The position numbers were made by a program, and so were the translations under genes. Positions 1 through 41,152 of a DNA stretch of 41,152 bases are shown piece after piece. Each line of letters begins with the position of its first letter. The stretch's first letter is position 1. This stretch comes from a virus (lineage: Duplodnaviria > Heunggongvirae > Uroviricota > Caudoviricetes): positions 1 through 41,152 of IMG/VR virus record IMGVR_UViG_2703718810_000001. One strand, given 5' to 3'. The notes under the pieces are model-generated. The model saw nothing but the letters and a program-made list of their open reading frames with translations. It had not been told where the DNA came from and made no database searches.

Positions 1-440
1 ACGTAAACTTTTCCGGTTGTTGTCGATATCTCCCTATCCCTCAACCGGAAAATAATAATACTAAAGTGCTTAGCCCTGCTAATAATCACCTAATCCAAAC
101 GCCTCATTCATGTTCTGGTACAGTCGCTCAAATGTACTTCAGATGCGCGGTTCGCTGATTTCCAGGACATTGTCGTCATTCAGCGACCTGTCCCGTGTAT
201 CACGGTCCTGCGAATTCATCAAGGAATGCATTGCGGAGTGAAGTATCGAGTCACGCCATATTTCGCTATCAGGATTCTGTGTGATGGTTACATCGCCCGG
301 CCCAGGGCTGTTTAGTCATCAGCGCTTTCTGACAGTGCTGAGATTTCAACCTGTTGCAGTAAAAATGAGTAGATATAAGGCAAGTGTGCTGCCAAACCTA
401 TCTTTTACGGGGTGAAGGTAGATTTCGTTTGAAGGGTATC

Positions 441-455
441 TGGTGTCCCCTGCAG
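441..455. repeat. attL core (TGGTGTCCCCTGCAG)
   Basis: Exact 15-bp copy of the sequence at 40070-40084, which is the 3' end of argW; lies just upstream of torI. Confidence 0.7.
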
Positions 456-528
456 ACATCTACTTCAAGCAGCAGGGGATTGATTGGAATGGTGTTTTTT
501 AGATGTGAGAAATATTTTACCCGCTATT

Positions 529-729
529 TTACCCATTAGCGCGGCTTAAGAGCTTATTTTTGAATTCACAATGGTCACGATATAACCATCTTGCTCGCCC
601 GTGGATAACTTTGGCTTTTGGCAGGTCGCCGGACTTAATCCGGTCGTAGATGAAGGTTTTACCGAAGCCAGTATCAGCCATGATGAATTTCAGATCAACC
701 AGTGAATCAGGCTGTAGTTCGTGTTGCAT
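529..729 (-). CDS. torI: Excisionase / Tor inhibitor TorI (AlpA-family DNA-binding protein)
   Basis: 66-aa translation matches K-12 TorI as recalled (KplE1 excisionase); sits next to attL. Confidence 0.8.
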   Translation of the reverse strand: MQHELQPDSLVDLKFIMADTGFGKTFIYDRIKSGDLPKAKVIHGRARWLYRDHCEFKNKLLSRANG

Positions 730-853
730 GAGTGCTATCTCCGAATAGGGAATCGAACCTGCAAATCAGGCAATAAAAAACCGCATTGATGCGGCGATGG
801 TAGGTCTGGATATCTTGAGAAATGAACAGGCCTCATCGAGTGTGAGGCTGTGG

Positions 854-1225
854 TTAGTCCTTGCGTAGCTCGCTGATTCTTCTGTAAGTCTCTGGTGCTT
901 TGTTTCCGTGTATCTTCATTTCAGACTTCAACAGAGCAACGAGGGGATCCCATTCGTTGAGGATGCCTTTGAATGCCGGAACGCGCTTTGCAACCTTGTC
1001 GAATGAATCTCTGATTTCTGGAATCTGCTCGACAAGTGCAACGCATCGCCGGAAATCTGCTGCGTCATGTGGAGCGCCGAAGTGATGACCATAGATATTC
1101 TTTTTCAGTCCACATGCGATTGAGGCAAGAGTTGCGCTACTGATGCCTACATCACCAGTTGATTGCCATTTCAAAACCTTCATAGCCAAATCTGACATTT
1201 CTTGTCTCCAATAAAAAACCGCCAT
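854..1225 (-). CDS. hypothetical phage protein (123 aa)
   Basis: ORF in the leftward early operon; ATGA start/stop overlap with the upstream 55-aa ORF. Confidence 0.55.
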   Translation of the reverse strand: MAVFYWRQEMSDLAMKVLKWQSTGDVGISSATLASIACGLKKNIYGHHFGAPHDAADFRRCVALVEQIPEIRDSFDKVAKRVPAFKGILNEWDPLVALLKSEMKIHGNKAPETYRRISELRKD

Positions 1226-1392
1226 CAGGCGTCTTGGTGTTCTTTCAGTTCTTCAATTCGAATATTGGTTACGTCTGCATGCGCTATCTGCGCCCATATC
1301 ATCCAGTGGTCATAGCAGTCATTGATGTTCTCTGCTTCGATAACTCTGTTGAATGGTTCTCCATTCCATTCTCCTGTGACTCGGAAGTGCAT
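1225..1392 (-). CDS. hypothetical small protein (55 aa)
   Basis: Hand-translated ORF below the 60-aa cutoff; ATG at 1392, stop TGA at 1225-1227 overlapping the next start. Confidence 0.4.
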   Translation of the reverse strand: MHFRVTGEWNGEPFNRVIEAENINDCYDHWMIWAQIAHADVTNIRIEELKEHQDA

Positions 1393-1472
1393 TTATCATC
1401 TCCATAAAACAAAACTCGCCGTAGCGAGTTCAGATAAAAGAAATCCATCAATTGGTTAGGGTTTTTGTAATT

Positions 1473-1658
1473 CTACGAATTATGTTGTTTTTTAGCTTCA
1501 GCTTTCCATTCATCAAAGGCAGTGTCTTTGTTCATGGTGCTGATATTGATCTTACGGTCAATATCATATACACGCCACTCACCGTTAGGCCTCTCTTCGC
1601 ATCTAACTAAGTATGAATTGCCATTAATATCTATGCGTCTGTCTATTTGCATGAACAT
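1473..1658 (-). CDS. hypothetical small protein (~61 aa)
   Basis: ORF 1473..1664 begins with TTG; ATG at 1658 has AGAGGA upstream. Start uncertain. Confidence 0.45.
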   Translation of the reverse strand: MFMQIDRRIDINGNSYLVRCEERPNGEWRVYDIDRKINISTMNKDTAFDEWKAEAKKQHNS

Positions 1659-1778
1659 TTTCAATTTTCGAATCCTCTTTAATATGCATTTTTTGCTATT
1701 TCAGTAGTTTACTATTGATGAGGCGTTATTATACACACTTCATTAATGCAAGCATCTTTATGCTATGCTACTAATTTA

Positions 1779-2057
1779 TCAATTGATATTCACCTTTATC
1801 GCGTATACCTTTACCGGATTCTCACCAAAGTGCGGATGCGTTATTACCTTGATTTCATATCCGTCATACGGAACATCAATTCTGCGGCTGGAATCGTCGC
1901 GCTTCGGATATCCCTTTGTGATAATCAGGCGGTCATATTCCCGGAACATAATTCGCTTATTCCAGTAGTCATTACACAGGCGATACTCTTCCGTTTTCTC
2001 CCCGCGAATCATGGCATCGAAGTATTCACCTTTGACGGCAAGTTGCAGGTTAGCCAC
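1779..2057 (-). CDS. hypothetical phage protein (92 aa)
   Basis: GTG start preceded by AAGGAGG about 6 nt upstream; part of a tightly packed operon. Confidence 0.55.
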   Translation of the reverse strand: MANLQLAVKGEYFDAMIRGEKTEEYRLCNDYWNKRIMFREYDRLIITKGYPKRDDSSRRIDVPYDGYEIKVITHPHFGENPVKVYAIKVNIN

Positions 2058-2334
2058 GACCTTCCTCCTTTGGCTTGTGAATTTGTATCGTCATGCCGCT
2101 TTGAGTGGTGACTACAATGACAGAACCAGCCTGAAGGCTGTTAAGATTGAATGCTTCGTAAAACGAATCCAATGCCAGTGCTTTTTTATTCTTCCGGTTC
2201 CACCAACGCCATCCCTTGCTACAGGCTACACTGACAATCCACTGTCCACTCCTGTAAGCCATATAAAACCAGATGAGCAAAACCTGAAGGAAGGCTATCC
2301 AGTCAATAATCGTATATTTCGCGAAGGCGTCCAT
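2050..2334 (-). CDS. hypothetical membrane protein (94 aa)
   Basis: Hydrophobic stretch IIDWIAFLQVLLIWFYMAY; TAATG overlap with the upstream Lar-like gene. Confidence 0.5.
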   Translation of the reverse strand: MDAFAKYTIIDWIAFLQVLLIWFYMAYRSGQWIVSVACSKGWRWWNRKNKKALALDSFYEAFNLNSLQAGSVIVVTTQSGMTIQIHKPKEEGRG

Positions 2335-2630
2335 TACTTCACCTCCTGCGGAGTAGCCTTTACAAGCACTGGTGTAAATCCATCTTCATTAAGGTTATGA
2401 ATATAGACTTCTGTTCTCCTGCGCTCTTCAACGTTTAATATTGTTTCTGGATCATAAACCCATACTTTCATTCGACTATTCCATGAAGAAATCGCTTCAG
2501 ATCTAGTTCGTTTTTCTGGTCCTTGGGCACCACATTTGCATGACACATAGCGCATTTTCCCTCTGATACTGAATGAGTATCCGATGTTAAGCACAGTGGA
2601 ACCACAGAATGGGCAGCGATATAGATTCAT
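2334..2630 (-). CDS. Lar-family restriction alleviation protein (zinc ribbon)
   Basis: CPFCGS...CKCG...WN motif typical of the Lar family; ATGA overlap with the upstream gene. Confidence 0.6.
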   Translation of the reverse strand: MNLYRCPFCGSTVLNIGYSFSIRGKMRYVSCKCGAQGPEKRTRSEAISSWNSRMKVWVYDPETILNVEERRRTEVYIHNLNEDGFTPVLVKATPQEVK

Positions 2631-3160
2631 AAATCATCCACCTTAGGCGCAGCTGAGACAGCAACATTCCAGAACTCAGAAAACATATTGTATGCACCAG
2701 ATAGATTGGAAGTGGCATACCCTCCAAGCTCACTTCTAATCTGAACGGCTCTCATCATTTCCGGGGTTAACTCCTTCGGCACCATAACCCAACCATCCGG
2801 AATGACCGGAGAGTTGCCATTTATATCGAAGTTTGGCTCTGCGTCCTGAACCAGGAGGATGTAACCATTCTTGGCAGTATCAAGTTCTAACGCCTCGGTG
2901 ACGGTGCCGAAATAGCGATTACCTAAATCAGCATCACAAGTGCTTACATCAATGGAAACTTCCATACCCTCGATTAATTCTGGCAAGTTGTAAGTCTGGC
3001 TTACAGGTTCTGCACTATCAGCTTCGCGCCGCTTCTGTAGCTCTGCTGCCATTGCTCTCACGACTTCAACTGGTGCCCTTGCAGCAAACTCTATGTTGGT
3101 GATCAGCTCATTAAGATATTGCTCGCTGGGATACTGTTTCTTATTGGTAATAGTGGTCAT
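2627..3160 (-). CDS. hypothetical phage protein (177 aa)
   Basis: Long ORF with ATGA coupling at both ends. Confidence 0.6.
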   Translation of the reverse strand: MTTITNKKQYPSEQYLNELITNIEFAARAPVEVVRAMAAELQKRREADSAEPVSQTYNLPELIEGMEVSIDVSTCDADLGNRYFGTVTEALELDTAKNGYILLVQDAEPNFDINGNSPVIPDGWVMVPKELTPEMMRAVQIRSELGGYATSNLSGAYNMFSEFWNVAVSAAPKVDDL

Positions 3161-3366
3161 GTGTTAATCCTCAAAACTTTATGCCCGGGCGCAAAAGTAC
3201 GTGTTTTGTCTTTGCTTATTCGCCACCCGTCTTTACGGGCCTCTTTTGCACAACCAGACCATGACGTACCGATATACTCACCGAAGTCTGGCACTGGATA
3301 TACACCTTCCGTACACTGGCGACAATCACAATAGAGATGCATGGTGTAACTTGCGGCAATAGCCAT
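3157..3366 (-). CDS. hypothetical Cys-rich small protein (~69 aa)
   Basis: ATG at 3366 sits 1 nt after the Ea22-like stop; CDCRQC motif. ORF tool start at 3396 is probably too far upstream. Confidence 0.45.
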   Translation of the reverse strand: MAIAASYTMHLYCDCRQCTEGVYPVPDFGEYIGTSWSGCAKEARKDGWRISKDKTRTFAPGHKVLRINT

Positions 3367-3367
3367 A

Positions 3368-4396
3368 TCAGTCTCCTTTGATGCGAATACCAGCAAGCCA
3401 GTTTCTTATGCCGATATATTCAGCGTTCCTGAAACCGCTTTTTACATATATAAATGGCAAGCGAAGATTGTGACCATTGGCTGCCAGGTAGTCTTTACAA
3501 CCCTGTTCGGTGAAACAGCAGGTAACGAATTCATCAATATCTTTCACAGCAACGCGCCGCCATTTTTCTGGTGGCTCCCGAAAGTTTTCATGAAGTAGTT
3601 CGAGACGACGACTTTGGAGTTTATTGGCTTCATTGCCATCTTCATCAACCCAGACAATCCGGTCATAGTCATAATCAGCATCAACAACGATTTCGCGCTT
3701 TTGATACACACAAAACATAGGATCTGACGTTATTCGATTATCCTGTGTTCGAATATTTTCACCGATGATGCCAAACGAATCTGGTGCAGATTTTGTCTGC
3801 ATCTCTTCGATACGTTCAGCCATCGCAGCACACTCTTCAAAGTTGCTTAATGCTTTTCGCTCCCATTCGGCGCATTGTTTTTCCAGTTCTGCTATGTGCT
3901 TACTTCCATCTGCGATTACTCCCTCGTAATACTCGCGTTGTTCATTGAGTTTTGCTCTCACCTCCTCAAGCTCAACGCGCAGCCTCCCTGCCGTTAGCGC
4001 AATATCCTCGTTCTCCTGGTCGCGGCGTTTGATGTATTGCTGGTTTCTTTCCCGTTCTTCCAGAAGCGCCAGCACAATATGTGGCGTTATCAAGGACTTA
4101 AATTCGTCAACAGCTTGTTCGCCTCGCTTGTAATTCTTAATCCCACCTAAATTTTTCGCGTTCTGTGCCGCCTCACGCAGTGCCTGATAGTCAATCTCGC
4201 TCACTGGTTGCCTCCTTTGCTCGCTGATTCCACTCTGCTCTAACCTCTGAATAAAAAATCGCGCAGTCATTTCCAGGCGCTGCATATTTGCTACCAGATT
4301 GAGCGCGACACGTACCGCATCGAACGAAATAGAATCGACCGCCAGAGCCATATTCAGGGTGATCTGCTTCGCTGGCAACGTGCGCTGCGCCGCCAC
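3368..4396 (-). CDS. Ea22-like early protein (coiled-coil); start uncertain
   Basis: Long ORF with a coiled-coil central region; GTG start at 4396; 5' end overlaps the Lar-like ORF in another frame. Confidence 0.55.
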   Translation of the reverse strand: MAAQRTLPAKQITLNMALAVDSISFDAVRVALNLVANMQRLEMTARFFIQRLEQSGISEQRRQPVSEIDYQALREAAQNAKNLGGIKNYKRGEQAVDEFKSLITPHIVLALLEERERNQQYIKRRDQENEDIALTAGRLRVELEEVRAKLNEQREYYEGVIADGSKHIAELEKQCAEWERKALSNFEECAAMAERIEEMQTKSAPDSFGIIGENIRTQDNRITSDPMFCVYQKREIVVDADYDYDRIVWVDEDGNEANKLQSRRLELLHENFREPPEKWRRVAVKDIDEFVTCCFTEQGCKDYLAANGHNLRLPFIYVKSGFRNAEYIGIRNWLAGIRIKGD

Positions 4397-4424
4397 AGAA
4401 TGGACATGGTAGTAGGTTGCTCAT
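4191..4424 (-). CDS. Lar-like zinc-ribbon protein (77 aa)
   Basis: LPCPFCGG...CGTC...WNQRA motif; ATG at 4424 forms an ATGA overlap with the upstream stop. Confidence 0.5.
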   Translation of the reverse strand: MSNLLPCPFCGGAAHVASEADHPEYGSGGRFYFVRCGTCRAQSGSKYAAPGNDCAIFYSEVRAEWNQRAKEATSERD

Positions 4425-4915
4425 GAATGCACTCCCTCGTGAAGCTGTTCCGCACAATGCAGCAGGGCGTCAGTCGCCTCTTTCACCGTAACGCAGTCGC
4501 CATCGTCCAGCCCGGACACCGACGCGTGCTTAACGAACGCCGCGCAAAGGTCATCAAAAGCCTTAGCCCGGACTTCAGCCAGGAAAGCATCGGTGGCTGG
4601 GGTGTCTGATTGCATAGACTTTGCGCGATAGTCATTCCACCCTCTTGCATACATGGGATTAACTTGCACTCCATCTTTTACGCAATATGCCTGCCCTCCA
4701 CGGTTGATAACCTTGATTTCGTCCATAGCGCCAGACTTCAGCCCCGCATTCTCCGCAGCCAGCGCCGCGCATTTAGCTTCAAGTTCAGCAAATTTACGCA
4801 CCAGATATTCAGCGTTTGTTTCGTTAACCTTTAAATCTCGTGGGATGCATTTACCTTTCAGAAAACCATCCATCTCAATTAGTGTCATTTGTTTCATTTT
4901 TTTCCACTCCGCCAC
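4421..4915 (-). CDS. hypothetical phage protein (164 aa)
   Basis: ORF in the early operon; several in-frame Met near the N-terminus, start uncertain. Confidence 0.55.
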
Positions 4916-5058
4916 ATCGCATTCAGATATTTGTTGTCATTAACAGAACCGAAACTCTTTCTTTTAAGCAATTCCTCTCTCGATGGCATTGGCTTTACGC
5001 GTTGGCGAATAATCATTTCTGCCGGAAGAATGCCGGGATTGTATGCAAGTCCTCTCAT
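4894..5058 (-). CDS. hypothetical small basic protein (~54 aa)
   Basis: ATG at 5058 with GAGGAA about 7 nt upstream; longer ORF-track version overlaps neighbours. Confidence 0.35.
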
Positions 5059-5068
5059 GGAAAATTCC

Positions 5069-5365
5069 TCAGTCATTACTGATAGCGCCATAGCGTGAGC
5101 GGTAATTACGCAGGCGCGGGTCGATATATTCAGGGAAGTGGGTATATGTGGCTTTGCGGAATGGTCGGATTGATGTCTGGTAAATTCGCTCGCGTTCTTC
5201 TTTCTCTGCAAGCCATATACAATGGCGAAATTCCTTTTCCTCTTTCGTTTCCTGCGGTAGCGACATTATCCGATCGTAGTTTTTTCTGAATTTATCCAGC
5301 ACCTCCGATACGGAATTGCCGGAACAGCGGCGCGCGTCGTCCGCACCATACAGAGGCGCTGGCAT
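5069..5365 (-). CDS. hypothetical phage protein (98 aa)
   Basis: ATG at 5365 with AGGA upstream. Confidence 0.55.
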
Positions 5366-5388
5366 AATGGAATCCTTATGTTGCTACT

Positions 5389-5772
5389 TTAGAAGGGAAT
5401 TGAATCGTCGTATTCAGGATGATTTTGATGATTGCTACTTAGCTGCTGTTGGCTGTTTCCTGAAGTTGCAAATCCAATCTTTGCATTCAGTAATTCAAGA
5501 GTGATTGATTGACCATTTTGCCCCTGATAAACATCAACCCTGATGTTTTCTCCGGTAATTTCTACAATGCCACCTTCAACAAGAACACTACGGTAGTAAT
5601 CCGCTTGCGCTCCCGGCTTGGCAAATACAACGGCGCTGTAGTTTGTCCATTCTTTCTTTTTTGTCTGGCGATCGTAATACTGAACGCCAGCACGGATGTT
5701 GAATCCGATATTTTCCCCGGTCTGAAACTCTCTTGCGGGCTTGTTTAGTCTTACAGTAATCGAATGTGCCAT
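5389..5772 (-). CDS. ssb: phage single-stranded DNA-binding protein (SSB-like)
   Basis: C-terminus ends in DDSIPF, the SSB acidic tail; ATG at 5772 overlaps the erf stop (TAATG). Confidence 0.65.
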   Translation of the reverse strand: MAHSITVRLNKPAREFQTGENIGFNIRAGVQYYDRQTKKKEWTNYSAVVFAKPGAQADYYRSVLVEGGIVEITGENIRVDVYQGQNGQSITLELLNAKIGFATSGNSQQQLSSNHQNHPEYDDSIPF

Positions 5773-6377
5773 TAAGCAGCAGCTCCTTCTAATTCGTCTC
5801 GTCTGATGTTGTAAACGTCCTGCGCTTTGTGCTGCTCCGGTGTGCCTTCGAGCATCTTCCACGCTTTGGCGAACGCCTGTTTAAGCTCTTCTACGGTGTT
5901 TTTCTGCATTGCTGCGTCAGTGAATGCTTTTAGAACCTGTTCAGGTGTAGGTGATGGTTTTGATTGCTTTGCTGCTGCGTTCTGCTGATGTTTATGCTCG
6001 TCGGTATCTGCATCTTTCGCATCATCAATGCCGAATAAACCATTGAGGCAATACTTGCGTGCATAAGAGCTTGTAGCTCCCGTAACTTGTGCAGAATCCA
6101 TTCCTTTCTTGCTTTCTTCCTCTCGTGCAAGAGCGGTTGCCGTATGACTGTTTTCGCCATCGGTAATAGTTGCCGTGGCTTTCACGTAATACCGATCACC
6201 AATCAACACAACTTCATCGCTGATTGATAAAAACAGGCCATTCAGTAGCGGCTTAACGCCTTCAAGAATGTCTTCGCAGCTTCTGTATTTATATTTACCG
6301 AATGAGTTGTACTGATTCTTTGGCGCGTTCAGATTCTCCTGAATAGCTGCCAGTCTTGCGTAAAATTCTTTGCTCAT
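5772..6377 (-). CDS. erf: ERF-family single-strand annealing protein
   Basis: Translation from MSKEFYARL matches P22 Erf as recalled; ATG at 6377, ORF-track start at 6407 is TTG. Confidence 0.75.
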   Translation of the reverse strand: MSKEFYARLAAIQENLNAPKNQYNSFGKYKYRSCEDILEGVKPLLNGLFLSISDEVVLIGDRYYVKATATITDGENSHTATALAREEESKKGMDSAQVTGATSSYARKYCLNGLFGIDDAKDADTDEHKHQQNAAAKQSKPSPTPEQVLKAFTDAAMQKNTVEELKQAFAKAWKMLEGTPEQHKAQDVYNIRRDELEGAAA

Positions 6378-6478
6378 ATGTTTGTTCTCAGAATGGACAT
6401 TCCCCAAGGAAATAACGCTGATTTAATACTTCGACTCGGGACAAATTAAGGCATACCCGCATTCCTTCGCGGTCGCCA

Positions 6479-6592
6479 TTATGGCGATACCAGAGAGCTT
6501 TCTGCGTGTACATGCGTCTCTGTAACTTGCTCTCCTTCACTGTGGTTGCAAGTGACATGAATATCTCCTTCGTTACCGATTAATTCTTTCAT
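6479..6592 (-). CDS. possible small ORF (37 aa) between kil-like and erf
   Basis: Hand-translated; no convincing RBS; sits where P22 has arf. Weak. Confidence 0.2.
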   Translation of the reverse strand: MKELIGNEGDIHVTCNHSEGEQVTETHVHAESSLVSP

Positions 6593-6632
6593 CTGACGAA
6601 TGAATTCTTCGTCTGACCAGTTATCTGTAAAA

Positions 6633-6785
6633 CTCATTTCCTGCGATACCACGGAAGGTTGATAGCTGATTTCATCGCTTTATTTGCTTCAAGCCACATT
6701 TTTGAATCACCAATAAATCTGGCTATTACTGCTTTGTTTTGTGCCGCACGAAGCATCTGGTGATTAATGGCTATTTCATTGCGCA
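6633..6785 (-). CDS. kil: Kil-like small protein (50 aa)
   Basis: Hand-translated MRNEIAINHQMLRAAQNKAVIARFIGDSKMWLEANKAMKSAINLPWYRRK; FIGD.KM motif resembles lambda Kil as recalled; located just after cIII. Confidence 0.4.
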
Positions 6786-6905
6786 TAACGCCTCCAGTTG
6801 TTTCTTTGCTGCTCTGATTAATTGTTTAACTCGGCGTGATAATTCAGATTCGTGCGGGTAGAAAGCGGACATGACGCCGCTACCCGCGAGCTGAAAGTGC
6901 ATCAT
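6771..6905 (-). CDS. cIII: CIII-like protein (FtsH inhibitor)
   Basis: MMHFQLAGSGVMSAFYPHESELSRRVKQLIRAAKKQL resembles lambda CIII; ATG at 6905 with AAGGAG 7 nt upstream. Confidence 0.6.
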   Translation of the reverse strand: MMHFQLAGSGVMSAFYPHESELSRRVKQLIRAAKKQLEALCAMK

Positions 6906-7131
6906 GGGTAACTCCTTATATTTGATTGCATAACGAAAACGCCTCGAGTGAAGCGTTATTGGTATGCATATAAAAAGGCCCTCACACTGGAGGGCAAAGA
7001 AGATTTCCAATAATCAGAACAAGTCGGCTCCTGTTTAGTTACGAGCGACATTGCTCCGTGTATTCACTCGTTGGAATGAATACACAGTGCAGTGTTTATT
7101 CTGTTGTTTATGCCAAAAATAAAGGCCACCA

Positions 7132-7383
7132 TCAGGCAGCCTTGTTGTAAATGTTGCAGGTATCAAGTAAGTAATTAGATGGAGCGCCATAAATTATGAA
7201 TTCATCGTTTGTCGGGTCCATCTCCATCTCTTGGCCTATTGCCATTCTTGCGTCAGTGTCATCAGAGGCGAAGCATAAAACAGCCCACGCACCCATTGTT
7301 TTAAAAAGAACTGCAATTGGCTGTGGTTTTACTGAATTTGCGTTAGCGCGAAAATCACAAATCGCACTTTCATGAAACTCCAT
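7132..7383 (-). CDS. hypothetical early protein (83 aa)
   Basis: ATG at 7383 with GAGGTG upstream. Confidence 0.55.
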   Translation of the reverse strand: MEFHESAICDFRANANSVKPQPIAVLFKTMGAWAVLCFASDDTDARMAIGQEMEMDPTNDEFIIYGAPSNYLLDTCNIYNKAA

Positions 7384-7437
7384 ATCTCACCTCAAATAAG
7401 TGGTTTGCTGCGAAAGTAAATACGCTTAAGTTACCTG

Positions 7438-7575
7438 TTATTTATCCCACCAAGTTCCGTATCTATCTATCCAGTTACACCAATCATCGACACTCCATTT
7501 TGTTGTGTCGCATTTTGGCAATTGACATGAATATCTACCTTCTTTGTAAAGTCGGCGTTTGACTTTCTTGAGCAT
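7438..7575 (-). CDS. hypothetical Cys-rich small protein (45 aa)
   Basis: ATG at 7575 with GAGGT 5 nt upstream, 8 nt after the N stop. Confidence 0.4.
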   Translation of the reverse strand: MLKKVKRRLYKEGRYSCQLPKCDTTKWSVDDWCNWIDRYGTWWDK

Positions 7576-7582
7576 GACTACC

Positions 7583-7888
7583 TCAATCGTAATAAGCTGG
7601 AATTGATTTTCCGCGTTGTTTCTGGCGACCAACACAAGTCACCCCCATTTCACTGCGTGGCTTGCGGTAGTAAATACGGTTCTGTTTACGCTCGACTTCT
7701 TCTGCCTTCTTGCAGCGAAGGCTTCCGAGTGATGCTGCTTTATCTGCTCTGACGCAACCAGAGAGCTTTAGCGCAATTTTTCGCGCCAGTCGCTGCTCTT
7801 GCATTGCCTGTTCACGTTGAGCCTGTCTGCGTGCTCTGCGGCGATTTCTGGCGTTATCGTCAGCCAGATATGTAATGACTACTGTCAT
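7583..7888 (-). CDS. N: N-like transcription antitermination protein
   Basis: Arg-rich N-terminus (NARNRRRARRQAQ) and C-terminus ...VTCVGRQKQRGKSIP resembling lambda N; first gene downstream of pL. Confidence 0.7.
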   Translation of the reverse strand: MTVVITYLADDNARNRRRARRQAQREQAMQEQRLARKIALKLSGCVRADKAASLGSLRCKKAEEVERKQNRIYYRKPRSEMGVTCVGRQKQRGKSIPAYYD

Positions 7889-7943
7889 GTTGACCTCCGA
7901 TGAAACAACTTTGGAATTTTTTTTATTACAAAGTGGTTTCCTT

Positions 7944-7973
7944 CCCCGCCAATTAGACGGGGATGGAAGAGCA
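7944..7973 (-). promoter_or_regulatory. nutL candidate (boxA GCTCTTCC plus boxB hairpin)
   Basis: On the leftward transcript: TGCTCTTCC followed by CCCCGTC-TAATT-GGCGGGG (7-bp stem, 5-nt loop), about 60 nt upstream of N. Confidence 0.5.
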
Positions 7974-8377
7974 TTTATGAGCCTTCATGGACTCTGCTCG
8001 ATCAGTTCTATTTAATTAATCTCTCAACTGAATGTAAGTATTCACATAAATCCTCCTACCTCTTGTGCAGCTTTCTTGAATATGGTGGCGGCTGCATAAC
8101 GCCTATGGAATTGACTTTGGCGATTGGATGGCCGGTGCTGAACTCCGGCTTACTGGTTAGAGCGCCCGCACTACCAGTGACGCTGTCTTGAGGCGCAGAT
8201 TGGTTACTGCTTGCCATGAGCGCTGTTTATACATTGGTCGAGCATCAGCCTGCTCATTCATCCAATCCCAAAGCCAACTACTCTTTGGTTCCCGCATTTC
8301 GGCGGGACAATCCCATCAATGTTAAAGAGCCTGCCAATCTGTTCCGTTTGGCTACCAGCGTCCTGCTGATGGCTTAA

Positions 8378-8450
8378 ATTTAAGATCTCTTTAATTAATG
8401 GTCAAGAGTATTTTTGAAGAAAACTTAAATTTTCTTTCGTAACTTAAGTT
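8378..8450. promoter_or_regulatory. OL/pL region with P22-type operator sites
   Basis: ATTTAAGATCTCTTTAAT at 8378-8395 matches the OR site pattern ATTTAAGTGTTCTTTAAT; further TTAAG/CTTAA half-sites follow. Confidence 0.5.
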
Positions 8451-8472
8451 TTGCTTTGATTTTTAAAGGAAA

Positions 8473-8496
8473 TAAAAAAAAGGGGCGAATGCCCCC
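8473..8496 (-). terminator. rho-independent terminator after the repressor gene
   Basis: Directly after the c2 stop on the minus strand: GGGGC-ATTC-GCCCC followed by a run of 8 T. Confidence 0.6.
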
Positions 8497-9147
8497 TTAT
8501 GGAAGGTTTGCTAGTTTTGCATCGACAACTACGCCGATGATTTTGCAGTTTCCGTTGATCTCGATCATCGGATATTGTGGGTTAAGTGGTTTTAGAAACT
8601 TCCTGCCTGCATCAATAACTAACTTCTTGAAAGTTGCCTCGTTTTCTCCTTCGAGCTTTGCAACTACCAGTTTCCCGTTACGCGGCTCTACTTCAGGATC
8701 GACGAGTATTATCATTCCTTCAGGGATACTGAGACCGGCCGGAGCCGTCATTGAGTCTCCCTTCACGTCCAACCAAAACGAATCTTCTGAACAGTCTACG
8801 GTTGTATCGTACCAGTTATCTATTGCACGCTTATGATATGGTTCTACAGCTTCCATCCAGCATCCTGCGCTCACCCAGCTAATCAGAGGGTATGACCCTC
8901 TTGGATCATGCCTACTGTGATAGGCAATGTTTGAAAGACTTTCCTCTCCTTTCATCAGATAGTCAGGGGAACACTTCAACGCATTAGCCAGGGCGAGAAG
9001 ATTCTCTCCATTTGGCTCTGTCTCAGAGCGTTCCCACTGAGATATGGCAACATTAGACACGCCGACCATCTTTCCAAGTGCGGCCTGTCTGATCTTGAGT
9101 TCTTTTCTCCGAGCGCGAATGCGCTCTCCCATCAATTGAGTTTTCAT
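8497..9147 (-). CDS. c2: P22 c2-type prophage repressor (HTH plus LexA-like peptidase domain)
   Basis: 216-aa translation closely matches P22 c2 as recalled; divergent from cro. Confidence 0.85.
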   Translation of the reverse strand: MKTQLMGERIRARRKELKIRQAALGKMVGVSNVAISQWERSETEPNGENLLALANALKCSPDYLMKGEESLSNIAYHSRHDPRGSYPLISWVSAGCWMEAVEPYHKRAIDNWYDTTVDCSEDSFWLDVKGDSMTAPAGLSIPEGMIILVDPEVEPRNGKLVVAKLEGENEATFKKLVIDAGRKFLKPLNPQYPMIEINGNCKIIGVVVDAKLANLP

Positions 9148-9148
9148 A

Positions 9149-9214
9149 GTTAAGACATCTTAAATAAACTTGACTTAAGATTCCTTTAGTGGATAATTTA
9201 AGTGTTCTTTAATT
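9149..9214. promoter_or_regulatory. OR/pR/pRM operator region (P22 immC type)
   Basis: TTAAGACATCTTAA at 9150-9163 and ATTTAAGTGTTCTTTAAT at 9196-9213, between the divergent c2 and cro starts. Confidence 0.65.
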
Positions 9215-9227
9215 TCGGAGCGAGTCT

Positions 9228-9413
9228 ATGTACAAGAAAGATGTTATCGACCACTTCGGAACCCAGCGTGCTGTAGCTAAAGCGTTAGGCATTAGCGACG
9301 CAGCAGTCTCTCAGTGGAAGGAAGTCATCCCAGAGAAAGACGCCTATCGACTGGAAGTCGTTACAGCTGGCGCCCTGAAGTATCAAGAAAGCGCTTACCG
9401 CAAAGCGGCATAA
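9228..9413 (+). CDS. cro: Cro repressor (P22 type)
   Basis: 61-aa translation matches P22 Cro as recalled; GGAG RBS. Confidence 0.85.
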   Translation: MYKKDVIDHFGTQRAVAKALGISDAAVSQWKEVIPEKDAYRLEVVTAGALKYQESAYRKAA

Positions 9414-9420
9414 GCAAATT

Positions 9421-9464
9421 GCTCTTTAACAGTCATGGTCCTCATTCCCGCCGAAATGCGGGAA
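9421..9464 (+). promoter_or_regulatory. nutR candidate (boxA GCTCTTTAA plus boxB hairpin)
   Basis: GCTCTTTAA then TTCCCGC-CGAAAT-GCGGGAA hairpin, between cro and c1. Confidence 0.45.
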
Positions 9465-9521
9465 TACAACGCGCATAAGTTGATGCGCATAACTTCTTAT
9501 TTGTTAAGGAAATACTTACAT

Positions 9522-9818
9522 ATGGTTCGTGCAAACAAACGCAACGAGGCTCTACGAATCGAGAGTGCGTTGCTTAACAAAATCGCAATGCTTGGAACTG
9601 AGAAGACAGCGGAAGCTGTGGGAGTTGATAAGTCGCAGATCAGCAGGTGGAAGAGGGACTGGATTCCAAAGTTCTCAATGCTGCTTGCTGTTCTTGAATG
9701 GGGTGTCGTCGACGACGACATGGCTCGATTGGCACGACAAGTTGCTTCGATTCTCACCAATAAAAAACGCCCGGTGTGCAAGACCGAGCGTTCTGATCAA
9801 ATACAAATGGAATTTTAA
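9522..9818 (+). CDS. c1: C1 (lambda CII-like) lysogeny activator
   Basis: Translation from MVRANKRNEALRIESALLNKIAMLG matches P22 c1 as recalled; AAGGAA RBS; ORF-track start at 9435 lies inside nutR. Confidence 0.75.
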   Translation: MVRANKRNEALRIESALLNKIAMLGTEKTAEAVGVDKSQISRWKRDWIPKFSMLLAVLEWGVVDDDMARLARQVASILTNKKRPVCKTERSDQIQMEF

Positions 9819-9840
9819 CAACATCCAACGAGGTAATTAT

Positions 9841-10113
9841 ATGCGAAACAAAGGCTTTAATCCACCTGATACACACAAAGAAGCTAAGCGTTTGCGCTTC
9901 CTTCGTTCCATTGATGAAAGAACTCAAATCTCTTTTGTGAAAGTTGCCAGAACTGAGCTTCTGAAGGCTGAGGCGAGGGCGTTGCTCCCGTCTCTACCAA
10001 AAGAGGAGGGATATACGTTCATTCCAAACGCATTTCTGGAAAAGCTGCTCAAAGAAGACATATCCGTAAGTCAATTTAACGATGTTCTTAAGGTCTTTCG
10101 TCAAGGCAGGTAG
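9841..10113 (+). CDS. hypothetical protein (90 aa) between c1 and replication genes
   Basis: ATG at 9841 with GAGGT upstream; the 194-aa ORF-track version starts out of frame inside c1. Confidence 0.55.
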   Translation: MRNKGFNPPDTHKEAKRLRFLRSIDERTQISFVKVARTELLKAEARALLPSLPKEEGYTFIPNAFLEKLLKEDISVSQFNDVLKVFRQGR

Positions 10114-10115
10114 TT

Positions 10116-11063
10116 ATGAGCAATACAGCAAAAATCTACGATTTCAGCGCCGCACACGAGCGCAGGAGCAACAGGATGGAGAACCAGAAAACTGGTTACA
10201 TTCCGTTGTACCGGAGCATTCTGAAACAGTCATGGGCGAAAGATGTTTATCTTCGCACCCTGTGGGAAAACCTTCTCCTGAATGCCGCCAGAAAGCCATA
10301 CAAAGCGAATTTCAAAGGTCATGAATGGCATCTGCAACCCGGTCAACTGGTTGTGACAGCAGCTGATTTAGGTCTTCAGTTATGCGACAGGCATGGCAAG
10401 CCAGCAAGCCGCGATCAGGTTGAGCGGATGCTTCAGGTTTTTGTGAAAGAGGGGATGATCTCCATTGATGGAGAGAAGCAAAAAGGTCGTGTGATTACCA
10501 TCACAAATTACCATGAATATGCTCAAAAAATGGACAATTCACCCGCACATGAAGCCGCACAAACAACCGCACATGATGCCGCACATGATGAAGCCAGTAA
10601 TGGCGCGGCTTTCAGCGTACATGCCACACATGAAAGCGCACATGAAGCCGCACAAACAACCGCACATCATGAACAAGAAGGTATTAACAAGAATATAAAT
10701 AATACCCCCCTACCCCCCAATGGGGGAGGCGATGGGCAGGTTAAACCTGAACGTCGCAAGGCAGAACGAATCGACTACGAATCCTTCCTGAACGCCTACA
10801 ACACCGAAGTCGGTGACAGACTTCCACATGCTGTTGCGGTCAACGAGAAACGCAAACGCCGCCTGAAGAAAATCATCCCGCAACTGAAAACGCCAAACGT
10901 GGACGGTTTCAGAGCGTATGTCAGGGCGTTTGTGCATCAGGCCAAGCCGTTTTACTTCGGAGACAACGACACGGGCTGGACGGCAGATTTTGATTACCTG
11001 CTGAGGGAAGATTCGTTAACGGGAGTTCGGGAAGGGAAGTTTGCAGACAGGGGGATTGCATGA
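10116..11063 (+). CDS. replication initiation protein (O / gp18-like) with internal iteron repeats
   Basis: Position between c1 and the helicase; repeated [10 protein letters not shown] peptide encoded by DNA iterons; start overlaps the upstream stop. Confidence 0.65.
10543..10710. repeat. candidate ori: GCACATGA(A/T)G iterons plus adjacent AT-rich segment
   Basis: At least six copies of a ~12-bp repeat at 10543-10672, then AT-rich ATTAACAAGAATATAAATAATA; lambdoid origins lie inside the initiator gene. Confidence 0.45.
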
Positions 11064-13453
11064 AACAGGATATCGAAGCGAGCGTTATCGGTGGCTTGCT
11101 GATTGGTGGATTAACACCAACTGCCAGTGACGTTCTGGCAACGCTTGAGCCGGAAGCGTTTTCAATTCCGCTCTACCGGAAAGCCTTCGAGGTTATCCGC
11201 AAGCAGGCGCGAAACAGAAACCTAATCGACGCGCTGATGGTTGCCGAGGCGTGCGGAGAGGAGCATTTCACGTCAATCCTGATGACCAGCAAAAACTGCC
11301 CGAGTGCCGCAAACCTGAAGGGATATGCCGGAATGGTCGCGGATAACTATCACCGCCGTCTGGTGCTGGAAATCATGGATGAAATGCGTGAACCAATTCA
11401 GAGCGGAACCATCGACGCATCGAGTCAGGCGATGGATGAACTTGTAAAGCGTCTCTCAGCCATCAGAAAGCCCCGTGACGAGGTTAAACCGGTACGCTTA
11501 GGGGAAATCATCACTGACTACACCGACACGCTTGACAGGCGTCTGAGGAACGGAGAAGAGTCCGATACCCTGAAGACCGGAATCGAAGAACTTGACGCTA
11601 TCACCGGAGGGATGAACGCAGAAGACCTGGTGATAATCGCTGCTCGTCCTGGTATGGGGAAAGCAATGGCGCTAAGCGAAGGGATTTTACTTGCAGATGG
11701 CACCTGGACTACTCACGGAGAAGTCAAAATTGGCGATCGCATCGCGTCAATAGACGGGCTTCCTTCGGAGGTAATTGGCGTCTTCCCGCAAGGGAAGAAA
11801 TTCACATATTTAGTCACCTTTGAAGACGGACGTAGCGTGAAATGTGCCGATAACCACTTATGGGAAATTTCATCATCAAGATTTACTGGTAAACGCGTTG
11901 TTGATACTGATGCGCTGGCTGGGATGCTACAAAAAACACGTTATCAGGGAAGAATAAGAGTGCCATCCTTGACCGGAGACTTTGGTAAAAATATTCCCCT
12001 TGATGGTTGGGTTATTGGGGCTCTACTTGGTGACGGTTCGTTGATAAAAGGCATCAAGTTCACCAACTCGGAAGAATATGTCCTGAGCCGCATGAGTGAT
12101 GCAATTGCACCACTGCGACTGGTTAAGGTAGGAGAGAATGATTATTTGATAAGCAACCAAAAAGGCCAGAAGAACCCACTATTGGACAAACTACGTGGCA
12201 TTGGGATGATCGGGAAAGGTGCGTCCGAGAAGGAAATCCCAGCAGAAATTTTTAGTGCTAGCAAAGAAATACGTACCGGTGTTTTAACTGGCCTTCTCGA
12301 GACAGATGGCTGGGTTGAGAAGTCCGGATGCATCCGCTTTAGTTCATCCAGTCAGAAATTAGCTAAAGGATTAGTAAGGCTTGTTAGATCTTTAGGTGGA
12401 ACCGCCAAAGAATCCAGCAGGACGGGAATAGTTTACACGTACAAAGGAGAGAAGCATGACGGACTTGATGCACACATGGTCAGCATGAAGTTGCCATCAT
12501 CTTTGATAGAGCAAATTCACTCACCACGTTTACGCAAAAATCTCGGGATTAACAGGCTTGGCGACCTTGGTGTGGGTATCAAATCGGTTGAAGTTGTTGA
12601 GCCAGAAGAGTGTCTCTGCATCATGGTAAGCCATCCTAGCCATCTCTATGTGACAACGGATTACATCGTTACGCACAATACGGAACTGGCGCTGAAGATT
12701 GCCGAAGGTGTTGCAAGCCGCGTTATTCCTGGTTCTGACGTCCGGCGCGGAGTATTGATTTTCTCAATGGAAATGAGCGCATTGCAGATTGCAGAGCGAA
12801 GCATTGCCAACGCCGGGAGGATGTCGGTTAGCGTGCTGCGAAATCCTGCATCGATGGATGACGAAGGCTGGGCGCGTGTTGCTAACGGCATGAGTCAGCT
12901 TGCAGATTTGGATGTATGGGTAGTCGATGCCTCGCGGTTATCGGTCGAAGAAATTCGCTCAATCGCAGAACGGCACAAACAGGAAAATCCAAACCTGTCA
13001 CTCATCATGGCGGATTATCTTGGCCTGATTGAGAAGCCGAAAGCAGATCGCAACGACCTCGCAATTGCTCACATCTCCGGAAGCCTGAAGGCGATGGCGA
13101 AAGACCTGAAAACGCCTGTTATCTCCCTGAGTCAGCTTTCGCGCGATGTTGAGAAGCGACCAAACAAACGCCCGACAAACGCAGATTTGCGTGATTCAGG
13201 AAGCATTGAGCAGGACGCAGACTCAATCATCATGCTCTATCGGGAAGCGGTATATGACGAGAACAGTAGCGCCGCGCCATTTGCTGAAATCATTGTGACG
13301 AAAAACCGTTTTGGCTCGCTTGGTACGGTTTACCAGCGGTTCTGTAACGGACACTTTGTTGCATGTGACCAGGATGAAGCCAGACAGATTTGCACAGCAT
13401 CAAATGCACCTGCTGCGCGTGGCAGACGATATGCACAAGGGGCTGACGTATGA
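11060..13453 (+). CDS. DnaB-family replicative helicase containing an intein
   Basis: DnaB motifs ARPGMGK...[35 protein letters not shown]; 797 aa versus ~460 for DnaB because of a ~339-aa insertion in the P-loop. Confidence 0.8.
11663..12679 (+). mobile_element. intein with LAGLIDADG homing-endonuclease domain, inserted between K and T of the Walker A GKT
   Basis: Insert starts at Ala202 and ends ...VTHN before Thr; LAGLIDADG-like motifs GALLGDGSL and GLLETDGWV; Trp (NHLW), Cys (EECLC), Thr (THN) fit the class 3 WCT pattern. Confidence 0.6.
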
Positions 13454-13478
13454 CCATCTACATCACTGAGCTTGTAAC

Positions 13479-13510
13479 AGGCCTGCTGGTAATCGCAGGC
13501 CTTTTTATTT
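13479..13510 (+). terminator. rho-independent terminator between helicase and ninB
   Basis: AGGCCTGC-tggtaatc-GCAGGCCT hairpin followed by TTTTTATTT. Confidence 0.55.
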
Positions 13511-13526
13511 GGGGGAGAGGGAAGTC

Positions 13527-13967
13527 ATGAAAAAACTAACCTTTGAAATTCGATCTCCAGCACATCAGCAAAACGCTATTCACGCGGTACAGCAAATTCT
13601 TCCAGACCCAACCAAACCAATCGTAGTAACCATTCAGGAACGCAACCGCAGCTTAGACCAGAATCGAAAGCTTTGGGCTTGCCTTGGTGACGTCTCTCGT
13701 CAGGTTGAATGGCATGGTCGCTGGCTGGATGCAGAAAGCTGGAAGTGTGTGTTTACCGCAGCATTAAAGCAGCAGGATGTTGTTCCTAACCTTGCCGGGA
13801 ATGGCTTTGTGGTAATAGGCCAGTCAACCAGCAGGATGCGTGTAAGCGAATTTGCGGAGCTATTAGAGCTTATACAGGCATTCGGTACAGAGCGTGGCGT
13901 TAAGTGGTCAGACGAAGCGCGACTGGCTCTGGAGTGGAAAGCGCGATGGGGAGACCGGGCAGCATGA
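13527..13967 (+). CDS. ninB: NinB recombination protein
   Basis: Translation from [15 protein letters not shown] matches lambda NinB as recalled; strong G-rich RBS. Confidence 0.8.
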
Positions 13968-14137
13968 TGCGATGTTATCGGTGCGGTGAATGCAAAGAAG
14001 ATAACCGCTTCCGACCAAATCAACCTTACTGGAATCGATGGTGTCTCCGGTGTGAAAGAACACCAACAGGGGTGTTACCACTACCGCAGGAAAAGGAGGA
14101 CGTGTGGCGAGACAGCGACGAAGTATCACCGACATAA
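13964..14137 (+). CDS. ninD: NinD-like zinc-ribbon protein
   Basis: [16 protein letters not shown]...; ATGA overlap with the ninB stop. Confidence 0.6.
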
Positions 14138-14286
14138 TCTGTGAAAACTGCAAATACCTTCCAACGAAACGCTCCAGAAATAAACGCAAGCCAATCCCAA
14201 AAGAATCTGACGTAAAAACCTTCAACTACACGGCTCACCTGTGGGATATCCGGTGGCTAAGAAATCGTGCGAGGAATACAAGGTGA
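14104..14286 (+). CDS. ninE: NinE-like protein
   Basis: 60-aa translation resembles lambda NinE; GTG start. Confidence 0.6.
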
Positions 14287-14453
14287 TTGACCCAAATCGA
14301 AGTTACGAACAAGAAAGCGTCGAGCGGGCTTTAACGTGCGCTAACTGCGGTCAGAAGCTGCATGTGCTGGAAGTTCACGTGTGCTCCGATTGCTGCGCAG
14401 AACTGATGAGCGATCCGAATAGCTCAATGTACGAGGAAGAAGACGATGAGTGA
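14283..14453 (+). CDS. ninF: NinF-like protein
   Basis: From GTG at 14283 (GAGGAA RBS): [24 protein letters not shown]..., resembling lambda NinF. Confidence 0.55.
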
Positions 14454-14715
14454 TTTCTCTGAGCTTATTTCCTTCAAAAAAGACAGAGAAGAAATGCGGA
14501 CTGAATCTGTCTATTACGTTCAACACCGGAATAAACGCTCGGTGCTTGATCAGGAGTTGGTTATTACCGGAGACCTGGCATTCAGAACATATAAGGCCAG
14601 CATGGAAATGAAGGATTTCCCTAAATGTGGTTCTGAAAGAGAAGCCGCGTTAAAGCTGGCTGAGTGGATGCAGAGAATGGCTGCTGCAATTGAGAATTAC
14701 TGGAGTGAACCATAA
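14446..14715 (+). CDS. hypothetical nin-region protein (89 aa)
   Basis: ATG overlaps the ninF stop. Confidence 0.55.
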   Translation: MSDFSELISFKKDREEMRTESVYYVQHRNKRSVLDQELVITGDLAFRTYKASMEMKDFPKCGSEREAALKLAEWMQRMAAAIENYWSEP

Positions 14716-15005
14716 TGGCTAACCTACGCAAAGAAGCACGCGGCAGAGAATGCCAGGTACGTATTTACGGAATATGCAATGGTAATCCTGAAACTACAGT
14801 TCTGGCACATTACCGGATGGCTGGAATTTGCGGAACGGGAATGAAGCCTGACGACCTGATCGGCGCATGGGCTTGTAGCGCGTGTCACGATGAAATCGAC
14901 CGACGCACCCATAATCTCGACAACAAAGACGCCAGGCTTTACCACCTCGAAGGCGTGATCAGGACGCAGTCGATACTGCTGAAGGAGGGGAAGATTAAGT
15001 CATGA
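14715..15005 (+). CDS. hypothetical Cys/His-rich nin-region protein (96 aa)
   Basis: TAATG coupling to the upstream gene. Confidence 0.55.
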   Translation: MANLRKEARGRECQVRIYGICNGNPETTVLAHYRMAGICGTGMKPDDLIGAWACSACHDEIDRRTHNLDNKDARLYHLEGVIRTQSILLKEGKIKS

Positions 15006-15364
15006 GCGAATATCAGTTTGTGCTTCCATACCCGCCGTCGGTGAACACCTACTGGCGAAGACGGGGAAGCCAATACTACATCAGCGATAAAGGCCAGAAA
15101 TACCGAAAAGACGTTCAGCAAATCATCCTCCAACTTAAGTTAGACATTTTCACCAAATCACGACTCCGCATCAAAGTCATCGCAGACGTTCCAGACTCCC
15201 GCCGCCGCGACCTCGACAACATCCTGAAAGGTTTACTCGACTCCCTTATCCACGCCGGATTTGCGGAAGACGACGAGCAATTCGATGACATTCGCGTAAT
15301 TCGTGGCGTGAAAGTACTAGGCGGAAGGCTTGGAATAAAAATCACCGAACTGGAGAACGCATGA
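15002..15364 (+). CDS. rusA: Holliday junction resolvase RusA
   Basis: PYPPSVNTYW...RRRDLDN motifs typical of RusA. Confidence 0.8.
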   Translation: MSEYQFVLPYPPSVNTYWRRRGSQYYISDKGQKYRKDVQQIILQLKLDIFTKSRLRIKVIADVPDSRRRDLDNILKGLLDSLIHAGFAEDDEQFDDIRVIRGVKVLGGRLGIKITELENA

Positions 15365-15549
15365 ACGCCACAATTCAAACGATACCAGAGCTTCTTATCC
15401 AGACACGAGGCAATCAGACCGAAGTGGCGAGGATGCTTTCCTGCGCAAGAGGAACAGTGCTCAAGTACAACCGAGACAGCAAAGGCGAGCGTCACGTAAT
15501 AGTTAACGGCGTCCTGATGGTCAAACAGGGCAAAAGGGGAAGGCCATGA
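15361..15549 (+). CDS. ninH: NinH-like protein
   Basis: ...GNQTEVARMLSCARGTVLKY... resembles lambda NinH; ATGA overlap with rusA. Confidence 0.65.
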   Translation: MNATIQTIPELLIQTRGNQTEVARMLSCARGTVLKYNRDSKGERHVIVNGVLMVKQGKRGRP

Positions 15550-16169
15550 GACTCGAAAGCGTAGCTAAATTTCATTCGCCAAAAAGCCCGATGATGAGCG
15601 ACTCACCACGGGCTACGGCTTCTGACTCTCTTTCCGGTACTGATGTGATGGCTGCTATGGGGATGGCGCAATCACAAGCCGGATTCGGAATGGCTGCATT
15701 CTGTGGTAAGCACGAACTCAGCCAGAACGACAAACAAAAGGCTATCAACTATCTGATGCAATTTGCACACAAGGTATCGGGGAAATACCGTGGTGTGGCA
15801 AAGCTTGAAGGAAATACTAAGGCAAAGGTACTGCAAGTGCTCGCAACATTCGCTTATGCGGATTATTGCCGTAGTGCCGCGACGCCGGGCGCAAGATGCA
15901 GAGATTGCCACGGTACAGGCCGTGCGGTCGATATAGCCAAAACGGAGCAGTGGGGGAGAGTTGTTGAGAAAGAGTGCGGAAGATGCAAAGGTGTCGGCTA
16001 TTCAAGAATGCCAGCAAGCGCCGCATATCGCGCTGTAACGATGCTAATCCCAAACCTTACTCAACCCACCTGGTCACGCACTGTTAAGCCGCTGTATGAC
16101 GCTCTAGTGGTGCAATGCCACAAAGAAGAGTCAATCGCAGACAACATTTTGAATGCGGTCACACGTTAG
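15546..16169 (+). CDS. Q: late antiterminator Q (lambda type)
   Basis: 207-aa translation matches lambda Q as recalled, including the CRDCHGTG...CGRCKG zinc motif. Confidence 0.85.
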   Translation: MRLESVAKFHSPKSPMMSDSPRATASDSLSGTDVMAAMGMAQSQAGFGMAAFCGKHELSQNDKQKAINYLMQFAHKVSGKYRGVAKLEGNTKAKVLQVLATFAYADYCRSAATPGARCRDCHGTGRAVDIAKTEQWGRVVEKECGRCKGVGYSRMPASAAYRAVTMLIPNLTQPTWSRTVKPLYDALVVQCHKEESIADNILNAVTR

Positions 16170-16211
16170 CGGCATGATTGCCACGGATGGCAACATCTTT
16201 ACGGCATGATA

Positions 16212-16240
16212 TTGACTTTTTGAATAAAGTTGGGTAAATT
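16212..16240 (+). promoter_or_regulatory. late promoter pR' (-35 TTGACT, 17-bp spacer, -10 TAAATT)
   Basis: Sequence resembles lambda pR' as recalled; immediately downstream of Q. Confidence 0.6.
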
Positions 16241-16276
16241 TGACCCAACGATGGATAAATGCAGTCGTTAAATAAA

Positions 16277-16304
16277 GCCCTGAGTTAATAGCTCGGGGCT
16301 TTTT
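16277..16304 (+). terminator. rho-independent terminator downstream of pR' (tR'-like)
   Basis: GCCCTGAG-ttaatag-CTCGGGGC (one G-U pair) followed by TTTTT, about 30-60 nt after the predicted start. Confidence 0.45.
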
Positions 16305-17190
16305 CATTTCTGCAATCCGGTCAGGACTTTCGAGTTAATGCGTGCTGCACGACACGTTGACACTCATACGCGAGAGTCCTGAGCCAGATTGAAGGCTATC
16401 AGGTAAGAGCATATCGACGCACTGATAGGGCTGGATTGGAAGATCATTCGGAGACCCGGCAGACAGATGTGTTCTTTCCGATGGTTTTCGTAAGCGACTT
16501 TGCGGTTTTTTAGAAACTGATCACAAAGATAAATGCAAACGAAGAAATGTATCTGGCCGTAGCTTAACCGCTAAATACCAGTGAGGTATTCCAGTTCCTC
16601 ATCAACGAATCTGGCGCACTGGCCCGGTGTGATTAATAATGGGCACACAACAGGTAAGAGCATTAAAGAACTGGCAAAGAGCTTAACGGTCTGCGAAAGC
16701 ATTTCTTAGTGGCACAACTGGCCGGTACAACTGAGTGCTCTTTCCGGTGTGGTGAATGCGCAGGCTGATGCGCGCAGGAGAGCTTCGGAAGAACAAGGTG
16801 CCTGTATACAAGCCGGAGATCAGCGCCGGCCACCACAGCCAAATCCACCCAGAGCAAAACCGTTGTTCATCCTTACCATTCCCTCAGTATTTTGGGCTAC
16901 AACCCTCAGCCCATTTTTTAAAGCGTACTTCCACCAAGAACCAGACCTAACCAACTCATTGCTGACACTCTGTGGATACGGTTGTCTAGTGCGCTTTAAA
17001 AAAGAAAACCCAGCATCAATGGCTGGGCTTCGTGATATGAGCGGCATGTATTGTTGGCGCAATCCACGCCTGATTTGCTCATGAATGCGGTCACGAACAA
17101 GCCCGTTACAAATCAACCGTAAACCGGATTTGTTCAAGCGACCATATCCATAATTCCTAATTTGAACAGATCCCCTTCTGGGGGTAAGAC

Positions 17191-17514
17191 ATGAAGATGC
17201 CAGAAAAACATGACCTGTTAGCCGCCATTCTCGCGGCAAAGGAACAAGGCATCGGGGCAATCCTTGCGTTTGCAATGGCGTACCTTCGCGGCAGATATAA
17301 TGGCGGTGCGTTTACAAAAACAGTAATCGACGCAACGATGTGCGCCATTATCGCCTGGTTCATTCGTGACCTTCTCGACTTCGCCGGACTAAGTAGCAAT
17401 CTCGCTTATATAACGAGCGTGTTCATCGGCTACATCGGTACTGACTCGATTGGTTCGCTTATCAAACGCTTCGCTGCTAAAAAAGCCGGAGTAGAAGATG
17501 GTGGAAATCAATAA
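17191..17514 (+). CDS. S: holin S (lambda type, dual start MKM)
   Basis: 107-aa translation matches lambda S as recalled. Confidence 0.9.
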
Positions 17515-17974
17515 TCAACGTAAGGCGTTCCTCGATATGCTGGCGTGGTCAGAGGGGACTGATAACGGACGACAGAAAACCAGAAATCATGGTTATGACG
17601 TCATTGTTGGCGGAGAGCTATTCACTGATTACTCAGATCACCCTCGCAAACTTGTCACGCTAAACCCAAAACTCAAATCAACAGCCGCCGGACGTTACCA
17701 GCTTCTTTCCCGTTGGTGGGATGCCTACCGTAAGCAGCTTGGCCTGAAAGACTTCTCTCCGAAAAGCCAGGACGCTGTGGCATTGCAACAGATTAAAGAG
17801 CGTGGCGCTTTACCGATGATTGATCGCGGTGATATTCGTCAGGCTATCGACCGTTGCAGCAATATCTGGGCTTCACTGCCGGGCGCTGGTTATGGTCAGT
17901 TCGAGCATAAGGCTGACAGCCTGATTGCAAAATTCAAAGAGGCTGGCGGAACGGTCAGAGAGATTGAGGTATGA
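17498..17974 (+). CDS. R: endolysin R (lytic transglycosylase, lambda type)
   Basis: 158-aa translation matches lambda R as recalled. Confidence 0.9.
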
Positions 17975-18408
17975 GCAGAGTCGCCGCGATTATCTCCGCT
18001 CTGGTTATCTGCATCATCGTCTGTCTGTCATGGGCTGTTAATCATTACCGGGATAACGCCATCGCCTACAAAGCCCAGCGCGACAAAGCCACATCCATCA
18101 TCGCTGACATGCAGAAGCGTCAACGTGATGTAGCAGAACTTGACGCCAGATACACAAAGGAGCTTGCTGATGCTAACGCGACTATCGAAAGTCTCCGTGC
18201 TGATGTTTCTGCTGGGCGTAAGCGCCTGCAAGTCGCCGCCACCTGTGCAAAGTCAACGACCGGAGCCAGCAGCATGGGCGATGGAGAAAGTCCAAGACTT
18301 ACAGCAGATGCTGAACTCAATTATTACCGTCTCCGAAGTGGAATCGACAGGATAACCGCGCAGGTTAACTACCTGCAGGAATACATAAGGACGCAATGCC
18401 TTCGATGA
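17971..18408 (+). CDS. Rz: i-spanin Rz
   Basis: N-terminal TM segment and lambda Rz-like N-terminus; more divergent C-terminal half. Confidence 0.8.
18170..18355 (+). CDS. Rz1: o-spanin Rz1 (lipoprotein embedded in the +1 frame of Rz)
   Basis: Lipobox LLGVSAC followed by a Pro-rich segment, fully inside Rz; start taken at Met11 of the ORF-track entry. Confidence 0.6.
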
Positions 18409-18548
18409 TAGCGATAATTTTACTCATCATCCTTCACATCTGGCTCTGTAGACAGGGTGGTGATCACTTCTGGAGTGAATCCAGATTAAACATCTCATTG
18501 CTGATGCTTGATATTGAGCATCTGGCGCGCGGTAAGGGGCTGCGTTGA
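18405..18548 (+). CDS. possible small membrane peptide (47 aa)
   Basis: ATG overlaps the Rz stop (ATGA); hydrophobic N-terminus [14 protein letters not shown]. Hand-translated, below ORF-track cutoff. Confidence 0.25.
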
Positions 18549-18854
18549 GATAAGACCAGTTCATTACAAAGCCTATCTACGGATGGGCTTGATAATGAAA
18601 CCAAAATTTATTCTGGGTAACCAGTTACGGCAGTACAGCGAAACAACCCAAGCCAGTAAGTGGGGAAATAACACTGGCAGCCTCTGAAAGATGAACCTCC
18701 TGCCTTATGGCAAAAAAGATTCTTTGTGGTGGCGGACTGATGGAAAGACATCGGTTATTGCAGAGGCCATTCAATGAGTGGTCTCGACAATGGCTTATAC
18801 CCTACACGGGATAACTTAACTGATATCCCTTTTAACGGATAAACGGAGCCAACA

Positions 18855-19097
18855 ATGGCAGAGATTATTCCCATGACTGAAGAACAGAAATTCCAGTTAG
18901 AGATTTACAAACTGGTCATGAACCAGAACGCAGCCGCAGAAGAAGCATTTCAGTTCATTGGCACTGACGAGCTGAAGCTTGAGCTATTCAAAATTCACTT
19001 CCAGTCAGGCGGCGCTAATTCAGATATCACGACCCGCACTATCGAAGCGGTGCGTAAATCGAAGGAAGCGTTAGACCTGTTCACTACCGGAGTGTAA
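18855..19097 (+). CDS. hypothetical protein (80 aa)
   Basis: ORF between lysis and packaging modules. Confidence 0.5.
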   Translation: MAEIIPMTEEQKFQLEIYKLVMNQNAAAEEAFQFIGTDELKLELFKIHFQSGGANSDITTRTIEAVRKSKEALDLFTTGV

Positions 19098-19100
19098 GAG

Positions 19101-19388
19101 ATGACTGAACAAGAAATGCCGAGATACCAGTGCCACAAAAAAGTTCGCGCCCTGAAGATTGGCTCTATAGAACATAAGCCAAACCCAGATCAGTCTGGTA
19201 AGACTGGCTCTTCTAGTTATGGGGCAATTATTCATCCGGATGATAAGAAATACGCAGCATTTGATGTTAGCGCGGAATATATCTGTAAGCACCGACCAAT
19301 GTCTGGAGGCTATTACGTTGTCTATGAGGATGGATATGAATCATATTCTCCTGCTGAGGTATTTGAGTCTGGATATTCAAAATTATAG
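19101..19388 (+). CDS. hypothetical protein (95 aa)
   Basis: ORF 3 nt after the previous stop. Confidence 0.5.
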   Translation: MTEQEMPRYQCHKKVRALKIGSIEHKPNPDQSGKTGSSSYGAIIHPDDKKYAAFDVSAEYICKHRPMSGGYYVVYEDGYESYSPAEVFESGYSKL

Positions 19389-19397
19389 GAATCCTCT

Positions 19398-19577
19398 ATG
19401 ACAAGCGTCGTTGATCTTGGTAAGGAGAAGAAATTCCCAATTACTCAAGAGCTATACAAGCGGCTGGAAAGCGTCATCCATGATTACGATGGTGAAATCA
19501 GTTTATGCGAGGCGATTGGCACACTTGAATTGCTGAAGCAGTCACTGATTGAAGGCACGAAAGAGTCCTCAGCATGA
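19398..19577 (+). CDS. hypothetical small protein (59 aa)
   Basis: Hand-translated; ATG at 19398 with AGGA upstream; fills the gap before the small terminase gene. Confidence 0.4.
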   Translation: MTSVVDLGKEKKFPITQELYKRLESVIHDYDGEISLCEAIGTLELLKQSLIEGTKESSA

Positions 19578-19600
19578 AATAACAACTAAGTGAGATGAAT

Positions 19601-20089
19601 ATGGCAGCACCAAAGGGCAACCGATTTTGGGAGGCCCGCAGTAGTCATGGGCGAAATCCTAAATTCGAATCGCCTGAGGCGCTGTGGGCTGCTTGTTGTG
19701 AATACTTCGAGTGGGCTGATGATAACCCGCTATGGGAGGGTAAGGTATTTTCATATCAGGGAGAAATAATTAAGGCTAATGTCCCTAAGATGCGAGCCAT
19801 GACTATTTCAGGATTGTGCACCTTCCTTGATATCACCAGGCAAACATGGGGAACCTTCCGGTCAATGGAAGGTTTTTCTGACGTCACATCACGAGCGGAA
19901 GACATCATCTACGACCAGAAATTCTCTGGCGCAGCCGCTGACCTTCTCAACGCTAACATCATCGCCCGTGATTTGGGCCTCAAAGAGCAGTCGCAAGTTG
20001 AAGACGTGACACCTGATAAGGGAGATCGCGATAAGCGGCGCTCTCGTATCAAGGAGCTATTCAACCGTGGAACTGGACGCGATTCTTGA
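19601..20089 (+). CDS. terminase small subunit (P22 gp3-like)
   Basis: [22 protein letters not shown]... N-terminus; directly upstream of and overlapping the large terminase. Start could be 19595. Confidence 0.7.
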
Positions 20090-21566
20090 TAACCTGAGCG
20101 ACGAAGAGCAAATCGAGTTGCTCGAGCTACTCGAAGAAGAAGAGAACTACCGGAACACACACCTGCTATATGAATTTACGCCATACAGCAAACAGCGTGA
20201 GTTCATCGACGCCGGGCATGACTATCCAGAGCGCTGTTTTATGGCTGGTAACCAGCTTGGTAAGTCATTTACTGGTGCTGCTGAAGTCGCGTTTCACCTT
20301 ACAGGGCGTTATCCGGGAACAAAAGGCTATCCGGCTGATGGTAAATATGGCGGGGAGTGGAAAGGTAAGCGTTTCTATGAGCCTGTTGTCTTCTGGATTG
20401 GCGGCGAGACAAACGAGACTGTAACCAAAACGACTCAACGCATCCTGTGCGGTCGTATCGAAGAGAATGATGAGCCTGGCTATGGTTCAATACCGAAAGA
20501 GGACATCATTAGCTGGAAGAAGTCTCCTTTCTTTCCGAACCTTGTTGATCATCTTCTGGTTAAGCATCACACGGCTGATGGCGTTGAAGATGGCATTTCA
20601 ATCTGCTACTTCAAACCATACTCGCAAGGCCGCGCTCGCTGGCAGGGTGACACAATCCACGGCGTGTGGTTTGACGAAGAGCCACCATACAGCATTTATG
20701 GCGAAGGTCTTACCCGTACCAACAAATACGGGCAATTCTCAATTCTGACGTTTACCCCGCTGATGGGGATGTCTGACGTTGTTACCAAGTTCCTGAAGAA
20801 TCCCAGCAAGTCTCAGAAAGTGGTCAACATGACCATCTATGACGCTGAGCACTACACCGACGAACAGAAAGAGCAAATCATCGCATCTTATCCTGAGCAT
20901 GAGAGAGAGGCGCGTGCTCGCGGTATTCCTACGATGGGTAGTGGTCGAATCTTCCAGATACCGGAAGAGACTATTAAGTGTCAGCCGTTCGAGTGTCCTG
21001 ATCACTTCTACGTAATTGGCGGGATGGATTTCGGATGGGATCACCCACAGGCCCAGGTTCAGCTTTGGTGGGATAAGGACGCAGACACAATCTACGTTTC
21101 ACGCGTGTGGAAGGCGAAAGAAAAAACAGCTGTTCAGGCATGGGGAGCTGTTAAATCATGGGCGCATAAAGTGCCAACCGCATGGCCTCATGACGGAAAC
21201 CAGCATGAGAAGGGCGGCGGTGAGCAGCTCAAAGGGCAGTATGCAGACGCTGGTTTTATGATGTTGCAGGAGCATGCGACATGGCCTGATGGCGGTAACG
21301 CTGTTGAGCCTGGCATCACTGAATTGCGAGACATGATGCTCGACGGTCGCTTCAAAGTATTCAACACCTGTGAGCCATTCTTTGAGGAGTTCCGCCTCTA
21401 TCACCGTGATGAAAACGGGAAAATCGTCAAGCTTAACGACGACGTGCTATCCGCCGTTCGCTATGCATACATGATGCGCCGCTTCGCAAAAATGATGCGC
21501 GACATCAAAAAGCCAAAAGAGAAAAAGATACCAGCCCCAATCAGGCCCATCGCACGGAGAACTTAA
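20067..21566 (+). CDS. terminase large subunit (P22 gp2-like, 499 aa)
   Basis: Same length as P22 gp2; position before the portal gene. Confidence 0.85.
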
Positions 21567-23732
21567 ATGGCCGACGAAAACAGACTCAATTCCATTCTGT
21601 GTAAGTTTGACGCAGACTGGATGGCGAGCGATGAAGCCAGAACCGAGGCGACAAATGACCTGTATTTTAGCCGAGTGTCGCAATGGGATGACTGGCTATC
21701 AAACTACACCACCCTGCAATATCGCGGACAATTCGATGTTGTCCGCCCGGTGGTCAGGAAGTTGGTCGCAGAGATGCGCCGGAACCCTATCGACGTTCTC
21801 TTCCGACCAAAAGACGGTGCTAATCCTGATGCAGCCGATGTGTTGATGGGGATGTATCGTACTGATATGCGCCATAACACGGCAAAAATTGCCGTTAACG
21901 TTGGCGTTCGTGAGCAGATAGAGTCCGGCGTTGGTGCATGGCGTCTGGTCACGCAGTACGAAGACAACGATCCAACAAGCAACAATCAGGTAATCCGACG
22001 CCTGCCAATCCATGAAGCCTGCTCACACGTCATATGGGACGCCAACAGCAAGCAGATGGATAAGAGCGACGCTAAGCACTGCACGGTGATTAACGCCTTG
22101 TCGCGCAATGGCTGGAAAGAGTTCGCAGAGGATTACGGTATTGATCCGGACACCTTGCCATCTTTCCAGAATCCGAACGACACATGGCTGTTTCCGTGGG
22201 TATCGAATGATGTCGTCTACGTCGCTGAGTATTACGAGGTAGAAGAGAAGAAGGAGAAAGTCTTCATCTACCGCGACCCGCTGACAGGTGAGCCGGTCAG
22301 CTATTACCAGCAGGATATTAAAGACGTTATCGACGACCTGGCTAATCGTGGATTCATTAAGGTAGCAGAGCGTAAGGTGAAGCGTCGGCGTGTATATAAG
22401 TCGATCATCACCTGCACGCAGATACTGAAAGACCGCGAGAAGATAGCTGGAGAGCATATTCCAATCGTTCCAGTGTATGGCGAATGGTCATTCGCTGGTG
22501 ACAAGGAGTGCTACGAAGGAGTGGTAAGGCTGACGAAAGACGGTCAGCGCCTTCGTAACATGATCATGTCGTTCAACGCCGATATTGTTGCTCGTTCACC
22601 GAAGAAGAAACCGACCTTCTTCCCTGAGCAAATCGAAGGCTACGAATACATGTACGGTGGAAATGATGACTATCCGTACTATCTGCAGAACAAGACCGAT
22701 GAAAACGGTAACGACCTGCCGATTGGTCCAATCTCCTACATGGAAAACCCTGAAGTGCCGCAAGCCAACGCTTACATGCTTGAGGCTGCCACCAACGCAG
22801 TGAAAGAGGTGGCTAGTCTTGGTGTGGATGCGCAGGCAGCAAACTCTCAGGTCGCTTTCGATACCGTCAATCAACTGAACATGCGGGCAGACCTTGAGAC
22901 ATACGTGTTTCAGGATAACCTGGCTACCGCAATGCGACGTGATGGCGAGATTTATGCATCAATGGTCAACGATATTTATGACGTTCCTCGTCATGTAACT
23001 CTGACTCTTGAAGATGGTAGCGAGAAAGACGTTCAACTCTACGCGCAAGTTGTCGATTACCAGTCCGGCAATGTGGTCACACTCAATGACATTCGCGGTC
23101 GCTATGAGTGCTATACAGACGTCGGACCATCCTTCCAGAGTATGAAGGAACAGAACCGCGCAGAGATTCAGGAGTTGCTCACCAAGGTTCCGCAAGGTAC
23201 TCCAGAGTTCCAGATGCTGATGCTGCAATACTTCACGCTGCTTGACGGTAAAGGCGTCGAGATGATGCGAGAGTACGCGAACAAGCAACTGGTGATGATG
23301 GGGCTGAAGAAACCAGAAACACCTGGAGAGATGGAGATGGTGCAACAGGCACAACAACAGCCGCAGCAGCCATCAGCAGAGCAAATTCAGGCGCAGGGCA
23401 TCCTTCTGCAAGGTCAGGCTGAATTGCTCAAGGCAGAGAACCAACAGGCGCAGATTCAGGTTGAAGCTGCCAAGGTTGAAGCTCAAAACCAACTCAACGC
23501 CGCGAAGATTGCAGAAATATTCAACAATATGGACCTCGACAAGCAGGCAGAACTGCGTGAGTACCTCAAGCTCGTAGGTCAATTCCAGCAACAGCGCAGC
23601 AAAGATGCTCGTGCTAACGCTGAGCTGCTTCTTAAAGATGCAGACCAGACTCATTCACAACGCATGGATTTCGCGAATCTTATGCGTCAAGTTCAAATCC
23701 CCTCCGGCGGAGTAGCCGAGACACCTCAATAA
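21567..23732 (+). CDS. portal protein (P22 gp1-like)
   Basis: 721 aa with Gln-rich C-terminal barrel segment; matches P22 portal as recalled. Confidence 0.9.
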
Positions 23733-23745
23733 GAGAGAGTTAATC

Positions 23746-24657
23746 ATGGACCAAACCACCGACATTCAGGCTTCTGAAGAATTAACCCTGACCGGCAATC
23801 ATGCAGCGGCATCTGCTGATGGCTTAGTTGTCGATAATGCCAACGACAACGCAGGTCAGGAAGAAGGCTTCGAGATTGTCCTGAAAGACGATGAGAAACC
23901 AAAACAAGACCCGGCAACTAATGCTGAATTTGCCCGTCGCCGCATCGAACGCAAACGCCAGCGTGAGCTTGAGCAGCAGATGGAAGCGGTTAAGCGTGGA
24001 GAATTGCCGGAGCACCTGCGGGTGAACCCTGAGTTACCAAAACAACCAGACCCTAACGATTATCTTTCCGAAGACGCACTGGCTAAGTACGACTATGACC
24101 AGAGCCGCGCACTGGCGGCCTTCCAGCAGGCAAACAGTGAATGGCAGATCAAGGCTATGGACGCACGAAGCCAGGCTGTCGCCGAGCAGGGTCGCAAAAC
24201 TCAGGAGTTCACCCAGCAATCAGCGCAATACGTCGAGGCAGCCCGTAAGCACTACGACGCAGCGGAAAAGCTCAATATCCCTGACTATCAGGAGAAAGAG
24301 GATGCATTCATGCAACTGGTGCCGCCAGCAGTCGGTGCCGATATCATGCGTCTCTTCCCGGAGAAATCCGCTGCTCTCATGTATCACCTTGGTGCTAATC
24401 CTGAGAAAACACGCCAGTTGCTGGCGATGGACGGGCAATCCGCGCTGATTGAACTCACTCGACTGTCAGAACGTTTAACTCTCAAGCCTCGAGCCAAGCC
24501 TGTTTCAGAAGCCCCGTTACCTGATGAACCCATTCAGGGACACGCTGTTGCTGCAAATATCTCTGCGATTGAAAAGCAGATGGAAGCGGCAGCAAACAAA
24601 GGGGATGTAGAGACGTACCGCAAGCTCAAGGCGCAACTGAATAAAGGAATTCGATAA
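23746..24657 (+). CDS. scaffolding protein (P22 gp8-like, 303 aa)
   Basis: Same length as P22 gp8 and matching sequence as recalled. Confidence 0.85.
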
Positions 24658-25952
24658 TGGCATTAAATGAAGGTCAACTGGTCACGTATGCTCTGGATGA
24701 AATCATCGAAACCGTCCAGAACCTGACGCCAATGGCGTCCAAAGTGACAAAATACACCCCTCCGGCAGAATCCATGCAGCGTTCAAGCAACACCGTGTGG
24801 ATGCCTGTTGAGCAGGAAGCGCCAACCCAGACTGGCTGGGATTTAACTGGCAACGCAACCGGGATTCTGGAACTCTCCGTGAAATGCAACATGGGCGACC
24901 CGGATAACGATTTTTTCGAGCTTCGTGCAGATGACCTGCGTGATGAGCGTTCTTACCGTCGCCGCATCCAGGCATCCGCCAAAAAACTGGCGAATAACAT
25001 TGAGTCAGCGATTGCCAAACAGGCAACTGAAATGGGCTCGCTTGTTGTTCACGATACCCGCGCAATTGGTCCATCTACTGGCCTGTCTGGCTGGGATTTT
25101 GTGTCTGATGCAGAGCGCCTGATGTTCTCCCGTGAGCTAAACCGCGATATGGGCATCAGTTACTTCCTGAACCCTGACGATTACCGCAAAGCAGGCCGCA
25201 ACCTGGTAGATGGTGACATCTTCGGGCGCGTTCCTGAAGAAGCGTATCGCAACGGTACTATTCAGCGTCAGATTGCTGGCTTTGATGAAATTCTTCGCTC
25301 ACCGAAACTTCCTGCAGTTACCAAGTCAACCGCTACTGGTGTAACTGTTTCTGGTGCGCAGAAGTTTAAGCCGCAGGCATACACTCTTGATACCGATGGT
25401 AACAAAGAGAACGTCGATAACCGTGTTGCAACGGTGACCGTATCCTCCACCACCGGATTTAAGCGCGGCGACAAAATCAGCTTCACTGGTGTGAAATTCC
25501 TGTCTCAGATGGCGAAGAACGTGCTAACTGATGATGCGACTTTCTCAATCACCCGTGTGATCGATAGTACTCACATCGAAATCACGCCGAAGCCGATTGC
25601 ACTTGATGACGCGTCACTGACAAAAGAAGAGAAGGCTTACGCTAACGTAAACACCTCTCTTGCTGATACCACTCCGGTAAACGTTCTGAACGTGGCAACA
25701 ACAACCGCTAACGTGTTCTGGGCTGATGACTCAATCCGTCTGCTGTCTCAGCCGATCCCGGTAACCCATGAACTGTTTGCTGGCATGAAAACGTCTTCCT
25801 TCAGCATTCCTGGTATTGGTGTTAACGGCATCTTCGCAACGCAGGGTGATATCAACACTCTGTCTGGTAAGTGCCGTATTGCTGTGTGGTATTCAGCATG
25901 TGCTGTACGACCAGAGGCAATTGGTGTTGGTCTGCCTAACCAGACCGCGTGA
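24657..25952 (+). CDS. major coat protein (P22 gp5-like)
   Basis: 431 aa; matches P22 coat protein as recalled; followed by a strong terminator. Confidence 0.9.
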
Positions 25953-25959
25953 TAACCAG

Positions 25960-25984
25960 AGGGAGCTTCGGCTCCCTTTTTTAT
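25960..25984 (+). terminator. rho-independent terminator after the coat gene
   Basis: AGGGAGC-ttcg-GCTCCCT followed by TTTTTTAT. Confidence 0.65.
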
Positions 25985-25996
25985 CTGGAGACAAGC

Positions 25997-26221
25997 ATGA
26001 CACACATGATTTTTCGTCATGGAGACATGAAGAAGTGGAAAGGCGTTGGATACGACTTTGAAATCGTGAAAGCCGAAGAGCTTCAGGAATATCTGGATGC
26101 TGGTTGGTTTTCACATCCTGATGACCTTTTGAAGGATGTTGCAGAGCCAGAAGAAAAGCAGCGTAAAAAGCCTGGTCGAAAACCTAAGGCGGCAGCAGAT
26201 GAACCTGACAACGAAGGGTGA
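25997..26221 (+). CDS. hypothetical small acidic/basic protein (74 aa)
   Basis: ATG at 25997 with GGAG upstream; overlaps the gp4 start by 23 nt. Confidence 0.4.
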
Positions 26222-26699
26222 TTTAGTTCTTGCGGCATTACGTAAGCTCGGTGTGGCATCAAATGCCACGTTAACCGATGTCGAACCGCAGTCTATGGAA
26301 GACGGCGTCAACGACCTTGAAATGATGATGGCTGAATGGCTTGGCGGTGATGCGTCACCTGGTATCAACGTTGGCTACATTTTTGCTGATGCAGATGTTG
26401 CTCCGGATCCGGGCGATGAGCACGGCTTATCAAATAACGCTATAAATGCCGTCATTTTCAACCTTGCCTGCCGCATTGCTCCAGATTATGCGCTGGAAGC
26501 GTCTGCAAAACTTATAACCACTGCCAGATACGGGAAAGAGCGACTCGTCAAACTGTCTGCAATGGACAGAGCAAAAGCCGCAAAATGTAAGTCCGGTTAT
26601 CCAAACCGTATGCCTGTTGGCAGTGGAAACCAGTTGGCGAAGTGGAACGGTTGGAATTACTTCCACCGAAAGGAACCTTGTGATAACGGGAGCGAATAA
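26199..26699 (+). CDS. tail accessory factor / head completion protein (P22 gp4-like)
   Basis: From [21 protein letters not shown]..., 166 aa like P22 gp4. Confidence 0.75.
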
Positions 26700-28117
26700 T
26701 GCCGATTCAGCAACTTCCGCTTATGAAAGGTGTCGGCAAAGACTTTAGAAACGCCGACTATATCGACTATCTGCCAGTGAATATGTTGGCTACACCCAAA
26801 GAAATCCTTAACAGCAGCGGATATCTTCGTTCATTCCCGGGCATTGCCAAACGTTCTGATGTGAACGGAGTATCGCGAGGCGTCGAGTACAACATGGCGC
26901 AGAGTGCTGTTTATCGCGTGTGTGGTGGCAAGCTGTACAAAGGCGAAAGCGAAGTCGGTGACGTCGCCGGAAGTGGTCGTGTATCAATGGCGCATGGTCG
27001 TACATCTCAGGCGGTAGGCGTTAATGGTCAACTGGTCGAGTATCGCTATGATGGCACGGTTAAAACCATCTCAAACTGGCCTACAGACAGTGGATTTACG
27101 CAGTATGAGTTAGGTTCGGTTCGCGACATTACGCGCTTGCGCGGGCGTTATGCGTGGTCAAAAGACGGCACTGATTCATGGTTTATCACTGACCTTGAAG
27201 ACGAATCGCATCCTGACCGCTACAGTGCACAATATCGCGCAGAATCGCAGCCGGACGGCATCATCGGTATCGGCACATGGCGAGACTTCATCGTCTGCTT
27301 TGGTTCATCGACGATTGAGTATTTTTCCCTGACTGGTGCAACCACCGTTGGTGCCGCTTTGTATGTCGCACAGCCATCACTGATGGTGCAGAAAGGCATT
27401 GCCGGGACTTACTGCAAAACGCCGTTTGCTGACTCGTATGCGTTCATCAGCAATCCGGCAACAGGTGCGCCGTCTGTATACATCATCGGCTCCGGTCAGG
27501 TATCACCAATCGCCAGCGCGAGCATTGAGAAAATACTACGCTCCTACACTGCTGATGAACTGGCTGAAGGCGTGATGGAATCGCTGCGGTTTGATGCGCA
27601 TGAGTTGCTGATTATCCATCTTCCGCGCCACGTACTCGTGTACGACGCATCTTCAAGCGCCAATGGTCCGCAATGGTGTGTGCTGAAAACAGGCCTGTAT
27701 GACGATGTGTACCGCGCTATAGACTTCATTTACGAAGGCAATAAGATAACGTGCGGCGATAAGCTGGAGTCCGTGACCGGGAAATTGCAATTCGATATCA
27801 GCAGCCAGTACGACAAGCAACAGGAACACCTGTTGTTTACTCCGTTGTTCAAAGCAGATAACGCCAGAGTTTTCGACCTTGAGGTTGAGTCGTCAACTGG
27901 AGTTGCGCAGTATGCTGACCGCCTTTTTCTCTCTGCAACCACTGACGGCATCAATTACGGGCGTGAGCAGATGATTGAGCAGAATGAACCGTTCGTTTAC
28001 GACAAACGTGTTTTGTGGAAGCGAGTAGGGCGCATCAGGAAAAATGTCGGCTTCAAATTGCGCGTTATCACGAAGTCACCTGTCACTCTGTCTGGCTGCA
28101 AGATAAGGATTGAGTAA
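26699..28117 (+). CDS. tail hub protein (P22 gp10-like, 472 aa)
   Basis: Same length and order as P22 gp10. Confidence 0.8.
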
Positions 28118-28965
28118 TGGCGGATTCGAATCTCAATGTGCCGGTAATCATTCAGGCTACACGGCTCGACACATCAGTCCTTCCACGCAATATCTTCTCG
28201 CAGTCGTATCTGCTTTACGTTATCGCACAGGGTACTGATGTTGGTAACGTGGCTAACAAAGCCAACGAGGCCGGACAGGGCGCTTATGACGCACAAGTCA
28301 GGAACGATGAGCAGGATGTGATTCTCGCTGACCATGAGCAGCGAATTTCTGCTGCGGAAGCAACGCTTGTTAATCATGAGGAGCGAATCAGCCAGGCAGA
28401 ATCAACTCTTCAGGAACATGAAACGCGAATCGCTCAGAATGAAAGCGATATTGCGTCGCTTGATACCAGAGTTCAGTCGCTGGAGTCGCAGGTTTCAGAC
28501 CATGAAACGCGCATTGATGCTCTGGAGTATGCCACCACGCGCAAGAAATCAGAGGTTGTTTACTCAGGGGTATCGGTAACAATTCCGACAGCATCTACTA
28601 ACCTTGTTGACCTGCTGAAAACACTCACGCCGTCATCCGGCACGCTGGCACCATTCTTCGACACCGTTAACAACAAGATGGTTGTGTTCAACGAGAACAA
28701 AACCTTGTTCTTCAAGCTGTCGATCGTCGGGACGTGGCCCAGCGGAACCGCCAACAGGTCAATGCAGCTAACCTTTTCCGGCTCTGTTCCTGATACGCTG
28801 GTCAGCAGTCGTAATGCGGCGACAACAACCGACAACATCCTGTTAGCTACATTCTTCAGCGTGGATAAAGACGGATTTCTTGCCACAAATGGCAGTACGT
28901 TAACCATTCAGTCAAATGGGGCGGCGTTTACTGCCACAACCATCAAGATAATCGCGGAGCAGTGA
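28117..28965 (+). CDS. tail needle protein (gp26-like) with extended C-terminal domain
   Basis: N-terminus [18 protein letters not shown]... like P22 gp26; heptad coiled coil; 282 aa versus 233 in P22. Confidence 0.8.
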
Positions 28966-29420
28966 TGATTCAGTTCAAACCAACGCGAAACATCGACCTG
29001 ATCGAAGCAGTCGGAAATCACCCTGACATTATTGCCGGAAGCAACAACGGTGATGGATACGACTACAAGCCTGAATGCCGTTACTTTGAGGTTAACGTGC
29101 ACGGTCAGTTTGGCGGCATTGTTTACTATCAGGAAATTCAGCCGCTTACATTCGATTGCCACGCCATGTACCTGCCAGAGGTTCGTGGATTCAGCAAGGA
29201 AATCGGGCTGGCGTTCTGGCGATACATTCTTACTAACACCACCGTTCAGTGCGTCACATCGTTCGCTGCGCGCAAATTCCGCCACGGTCAGATGTACTGC
29301 GCAATGATTGGCCTTAAGCGTGTAGGAACCATCAAGAAATACTTCAAAGGCGTGGATGACGTGACTTTTTACAGCGCAACACGCGAAGAACTAATCGACT
29401 TCCTGAATCACGGGAGATAG
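28962..29420 (+). CDS. virion assembly protein (P22 gp14-like)
   Basis: Gene order after the tail needle gene. Confidence 0.65.
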
Positions 29421-29422
29421 CC

Positions 29423-30118
29423 ATGTTATATGCATTTAAGCTGGGCAGAAAACTGCGCGGCGAGGAACCTTATTGCCCTGAAAAAGGCGGGAAAGGTGGC
29501 AGCTCTGATAAAAGCGCAAAGTATGCAGCAGAAGCTCAGAAGTATGCAGCAGACCTGCAAAATCAGCAGTTCAACACCATCATGAACAACCTGAAGCCGT
29601 TTACTCCTCTGGCTGATAAGTATGTCGGCAGCCTCGAGAACTTATCGTCTCTGGAAGGGCAAGGTCAGGCACTTAACCAGTATTACAACTCTCAGCAGTA
29701 CAAAGATCTTGCTGGTCAGGCTCGCTATCAGAGTCTGGCGGCAGCGGAAGCAACAGGTGGATTGGGTTCCACTGCAACCGGTAATCAGTTAGCAACAATC
29801 GCACCAACGCTTGGTCAGCAATGGCTATCTGGTCAGATGAACAACTACCAGAATCTGGCAAATATTGGTCTTGGCGCACTGCAAGGTCAGGCAAACGCCG
29901 GGCAGACATATGCCAACAACATGAGTCAGATTTCGCAGCAAAGTGCGGCTCTTGCAGCGGCAAATGCCAACAGACCATCAGCAATGCAATCTGCTATTGG
30001 CGGAGGTGCGTCTGGTGCTATTGCTGGGGCTGGACTTGCGAAATTAATTGGTTCATCAACTCCGTGGGGTGCTGGTATCGGTGCTGGTATCGGTCTGCTT
30101 GGTTCACTGCTTTATTAA
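29423..30118 (+). CDS. ejection protein (P22 gp7-like)
   Basis: Length and order as P22 gp7; Gln/Ala-rich with Gly-rich C-terminus. Confidence 0.75.
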   Translation: MLYAFKLGRKLRGEEPYCPEKGGKGGSSDKSAKYAAEAQKYAADLQNQQFNTIMNNLKPFTPLADKYVGSLENLSSLEGQGQALNQYYNSQQYKDLAGQARYQSLAAAEATGGLGSTATGNQLATIAPTLGQQWLSGQMNNYQNLANIGLGALQGQANAGQTYANNMSQISQQSAALAAANANRPSAMQSAIGGGASGAIAGAGLAKLIGSSTPWGAGIGAGIGLLGSLLY

Positions 30119-30128
30119 GGGGTAATCA

Positions 30129-31544
30129 ATGGCTACGTGGCAACAGGGTATTAATTCTGGTGGTTTTCTGGCTGGCATCGGTACGCAAAATGAGAATGCG
30201 CCAAAGGCAAGCGACATTAACGCAACGCTTGGTATGATCCGCGAAAACAATGAACTGGCTCGCTCAGGTGCAAATAACGTTGGCCTGACCGCGTTACGTG
30301 GTCTGGCTGGAGTTGCTGATATTTACAATCAGGAACAGCAACAGAAAGCTATTAGTGCGTTCAATAAGGTTCACGCTGATGCATGGGCTTCTGGTGATCC
30401 ATCGGGACTATTTAAGTTTTCCCAGGAAAATCCAGCGTTTGTTGCACAGGCACAACAGGCGTTTTCCGGTCTTAATGATCAGCAACGCAACGATATGGGC
30501 GATTTAGCCATGAGGGCTAACGTCGCTCTTTCTCAGGGACCGGAAGCCTACAGTAAATTCATTACTGACAACAAGGACAGGTTAAATCGCGTTGGTGCTA
30601 ATGCTGACTGGATGATTCAGACAGGTATCCAGAATCCAGAGCAGCTATCACACATGCTGACTACTATGTCTCTCGGTGCGCTTGGACCAGAAAAGGCGTT
30701 TGCTGTTCAGGACAAGATGGCTGGTCGTGAGATTGACCGAGGCAGGCTGGCAGAGACAATCCGCAGCAATCAGGCTGGAGAAGCACTTCAGGCGAGAGGG
30801 CAAAACCTTTCCTATCAGTCAGCAATGACTGGGCACAATATCGCAGCACAACGCTTGGCTCTGGATCAGCAAGAGTTCGGGTTTAAGATGCAGCAAGCGC
30901 AGGAAAAGGCTCAGCAGTTGATTAGCGAAGCACCTAAGCTGTCAGTAAACATGGAAAAAGGCATCGAGACGGCTGTAAACAATGCCACAGCATCATCAAA
31001 CTCAGCCAATTCCATGAGTGCGCTTGCTCAACAGTTCAGAGCAGAAAAACCAACGACCGGCTTGTTCGGTAACGCACAGAACATGTTCGCAAAACTTACC
31101 GGAAGCGATACGACATTGCGTGATTTGCGCATTCGCCAAAATGCCCTTGTTAACAGTCAGGTTCTTAAATTCCTACCTCCCGGACCAGCAACGGATAAAG
31201 ACGTTGAGATCGTTCGACAGGGTGCGCCAACTGACATGGATAACCCTGAGACGGTCGCAAGATGGCTTGATGCAATGGCAAACCTTGAGCGACGAAACGC
31301 GCAGTTTAATGAGTTTAAAGCTGAGTGGATGAGCGCGAATGGCAACCCTGGACAATCGCGTAATGGCGGTCAGATATTGGGGTTGGATGTTAAAAAAGGT
31401 GAATCATTGGGGAGTGCCGTTAAGCGGTATATGTCAATGAATACTGACGCAGCGCCAGCACAAGATTCGACACCTTCAGGAGAACCACGGAATCAGTTTG
31501 GATCATATACCTCAAAATCAGGCATTCAATTTACGGTGGAATGA
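30129..31544 (+). CDS. ejection protein (P22 gp20-like, 471 aa)
   Basis: Same length and order as P22 gp20. Confidence 0.75.
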
Positions 31545-33382
31545 TGAAAGTAACTGCAAACGGTAAGACATTTACCTTTCCTGATGGTACGAGCACCGAA
31601 GATATTGGCACCGCCATTGATGAGTATTTTGCTGGTCAGGCTGTTCAGCAACAAACAGTTAATCAGGCCAATAATGCACCAACACGGGAAGAACCATCAT
31701 TGATGCAACAAGCTGGCGATTGGCTCACTGGTGGTCAAAGTGCAGGGCAAATTGCGGAACAGGCTGGTCGTGGTCTGGTAAACATACCATTTGACGTATT
31801 GCAGGGCGGCGCAAGTCTGATTAATGCAATCAGTCAGGGGCTTGGTGGACCCAAGGTTTTGGATGATGTTTATCGTCCAGTAGACAGACCGACAGACCCC
31901 TACGCGCAAGCCGGTGAAACAATTGGTGGGTATTTAGTTCCAGGAGTTGGAACGGCAGGAAGCATGGCTATTGGATCACTGGCAGAGGCCGCAAATCAGA
32001 AAGGCGATTTCGCACAAAATGCAGCTAAAAATGCCGGAGTTAACCTTGCCGCTCAGGGTGTTCTTTCCGCAGCAGCAAAGGGAATAGGGCGTGGAATAAC
32101 GGCTATAAAAGGTGATATTGCGCCAGAAGTGGCGAAGAAAATTGCCACATCAGAATCGATGGGCGTGACACCAATGACATCTGATGTTATCCCGCCGAAA
32201 AATGCTTTCACTCGCGGCCTTACTCAGGATGCCGAGGGGGCTTTGCTCGGGACAGGCTCAAAGCGAGCGGAGCAATATGCAACGCGTAGTAAGTTGGTAA
32301 GTAATTATTTTGACCGTTTTGGTGAGTACAACCCGGATGATGTGGTGAAATCTCTGACCACCACGTTAAGGGGACGGAAGGATGCCGCTGGCGCTGTTAT
32401 CAATGACGTCACCAATAAAATGGGGAATGCCGCAGTTGATACCACAAATACTATGAATGCTCTGAATACAGCGATCGCAAGACAGGAACGGCTTGGGACG
32501 TCTGCCAATCAAAGCCTGCTTACATCCTTGCGTAACCTACGTGAAGAATTAGCAAACCCTGCAACTGATTTGGATGTTACGTTTGATCTCTTGCGTCAGC
32601 ACAGAACAGCATTTAGATCTAATGTTCAGGGAGATGCTATGGTCTTCCCCAACCAGGCAAAAGCAGCTACCAATATGGTAGAGAATGCAATGTCAAAAGA
32701 CCTTCGTAACGCAGTTGCTAAAAACCTCGGTGCATCAGACGCAGCAAAATACCTTAAAGCAAATTCCGATTATGCAAACGTTTATAATAAGGTGCTTAAT
32801 AAAAACATTGCCAACAAGCTCAACAAGGCAAGCAGTGAAGCCAGTCCTGAACTTATAAATACCGTTGTATTAAGCAGAAAACCATCTGACGTGAAACGAA
32901 TCTGGAGCGCATTGGATGATAAAGGGAAAGATGCTATGCGTGCAGCTTACGTCAGCAAAATAGCGGAAAAGGCCGGTGACTCTCCAGCCAAGTTCATCAC
33001 TGAAGTTAATAAGCTTAAATCTCAGTCAGGCGGTGAAATTTACAACACTATTTTTTCTGGAAAGCACATGAAAGAGCTCGATGCTCTTCATGAAGTTCTA
33101 CAGCAAACAGCAAGGTCAGACACCGCAAATGTAGTAACTCAGACGGGGCAATCACAAGCCAACAGGATAAGGACGATTGGCGCAACTGCGACTCTTGGAG
33201 TATCAATGGGGATTGAGGCTGGTTTTGGTGCAATGATGCGTTTGTATGAGTCCAAAGCAGCAAGGAATGCGCTCTTACGTCTGGCAAACACTAAAGCTGG
33301 AACGCCAGCTTATGAAAGAGCGCTAAATCAGGCTGCTACTGCCGTGCGCCCGCTCTTAGCTAACGAAGCGACCCGGCAGTAG
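31541..33382 (+). CDS. ejection protein (P22 gp16-like)
   Basis: 613 aa; last gene of the rightward virion operon. Confidence 0.75.
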
Positions 33383-33404
33383 CACTGTAAGCCAAGGACG
33401 GCAT

Positions 33405-33971
33405 TTATTTTATAGTTTTTATGAATTCTTTATTAAATCCCTTAGCTTCTCCGGGGTATCTTCCAAAGACAATTTTTATAAAAACAGAAAAAATAAAGAT
33501 AGCAACGCTTAACAACAGTTGCAGTATCATTGGAACCCAAAGAACTACAGGCTCTATATTCATGAAACCAAATATTCTTCCGGCGATCATGGCGAAGTAC
33601 CACACTGTTATCAGCAAACTTAGTGGCATATGAATTACTGATATTACCAATCCAAGAGCATCAGTAATTCTATTTTCAAATTTTTCAGGGGAAAACTTTT
33701 CTTTAAGGTAATTCAGTGCGCAGGCCTCATTCTCTGGATTTTCAGCATTTTTCCCTATAGCAATAGAAATCTCAGATATCCTTGATTCAATTCTTTTTCG
33801 TTTAATAAAACTAGAAAAAAAGAACCACGCAATCTGCAACCCTATCCCCATAAATAGAGTTGCGGCAACTAGCACAGCGTAACTCATAGAATCAGACACA
33901 CCAACCTCTTTAGTTTTTCTAGTTACTTTGTCACGATAGGATATGCGAATTGATAAAACTAAATTGCGCAC
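33405..33971 (-). CDS. 3-TM inner-membrane protein, candidate superinfection-exclusion protein (SieA-position)
   Basis: Three predicted TM helices; AT-rich; occupies the position of sieA in P22 (between gene 16 and mnt). Start uncertain. Confidence 0.55.
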
Positions 33972-34116
33972 ATGATAACTCAGTAATAATTGTTAATGAA
34001 AACATGATCACCTATATTGCACAAGGCGAAACAGGAAGCATAATCTGGTTTCATGAGTGTGATCACGTTTGGGTAAATCAAAGTCAAGAGGAAATACTTG
34101 AAATTATCAAAAATAA

Positions 34117-34698
34117 CTATCTAAACGTTGCACACGACTCATCTATCCATTTTTCATAAAATTGTATACCGAGATAGGCAAGAACAGATGGATGTATATC
34201 AACAAGCTTTTCGCCAAGATGTTCTGTTGGAGGTGGATAATCTTTGCCTTGGTTTCTTACGGTTATAGGCATAGTTGTTGCTGGATGAAACTCAACTATC
34301 ATAGGGTCGCCTTCGTATTTTGCTATTTTCCCTGTTGAATCAATGATTAACTCTTTAATATAATGGCTTCTTGCTCCCGGAAATGCCCCAAGAGTAGTAT
34401 AAGGAGGTTCAAGTTTTGAGATTTCCATAGTGGAATGATGATCAGCATTTCTTGCTTGGTGAAGGTAAGCAAGTGTTTTGTCTGTTTTTCTAAGCATGAA
34501 CTTTTGGTTGAAGTGGCTGCTAAATTTTCCACTAACCGGCTTTGTTGCACAGAGCAACTTACTGAAAGACTTTTCTATATGCCCAAGACATTCTCGCCAG
34601 TGCATTTCAAAATCATCATGGTTTGTAGATGATTTCATCTGCTCTAGGCACTTTTTAGCTGCGATGATTTCTTTTTTTGCTGGGTTGTAATCGATCAT
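34117..34698 (-). CDS. hypothetical protein (193 aa) translationally coupled to mnt
   Basis: ATG overlaps the mnt stop (ATGA); AT-rich; no motif recognised. Confidence 0.6.
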   Translation of the reverse strand: MIDYNPAKKEIIAAKKCLEQMKSSTNHDDFEMHWRECLGHIEKSFSKLLCATKPVSGKFSSHFNQKFMLRKTDKTLAYLHQARNADHHSTMEISKLEPPYTTLGAFPGARSHYIKELIIDSTGKIAKYEGDPMIVEFHPATTMPITVRNQGKDYPPPTEHLGEKLVDIHPSVLAYLGIQFYEKWIDESCATFR

Positions 34699-34949
34699 TT
34701 TGCATCCTTGCCATACATGTTTTTAAGTGTCTCAAATACCACAGACTTGAACTGTTCAGCCTGCATCTCGGCTAATCGTTCAGCTTCATTGCGATAACCT
34801 TTTACAGGAGATGGTCTCGATAGAGCATCTTGGACGATTTGCAACAATTCTGAGTTCATTGATCTACCATTTGACTCTGCTCTGTATTTTAATTTTTCTC
34901 TTACTTCCAAAGGCATGCGGAAGTTAAAGTGCGGATCATCTCTAGCCAT
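34695..34949 (-). CDS. mnt: Mnt maintenance repressor (ribbon-helix-helix)
   Basis: Translation matches P22 Mnt as recalled. Confidence 0.85.
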   Translation of the reverse strand: MARDDPHFNFRMPLEVREKLKYRAESNGRSMNSELLQIVQDALSRPSPVKGYRNEAERLAEMQAEQFKSVVFETLKNMYGKDAK

Positions 34950-34971
34950 GCCATCACTCCAAGTTAGTGTA

Positions 34972-35023
34972 TTGACATGATAGAAGCACTCTACTATATT
35001 CTCAATAGGTCCACCGTGGACCT
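34972..35023. promoter_or_regulatory. immI control region: Pant with Oarc and Omnt operators
   Basis: TTGACA and TATATT with 17-bp spacer; ATGATAGAAGCACTCTACTAT between them; near-palindrome AGGTCCACCGTGGACCT at 35007-35023. Confidence 0.65.
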
Positions 35024-35039
35024 ATATTGTGAGGTGAAC

Positions 35040-35201
35040 ATGAAAGGAATGAGCAAAATGCCGCAGTTCAATTTGCGGTGGCCTAAAGAAGTATTGGATT
35101 TGGTACGCAAGGTGGCGGAAGAGAATGGTCGGTCTGTTAACTCTGAGATTTATCAGAGAGTAATGGACAGCTTTAAGAAGGAAGGGCGTATTGGCGCGTA
35201 A
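35040..35201 (+). CDS. arc: Arc repressor (ribbon-helix-helix)
   Basis: From [15 protein letters not shown]...; GAGGTG RBS; 53 aa. Confidence 0.85.
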
Positions 35202-35275
35202 AGTTGAAGCCCCAACTGCGGGAACAGTCAGGGCTTCTGTTGTCAGTAAATTCGTGGAGAAAAACCAACATGAAT
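35202..35275 (-). ncRNA. sar: possible sar-like antisense RNA region opposite the ant ribosome-binding site
   Basis: P22 has a small antisense RNA at the arc-ant junction; boundaries here are guessed, no promoter or terminator assigned. Confidence 0.25.
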
Positions 35276-36172
35276 AGTATAGCAATTTTAGAAGCAGTGA
35301 ACACCTCTTACGTACCTTTCAATGGTCAGCAGATTATCACCGCCATGACTGCCGGAGTTGCATATGTTGCGATGAAGCCAATCGTTGAAAACCTTGGAAT
35401 GAGCTGGTCAACGCAGCAAACAAAACTCATGAAGCAGATTAGCAAATTCAACTGTGTTCATATGAACATGGTTGCCGCTGATGGTAAGCTTCGTAAGCTA
35501 CTCTGCCTTCCTTTGAAGAAGTTAAATGGATGGCTGTTCAGCATCAACCCTGAGAAAGTTCGTGCTGACATCCGCGATAAACTGATTCAGTACCAGGAAG
35601 AATGCTTTACTGTGCTGCATGACTACTGGACGAAGGGAAAGGCAGAAAATGCACGTAAGAAAACATCTGTTGATGACAGGACTCCGCTTCGTGATGCTGT
35701 AAATATGCTAGTCAGCAAAAAGCATCTAATGTACCCAGAAGCTTATGCAATGATTCATCAGCGTTTCAACGTGGAAAGTATTGAAGAGCTTGATTCATCT
35801 CAGATACCGCAAGCAGTAGAGTACATCCACAGGGTAGTGCTTGAAGGCGAGTTCATCGGCAAACAAGAGAAGAAAACCAACGAGCTTTCTGCAAAAGAAG
35901 CAAACAGCCTTGTATGGTTATGGGATTATGCCAACCGCTCACAGGCATTATTCCGCGAACTGTATCCGGCGCTAAAACAAATTCAATCGAACTATTCCGG
36001 CAGATGCTACGACTACGGTCATGAGTTCTCGTATGTTATCGGAATGGCGAGAGACGTTTTAATAAACCACACACGAGATGTTGATATTAATGAGCCAGAC
36101 GGACCAACGAATCTCTCCGCATGGATGAGACTTAAGAATAAAGAATTGCCTCCTTCAGTACATAACTACTGA
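35270..36172 (+). CDS. ant: antirepressor Ant
   Basis: From [21 protein letters not shown]..., 300 aa; GGAG RBS; ORF-track start at 35204 is TTG. Confidence 0.8.
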
Positions 36173-36190
36173 CAGATAACCAACGCAACG

Positions 36191-36215
36191 ACCCAGCTTC
36201 GGCTGGGTTTTTTTA
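36191..36215 (+). terminator. rho-independent terminator after ant
   Basis: ACCCAGC-ttcg-GCTGGGT followed by TTTTTTT. Confidence 0.65.
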
Positions 36216-36350
36216 TGCCCAAAATTCACCGCAGCAACTAAGCGGCGATGGCCTTGATGGATAGCACTACGAAATTTTCGTAGTTCAAAAACCAAACAAA
36301 TACCAACCGTAGCCATGCTGCGGCGATTCCTTGTATCTGGAGCAAATTAA

Positions 36351-38279
36351 ATGACAGACATTACAGCCAATGTTGTGGTAAGCATGCCTTCGCAACTCTT
36401 CACTATGGCGCGTTCTTTTAAAGCCGTAGCCAATGGAAAAATTTATATCGGTAAAATTGACACTGACCCTGTAAATCCTGAAAACCAGATTCAGGTTTAT
36501 GTGGAGAACGAAGACGGCTCTCACGTTCCTGTTTCGCAACCAATCATCATTAATGCTGCTGGATATCCGGTATATAACGGACAGATTGCCAAATTCGTAA
36601 CTGTGCAAGGCCATTCAATGGCTGTATACGATGCGTATGGTGCGCAGCAGTTCTATTTTCCTAATGTGCTGAAGTATGACCCTGATCAGCTGGAGCAAAG
36701 ACTTTCAAGTACATCAGGAGCATCATTAATAGGTATAGATAAATATGGTACAATTGAGAATGCAATTAAATATTCAATAAAGTATGTAACACCAGAAATG
36801 TATATCTCACAGTCCTCAGACATAACCGAGGCTATTCAGATGGCAATTGATGATTGTGAGGTTGTATATATGGAACCTACCGACTACCTTATTGAAAGAA
36901 CCATAAATATACCTGATGGCAGGGTTATTTATCTTGGCGGATCAAAGTTAACAGCTTCTACAGGTAGTTCTCCTATATTTAAGTATAATGGGAAAAATAT
37001 CGGATTAACAATTTGGGGCGGCAGCTGCATTGTTACAGGAGCGGCAAGTGCATTCTTAGAGGCTGAAGGTGATAGCGACACACCTAGCAATGAAGACTAT
37101 ATTAAACAGATAAGACTTTACGGTGTTCATGTATCATCTTCAATGATAACATATGCGCTTTTGTTAAAAAAAGCAGTTCGTCAAATATTTATTGATTCCT
37201 GCATGTTTTATACCGTAAATGGGATTGTTTCATCAGGGAAAACAGTAGAGTTGGCTTGCAATAAGAGCATTGTATTTGGGGCGACAACGGCTACTGATAC
37301 TGTTGGAATTGGCATTTATAGTACTGGAACCGGTGGCCCTTATTATAATGAGGGATGGCATTTTACCGATTGCACAATAGATAATTTTGAAAGAACATTT
37401 GATGTCTCTGATATATATGTGTTAACTGTCAATGGTGGATTTATAGGAAATAACTCAAATACTGGATTTGCTATGTATTTTGGAGAGGGAAATACAACTC
37501 ATTGTAGAGAAATTAATGTTAATACAGTCATAGGAGGTAGGGTTAAGTTTAACAACGCCACTATCGAGAGATTGTGTCATGCAAAATTTAGCGGTGAGAT
37601 AACCTACTGCAAGGGTGGGAGTGGGGTGTGTTTTGCCATTGGCAATAATATATCTGCAGTTGATGTTATTGGTATGAAGTTTACAACTAATACAGGACAC
37701 GTTGTAGCAACTGTTGGTAATGGTTCTTCAAATATTCATTTTTCTGATATAAGCACAGACTCTTCACACATCTCTGGAATATTGTTTTCTGGCACCGATG
37801 GTGGTAATTGTTCAATATCAGACTTTTCATACTCAGGAGCAGGGGAGGCTTTATCACTTCCAAGGCCTGTTAAGCTTTCAAACGTACCAGTCATCGGTGT
37901 TGCTACACCTGTTTTTTCAATAAAAAATGATTTTGTATCTTCTAACAAGATAGTAGCAATAGGTTCAAATATAAATCAGTTGCAGATGACAATCGCTAAA
38001 GGTAGTAGAATTTCAATAAATATAAACATTTCTTACCTTGGTGGTGCTGGAAGCACGGCGCAAGTAATAGGAATTACTGCGCCAAGTGGTACTATACTTC
38101 CAAATGGCAGCAATAGTATGCAATTCACTCTTCCTGAGGCTAATGGAAGTGTTACTTTAAATGTAATTGCCTCAGTTTCTACTGATTTCATTAATGGATC
38201 TTTTACCATAGATAACAGGGCTGGGAATACATTAACTGTTATGCCCGGCTCTCATCTTTCAGTTACTCTATCGAATTGA
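36351..38279 (+). CDS. tailspike protein: conserved head-binding domain plus divergent receptor-binding domain
   Basis: First ~115 aa match the P22/HK620 tailspike N-terminus as recalled; remainder is AT-rich, Gly/Ser/Thr/Asn-rich and different. Confidence 0.8.
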
Positions 38280-38289
38280 TAAATATAAT

Positions 38290-38320
38290 AAACCTAGTGT
38301 TAATTATTATCACTAGGTTT
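38290..38320. terminator. bidirectional rho-independent terminator between tailspike and gtrA remnant
   Basis: AACCTAGTG-ttaattattat-CACTAGGTT hairpin with T-rich tracts on both strands. Confidence 0.55.
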
Positions 38321-38326
38321 ATTTTC

Positions 38327-38608
38327 TCACTCGCATTTCTTACTAAAATCAATTACAAATACAGTTTTATTATATTTTATGTCGTAAAATTCTGTAGAGG
38401 ATGTGCTATCAAATGAGCAATAAGTCGATGCTTTGAATGTGAATTTTGCATTCTCGAAGAAGCTAAAACTCATAGCCACAACGAAACCTGCGAAGTTCGC
38501 CATAGCTTGATTTGTATGCGCTGCATAGATACATACACCAAAAACCACCCAGTGTATAAGTGTGTTCAGTACACCAATTGAGGTGTACCTTGCAAATATA
38601 TTTAACAT
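38327..38608 (-). pseudogene. gtrA: truncated gtrA (bactoprenol-linked glucose translocase) remnant
   Basis: First ~60 aa match K-12 GtrA/YfdG as recalled, then diverge and stop at 93 aa; no gtrB or gtrC follows. Confidence 0.55.
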
Positions 38609-38750
38609 TTATTTAATCAATGAGTTCTGAAAGGCATGAAGTCTATCATCCAAGTCTCAATCGATCGATGACTTGCTATGGTTGATGAGACAAACAAAGT
38701 TTTGTACTGGATTGCAAGGCTTTGTGCTCTTCGATAGTGGTTAAGGTGGA

Positions 38751-39908
38751 TCACTCCACCTTTTCATCAAGCCAGTCCGCCCACCACTGCATCATTTCTC
38801 TGCGCTTATCGAGATACTGAGCATGGTTGTAAATTCCACGTACAGATCCGCCGTTGGCATGTGCCAGTTGCACTTCAATGGCGTCGGCAGGCCATTCGTG
38901 CTCGTTCATAATTGTGCTGAATTCATGCCTGAATCCGTGACCGCTTTCCAGACCCTCATAGCCGATTTGTTTGATCACAAGCAATACCGCGTTCTCGCAG
39001 ATTGGCTTCTTCTTATCGTTGCGACCGGCAAAAACAAACTCTGATACTGGTTTAGTGATTGAGCTTAGCGTAGTGAGAAGTTCAACCACCTGGTCTGACA
39101 TAGGAACCACATGAATTTTGCGACCCTTCATCACACTGGCGTCGATGGTGATAATCCTGTTTTCAAAATCGACGTTCTTCCATTGCATGGAACGAAGCTC
39201 TTTCGTTCTTAGGGCTGTATAGCGTAAAACCTTGGTCGCAATGAGCGATACGATGCTTCCTGAAAATGTTGCCAGTGCTTTGTTAAATGCCGGGATCTGG
39301 TCTGCAGGAAGAAACGGGAAGTTTTTCTTGCGGTATCCCTTCATGGCGTCAGCAAGGTCAGGTGCCGGGTTATATTTAGCCCTACCAGTGACAATAGCGT
39401 AACGGAAAACCTCGCCACATCTTCTGCGTGCTTTGTTGGCTCGCTCCATTGCACCGCGATCTTCAAATCTGCGGATTACTTCCAGCAGTTGCATCGGCTC
39501 AATATCCTGAATCTCAAGACCGCCGATGATGGGTAAAATGTCGTCATCAAACATTTTGGCAAGTTCAGTTGCATAGCCTACTGACCAGACTTGCTTCTTG
39601 TGCTCGTACCATTCCTTGTAAATCGCACTAAATGAATTGTTGTTAGACGAAGCCTTTTTCGCCTTTACCGGATCGATGCCAACCGAGATGTCTTTCCTCG
39701 CAGTCCATGACTTATCCCTTGCTTCCTGCAAAGTCATAAGCGGATATTTTCCGACGGTCAGGATTTTCTCTTTACCGTCAATCTTGTAGCGAAGCTGCCA
39801 TACCTTTTTCCCGGATACAGGAACATAAAGGTACAGGCCATTACCATCGAGAAGGCGGTATGGTTTTTCTTTCGGCTTTGCTGCTTCAATCTGCTTAACG
39901 GTGAGCAT
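38751..39908 (-). CDS. intS: tyrosine integrase (IntS-like)
   Basis: Translation from MLTVKQIEAAKPKEK matches K-12 IntS as recalled; adjacent to argW. Alternative GTG start at 39944. Confidence 0.85.
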   Translation of the reverse strand: MLTVKQIEAAKPKEKPYRLLDGNGLYLYVPVSGKKVWQLRYKIDGKEKILTVGKYPLMTLQEARDKSWTARKDISVGIDPVKAKKASSNNNSFSAIYKEWYEHKKQVWSVGYATELAKMFDDDILPIIGGLEIQDIEPMQLLEVIRRFEDRGAMERANKARRRCGEVFRYAIVTGRAKYNPAPDLADAMKGYRKKNFPFLPADQIPAFNKALATFSGSIVSLIATKVLRYTALRTKELRSMQWKNVDFENRIITIDASVMKGRKIHVVPMSDQVVELLTTLSSITKPVSEFVFAGRNDKKKPICENAVLLVIKQIGYEGLESGHGFRHEFSTIMNEHEWPADAIEVQLAHANGGSVRGIYNHAQYLDKRREMMQWWADWLDEKVE

Positions 39909-40069
39909 GGGTAAAAATCCGGTGGGTAAAATTATTTTATCCACTTTTTACCCGTCATGGAGTGCGGCTGTCAACGATCTGAAGCGAACCATGACGAACT
40001 ATGAATCTACGGAAGGCTTGATATTAAGGGGATTTTGCGGACTGGTACGGATGGGAGCGAACTGATAAA

Positions 40070-40084
40070 TGGTGTCCCCTGCAG
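40070..40084. repeat. attR core (TGGTGTCCCCTGCAG), 3' end of argW
   Basis: Exact copy of 441-455. Confidence 0.7.
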
Positions 40085-40144
40085 GAATCGAACCTGCAAT
40101 TAGCCCTTAGGAGGGGCTCGTTATATCCATTTAACTAAGAGGAC
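40070..40144 (-). tRNA. argW: tRNA-Arg (anticodon CCU)
   Basis: 75-nt cloverleaf ending ...GGGGACACCA with anticodon loop CUCCUAA; matches argW as recalled. Confidence 0.85.
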
Positions 40145-40219
40145 AATGCGGCATGAGTATACCCGCTAATGGACTGCGGGGTAAGTACGCTGCCGCTCGA
40201 TTGCTTAAACCCTCGCCAT

Positions 40220-41152
40220 TTATGCTGGGTTTTTATCATTTTTCTTAATGTTTTCCGCACGTTCTGCTTTTTGGCGTGCTTCTGCTTTACGCTTGTTGCT
40301 CATGTCGTTACGAATCTGTGCATGACTCATTAACGCGAAGATAAAGGTGCCGCCGCAGATGTTCCCCGCTAAAGTAGGTAGTGCGAAGGGCCAGATGAAA
40401 TCGCTCCAGTGCAGCGTGCCGTTAAACACCAGATAGAGGATTTCAACAGAACCGACAACGATGTGGGTGGTGTCACCCAGTGCAATAAGCCAGGTCATCA
40501 AAATAATCACCACAATCTTTGCCGCACCCGCTGCAGGAAACATCCAAACCATAGTGGCGATCAGCCAGCCGGAAATGATCGCGTTGGCAAACATCTCGCT
40601 GGGGGTGTTCTTCATCACATCCATGCCGATTTTGACAAATGCATCGCGAGTTTCTTCATTGAAGATAGGCATATATTCAAATGCCCATGCAGCAATACCT
40701 GTCCCGAGAATATTACCCAGCAGCACGACGCCCCATAATCGCATAAGTAAGCCGACGTTGCTCATTGTCGGTTTTTGCATGACGGGTAGTACCGCAGTCA
40801 CGGTGTTTTCGGTAAATAATTGCTGGCGGGCCATAATGACGATAATAAAACCAAAGGTATAACCGAGATTCTCCAGTAAGAAGCTGCCTGGCACTCCTTC
40901 CAGTTCGACATGAAATATCCCTTTTGCCAGTAGCGAAGCGCCCATCGACAGACCCGCCGCAATGGCTGACCACAGTAGCGCCATTGCGTCGCGTTCCAGC
41001 TCTTTTTCACCATCCTGGCGGATATGCTCATGAATTGCCATCGCCCGGGAGGGGAGTCGGTCTTCATCTATTTCTATTTTTTTGCCGCGCTCTTTTTCTT
41101 CGCTCTCAACTTCAATTTCGTCGCTGTGTTGATCAATTTTGTCGTTGTCCAT
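40220..41152 (-). CDS. yfdC: inner membrane protein YfdC (host flank)
   Basis: 310-aa multi-TM protein next to argW as in K-12; ATG at the window edge. Confidence 0.75.
   Translation of the reverse strand: MDNDKIDQHSDEIEVESEEKERGKKIEIDEDRLPSRAMAIHEHIRQDGEKELERDAMALLWSAIAAGLSMGASLLAKGIFHVELEGVPGSFLLENLGYTFGFIIVIMARQQLFTENTVTAVLPVMQKPTMSNVGLLMRLWGVVLLGNILGTGIAAWAFEYMPIFNEETRDAFVKIGMDVMKNTPSEMFANAIISGWLIATMVWMFPAAGAAKIVVIILMTWLIALGDTTHIVVGSVEILYLVFNGTLHWSDFIWPFALPTLAGNICGGTFIFALMSHAQIRNDMSNKRKAEARQKAERAENIKKNDKNPA

Follow-up and report, generated by a model that had tools for sequence, protein, structure and literature searches.

Integration at argW by an IntS/TorI system is already known from the well-studied KplE1/HK620/Sf6-type elements. 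The same module, with the same layout, has been published for KplE1, HK620, Sf6 and CUS-3 (PMC2951348, PMC3509656), and for Kapi1 (PMC8787464). The attachment (att) core reported for them is 16–17 bp long (PMC2951348; PMC8787464), and the published IntS arm sites have TAAA in common (PMC2951348). The sequence analysed here, referred to as the window, is a 41,152 nt stretch of DNA (IMG/VR record IMGVR_UViG_2703718810_000001). Following the naming of the KplE1 papers, its left core (441–455) corresponds to attR and its right core (40070–40084) to attL. The features identified are collected in Table 1.

The att repeat and the unoccupied argW site

The inspection of the window revealed two exact copies of TGGTGTCCCCTGCAG, both on the + strand, and no additional copies when up to two mismatches were allowed. 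The repeat search and ARAGORN agreed in placing the right copy at the 3′-end of argW, of which it forms the terminal 15 nt, including CCA. The core CTGCAGGGGACACCA(T) is thus duplicated at the 3′-end of argW, as in the published core (PMC2951348, PMC8787464). The repeat measures 15 bp instead of 16–17 bp only because the left flank is of the csc type, with a C before the repeat, and not of the dsdC type, which has an A. A longer imperfect run, suggested earlier as a check, proved short (20 nt with 90% identity; 441–460 against 40070–40089), and no extension was found on the outer sides of the two core copies. The inverted repeat TCCCCTGC...GCAGGGGA is kept in the HK620, Sf6, g341c, Klebsiella and Erwinia modules, with a spacer of 9–22 nt.

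In E. coli ARS-C101, the unoccupied argW locus corresponds to positions 1–455 of the window joined to 40085–41152, with two mismatches over 1523 bp and no gaps. Since this empty site consists of both flanks and the core, the repeat marks the exact position of the junctions. Positions 1–440 are found in ARS-C101 directly downstream of an oligosaccharide MFS transporter gene (cscB), and contain no ORF of 55 aa or more; at the other side, yfdC also adjoins argW in the empty site and in K-12. The preliminary description had set the prophage ends at this repeat, present exactly twice. The two places where that proposal could fail, the empty-site junction and the DNA left of 441, were both examined; the junction falls on the repeat, and the region to the left is the cscB–argW intergenic region of unoccupied strains, with no phage genes. 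The proposal therefore stands.

The repeat is short, the only feature that would suit a sequence unrelated to integration, either duplicated by chance or generic and tRNA-related. This explanation is improbable in the extreme: in 100 shuffles the mean number of matches was 0.06 and none reached two copies, the empty-site junction coincides with the repeat, and the published att core has the same sequence (PMC2951348, PMC8787464). Very likely, positions 456–40069 represent a P22-like temperate phage genome integrated at the 3′-end of argW by IntS.

Table 1. Position of the features identified in the window
Feature	Position	Strand	Basis or details
Host left flank, cscB–argW intergenic region (csc-type argW neighbourhood)	1–440		Identical to ARS-C101 empty locus
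Left att core	441–455		Displaced argW 3′-end; exact 15-mer; empty-site match ends exactly at 455
Inverted repeat TCCCCTGC...GCAGGGGA, linking core to phage-side arm	446–479		Read directly in the sequence
Prophage body, 39.6 kb, P22-like lambdoid	456–40069		PHROGs/Pfam; absent from empty site
Two putative IntS arm-type repeats GGGTAAAA, torI-side arm	515–534	-	Motif count and map; overlap torI 3′-end
torI, predicted excisionase (recombination directionality factor, RDF) and TorR inhibitor, 66 aa	529–729	-	66/66 identical to K-12 TorI
Second argW T-arm copy TTGCAGGTTCGATTCC	749–764	-	18 nt upstream of torI ATG; exact 16-mer shared with argW 40084–40099
Predicted intrinsic terminator, just upstream of T-loop motif and torI	780–795	-	Terminator scan; equivalent to t'I of phage 434
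intS, tyrosine integrase, 385 aa	38751–39908	-	383/385 identical to K-12 IntS
Putative IntS arm-type repeats, int-side arm	39909–39953		39909–16 (+), 39924–31 (+), 39946–53 (-); GGATAAAA at 39935–42
PintS promoter (predicted)	39945–39974	-	-35 TTGACA 39969–74; -10 TAAAAA 39945–50
Five putative TorI-binding pentamers	39975–40062	-	GATCG 39975–79; GTTCG 39985–89 and 39995–99; GTCCG 40038–42; GTTCG 40058–62
Right att core	40070–40084		3′-end of reconstituted argW; exact 15-mer
argW, tRNA-Arg(CCT), intact	40070–40144	-	ARAGORN; Rfam tRNA, 63.4 bits
Host right flank, yfdC (formate/nitrite transporter family)	40220–41152	-	Pfam Form_Nir_trans

The intS–attP–torI module

TorI was identified by its exact match to K-12 TorI and by a match over its full length to PDB 1Z4H (‘Tor inhibition protein’; E 6.6e-43); no Pfam match was obtained at E ≤ 1e-3. 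IntS differs from its K-12 counterpart by two substitutions (A67S and L242Q), has the ATG start annotated in K-12, and contains the Pfam domains Arm-DNA-bind_3 (PF13356), Phage_int_M (PF22022) and Phage_integrase (PF00589), that is, arm-binding, central and catalytic domains. The two genes lie just inside the two core copies, as had been noted from the sequence, torI at 74 nt from the left one and intS at 161 nt from the right one. The further claim that attP sits between the excisionase and integrase genes in the circular phage was borne out as well. Joining both prophage ends rebuilt an attP 501/521 (96%) identical to that of phage Sf6, and the attP core has the same arrangement in the annotated records of Sf6 and HK620, where it lies between int and a TorI homologue (genes 16 and 18, respectively, in Sf6).

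Published work on KplE1 and HK620 suggests how this module may operate. IntS would catalyse site-specific recombination between the phage attP and the bacterial attB, with the exchange taking place within the shared TGGTGTCCCCTGCAG; the phage would give argW a new 3′-end at the right, while the original 3′-end would be displaced to the left junction. Since intS and torI flank attP in the circle, integration sets intS by argW and torI at the far end. The intS gene would be driven from a promoter of its own within the attachment arm and be repressed by IntS and TorI, and excision would need TorI together with IntS and IHF, TorI being expected to bind GTTCG-type pentamers on the int-side arm.

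The att site definitions were taken from PMC2951348. The window contains six copies of GGGTAAAA, where 0.87 are expected, and five of the six lie within the two att arms. Positions 39909–39953 are identical to K-12. PintS agrees in sequence with the K-12 promoter mapped by experiment (PMC2951348) and overlaps one arm-type site and one predicted TorI site. The candidate TorI pentamers have the five sequences of the published sites I1–I5 and, like them, are arranged in two blocks (PMC2951348).

The TorI of the window has the very sequence of the protein for which binding and inhibition of TorR were shown (PMC3509656); the inhibition was demonstrated only with overproduced TorI, torI being on a multicopy plasmid (PMC3509656). 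The crosstalk with TorR anticipated for this prophage is plausible on the grounds of this identity; torR itself lies outside the window.

A torI-bearing match, defined as one covering at least 80% of positions 400–900 of the window, was present in 717 of 5,426 complete E. coli genomes. In H108, the torI-locus match ends at the start of torI owing to an IS911 insertion and is uninformative. IntS relatives were found in 546 IMG/VR contigs, and sequences identical to the IntS of the window occur in IMG/VR contigs; the search with IntS returned 99–100% identical copies only, and is uninformative on divergence.

A second copy of the argW T-arm upstream of torI

The T-arm copy found upstream of torI creates an inner 16-bp direct repeat, GGAATCGAACCTGCAA (749–764 and 40084–40099), and raises the question of whether the true ends of the phage lie there, with torI and the 15-bp repeat being host or remnant DNA outside it. 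The inner repeat is also an exact one, exceeding the outer by one base, and the GenBank record of CUS-3 (CP000711) labels precisely this 16-mer ‘attR core’ and stops there. Nevertheless, such ends are very improbable. In the empty site, position 455 runs straight into argW and the segment 456–748, containing torI and the arm, is absent. The virion genomes of Sf6 and HK620 contain torI, with a 15/16-nt core between torI and int. Further, an exchange at the inner repeat would deprive argW of its 3′ T-stem and acceptor strand, and the contiguous product of such an exchange was found in none of the IMG/VR contigs. With the ends at the 15-bp repeat, it is the inner repeat that accounts for the CUS-3 record stopping short of torI; automated att-site callers can be misled by it as well.

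The T-loop copy GGTTCGATTCC (749–759) lies in the control region of torI, contains the TorI pentamer GTTCG (754–758) and is the most conserved block of the RDF module among 14 lineages. The pairwise identity of its core 12-mer across these lineages was 0.90, as compared to 0.57–0.62 for codon third positions and 0.38–0.41 for the flanks. In argW-targeting modules of the IntS/TorI type the motif keeps a fixed spacing of 17–18 nt before the RDF start codon in many Enterobacterales. A hairpin homologous to the one just upstream is annotated as terminator t'-I in the record of phage 434.

It is conceivable, albeit tentatively, that (A)GGTTCGATTCC(C), at 749–760 on the minus strand, acts as a functional control element of the RDF gene. 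Because the published TorI pentamer GTTCG lies within it, its most likely role would be that of an operator bound by TorI; alternatively, it might be an attB-like half-site for the core-binding domain of the integrase. Either role, if true, would provide feedback control at PtorI, a step that the KplE1 authors regard as the uncharacterised master switch of excision. The conserved GTTCG motif by torI is a candidate regulatory site for RDF expression, which the KplE1 literature treats as the control point of excision.

Other roles for the motif found no support. RNAalifold predicted no conserved pairs over 12 lineages, single-sequence folding gave z = -0.64, and a consensus scan detected no sigma-70 promoter at the motif. 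The cII-site/pI annotation of the HK620 record needs TTGC boxes, which are absent in most of the lineages bearing the motif. Since the inner 16-mer adjoins the 15-bp core in argW, the possibility was also considered that torI is a cassette inserted in a 30-nt tRNA block, a 293-bp insertion having split an ancestral tRNA-identical sequence. This was rejected on three grounds. The attP side by the core is itself a diverged T-loop (GATTCGATGTA followed by TGCAGGGG in Erwinia, as against GGTTCGATTCC followed by TGCAGGGG in argW); an overlap of 3–4 nt between the upstream copy and the core sequence is seen in Serratia, Pantoea and Edwardsiella; and the motif is kept, not decaying. The contiguous 30-mer with a phage-side continuation was present in none of the IMG/VR contigs.

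Gene content and comparison with known systems

The genes of the prophage body include torI, ea genes, erf, ssb, N, cI (whose product has an S24 peptidase), cro, cII, O and Q. It also contains an intein-bearing DnaB-type helicase gene, a helicase allele otherwise seen in Stx2 phages, as well as lysis genes, sieA, immI (sar, ant) and intS. The P22-type virion module of Lederbergvirus-type temperate podoviruses was present, comprising terS, terL, portal, scaffold, coat, gp4/gp10/gp26 homologues, three ejection proteins and a tailspike with the P22 head-binding domain and a distal domain different from those of Sf6, HK620, Kapi1 and CUS-3. The sequence is a mosaic, with 95–97% matches to CUS-3, HK620-like phages, IME10 and Dewey; the best phage records cover 57–61% of each half at 95–97% identity at the megablast level. 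Nucleotide identity to P22 was 81.5% over about 61% of the late region.

Next to int, gtrA is truncated, and both gtrB and gtrC are lacking; this decay of the O-antigen conversion module indicates that some erosion has occurred. Such erosion, and the frequent decay of argW prophages (KplE1 measures 10.2 kb; PMC2951348, PMC9659370), would fit a cryptic, non-inducible remnant like KplE1 of K-12. This is unlikely, however, since N, cI, cro, cII, Q and the replication, lysis, packaging, head, ejection and tailspike genes are all full-length ORFs, as judged by family-level annotation, to which point defects are invisible, and the 39.6 kb of the element is the size of Sf6, HK620 and Kapi1. The prophage thus appears to be complete, and the phage is probably viable. 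These results are of value for correct annotation, as they give the exact boundaries of the prophage, show the tRNA to be intact, and describe a P22-like phage, probably viable, whose tailspike is unusual.

KplE1 (CPS-53), the cryptic prophage of E. coli K-12, shares with this element the argW 3′-end target and the core, a 100% identical TorI, a 99.5% identical IntS, the five TorI pentamers, the arm repeats and PintS; the torI-side region (441–800) is identical at 348/360 positions, and the int-side arm plus core (39909–40084) at 172/176. It differs in being a 10.2-kb remnant lacking cI and virion genes, as opposed to 39.6 kb here, and in having a 16-bp repeat with a dsdC-type left flank, instead of 15 bp with a csc-type flank. 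Sf6, HK620, Kapi1 and CUS-3, P22-like podoviruses at argW, have the same int–attP–RDF module and the same P22-type virion gene order, with int adjoining the tailspike/conversion region (PMC8787464), although the phage in the window carries a decayed gtr module rather than oac, gtrABC or neuO. Finally, in the Int–Xis systems of lambda and P22, too, the tyrosine integrase is heterobivalent, with sites of the arm and core types, and the RDF is a small winged-helix protein binding to repeated sites of one arm. In lambda and P22, however, int and xis are adjacent, lie at one side of attP and are co-transcribed, whereas in the module of the window int and the RDF gene flank attP and would be transcriptionally uncoupled in the prophage, with intS repressed by IntS and the RDF (PMC2951348).

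The prophage ends and the argW attachment site

The preliminary description placed the prophage ends at a 15-bp direct repeat. This repeat, TGGTGTCCCCTGCAG, was present exactly twice in the window, and no further copy with two or fewer mismatches was found there. Chance copies averaged 0.06 per shuffle, and none of 100 shuffles reached two. The right copy is the 3′ end of argW, since ARAGORN located a tRNA at that position, of which the repeat forms the final 15 nt, CCA included. A search for a longer imperfect repeat extended it just to 20 nt (441-460 against 40070-40089, 90% identity), and the outer sides of the two copies showed no similarity.

When joined, the flanks (1-455 plus 40085-41152) matched the empty argW locus of ARS-C101, in which the order is cscB, 440 bp, argW and yfdC, the two differing at two of 1523 bp and aligning without gaps. 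The junctions thus lie exactly at the repeat, and not elsewhere. Thousands of complete E. coli genomes also matched positions 1-455, the match ending at 455 under a tRNA-Arg annotation. Nothing phage-derived was found to the left of 441, and all of 456-40069 is insert. Comparison with K-12 and ARS-C101 showed the left flank (1-440) to be of the csc (sucrose) type, not the dsdC one. The core is 15 nt here and 16 nt in K-12 because the csc-type flank has a C at the base where the K-12 dsdC-side flank adds an A. This known polymorphism of the argW region changes the base preceding the core, giving an apparent repeat of 15, 16 or 17 bp depending on the strain; the Kapi1 authors counted 17 (PMC8787464).

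The excisionase gene torI and the integrase gene intS were found, as described, just inside the left and right copies, respectively. The TorI ORF is identical to K-12 TorI (66/66), and its whole length matches the 'Tor inhibition protein' of PDB 1Z4H. IntS is 383/385 identical to its K-12 counterpart, and all three of its integrase domains (arm-binding, central and catalytic) are present. An attP rebuilt from the right arm, core and left arm was 501/521 identical to the Sf6 attP region. In the Sf6 record, int (gene 16) and the TorI homologue (gene 18) flank the annotated attP core, and the HK620 record is annotated likewise. This directly supports the placement of attP, in the circular phage, between the genes for excisionase and integrase.

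The int-side arm of KplE1, the cryptic K-12 prophage, contains five TorI sites in two blocks, with the pentamers GTTCG, GATCG and GTCCG; its arm-type IntS sites share TAAA and are overlapped by the sigma-70 promoter PintS (TTGACA / TAaAAa) (PMC2951348). All these elements were found in the window by sequence. The int-side arm plus core was identical to K-12 at 172 of 176 positions, and the torI-side region (441-800) at 348 of 360. The sequence GGGTAAAA occurred six times in the window (0.87 expected), five of them in the two att arms. An inverted repeat in which part of the core pairs with phage-arm sequence was retained in every module compared (E. coli, Salmonella, Klebsiella and Erwinia), with a variable spacer of 9-22 nt. 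Just past the RDF-side core of L098 (Escherichia sp. E1V33), L108 (Pantoea stewartii) and L116 (Yersinia alsatica), inspection by eye revealed an apparent ORF start, possibly of an integrase, preceded by a GGTTCGAT-containing sequence. These loci may hold tandem arrays of integrative elements at one tRNA.

Features located in the window
Feature	Position	Strand	Basis or remark
att core, left copy	441-455	plus	TGGTGTCCCCTGCAG
Inverted repeat	446-453 / 472-479		TCCCCTGC...GCAGGGGA
GGGTAAAA repeats, torI-side arm	515-522, 527-534		
torI	529-729	minus	
Second argW-derived motif, GGAATCGAACCTGCAA	749-764	minus	identical to argW 40084-40099 (T-loop and 5′ T-stem)
Intrinsic terminator	780-795		terminator scan
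123-aa ORF	854-1225	minus	phrog_1229
Second repeat	~1209-1231		CAATAAAAAACCGC...GCG, repeat family D9
CGCACATGAAGC-type repeats (five)	10544-10671		inside O-like gene
DnaB-type helicase gene	11060-13453	plus	
P22-type immI/superinfection region	33405-36172		
SieA-like exclusion protein	33405-33971	minus	
sar antisense RNA	35202-35269		Rfam, 91 bits
Antirepressor Ant	35204-36172		
Tailspike gene	36351-38279		
Tailspike receptor-binding distal two-thirds	~36690-38280		
93-aa ORF (gtrA remnant)	38327-38608	minus	
intS	38751-39908	minus	
GGGTAAAA repeats, int-side arm	39909-39916, 39924-39931, 39946-39953		
PintS	-35 at 39969-39974; -10 at 39945-39950		match to PMC2951348
TorI pentamers (predicted sites)	40058-40062, 40038-40042, 39995-39999, 39985-39989, 39975-39979	minus	match to PMC2951348
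att core, right copy	40070-40084	plus	TGGTGTCCCCTGCAG
tRNA-Arg(CCT) argW	40070-40144	minus	ARAGORN (sole tRNA found); Rfam concurs

Gene content of the insert

The insert has the predicted gene content of a complete P22-like lambdoid phage. Its early and regulatory set comprises ea-type genes, Erf, SSB, N, cI (which has an S24 peptidase domain), cro, cII, O, a DnaB-type helicase and Q. The late set comprises holin, endolysin and Rz, terS and terL, then portal, scaffold and coat, together with tail accessory proteins of the gp4/gp10/gp26 type and three ejection proteins. Beyond it lie sieA, the immI region (sar RNA and ant), a tailspike that has the P22 head-binding domain, the gtrA remnant and, last, intS. 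Each of the nearest records (CUS-3, Gally, HF4s, Kapi1, IME10 and Dewey) covers only some 45-60% of either half, at 95-97% identity, a partial coverage that is ordinary lambdoid mosaicism.

The 797-aa helicase product contains a 338-aa element at residues 203-540, which splits the Walker A motif (GMGK/A...IVTHN/T) and has LAGLIDADG/Hom_end matches. Its N-terminal Ala, Trp (NHLW), block-F Cys and T-H-N are features resembling those of class-3 inteins. The element-bearing allele recurs (99.3% identity) in 51 records of Stx2 phages, whose annotation for it reads just helicase or hypothetical. The five repeats inside the O-like replication initiator gene have a period of ~12 bp, and we take them, by analogy with lambdoid phages, to be probably origin iterons.

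The distal part of the tailspike, with a G+C content of about 38-41%, had no megablast-level match in 5,426 complete E. coli genomes, in which only the head-binding N-terminus matched. Its PHROG match was partial, to a 'colanic acid degradation' tailspike; this part may be a rare determinant of host range. Between the tailspike gene and intS, the 93-aa ORF aligned with no more than positions 1-63 of the 120 in the GtrA O-antigen conversion family, and neither gtrB nor gtrC followed it. It represents a decayed module for serotype conversion, in the slot adjoining int that morons usually occupy. At the opposite end, the phrog_1229 ORF lies between the terminator and a second similar repeat, whose hairpin was read by eye and received no call in the terminator scan of the minus strand. 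The layout looks moron-like; in phage 434 the homologous unit (ORF114 and t′I) comes after xis.

A second argW-derived motif upstream of torI

A 16-mer identical to part of argW, with GGTTCGATTCC as its core, was found 18 nt upstream of the torI ATG and just downstream of the intrinsic terminator. It was present in KplE1, Sf6, HK620 and MS6192, at L006 2109 and L002 (K-12) 12309, and in L092, L094, L101, L107 and other compared loci. Of 33 RDF loci from different species, 15 had it. Further carriers were the phages g341c, Midgardsormr38 (with two copies in tandem) and phiEt88, with an RDF only 36-39% identical to TorI and with differing arm repeats. In every motif-bearing locus with a locatable core, this core was of the argW type. 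A 30-nt tRNA block split by the torI cassette was considered and rejected: on the attP side a diverged T-loop already adjoins the core, which makes the upstream element a second copy.

When 14 lineages were aligned from -70 to +150, no 12-column block was as conserved as the motif (mean identity 94%), and there was no alignable sequence upstream of it. Pairwise identity of the 12-mer was 0.90, compared with 0.57-0.62 for third codon positions of the adjacent gene and 0.38-0.41 for the immediate flanks; its distance to the ATG was 17-18 nt in 12 of the 14. Neither a conserved RNA structure nor a sigma-70 consensus promoter was found at the motif. The KplE1 authors described PtorI as 'non-characterized' and argued that excision is controlled through expression of the RDF (PMC2951348). 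Since the motif lies in the PtorI region and includes GTTCG, a published TorI recognition pentamer, it is a candidate control site, either a putative TorI operator or an attB-like integrase half-site. The pentamer speaks for the operator, but two observations speak against it: conservation goes past the pentamer, and phiEt88 keeps the motif although its int-side arm has no GTTCG boxes. Dryocola and one lineage of Enterobacter have apparently lost the motif by deletion, and it is thus not essential. To judge from its conservation it is constrained.

The CUS-3 GenBank record (CP000711 40192-40207; L007 1-16) carries the label 'attR core' on this 16-mer and stops there, leaving torI and the true 15/16-nt core outside. 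Because the empty-site comparison puts the junction at the 15-bp core, this prophage boundary was probably mis-set. The inner 16-mer is a trap for repeat-based att callers.

Relation to known argW modules

The suggested crosstalk with the host regulator TorR stands in that the protein is identical to one that binds TorR; its physiological relevance in this lysogen can only be inferred. The experiments that showed TorR inhibition used a multicopy plasmid bearing torI, and in vitro IntS out-competes TorR for TorI (PMC3509656). The integration module is common: a torI-annotated match covering at least 80% of positions 400-900 was found in 717 of 5,426 complete E. coli genomes, and IntS relatives in 546 IMG/VR contigs. 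The argW ends with torI and intS are confirmed as an observation and supported in their interpretation; the motif and the CUS-3 boundary are modest side results. The KplE1 module has been described in detail, and the papers on it state that it is highly conserved among argW prophages, HK620, Sf6 and CUS-3 included, TorI being 100% identical to HK620 HkaC and Sf6 P18 (PMC2951348, PMC3509656). In Kapi1, too, attP lies between int and xis, which places the two genes at opposite prophage ends (PMC8787464). Given its publication for these prophages and its frequency, the system found here is correctly described but already known.

Follow-up and report, generated by a model that had tools for sequence, protein, structure and literature searches.

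A cassette mosaic of known phage gene families in the probable 'ea' segment of a P22-like prophage of Escherichia coli

What do the small genes between the recombination genes and the excisionase gene torI encode, and do they form a locus for anti-restriction and anti-defence functions? The question is raised by the block at positions 854-5365 of the window, which is the whole 41,152-nt stretch of viral DNA that was analysed. The block is real, ordinary and already known, and every gene belongs to a known phage protein family. It is ordinary in that P22/lambda-like prophages of E. coli usually have such small, closely spaced, non-essential early genes at this site, and its families are all catalogued ones in a shuffled combination. 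It is very probably the part of the PL early-left operon known as the 'ea' segment, distal and dispensable, in an HK620/Sf6/P22-like prophage that resides at tRNA argW of E. coli.

The block consists of 13 co-directional genes on the minus strand with a coding density of 94.9%. All 13 genes match PHROG families (E 8e-13 to 8e-58). A contig (L010) of a public E. coli assembly matches the DNA of the block at 100% identity, and genes called on it independently gave the same gene model. The genes are therefore real and not chance open reading frames (ORFs). Seven overlapping junctions were read from the sequence, namely four ATGA, one TAATG and two longer ones (Table 1). The initial annotation had placed about 15 tightly packed genes, many of them joined by ATGA or TAATG, between the recombination genes and torI. 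The location and the joining were confirmed, the count is 13, and the tight coupling is confined to 1779-5058. The last three genes are set apart by spacers of 114, 80 and 26 nt, the first two of which border the 63-aa gene. Several of the longest ORFs are over-extended relative to the real genes. The 342-aa ORF at 3368-4396 has its true start at GTG 4204 behind AAGGAGG. The 105-aa ORF at 4894-5211 was replaced by the 54-aa DUF2737 gene, which starts at ATG 5058 behind GAGGAA and is also 54 aa in the gene call of the identical contig, and a 123-aa ORF was replaced by a gene of 114 aa.

Table 1. Features of the block and its surroundings in window coordinates (overlaps and spacer read from the sequence).
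Feature	Position	Strand	Remarks
torI, excisionase (RDF) of the argW recombination module	529-729	minus	left boundary of block
16-nt copy of argW T-arm	749-764		between last ea gene and torI, just outside 780-848
two terminator-like hairpins	780-848	minus	between last ea gene and torI
all-helical protein, 114 aa	854-1198	minus	adjoins torI
acidic protein, 55 aa	1225-1392	minus	phrog_676, 3e-39; widespread in lambdoid phages
terminator-like hairpin	1412-1431	minus	just 3' of 63-aa gene; 8-bp stem and T-run; consensus-scan pattern match only
63-aa protein	1473-1664	minus	phrog_16329, 8.5e-49
92-aa protein	1779-2057	minus	RefSeq name 'ASCH domain-containing'; phrog_625, 7e-50
DUF4752 small protein, 94 aa	2050-2334	minus	PF15944, 120.9 bits; N-terminal hydrophobic helix
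Lar#1, Lar/RalR-family zinc ribbon, 98 aa	2334-2630	minus	CPFCG ... CKC ... WNSR; 45-aa C-terminal extension
acidic tripartite mosaic protein, 177 aa	2627-3160	minus	variable N-module, near-invariant core (~residues 50-124), variable C-module
four-Cys protein, 69 aa	3157-3366	minus	phrog_926, 5.7e-36; 87% identical to PA28 gp13
Ea22-like protein, phage-P27 'V3' type, 278 aa	3368-4204	minus	short N-terminus, coiled coil, ~140-aa C-terminal domain
Lar#2, Lar/RalR-family four-Cys zinc ribbon, 77 aa	4191-4424	minus	CPFCG ... CGTC ... WNQR
EaE/HkaH-like protein, 158 aa	4421-4897	minus	N-terminal part coiled-coil
DUF2737 small basic protein, 54 aa	4894-5058	minus	HK620 hkaI / P22 orf56 type
abc2, anti-RecBCD protein 2, 98 aa	5069-5365	minus	first (rightmost) gene of block
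ssb-like gene	5389-5772	minus	phrog_44, 2.9e-27; part of right boundary
erf	5772-6377	minus	PF04404, 151 bits; phrog_155, 2e-57; recombination gene right of block
cIII, kil		minus	upstream of block
N-like antiterminator	7583-7888	minus
repressor	8497-9147	minus
ATGA overlaps	4897, 4424, 3160, 2630	minus
TAATG junction	2334	minus	Lar#1 / DUF4752 gene
longer overlaps	4204 (14 nt), 2057 (8 nt)	minus
1-nt spacer	3367	minus

The surroundings of the block agree with a leftward early operon, as had been proposed. The N-like antiterminator, cIII, kil, erf and ssb-like genes lie upstream on the same strand, and sigma-70-like promoter sites are depleted in the block (3 found against 12 +/- 3 expected). 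GC skew is negative throughout most of the block. The TorI protein is 100% identical to the K-12-type TorI of E. coli MS6192 and to the HF4s excisionase, and TorI is part of a described argW recombination module (PMC3509656). The argW gene and the integrase gene are located at the far end, and a 15-nt fragment of the argW 3' end at 441-455 marks attR. The virion half of the prophage resembles IME10 and P22. The early-left operon of P22-like phages has been reported to consist mostly of genes of unknown function, and those of its 'ea' region to be non-essential (PMC8022706).

By analogy with lambda and P22, transcription would start after infection or induction at PL, which adjoins the repressor gene, and would be modified by the N-like antiterminator before it proceeds leftward across cIII, kil, erf, ssb and abc2. 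A single transcript would then read past the internal terminator-like hairpins and through the block to torI. The genes from DUF2737 to the 92-aa gene would be translationally coupled. Real spacers and one terminator-like hairpin separate the three distal genes, which could therefore be expressed differently. The products of the block would serve as accessories for host takeover and for modulation of the lysis-lysogeny decision, and neither for replication nor for the virion.

The block is a cassette mosaic that is present piecemeal in most E. coli genomes. Pieces of a wider query (400-6500) are shared by 4813 of 5426 E. coli genomes, and neither a phage nor a complete E. coli genome covers at least 80% of the region. 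The gene combination of the block occurs in no phage record, where the best coverage is 54%. Prophages with RecT or Rad52 modules in place of Erf have the part at 1213-4071 at 99-99.7% identity. The abc2-hkaI-hkaH-ead layout is also found in ST104 and HK620, and 'ea' genes are found in HF4s, 720R6 and HK022. Such a block would evolve by the swapping of gene-sized and domain-sized cassettes among lambdoid phages. The 63-aa gene lies inside an AT-rich (34-37% GC) present/absent cassette of ~338 bp (~1447-1784) that is absent from HK022, HF4s and 720R6, where alignments stop at 1446 and restart at 1785. This cassette looks moron-like.

The genes other than the Lar-like and Ea22-like ones had been described as lacking recognisable motifs, which does not hold, as Abc2, DUF2737 and DUF4752 were matched and the 158-aa and 177-aa proteins share Ea22/EaE/DUF551 modules. 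The predicted product of the rightmost gene is Abc2 (PF11043, 203.6 bits, E 4e-61; phrog_656, 2e-56), with a full-length match to PDB 8b1t_A 'Anti-RecBCD protein 2' (E 1.8e-55). This established counter-defence gene was missed by the initial annotation. P22 Abc2 binds RecC and re-programmes RecBCD, and its structure has been solved (PDB 8b1t/8b1u; PMC9836394). The protein encoded here would act in the same way by analogy with the P22 homologue, given the family membership computed here. The DUF2737 protein is matched by PF10930 (98 bits) and phrog_1117 (2.5e-38). The 158-aa gene is ATGA-coupled to it, and its product matches phrog_614 (5.7e-50) and, in part, phrog_368/492, which is common to Ea22-like proteins. 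This protein is 55-74% identical to ST104 orf9 and to the 'EaE' proteins of HF4s and 720R6; searches of Pfam and the PDB gave no match. Among the 5193 relatives of the 177-aa protein (pI 4.28), Ea22 N-termini, DUF551 domains or DnaJ-like Zn fingers are attached to the same core, and the modules meet at a PDGW motif. The AlphaFold model of the 177-aa protein is unusable (pLDDT 39). Judged from their sequences, both this protein and the 158-aa one are related to Ea22/DUF551 proteins through domain shuffling.

The 69-aa protein has no Pfam match. The DUF4752 protein reaches a Kyte-Doolittle maximum of 1.78 at residues 8-26. The ASCH label of the 92-aa protein was not reproduced, as Pfam ASCH scored 14.4 bits (below 21.2) over residues 6-28, none of 55 diverse relatives had a Pfam match, its profile found nothing in the PDB, and hhalign against E. 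coli YqfB gave a probability of 0.45%. The 55-aa protein is 91-96% identical in 720R6, HF4s, HK022 and PA28.

The presence of one Ea22-like protein was confirmed by Ead_Ea22 (PF13935, 85.8 bits, E 5e-24), and the Pfam domain starts at the residue encoded by GTG 4204. Its overall identity to P27 Ea22 is 78%, residues 84-278 differ by only 6 substitutions, and residues 81-278 are 95% identical to HK022 gp35. The protein has no match in the PDB, where the C-terminal domain (CTD) of lambda Ea22 was among the structures covered. By analogy with the lambda and Phi24B homologues, it would form coiled-coil oligomers and bias the phage toward lysogeny. The homologues from which this function is drawn have no more than the N-terminal and coiled-coil part in common with lambda Ea22.

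The two CPFCG proteins are of the Lar type, as had been stated, since both pass the Pfam cut-off of PF14354 (28.6 bits), Lar#1 with 35.8 bits and Lar#2 with 38.0 bits (E 2e-9). For TIGR03655 (cut-off 39.6), Lar#1 passes with 58.7 bits and Lar#2 falls short with 29.5 bits. The extended form of Lar#1 occurs in only 12 clusters from E. coli and Enterobacter, which are named 'Lar family'. To take this type as anti-restriction is not warranted, as the activity of the founder is contested between restriction alleviation and a DNase toxin, and identity to it is 34% for Lar#1 and 26% for Lar#2. The founder, Lar of Rac, is RalR, which has been reported to be a non-specific Mg/Ca-dependent DNase toxin that does not inhibit restriction-modification (Guo et al. 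2014; PMC4041452). The likeliest target of the two zinc ribbons would be DNA or a host enzyme that acts on nucleic acid.

The founder's toxicity, which is also reflected in its K-12 annotation as an endodeoxyribonuclease toxin, suggests that the Lar-like genes might encode DNase toxins of the RalR type, either in a type I toxin-antitoxin pair or as effectors that degrade host DNA, and not restriction alleviators. A nonsense allele of Lar#1 (E62*) in one related prophage (L011) is consistent with this. We regard it as quite improbable, as only N51 is kept in both proteins among the six positions at which changes lowered RalR toxicity (14, 37, 39, 49, 51, 52; PMC4041452), and position 52 is Q in Lar#2, the residue of inactive RalR K52Q, and S in Lar#1. 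The Rfam RalA model, which found the Rac copy at 225 bits, detected no RalA antitoxin RNA in 1-9000 of the window even at E <= 1. Both genes appear to be translationally coupled inside the early operon rather than free-standing toxin-antitoxin cassettes, and Lar#1 is intact in the window and in all but one (L011) of the 7 related loci examined. An even smaller chance, a very slight one, attaches to the reading that some small ORFs are chance ORFs or annotation artefacts. The ORF in question is Lar#2; it overlaps a longer Ea22 frame and is unannotated in the ST104, HF4s, HK106 and UAB_Phi20 records, where neighbouring genes are extended over it, and the alternative-frame extension matches phrog_4132. 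This reading was refuted for practical purposes by the Pfam match, by its ATGA-coupled start behind GGGAG, by the call on the identical contig, and by homologues of 48-50% identity that are annotated as Lar-like in separate genes of 101 Vibrio phages. The start of the Ea22 domain exactly at GTG 4204 and the PHROG matches of all 13 genes also argue against it.

The block could chiefly be a counter-defence locus, where the Lar-like proteins alleviate type I restriction in place of the missing ral and several other ORFs inhibit further defences, which we consider unlikely. Abc2 is a bona fide RecBCD modulator, both CPFCG proteins exceed the Pfam Lar threshold and Lar#1 the NCBIfam one too, and no ral homologue was found in the scanned upstream part of the operon. 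The 177-aa protein is acidic (pI 4.3), the region is hyper-mosaic like arms-race loci, and a functional screen classed Ral, Abc1 and further early accessory genes as counter-defence (PMC12373910). However, beyond Abc2 and the Lar-like proteins, no ORF belongs to a family that Pfam, PHROGs or NCBIfam annotates as anti-defence, and no block gene matched any PADLOC model. Signature peptides of six block proteins are absent from the supplementary files of that screen, and anti-restriction is disputed for the Lar founder (PMC4041452), to which identity is only 26-34%. The ORFs do not all have housekeeping functions, yet nothing positive ties the unknown ones to anti-defence, and this reading is a prior from position rather than evidence. 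What stands of the anti-restriction or anti-defence role proposed earlier is the counter-defence gene abc2; the Lar activity is contested. It is somewhat less doubtful, and still only tentative, that most of the small proteins adjust the lysis-lysogeny decision and the efficiency of induction instead of acting on defences. The position is equivalent to exo-xis, and the Ea22-like protein is of the P27 type, the variant on which biochemical work was done by the groups that reported pro-lysogenic effects of lambda and Phi24B ea22 on the lysis-lysogeny balance and not on restriction (PMC7093339, PMC10834534). Further exo-xis ORFs have been reported to influence lysogenisation and induction (PMC3824215). 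However, none of the lambda cassette genes orf60a, orf61, orf63, orf73 and ea8.5 was recognised in the block, and the reported ea22 effects are modest. A role in the developmental switch is compatible with the other readings and does not exclude them.

The assignment to an 'ea' segment is consistent with known systems. The P22-like 'ea' region (P22 eaA-eaI/ead; HK620 hkaG-hkaH-hkaI; ST104 orf6-orf10; HF4s; phage L) has the same abc2-to-xis position, strand and packing. It shares abc2, DUF2737, EaE/HkaH-like, ead/Ea22-like, DUF4752, the 'ASCH'-named gene and Lar#2, with identities to individual relatives of 40% to 99%. It differs in that an ssb-like gene is present here where P22 and ST104 have abc1, and no ral was found here. 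Abc2 is equal to P22 Abc2 in length and in its position after the recombinase genes, with no notable difference, and represents an E. coli-phage allele that is 66% identical to ST104 and 96-99% identical to the HK022, HF4s and 720R6 copies. The cassette of Lar#1 and the 177-aa and 69-aa genes was matched, among the phage records examined, only in Stx phage PA28 and only in part; the block has the DUF4752 and 69-aa genes and a portion of the 177-aa gene in common with PA28 and P27.

The two zinc ribbons resemble Rac Lar/RalR in the N-terminal CPFCG with a second Cys pair, the C-terminal W-N-x-R, the HMM membership and the location in the early-left region of a lambdoid prophage near recombination genes. 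They differ in their low identity, the C-x-C second pair and 45-aa extension of Lar#1, the sub-threshold NCBIfam score of Lar#2, the mostly replaced RalR toxicity residues, the lack of RalA sRNA and the presence of two paralogues in one operon. The lambda/Stx exo-xis region (ea22, ea8.5, orf60a/61/63/73) is the counterpart of this 'ea' segment and is similar in its site between the recombination genes and xis, its early expression and its Ea22-family protein. It is different in its conserved cassette genes, which were not detected here, in its Exo/Bet recombinase where Erf is found here, and in the solved lambda Ea22 CTD, which differs from the C-terminal domain here. The argW module (IntS/TorI) of KplE1/CPS-53, HK620 and Sf6 has argW by int at one end and torI with an argW fragment at the other, as is found here. 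KplE1/CPS-53 is a 10-kb remnant in K-12, whereas the prophage here is apparently a complete P22-like prophage of ~39.6 kb.

The window is a prophage of the HK620/Sf6/P22 kind, about 39.6 kb long and located at argW, as its argW/torI/integrase layout and the likeness of its virion half to IME10 and P22 indicate. The argW recombination module is common to KplE1, HK620 and Sf6 (PMC3509656). The last 15 nt of argW are repeated at 441-455, as happens in K-12 where CPS-53 has its right end (pawZ), and this repeat is the attR/pawZ equivalent. The block at 854-5365 is the distal part of the PL early-left operon of this prophage. The features of the block and of its surroundings are listed in the table.

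Table. Features of the early-left block and of the surrounding prophage regions
Feature	Position	Strand	Remark
torI	529-729	-	excisionase of argW recombination module; downstream of block
114-aa gene	854-1198	-	13th in transcription order, last
55-aa gene	1225-1392	-	12th
63-aa gene	1473-1664	-	11th
92-aa gene	1779-2057	-	10th
DUF4752 gene	2050-2334	-	9th
Lar-1 (98-aa CPFCG protein)	2334-2630	-	8th
177-aa gene	2627-3160	-	7th
69-aa gene	3157-3366	-	6th
Ea22-like gene	3368-4204	-	5th; GTG start preceded by AAGGAGG
Lar-2 (77-aa CPFCG protein)	4191-4424	-	4th
158-aa gene	4421-4897	-	3rd
DUF2737 gene	4894-5058	-	2nd
abc2	5069-5365	-	1st
ssb-like gene and erf	5389-6377	-	upstream of block
Two small recombination-associated ORFs, kil, cIII	upstream of erf	-	
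Two conserved unknowns	7132-7383, 7438-7635	-	between N-like gene and cIII
N-like antiterminator	7583-7888	-	
S24 repressor	8497-9147	-	
tRNA-Arg(CCT) argW and integrase	38.7-40.1 kb		

The gene starts were set anew by the in-frame start codons and the Shine-Dalgarno motifs that precede them, and the junctions were read off the sequence. The minus strand carries every plausible gene from 529 to about 8400. The block holds 13 genes at a coding density of 94.9%, and the products of all 13 match PHROG families (E 8e-13 to 8e-58). The initial annotation had counted about 15 genes; some ORFs, for example 3368-4396 and 4894-5211, had been drawn too long, which accounts for the surplus. The tight packing that it described holds for 1779-5058 (four ATGA, one TAATG, two longer overlaps of 14 and 8 nt, and one 1-nt spacer), but the distal end is looser, with three junctions spaced by 114, 80 and 26 nt. 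It had also seen no motifs in the remaining genes and thereby missed Abc2 and the DUF2737 and DUF4752 families. Apart from these three corrections (gene count, missed families, and distal packing), its observation is essentially right. The stretch from 400 to 6500 is 100% identical to contig LOIK01000001.1 of E. coli GCA_001607605.1 (locus L010), where an independent gene caller gave the same gene model except for Lar-1. On that contig, the prophage adjoins the csc sucrose-utilisation genes (cscB, cscK, and cscA).

The gene content, the few internal promoters, and the coupling of the genes all resemble, at the level of sequence, those of a lambdoid N-antiterminated PL early-left operon. The sigma-70-like sites are depleted in 400-7000 (three found versus 12 +/- 3 in shuffles), and this depletion would fit one long antiterminated transcript. 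The block would be expressed as the distal part of a single PL early-left transcript that may read through terminator-like hairpins at 1412-1431 and 780-848. The 127-aa ssb-like gene (5389-5772) fills the slot that abc1 occupies in P22 and ST104. In the interval from the N-like gene to cIII, ral was looked for without a match, and the two conserved unknowns of the table take its place.

The 3'-terminal 30 nt of argW (40070-40099) recur split at the left prophage end, on either side of torI. The 16-nt T-arm segment GGAATCGAACCTGCAA, which adjoins the 15 nt in argW, is located at 749-764, across torI from 441-455. The same 16-mer lies directly upstream of torI in K-12 CPS-53, phage HF4s, and other argW prophages, which makes it a conserved element of the torI/attR module. 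The repeat at 749-764 was considered as the prophage end, which would place torI outside the prophage. This was ruled out because the true 15-nt 3' fragment of argW is at 441-455, and it is also contradicted by the presence of the 16-mer upstream of torI in K-12.

Family membership is established for Abc2, Ea22, Lar, DUF2737, and DUF4752. The identity of abc2 is unambiguous, with PF11043 matched at 203.6 bits over residues 1-98 and the PDB entry 8b1t_A "Anti-RecBCD protein 2" matched at E 1.8e-55 (residues 1-98 versus 1-97). P22 Abc2 binds RecBCD and the complex has been solved (PMC9836394). The DUF4752 protein matches PF15944 at 120.9 bits (cut-off 27) and has an N-terminal hydrophobic helix, and the DUF2737 protein matches PF10930 at 98 bits (cut-off 25).

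The Ea22-like protein named in the initial annotation matches the full PF13935 profile (1-139) at 85.8 bits (cut-off 27) with its N-terminal and coiled-coil part, and the match starts at GTG 4204. Ea22 has been described as a three-part protein that forms a tetramer in lambda and P27, with P27 as the "V3" prototype (PMC10834534). The protein in the block has this three-part architecture with a swappable CTD, and its gene lies between the recombination genes and xis. Overall identity to the Ea22 of phage P27 is 78%, with only six substitutions in residues 84-278. The C-terminal 195 residues are nearly equal to P27 Ea22 "V3" and the N-terminus differs. The CTD is also common to HK022 gp35, again with different N-terminal parts. 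No PDB sequence match to the lambda-type Ea22 CTD, which has a solved NMR fold, was obtained at E <= 1 beyond noise. By sequence, the CTD is of the P27 type, which is different from the lambda type. Lambda and Phi24B from which ea22 has been deleted show a shorter latent period, a larger burst, fewer surviving hosts, and altered lysogenisation (PMC7093339), and a pro-lysogenic phenotype has been reported for Ea22 of both phages (PMC7093339, PMC10834534). A pro-lysogenic effect and a tetramer can be inferred for the protein in this block only by analogy, from residues 84-278, which are nearly identical to those of P27. Lysogeny control, rather than anti-restriction, is the role to which this gene points.

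Both CPFCG proteins that had been assigned to the Lar type are above the curated Pfam threshold for PF14354 (28.6 bits), where Lar-1 scores 35.8 bits and Lar-2 scores 38.0 bits. Only Lar-1 is above the TIGR03655 cut-off (58.7 bits versus 39.6); Lar-2 is below it (29.5 bits) and is therefore a member at the Pfam level only. Both proteins carry the four-Cys zinc-ribbon signature and a C-terminal W-N-x-R. In the alignment, these are C6/C9, C31/C33 (C-x-C), and WNSR in Lar-1, and C7/C10, C36/C39 (CxxC), and WNQR in Lar-2. The two proteins are distant paralogues (29% identity), and they are 34% and 26% identical, respectively, to the family founder, Rac Lar (RalR). Lar-1 has a C-terminal extension of 45 aa whose conservation is limited to 12 clusters (E. 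coli and Enterobacter). The annotation of Lar-1 is inconsistent: a related prophage carries the nonsense codon E62* (L011 6531-6827), which leaves the zinc ribbon intact, the gene caller gave only a 45-aa internal-start fragment on the identical contig (L010 6690-6827), and the MS6192 copy is marked as a pseudogene by RefSeq.

The Lar family takes its name from the alleviation of type I (EcoKI) restriction and enhanced modification (King & Murray, 1995, cited in PMC4041452). This activity is contested even for the founder (PMC4041452, against King & Murray, 1995). The K-12 annotation of the founder sides with the reading of RalR as a toxin. The toxicity of RalR is lowered by changes at positions 14, 37, 39, 49, 51, and 52, and the K52Q mutant is inactive (PMC4041452). 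Among these six positions, of which 37 and 39 are aligned less certainly, N51 alone is kept in Lar-1 and Lar-2. C14 is replaced by S in Lar-1 and G in Lar-2, R49 by S and E, and K52 by S and Q, the latter being the residue of the inactive mutant. The RalA antitoxin sRNA (Rfam RF02694) has no match in window 1-9000 at E <= 1, and the Rac control scored 225 bits. A RalR-like toxin role for Lar-1 and Lar-2 thus appears unlikely, because the toxicity residues are mostly not kept and RalA is absent. An anti-restriction role is possible from these sequences, more so because ral was not found upstream. Going further, Lar-1 and Lar-2 might be non-toxic inhibitors of two different host nucleases or restriction systems and, separately, the 114-aa protein might be an unrecognised host-takeover factor. 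This proposal draws on a phage that is without ral, on the loss of the toxicity-linked residues of RalR, and on the conserved 45-aa extension of one ribbon, and we regard it as a speculative one that is probably wrong. Little can be concluded about function from the label "Lar-like restriction alleviation protein", with a contested founder and toxicity residues that are not kept.

An alternative frame that would lengthen the Ea22 ORF is open across about 200 nt of the Lar-2 ORF. Lar-2 is omitted from the records of ST104, HF4s, HK106, and UAB_Phi20, where over-extended Ea22/EaD and EaE/orf9 calls cover it. A Lar-family ORF of 97-99% identity is nevertheless present unannotated, for example in ST104 (locus L007, 2764-2994) and HF4s (locus L004, 4141-4371). 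The extension frame matches phrog_4132 (E 2e-21), which was presumably built from such extended calls, and this match suggests that the mis-call has spread into family databases. The sequence evidence favours Lar-2 as a real gene: it matches Pfam, an RBS of its own precedes it, its start is ATGA-coupled, the start of the Ea22 Pfam domain coincides exactly with GTG 4204, the gene caller predicts it on the identical contig, and homologues of 48-50% identity are separate Lar-like genes in 101 Vibrio phages. A codon-position test gave two synonymous and 0-1 non-synonymous changes in the overlap for the Lar-2 frame, and all 2-3 overlap changes were non-synonymous in the extension frame, a pattern that leans towards Lar-2. 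With only four nucleotide differences, the test is underpowered, and the Vibrio-phage homologues were used in its place. Several reference phage records conceal a genuine Lar-family gene beneath Ea22/EaD calls that run too far.

The 158-aa and 177-aa proteins are members of a domain-shuffling Ea22/EaE/DUF551 assemblage. The core of the 177-aa protein (about residues 50-124) is near-invariant across thousands of prophage proteins. A PDGW motif marks its junction with alternative C-modules (its own, DUF551, or a DnaJ-like CxxCxGxG zinc finger), and the core also occurs with alternative N-modules (a short one or the Ea22 N-terminus with coiled coil). The 177-aa protein is a clear case of domain-level cassette exchange. 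Its AlphaFold model, from a 47-sequence alignment, had a pLDDT of 39 and was discarded. Sequence searches of the PDB with the Ea22-like, 177-aa, 92-aa, Lar-1, Lar-2, and 158-aa proteins found nothing.

RefSeq names the family of the 92-aa protein (751 clusters at 50% identity) "ASCH domain-containing protein", and this name was not reproduced in four tests. ASCH (PF04266) scores 14.4 bits in the 92-aa protein, below the cut-off of 21.2, over 23 residues only. None of 55 diverse relatives has a match in Pfam, the family profile has no match in the PDB, and hhalign of the family against E. coli YqfB gave a probability of 0.45%. All that is shared is an N-terminal motif of 16-23 residues (YFD-I--G-K--E-R).

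A helical fold without a solved relative is confidently predicted for the 114-aa protein beside xis, and its structural relatives reach an actinobacterial phage. Public databases also contain fusions in which the N-terminal portion of Erf, Ea22, or a PF04447 protein runs in frame into its C-terminal part. The fusion and deletion relatives are P0135, P0137, P0149, P0167, and P0170, and they include one internal deletion. The fusions to PF04447, Erf, and Ea22 were rejected as evidence of homology and read as in-frame deletion recombinants. They look like recombinants that deleted all or part of the ea region, the accessory genes between erf/ssb and torI, in some prophages.

The anti-restriction reading of the block is partly supported. 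The block is an early-left accessory region and it contains one counter-defence gene, abc2, but anti-restriction does not follow from Lar-likeness and position alone, and lysogeny control is the better reading of the Ea22-like gene. Among known anti-phage defence systems, PADLOC (E <= 0.01) gave no family for the ten proteins scanned, which were the 158-aa, Ea22-like, 69-aa, 177-aa, Lar-1, DUF4752, 92-aa, 63-aa, 55-aa, and 114-aa proteins. No Rfam family matched in window 1-9000 at E <= 1. Signature peptides of six block proteins are absent from the supplements of an accessory-gene counter-defence screen (PMC12373910).

The cassettes of the block were delineated by a per-gene identity matrix and blastn. 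The stretch 1213-4071 is found at 99-99.7% identity in prophages with RecT or Rad52 modules, and Lar-2 travels with ST104 and HF4s. The 63-aa gene, which has a spacer on each side, is the sole gene of an AT-rich cassette of about 338 bp (about 1447-1784; 34-37% GC). Some prophages that are otherwise collinear have this cassette, HK022, HF4s, and 720R6 lack it, and it looks moron-like. A terminator-like hairpin is located downstream of it at 1412-1431.

As a discovery the block has little weight: a public E. coli genome carries the identical sequence, and the pieces are widespread. Its practical value is a clean, corrected gene model of a typical ea block, together with a short list of small, early, and conserved unknowns that are cheap to include in anti-defence or lysogeny screens. 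A total of 628 phage records match 854-5365, and 4813 of the 5426 complete E. coli genomes (about 89%) match the wider query 400-6500. Coverage of the region reaches 80% in none of the phage records and in none of the complete E. coli genomes. Its nearest known counterparts are the ea region of P22-like phages (HK620 hkaG-I, ST104 orf6-10, HF4s, and phage L; PMC8022706) and the exo-xis region of lambda and Stx phages. The block is another permutation of these P22-like ea and exo-xis cassettes, present verbatim in a public genome and already known.

Follow-up and report, generated by a model that had tools for sequence, protein, structure and literature searches.

A probable class 3 intein with an embedded LAGLIDADG homing endonuclease in the Walker A loop of a DnaB-type helicase from a P22-like Escherichia coli prophage

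The question raised by this locus is why the replicative helicase of a P22-like E. coli prophage is so long. In the stretch of viral DNA analysed here (41,152 nucleotides, hereafter the window) the helicase gene (11060..13453, plus strand, like all features below) is an open reading frame encoding 797 amino acids (87.0 kDa), which Pfam assigns to the DnaB family; the product of the intein-free allele has 458 amino acids, so the excess of about 340 residues pointed out in the initial annotation is real. We consider it very probable that the gene is interrupted, within its Walker A loop (GMGK/T; the slash marks the insertion point throughout), by a full-length class 3 intein carrying an embedded two-motif LAGLIDADG homing endonuclease. 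The intein (11663..12679; 339 aa, 36.9 kDa), a HINT splicing domain split by the endonuclease domain, occupies 1017 nt in frame (precursor residues 202-540) between Lys201 and Thr541, exactly between the Walker A Lys and Thr (...ARPGMGK/TELALK...) as had been proposed. The N-extein (11060..11662, residues 1-201) ends in the Walker A residues ...ARPGMGK and is colinear with nucleotides 1-603 of the intein-free alleles. The C-extein (12680..13453, residues 541-797 plus the stop codon) supplies the remainder of the RecA-like ATPase domain from the Walker A Thr on, and is likewise colinear with them. Three antisense ORFs of 61-76 aa on or beside the insert gave no family matches and were set aside.

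The insertion point was confirmed by alignment to intein-free helicases. An allele about 97% identical and exactly 1017 nt shorter (1377 nt) is present in about 690 E. coli genomes, with the junction GGG AAA/ACC GAA. We also looked for the opposite outcome envisaged in the initial annotation, that the segment is a conserved helicase domain in homologues; the near-identical alleles without it contradict this. At the DNA level the boundaries are exact: the junction is GGTATGGGGAAA/ACCGAACTGGCG in intein-free alleles, and GGTATGGGGAAA/GCAATGGCG...ACGCACAAT/ACGGAACTGGCG in the window. These junctions were read straight from the sequences and re-checked by fixed-coordinate comparison. The intein-free site around the insertion point, the predicted endonuclease target, reads GCTCGTCCTGGTATGGGGAAAACCGAACTGGCGCTGAAG, GCTCGTCCTGGTATGGGGAAAACCGAACTGGCGCTGAAGATT. 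The Thr+1 codon is ACC in the eight intein-free alleles examined and ACG in 16 of 17 distinct intein-bearing alleles; the seventeenth has ACC, and we dropped the codon as a strictly fixed marker. A 60-nt probe for an empty site with the ACG codon found no 60/60 match among 334 full-coverage records, a search that ACG beside other nearby differences would escape. The insert has a GC content of 45.8% (GC3 43.7%), against 53.2% and 52.1% (GC3 59.2% and 51.8%) in the two extein parts. Thus, the higher AT content described earlier holds relative to the flanking helicase parts. The insert lies near the window mean of 47.0% GC, so the contrast is with the helicase gene and not with the entire phage.

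In the precursor, the insert separates the Pfam DnaB N-terminal domain (48.8 bits) from DnaB_C (240 bits), the latter matching residues 540-762 at profile positions 32-247. Once the insert is removed in silico, the Walker A GxGKT is whole again, both the DnaB N-terminal and the RecA-like C-terminal domains are there, and the 458-aa product aligns in a single stretch to TIGR00665 DnaB (336 bits) and TIGR03600 phage_DnaB (312 bits). As these scores lie below the equivalog cut-offs, the helicase is taken as a family member and not as an equivalog. By sequence, then, the predicted spliced product is a DnaB-family replicative helicase of the P22 gp12 type. Its computed mass is 50.1 kDa, so the masses of about 52 and 38 kDa first proposed for helicase and intein have to be lowered to 50.1 and 36.9 kDa.

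The ends of the insert and its conserved blocks carry the signature of a class 3 splicing domain. Block A (11663..11701, junction K/A) begins with Ala1, whose side chain is non-nucleophilic and which is also Ala in 33 of 38 related inteins. Block B (11828..11863) holds His65 (B:10) and Trp67 (B:12, the first residue of the WCT triplet), both found in all 38 relatives. Block F (12611..12652) holds Cys319 (codon 12617-12619), the predicted branch-point nucleophile at F:4. The C-terminal end (12662..12682) reads Thr337-His338-Asn339/Thr541, with the T, H and N again invariant (38/38) and position +1 occupied by Thr in 36 relatives and Ser in two. The start with Ala and the end in His-Asn before Thr were thus correctly read from the beginning, and so was the class 3 pattern, since the WCT columns (Trp67, Cys319 and Thr337) do not vary in any of the 38. 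The class 3 criteria of Tori et al. (2010, PMC2807308) are the lack of an N-terminal Cys, Ser or Thr, the presence of Trp B:12, Cys F:4 and Thr G:5, Thr at +1 and a helicase P-loop as insertion site; the insert shows all of them, and also block B His65 and the C-terminal His338-Asn339. Class 3 inteins are also defined in PMC3196547, which reports the family as monophyletic. A class 1 intein would start with Cys, Ser or Thr and have TxxH in block B and usually Asp at F:4, whereas Ala1, AxxH and Cys are found here. Class 2 (KlbA-type) inteins combine Ala1 with direct attack by the +1 residue and have no WCT triplet, which here is there. Further class 3 inteins are reportedly listed by Tori and Perler in 2011.

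The Pfam Hom_end_hint model gave 18.6 bits on the insert, below its gathering cut-off of 32.1, and the splicing domain was therefore recognised from PDB and profile alignments and from its fold. A PDB sequence search matched the insert to solved inteins with E = 1e-9 to 1e-7, the nearest being class 3 DnaB inteins and gp41-1, and all 37 full-length database relatives carry the class 3 signature. Three experimentally characterised class 3 DnaB inteins (6bs8, 6rix, 6riy) align with the insert, the first two residue for residue over blocks B, F and G: His65/Trp67 fall on the H-Q-W of the Mycobacterium smegmatis and M. chimaera inteins, Cys319 on the Cys that is catalytic in 6bs8 and 6rix ('vrCVEVDNPxHLY'), and Trp67/Cys319/Thr337 on W67/C118/T137 of M. 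smegmatis DnaBi1 and their M. chimaera equivalents. Block B position 7 is Ala (AxxH), where characterised class 3 inteins have Asp, Ser or Cys.

Both LAGLIDADG-like motifs described initially were found between the splicing blocks. The first, VIGALLGDG (residues 117-125, 12011..12037), contains the predicted catalytic acid Asp124, and its G-x-L-L-G-D-G is nearly invariant in a 46-sequence alignment. The second, LTGLLETDG (residues 208-216, 12284..12310), contains the predicted catalytic acid Asp215; its segment aligns with PI-SceI ...KNIP...GLIDSDGYV and the upstream Lys190 with PI-SceI Lys301, and the K, D and G around it are invariant among relatives (alignment A2). Pfam LAGLIDADG_3 (29 bits, cut-off 22.5) and Hom_end match this second region (residues 192-253). 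An AlphaFold (AF2) model of the insert (pLDDT 94.2, pTM 0.92) predicts a LAGLIDADG endonuclease joined to a HINT domain. Foldseek matched the intein model to PI-SceI (E = 3e-18, TM 0.71), TliVMA, PI-PfuI and I-DmoI, and its splicing domain to class 3 inteins at target-normalised TM 0.76-0.79; HINT matches comprised 6bs8, 6rix, the Prp8 and Ssp DnaB inteins and the hedgehog domain 1at0. With a catalytic acid in each motif and a fold like those of PI-SceI and I-DmoI, the domain has the features of a two-motif LAGLIDADG monomer, including the alpha-beta-beta-alpha-beta-beta-alpha pseudo-dimer architecture. Match E-values of 1e-9 to 1e-7, together with the Foldseek E = 3e-18, indicate that the likeness to inteins is not due to chance.

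From sequence and model we infer that the precursor splices via Cys319 and that the intein has an active, DNA-cutting endonuclease. Translation would yield an 87-kDa precursor which, having a split ATP site, would be inactive. His65, Trp67 and Thr337 would activate Cys319 (F:4) to attack the Lys201-Ala202 peptide bond, giving a thioester branched intermediate from which the N-extein would move onto the Thr+1 side chain. Cyclisation of Asn339 would then set free the 36.9-kDa intein, and an O-to-N acyl shift would restore GMGKT and yield the active 50.1-kDa helicase. When two phages or prophages meet, the free intein (or the precursor) would cut intein-free alleles at GGGAAA/ACCGAA, and repair off the intein-bearing copy would spread the element by homing. 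These steps are carried over from the intein family. The class of Tori et al. (2010) splices through such a thioester branch at a block F Cys that is strictly required, and PMC6195587 describes what this Cys does in class 3 splicing.

The element is clearly a new example of a known intein type. The class 3 prototype, the DnaB intein of mycobacteriophage Bethlehem (MP-Be DnaB, PMC2807308), likewise sits in the P-loop of a phage DnaB-type helicase, and shares a non-nucleophilic residue 1, the WCT triplet, Thr+1 and the C-terminal T-H-N. Both inteins are full-length (341 aa against 339 aa here). They differ in the carrier, an actinobacteriophage in one case and an enterobacterial lambdoid/P22-like phage in the other, and at B:7, where MP-Be DnaB has Ser62 and our intein Ala62. 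M. smegmatis DnaBi1 and M. chimaera DnaB-1 (6bs8, 6rix; PMC6195587, PMC7664689) also occupy the DnaB P-loop; His65 and Trp67 bear the same numbers, the catalytic Cys and T-H-N align, and the splicing domains superpose at the TM given above. However, these are cellular mini-inteins (139-145 aa) whose endonuclease has been lost and which have Ser+1 and DxxH in block B, whereas the present one has a complete LAGLIDADG domain, Thr+1 and AxxH, and its identity to them is low (E about 1e-7).

The intein in protein P of the Shiga-toxin phages phi24B and Min27 is 50% identical over the entire 339-342 aa, with A1, HLW, ECLCIMV, THN/T, both LAGLIDADG motifs and the GK/T P-loop position in common, and is also carried by Shiga-toxin phages. 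Its host protein differs: it is a non-orthologous TOPRIM-primase/gp4-type helicase with undetectable extein similarity. InBase probably lists an "EP-Min27 primase" intein. Smith et al. (2012, PMC3430580) pointed out the intein in phi24B replication protein P, a primase-helicase of this Stx phage, without giving its class; that remark was the only one in the literature covered on intein-bearing Stx, lambdoid and O157 phage helicases and on enterobacterial class 3 inteins. The gp41-1 intein (6qaz, 6riz), from a cyanophage-like metagenomic helicase, gave the best PDB sequence match (E = 1e-9 to 5e-11) to the N-terminal half of the splicing domain and shares the helicase host and C-terminal T-H-N. 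In its natural form gp41-1 is split and belongs to class 1, having Cys1, Phe at B:12 and Asp at F:4; the top match, 6riz, is its engineered WCT variant (PMC7664689). PI-SceI (yeast VMA1), archaeal VMA and PI-PfuI share the HINT plus double LAGLIDADG architecture (TM 0.71) with aligned catalytic Asp/Lys/Asp positions. They are class 1 inteins (Cys1) with about 15% sequence identity, and PI-SceI is larger (454 aa) with an extra DNA-recognition region.

Polymorphism bears on whether the endonuclease still works. Among 17 distinct intein-bearing alleles, nucleotide diversity is 0.0046 in the intein and 0.024 and 0.019 in the exteins, 4-5 times lower than in either flank, and segregating sites number 20/1017 against 117/1374 (Fisher p = 9e-13). 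No single extein clade unites the intein-bearing alleles. A 93%-identical intein lies in a helicase whose exteins are only 76% and 84% identical, and 66-71%-identical inteins occupy the same GK/T site in host helicases only 28% and 37% identical. The low diversity and the shared site in very different helicases, the latter extending to the P proteins just described, fit recent horizontal spread by homing. The low diversity could come in part from recombination shuffling the flanks rather than from homing. It could also be supposed that only the splicing function survives, the endonuclease being dead, and that the element spreads passively through ordinary recombination and exchange of lambdoid replication modules, which are notoriously mosaic. 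The occurrence of one helicase allele family in P22-like, Stx2a and other prophages agrees with this, and so does the higher share of amino-acid-changing variable codons in the intein (7/20 against 13/111 in the exteins), which points to weaker constraint. Nevertheless, both motifs and the Lys equivalent to PI-SceI K301 are intact and invariant in relatives, and homologous module exchange cannot place close inteins at one P-loop site in helicases with 28-37% identical exteins. We therefore regard a dead endonuclease as unlikely and keep to an intein that would be capable of homing.

The way in which the gene is annotated suggests another explanation, that this is a decaying, splicing-dead intein and the helicase a pseudogene of a defective prophage. 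Of 5426 complete E. coli genomes, 24 carry the full 2394-nt gene, and in every one of these PGAP/RefSeq shows it as 'incomplete' pseudogene fragments; in phage records the label goes no further than "DNA helicase" or "hypothetical protein". Moreover, the ET734 allele is truncated by IS66 in the C-extein and a degraded prophage retains a 58-nt relic of the element. But the PGAP fragments share one frame and overlap, which identifies them as an annotation artefact. The frame is intact in the other eight of nine genome and phage-record alleles and in 18 further IMG/VR copies, so that the 797-codon frame is unbroken in the window and 25 other copies, and every catalytic residue is conserved. The intein is also found in 51 phage records, mostly Stx2a phages, including those of O121:H19 and O157:H7. 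One carrier record is named WG5::TT12A, which by that name would be a laboratory strain lysogenised by a phage from TT12A, and mitomycin C raises the excised copies of TT12A-specific prophages (PMC11052207), among which the intein carrier may be. On these grounds the carrier phage is likely to replicate, for which it must have a functional helicase. A splicing-dead relic is thus very improbable. Our scan of species-representative genomes returned only one relative, in Leminorella grimontii, because the close copies fall outside the chosen representatives.

An intein could also splice by another route, either with Thr+1 attacking directly, as in class 2, or with Cys317 or Cys61 in place of Cys319. 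KlbA-type inteins with Ala1 do exist (PMC2807308), and Cys61 (block B) and Cys317 are spare cysteines near the active site. Here, the initial annotation was right about a block F Cys fitting the WCT pattern, but the conserved, predicted nucleophile is Cys319, the second Cys of CLC, and not Cys317. Position 317 varies in relatives (C/T/A/M/V/Q) while Cys319 is kept in 38 of 38 and falls on the residue that experiments have proven to be the nucleophile in M. smegmatis DnaBi1. As class 2 inteins also have no WCT triplet, we hold any such route to be extremely improbable. Finally, only the extra length would speak for a helicase domain restricted to this lineage, or for a free-standing endonuclease gene that became fused to the helicase. 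This reading has a negligible probability and is refuted by the clean absence of the segment from the roughly 690 empty alleles, the HINT blocks on both sides of the endonuclease and the unbroken DnaB profile match of the spliced sequence.

The class 3 intein, with its predicted endonuclease, has a first consequence for annotation: such an intein-split gene is routinely taken for broken, and an essential, probably working replication gene is scored as a pseudogene in all 24 genomes, including O121:H19 and O157:H7 Stx2a prophages. Shiga toxin output of Stx2a phages tracks phage genome replication; if splicing were conditional, replication, and hence toxin production, of these phages could be modulated. 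As the predicted nucleophile Cys319 adjoins Cys317 and Cys61, oxidants or zinc could block splicing reversibly, as shown for M. smegmatis class 3 DnaBi1 (PMC6195587, PMC7360933). By this analogy the intein might be a conditional switch on phage replication, with helicase maturation reversibly blocked by oxidants or zinc, rather than a neutral parasite. We consider this quite improbable, but if it held, oxidative or metal stress would be tied to burst size and toxin yield in Stx2a phages. Most work on class 3 inteins has used actinobacterial sequences in foreign expression hosts. The intein described here is native to E. coli phages, keeps its endonuclease and coexists with empty alleles about 97% identical, which makes it convenient for the study of homing and class 3 splicing in a real host.

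A single 797-aa open reading frame at 11060-13453 (+) encodes the helicase and contains the whole insert. The gene for a lambda-O-type replication protein (10116-11063; Pfam Phage_rep_O) precedes it and overlaps its start, and ninB (13509-13967) follows. In Pfam, residues 3-95 match the DnaB N-terminal domain and the DnaB_C domain falls into two stretches, with LAGLIDADG_3 and Hom_end matches between them. Positions 11663-12679 translate into 339 aa, preceded by ...ARPGMGK and followed by TELALK.... By megablast, 713 of 5426 complete E. coli genomes match the helicase gene, and the full 2394 nt are found in only 24; the others carry an allele about 97% identical, matching in two segments with a combined span of 1377 nt (2394 - 1017) and named "replicative DNA helicase" in RefSeq. 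Eight intein-free alleles read GGTATGGGGAAA joined directly to ACCGAACTGGCG, whereas eight intein-bearing alleles read GGTATGGGGAAA, the 1017 nt and then ACGGAACTGGCG. The insert boundaries are exact, and the position proposed in the initial annotation is borne out by the translation, the shorter empty alleles and these junctions. That annotation also named a conserved helicase domain as an alternative identity for the segment. It is not one, because it is exactly absent from the intein-free alleles and, once it is deleted in silico, the resulting 458-aa protein gives one unbroken alignment to the DnaB and phage_DnaB models.

Class 3 inteins are defined by the lack of an N-terminal Cys/Ser/Thr and by co-varying Trp B:12, Cys F:4 and Thr G:5; their +1 residue is usually Thr or Ser, and most of them sit in a helicase P-loop (Tori et al.; PMC2807308, PMC3196547). 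The insert carries Ala1, His65 and Trp67 in ...CADNHLW..., Thr337-His338-Asn339 and Thr+1. We aligned it with 37 database relatives spanning both splice junctions, hosted by DnaB helicases, PhoH proteins and other P-loop ATPases. His65, Trp67, Cys319, Thr337, His338 and Asn339 are kept in all 38 sequences, with Ala at intein position 1 in 33 and Thr (36) or Ser (2) at +1, so the Trp-Cys-Thr pattern put forward earlier stands. The block F Cys can now be located: since Cys317 varies among the relatives and Cys319, two residues later, is invariant, the predicted nucleophile is Cys319, the second Cys of E-C-L-C-I-M-V.

When the splicing domain alone was compared with solved structures (phmmer), block F to THN aligned with ...vpvrCVEVDNPxHLYL...THN of the class 3 DnaB inteins from M. 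smegmatis (6bs8) and M. chimaera (6rix/6riy), which have HQW where the window intein has HLW. At the aligned residues, Trp67/Cys118/Thr137 are the proven triplet of M. smegmatis DnaBi1 (PMC6195587). The gp41-1 helicase intein was the best match for the N-terminal part, and the highest-ranked structure, 6riz, is an engineered WCT variant. Cys61, Cys317 and Cys319 (codons 11843-11845 and 12611-12619) cluster at the predicted active site, as block B:6 and a block F C-x-C. In M. smegmatis DnaBi1 a further Cys reportedly traps the catalytic one in a disulfide. A regulatory role of the intein, such as redox- or zinc-sensitive splicing, is speculative.

For the intein flanked by six extein residues at either end, an AlphaFold2 model computed from a 46-sequence alignment reached a mean pLDDT of 94.2 and a pTM of 0.92. 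Foldseek against the PDB matched the whole model to PI-SceI (E = 3e-18, query TM about 0.7), to Thermococcus and Pyrococcus VMA inteins and to PI-PfuI, the middle domain to I-DmoI-type LAGLIDADG enzymes, and the splicing domain to class 3 DnaB mini-inteins (target-normalised TM 0.76-0.79). The LAGLIDADG motifs are VIGALLGDG (intein aa 117-125) and LTGLLETDG (208-216). HMMER aligns the second, together with the upstream ...EKEIP... segment, with ...KNIP...GLIDSDGYV of PI-SceI, at positions that we take to be the catalytic Lys301 and Asp326, Asp218 being the first-motif counterpart. Positions matched to PI-SceI catalytic residues are invariant or nearly so in the 46-sequence alignment, and the predicted endonuclease looks intact.

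The 797-codon frame is unbroken in the window and 25 other copies. Among fetched genome and phage-record alleles it is intact in eight of nine; in the exception, ET734 (locus L008, 2530-3017), an IS66-family element truncates the C-extein downstream of the intein, which is otherwise intact. ATPase activity should be lost when the Walker A motif is split, so propagation of a phage implies splicing, and we infer that the intein splices in such phages. Stx2a phages carry it, one record being strain WG5::TT12A, apparently a laboratory lysogen of a TT12A phage. Mitomycin C raises excised copies of the TT12A-specific prophages, of which the intein-bearing prophage may be one, in a study that mentions neither the helicase nor an intein (PMC11052207). 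Following the family literature, Cys319 would attack the Lys201-Ala202 bond to form a block F thioester branch, the N-extein would be moved onto the Thr+1 hydroxyl, and cyclisation of Asn339 and an O-to-N acyl shift would restore GMGKT. The computed 87.0 kDa precursor would yield a 50.1 kDa helicase and a 36.9 kDa intein.

The AT-richness noted in the initial annotation holds relative to the exteins (GC 45.8% against 53.2% and 52.1%; GC3 43.7% against 59.2% and 51.8%), but the insert is near the window mean of 47.0%; the contrast thus indicates a history different from that of the helicase gene and gives no sign of foreignness to the phage. Intein-bearing alleles that are intact and distinct number 17, and they give a nucleotide diversity of 0.0046 for the intein, compared with 0.024 for the N-extein and 0.019 for the C-extein, with 20/1017 segregating sites in the intein versus 117/1374 in the exteins (Fisher p = 9e-13). 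Exteins of intein-bearing alleles differ from each other at 14-38 positions, overlapping the 21-46 that separate them from intein-free alleles. The sole fixed extein difference in the first eight-versus-eight comparison was the Thr+1 codon (12680-12682), a synonymous change that is ACG in 16 of the 17 occupied alleles and ACC in all eight empty alleles examined. It may be the trace left by co-conversion over a very short tract, from which such a near-fixed difference is expected, or else a change affecting endonuclease recognition.

Recombination of mosaic lambdoid flanks could contribute to this pattern within E. coli, but it is unable to explain the same intein type in divergent or non-orthologous hosts. 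A 93%-identical intein resides in a helicase with exteins 76%/84% identical. Inteins 66-71% identical occupy the same site, between GK and T, in DnaB-family helicases with exteins 28% (N) and 37% (C) identical (a Leminorella grimontii prophage, L019, and the IMG/VR loci L040-L045 and L048), and these hosts are much less conserved than the intein. Finally, a 50%-identical intein of 342 aa interrupts primase-helicase P of Min27 (L003 1358-3940), phi24B, phiXuzhou21-Stx2a and other Stx2a phage records. It is inserted between GHGK and T in a protein not orthologous to the window helicase, and has both LAGLIDADG motifs and the same class 3 signature, with A1, HLW, ECLCIMV and THN followed by T; an intein in this protein was reported, with no class given, by Smith et al. 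2012 (PMC3430580). Taken with the data from within E. coli, these comparisons fit an element that passes from one helicase gene to another more quickly than those genes diverge.

At 99% identity or more, the intein occurs in 24 complete E. coli genomes, including isolates from horses, dogs, chickens and humans as well as O121:H19 and O157:H7 TT12A, in about 20 IMG/VR contigs and in 51 phage records, every one a Stx2a-converting phage or TL-2011a. The window is a P22-like prophage, as confirmed by a 91-bit Rfam match to sar RNA, the antisense RNA from the immI/ant region of P22 (35202-35269, -); the same intein is therefore found in different phage types. A 397-aa ORF at the integrase position (38751-39944, -) lies beside a tRNA-Arg gene (anticodon CCT; 40070-40144, -). 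This is probably where the prophage is attached, so host chromosome likely makes up the final ~1 kb of the window. Six E. coli genomes (Res13 swine strains) retain a 58-nt relic (L018 2498-2558) in a degraded prophage, with a cro-like regulator gene on one side and a truncated 'DNA transfer protein' gene on the other. Its sequence matches the final 52 nt of the intein plus the initial 6 nt of the C-extein at 100% identity, and one deletion endpoint lies only 6 nt beyond the splice/homing site.

All 24 complete E. coli RefSeq carriers have the gene cut by PGAP into two or three overlapping pseudogene pieces labelled 'incomplete' (L001 3001-5394; L005-L010 398-2791), typically a "DnaB-like helicase N-terminal domain-containing protein" and one or two "C-terminal domain-containing" proteins, across which the frame is continuous; phage records name it "DNA helicase" or "hypothetical protein". 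We found no published description of the window intein in the literature searched. In summary, the initial observation is confirmed and its interpretation as a class 3 intein is supported. The element is a well-preserved addition to the class 3 inteins that interrupt phage helicases at the P-loop, and it represents no new mechanism. Its recognition corrects the annotation and offers a naturally polymorphic class 3 intein with its predicted endonuclease, native to E. coli phages.

Follow-up and report, generated by a model that had tools for sequence, protein, structure and literature searches.

The window, by which we mean the whole 41,152-nt stretch of DNA analysed here, contains one prophage of about 39.6 kb lying between two copies of a 15-nt att core. 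Its ends are marked by the following features:

441-455, no strand assigned: first copy of the att core, TGGTGTCCCCTGCAG, at the far end of the prophage.
529-729, minus strand: torI excisionase gene, at the end opposite intS.
38751-39944, minus strand: intS, an IntS-type tyrosine integrase gene, at the argW end.
40070-40144, minus strand: argW, a tRNA-Arg(CCT) gene whose 3' 15 nt (40070-40084) are the second copy of the att core.

All 5,426 complete E. coli genomes have the flanking yfdC gene, which matches E. coli chromosomal sequence at 99.8% identity. The gene order between the att cores is P22-like, running from an ERF recombinase and Ead/Ea22 genes in the early-left region through an S24/HTH repressor, replication protein O, a DnaB-type helicase and lysis genes to terminase, portal, scaffold and coat, then ejection proteins, sieA, arc/mnt, ant and finally the tailspike gene; terminase to ejection proteins occupy 19595-33382. 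The structural genes are 95-96% identical in nucleotide sequence to those of IME10 and HZ41, and about 83% identical to those of P22. Judged from this gene content, the prophage to which the tailspike gene belongs is complete and of P22-like (Lederbergvirus) type, with argW of E. coli as its integration site. A block of the form ant, tailspike, variable O-antigen modification gene, intS and argW recurs in many E. coli genomes, and the similarity of the window to it skips the C-terminus of the tailspike and whatever comes after.

The recombination module is of the KplE1/CPS-53 type, with intS by argW and torI at the opposite end (441-455, 529-729 and 38751-40144); this separation explains why the tailspike gene, and not xis, is the neighbour of int. 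We also considered the int and gtrA piece as an older remnant, apart from the P22-like prophage. This was ruled out, because the att cores bound a single 39.6-kb element that has torI at one end and intS at the other, a layout often found in E. coli. A 16-nt piece at 749-764, GGAATCGAACCTGCAA, just beyond torI and some 300 nt in from the left end, is identical to tRNA-Arg positions 40084-40099, the bases adjoining the att core; it could have been left by an earlier integration, or be a fragment resembling a T-arm.

Two further regions of the prophage deserve mention in their own right. The DnaB-type replicative helicase gene (11060-13453, plus strand) encodes 797 amino acids, as against the usual 450 or so; DnaB models match residues 3 to about 200 and 540-762, and the insert of about 340 residues carries LAGLIDADG_3/Hom_end homing-endonuclease signatures (residues 393-454) and gives weak matches to intein-containing DnaB and RecA models. 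From these signatures, the insert is probably an intein in the helicase of a P22-like prophage. An AT-rich block at 33405-34700 (minus strand, GC 0.35-0.39), the second in the prophage, holds sieA and a 193-aa ORF that matched neither Pfam nor PADLOC; this position is variable among carriers of the tailspike, with Rap1a-like, SocA-like or other small genes found elsewhere, which suggests a moron or defence hot spot.

The tailspike gene follows ant and its terminator, and is organized as follows:

36190-36209, plus strand: intrinsic terminator after ant and 5' of the tailspike gene, with an 8-bp GC-rich stem, a TTCG loop and a T7 run.
36351-38279, plus strand: tailspike gene, 642 aa, with an ATG start and GGAG 8 nt 5' of the ATG.
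36351-36695, plus strand: head-binding (particle anchor) domain, residues 1-115, GC 0.44, assigned on PF09008, P22/Sf6 structures and DNA identity.
36696-36775, plus strand: junction or neck, residues about 116-141, where P22-like similarity ends and similarity to genes with other anchors starts; the GC change point lies at 36697.
36696-38279, plus strand: receptor-binding domain (RBD), predicted to be a right-handed parallel beta-helix with a C-terminal beta-sandwich, GC 0.37.

Between the ant terminator and the start of the gene, several relatives lack a 78-nt segment (about 36236-36305) that has one copy of an imperfect 22-nt direct repeat on either side (36228-36249 and 36306-36327). Around this indel, E. 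coli Combat2C1 (locus L003) has a gene for an HNH endonuclease between ant and the spike gene; 36228-36327 looks like a small insertion hot spot just 5' of the spike gene.

PF09008 (Head_binding), the only Pfam domain in the tailspike, is matched along its whole profile by residues 1-113 (E 1.4e-67). In a sequence search of the PDB, N-terminal fragments of the P22 tailspike align with residues 2-115 and Sf6 gp14 is near-identical up to about residue 113; Sf6, P22 and related tailspikes match strongly only to about residues 113-115. At the DNA level (megablast) the anchor is 91-95% identical to those of HK620 (92.7%), CUS-3 (93.8%) and Sf6 (90.6%) and 84% identical to that of epsilon34, and the phage matches, HK620, CUS-3, Sf6, IME10 and epsilon34 among them, all end at gene nt 339-348 (31 of 31 records). 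The assignment of the first 115 or so residues to the P22/HK620 head-binding domain, proposed in an earlier note on this DNA, is therefore borne out.

Past the anchor the picture is different for sequence and for fold. Residues 116-642 searched alone with phmmer gave no sequence match in the PDB at E<=10, no Pfam or NCBIfam domain was found for the RBD, and the sole PHROG match of the RBD alone is marginal. A weak alignment with Sf6 that reaches residue 280 is due to the anchor and vanishes when the RBD is searched alone; a profile search of the PDB (profile A2) matched only the PF18668 anchor that is present in most of the aligned relatives, and not the RBD. Structure prediction, in contrast, returned a right-handed parallel beta-helix for the RBD monomer, with Sf6 as the best Foldseek match; the structural matches represent generic beta-helix similarity at 9-14% identity. 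On this model the RBD would share the tailspike beta-helix fold despite its unrelated sequence, so the view that the protein is unrelated to the P22 and HK620 tailspikes after the anchor stands for sequence and fails for fold.

The exact tailspike protein is present in NCBI as an uncharacterised 'phage head-binding domain-containing protein'; the cluster that contains it numbers 58 sequences, taken from draft E. coli genomes. The identical protein occurs on at least 13 contigs, in differing mosaic prophages. The DNA of its RBD is absent from the 5,426 complete E. coli genomes searched with megablast and blastn, and the O-antigen locus lies beyond the ends of the window. Literature searches on the carrier assemblies and protein accessions found no mention of them.

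The sharp drop in GC that had been noticed past the anchor was confirmed across the gene region. GC is 0.438 in codons 1-115 and 0.370 in codons 116-642, GC3 falls from 0.426 to 0.256, and the maximum-likelihood two-segment change point, tested within 35204-38279, is nt 36697, in codon 116. The RBD is more AT-rich than every 1584-nt window in 1-36350. A high AT content is shared by the RBDs of unrelated P22-like prophages of E. coli (GC 0.37 in L003 and 0.41 in L004) and by related RBDs in backbones richer in GC (0.38 in both L005 and L006, the flanking genes of L006 being at 0.53-0.54); the GC of gtrC is lower still, at 0.32. Tailspike RBDs of E. coli phages, and gtrC with them, are thus low in GC as a rule. 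Because of this, the step in GC is a reliable but generic marker of a module boundary; it dates no event and is not a sign of a recent one.

More direct support for exchange of the RBD comes from DNA shared with genes that have other anchors. In a search of 5.8 billion proteins, the RBD was found at 97% identity in the same architecture and at 84-90% identity in proteins with other N-termini. One of the latter (P0003, from locus L006) has a PAS61-type Uetakevirus anchor (MTVSTEVDHNEYTGNGVTT...); as in PAS61, holin and endolysin genes come next. Two others, P0004 (from locus L005) and P0005, have a PF18668 Tail_spike_N element at the N-terminus, and the gene upstream of P0004 resembles genes of temperate siphoviruses of Klebsiella and E. 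coli. P0028 and P0031 are P22-anchored and carry RBD cousins at 36-43% identity. The RBDs of L005 and L006, two loci of uncultured phages known from metagenomes, are 89-90% identical in protein sequence to that of the tailspike here, and their anchors share nothing with it. The shared DNA and the features downstream of the spike gene are as follows:

36726-38422, plus strand: segment 89-91% identical in nucleotide sequence to the RBD and gtr cassettes of L005 and L006, a horizontally shared module.
38287-38323, no strand assigned: AT-rich hairpin between the convergent tailspike and gtr genes, with a 13-bp stem and an 11-nt loop.
38327-38608, minus strand: 93-aa in-frame gtrA'-'gtrC fusion ORF, made up of gtrA codons 1 to about 61 and the last 31 codons and stop of gtrC.
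38423-38608, minus strand: gtrA part of the fusion ORF, matching positions 1-55 only of the 117 in Pfam GtrA.
38327-38422, minus strand: gtrC part of the fusion ORF, the last 31 codons with gtrC's own stop.

Other P22-like tailspike genes match the window as far as 36688-36698, and similarity to genes with other anchors starts at 36726 (L006) or 36775 (L005) and ends at 38422; the crossover zone is therefore placed in the neck, at codons of about 113-141. We looked here for the 44-nt junction motif reported for lytic genera and found only a short G-A-S-L micro-motif common to all anchors. With 89-91% nucleotide identity to the nearest copies behind other anchors, the exchange would not be very recent; these identities speak neither to its direction nor to its date. 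From the anchors found, this RBD family seems to circulate among at least four anchor or virion types, namely P22-like, epsilon15-like Uetakevirus, temperate siphovirus-like with PF18668, and lytic Kagunavirus.

The alternative, in which the C-terminal part diverged in place and owes its low GC to selection or mutation bias, can draw on the AT-rich RBDs of other P22-like E. coli tailspikes in L003 and L004, since low GC alone is no proof of transfer. It does not account for RBD DNA that is 89-91% identical to genes with unrelated anchors, for an anchor that is 91-95% identical to genes with unrelated RBDs, or for the sharpness of the boundary at codons of about 115-125, and we regard it as extremely improbable. 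Exchange of the RBD, as the earlier note had proposed, is upheld by the same RBD DNA behind Uetakevirus-type and PF18668-type anchors, and we propose that the tailspike is a standard P22-like anchor joined to an RBD that would have been acquired from other kinds of phage. That phages change host range in this way is established: in Lederberg-, Uetake- and Kagunaviruses the anchors follow phage taxonomy and the RBDs follow O serogroup, and O-antigen modification genes behind the receptor-binding protein have also been noted (PMC10408124). Modular RBD exchange and the linkage of tailspike and gtr genes are thus both known already.

The shared DNA does not end with the RBD. Homology to L005 and L006 runs for 143 nt past the stop codon, through the hairpin at 38287-38323 and into the 3' end of gtrC, where it takes in the last 32 codons, from which we take the exchanged unit to be the RBD, the terminator and gtrCBA. 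In L005 and L006 gtrC encodes a 474-aa PF14264 glucosyltransferase and has gtrB after it, with gtrA next in L005; these genes and the tailspike gene are convergent. These cassettes have the same hairpin and gtrC 3' end as the window, and their gtrC and gtrB are intact where those here are deleted. On this evidence, the RBD appears to have travelled with a convergent gtrCBA operon for O-antigen glucosylation.

The two hairpins that bracket the spike gene differ in kind. That at 36190-36209 is a canonical terminator and is conserved at about 95% in other P22-like prophages at argW. The hairpin at 38287-38323 is much more stable than shuffles of its sequence (z -6.3), folds equally on both strands and was missed by the consensus scan; its stem is kept in L005 and L006 through one compensatory change from A-T to G-C, and it is a probable bidirectional terminator. 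Strong terminators had been described on both sides of the gene; both hairpins are indeed present, but 'strong' is generous for the second, because its T tract is short.

Beyond the hairpin, gtrABC is not intact in the window. Intact sizes are about 120 aa for gtrA, about 305 aa for gtrB and about 474 aa for gtrC; here gtrB is absent, and the in-frame junction of gtrA and gtrC at 38422/38423 implies that a single deletion of about 2.5 kb removed the 3' end of gtrA, all of gtrB and most of gtrC. The gtrA part of the fusion is 92-93% identical in nucleotide sequence to the yfdG-intS junction of other argW prophages. A PADLOC scan of the fusion and of neighbouring ORFs without known function gave no match. 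In P22 and epsilon34 (tailspike-gtrABC) and in Sf6 (tailspike-oac), the spike gene likewise adjoins lysogenic-conversion genes that alter the same receptor (PMC2629481, PMC10883804 and PMC10408124); here, by comparison, the conversion operon is down to the 93-codon fusion.

All of the eight other carriers examined have the scar, gap-free except for a small indel in L014, and they include the 97% variant of the tailspike (L014) and prophages with quite different immI/ant modules. Since carriers with different backbones have the scar in common, the tailspike-scar(-intS) block would be an established unit that recombines among P22-like backbones. One carrier, L008 (GCA_001607605.1), matches 7.2 kb of the window with 100% identity. 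When L007-L014 are set against window positions 33001-40200, the identical 642-aa tailspike and gtr scar lie behind different ant, arc/mnt, sieA or P63C, SocA and KilA-N genes, and intS follows the tailspike and scar in the same layout in six of the eight carrier loci. This combination of different immI modules with an identical tailspike and scar points to whole-gene shuffling among P22-like prophages, layered on the older RBD swap. The match to L012 and L013 goes no further than 38805-38808, 58 nt into int; the right-hand neighbours in L012 are different chromosomal genes (PBP5-like and BMC/Eut-like), and the L013 contig ends there.

The deleted gtr operon, together with a carrier lineage (L012/L013) that is without most of int, might be taken to mean that the tailspike gene is a dead relic in a defective prophage. 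This seems very unlikely, given an intact ORF of 642 codons, an identical protein on at least 13 contigs in different mosaic prophages, and a full-length prophage with att sites, intS, torI, repressor, replication, lysis, head and tail genes.

Consideration of the RBD family gives insight into what the tailspike might recognize. Homology searches placed the RBD with the tailspikes of PAS61 and phage 26, at 51-53% identity. By tblastn it matches the tailspike of Kagunavirus phage 26 (UAW06957.1) at 51.8% (E 2e-147) and that of Uetakevirus vB_EcoP_PAS61 (WMX19002.1) at 49.1% (E 6e-169), with a weaker match to Aeromonas phage ACP1; pairwise alignment gives 52.7% for phage 26 over residues 114-642 (522 aligned positions) and 51% for PAS61 over residues 118-642 (516 aligned positions). 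Under the RBD subtype criterion of PMC10408124 (at least 30% identity over at least 60% of the RBD), the three RBDs fall into one subtype. The RBD is thus not new to databases, and its family includes two published tailspikes whose specificity in each case was deduced. The similarity of the PAS61 and phage 26 RBDs had already been pointed out by Pas et al. (2024; PMC11522302), who isolated PAS61 on an O146:H21 strain, proposed its tailspike as an O146-specific determinant and predicted two clusters of acidic active-site residues in it.

An exhaustive HMMER scan of 1.84 billion representatives gives a family of 94 clusters at E<=1e-3, in which the domain is always C-terminal, in proteins of 500-900 aa with varied N-termini. 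All seven of the predicted PAS61 active-site acids are conserved in the tailspike here, with E404, E437, D447, E491, E521, D541 and D573 corresponding to E300, E334, D344, E387, E416, D438 and D470. Residues conserved at 90% or more among 62 members, down to about 25% identity, include E334, G335, D344, D354, D470 and K297. The best catalytic candidates, on conservation, are E334 and D344, in the conserved NEGWH...TIDNF region:

Within the RBD: candidate catalytic acids E334 and D344 (16-residue motif), and also D354 and D470.

The tailspikes of PAS61 and phage 26 therefore share an RBD family and active-site acids with the protein here, and differ from it in N-terminal anchor, in virion type and in about half of their residues. 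The last of these means that the same O-antigen specificity is not assured. The PAS61 tailspike gene is moreover followed by an O-antigen acetylase gene, where a gtr remnant is found here. At 51% identity to PAS61, whose own O146 specificity was deduced only from host range, O146 is a minority possibility for the target of this RBD.

Comparison with the P22-like tailspikes gives a complementary view. Those of HK620 (gp9), Sf6 (gp14), P22 (gp9) and CUS-3 have the same PF09008 head-binding domain, the same place after ant at the end of the late region, by an O-antigen-modification locus and int, and the same overall design of anchor, neck, beta-helix and C-terminal domain. In P22, Sf6 and HK620, six trimeric spikes are fixed to the tail by the head-binding domain, and the virion reaches the outer membrane as the beta-helix binds O-antigen repeats and cleaves them; the O-antigen tailspikes of these phages are endoglycosidases. 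The RBD families of P22, HK620 and Sf6 (endorhamnosidase and endo-N-acetylglucosaminidase) have no detectable sequence homology to the RBD here, and their catalytic residues cannot be mapped onto it by sequence. Its glycan specificity is presumably different for this reason.

By analogy, the tailspike would form a trimer, take the O-antigen as its receptor and act on it by hydrolysis, the target presumably being the O-antigen of the carrier strains. We lean, with modest confidence, towards an O-antigen-specific endoglycosidase. A capsule (K antigen) or other exopolysaccharide as the target has a precedent on this very anchor, in the endosialidase tailspike of CUS-3. The structural matches of the RBD, however, amount to generic beta-helix similarity, the nearest relatives are linked to gtrCBA and PAS61 to an O-antigen acetylase gene, both concerned with O-antigen modification, and PAS61 infects only a smooth O146 strain (PMC11522302). 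On account of the linkage to gtr and oac genes we favour O-antigen, and judge a capsule unlikely. An RBD that only binds, or that acts as a lyase or esterase, is a minority possibility to which we give somewhat more weight than to the capsule; endoglycosidase activity is the rule among known P22-like O-antigen tailspikes. Against a binding-only or non-hydrolytic module there are also the four acids conserved across the family, the retention of all seven candidate residues of PAS61, and the halos around PAS61 plaques (PMC11522302).

Taken together, our analysis leads us to propose, with considerable confidence, that this is a P22-like tailspike with an acquired RBD and gtr cassette, the latter since deleted, in a complete prophage at argW. 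Residues 1-115 would plug the spike into the tail machine, and residues of about 118-642 would be a horizontally acquired RBD, a beta-helix of the trimeric-tailspike type with a C-terminal beta-sandwich, that most likely binds and cleaves the host O-antigen through E334 and D344, with D354 and D470 nearby. In P22 the spike gene is transcribed by late-operon antitermination that reads through the ant terminator, and transcription here presumably passes the ant terminator in the same manner. In the ancestral cassette, GtrABC may have glucosylated the same O-antigen and so blocked superinfection; the prophage lineage would have inherited the linked RBD and gtr genes before a single in-frame deletion took away gtrB together with most of gtrA and gtrC. 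It follows from the deletion that lysogens should no longer mask the receptor, and the repressor and SieA would be the protections left without the gtr block. A more far-reaching reading, which we offer tentatively and consider doubtful as a whole, is that the RBD recognizes an O-antigen without a characterised phage receptor-binding protein, of a serogroup that would be uncommon in view of the RBD's absence from the complete E. coli genomes, that RBD and cognate gtrC move between podoviruses and siphoviruses as a 'receptor reader plus receptor masker' cassette held by the bidirectional terminator, and that loss of the masker was adaptive, keeping the native O-antigen, and not mere decay.

These findings change no concept, as exchange and linkage were both established before. 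What is new is that the RBD is placed in the PAS61/phage 26 family and given candidate catalytic residues, that the shared block takes in the hairpin and gtr operon, and that the deletion left an in-frame scar. Tailspike RBDs are the main determinant of the O-serogroup that a P22-like phage infects, and can be reused in diagnostics, engineered tailocins and phage cocktails. To the small family of RBDs described here this gene adds a Lederbergvirus-anchored member, and the locus would provide a clean case, resolved to the base pair, of an RBD and an O-antigen glucosylation operon exchanged as a block across virion types, with the modification genes then lost.
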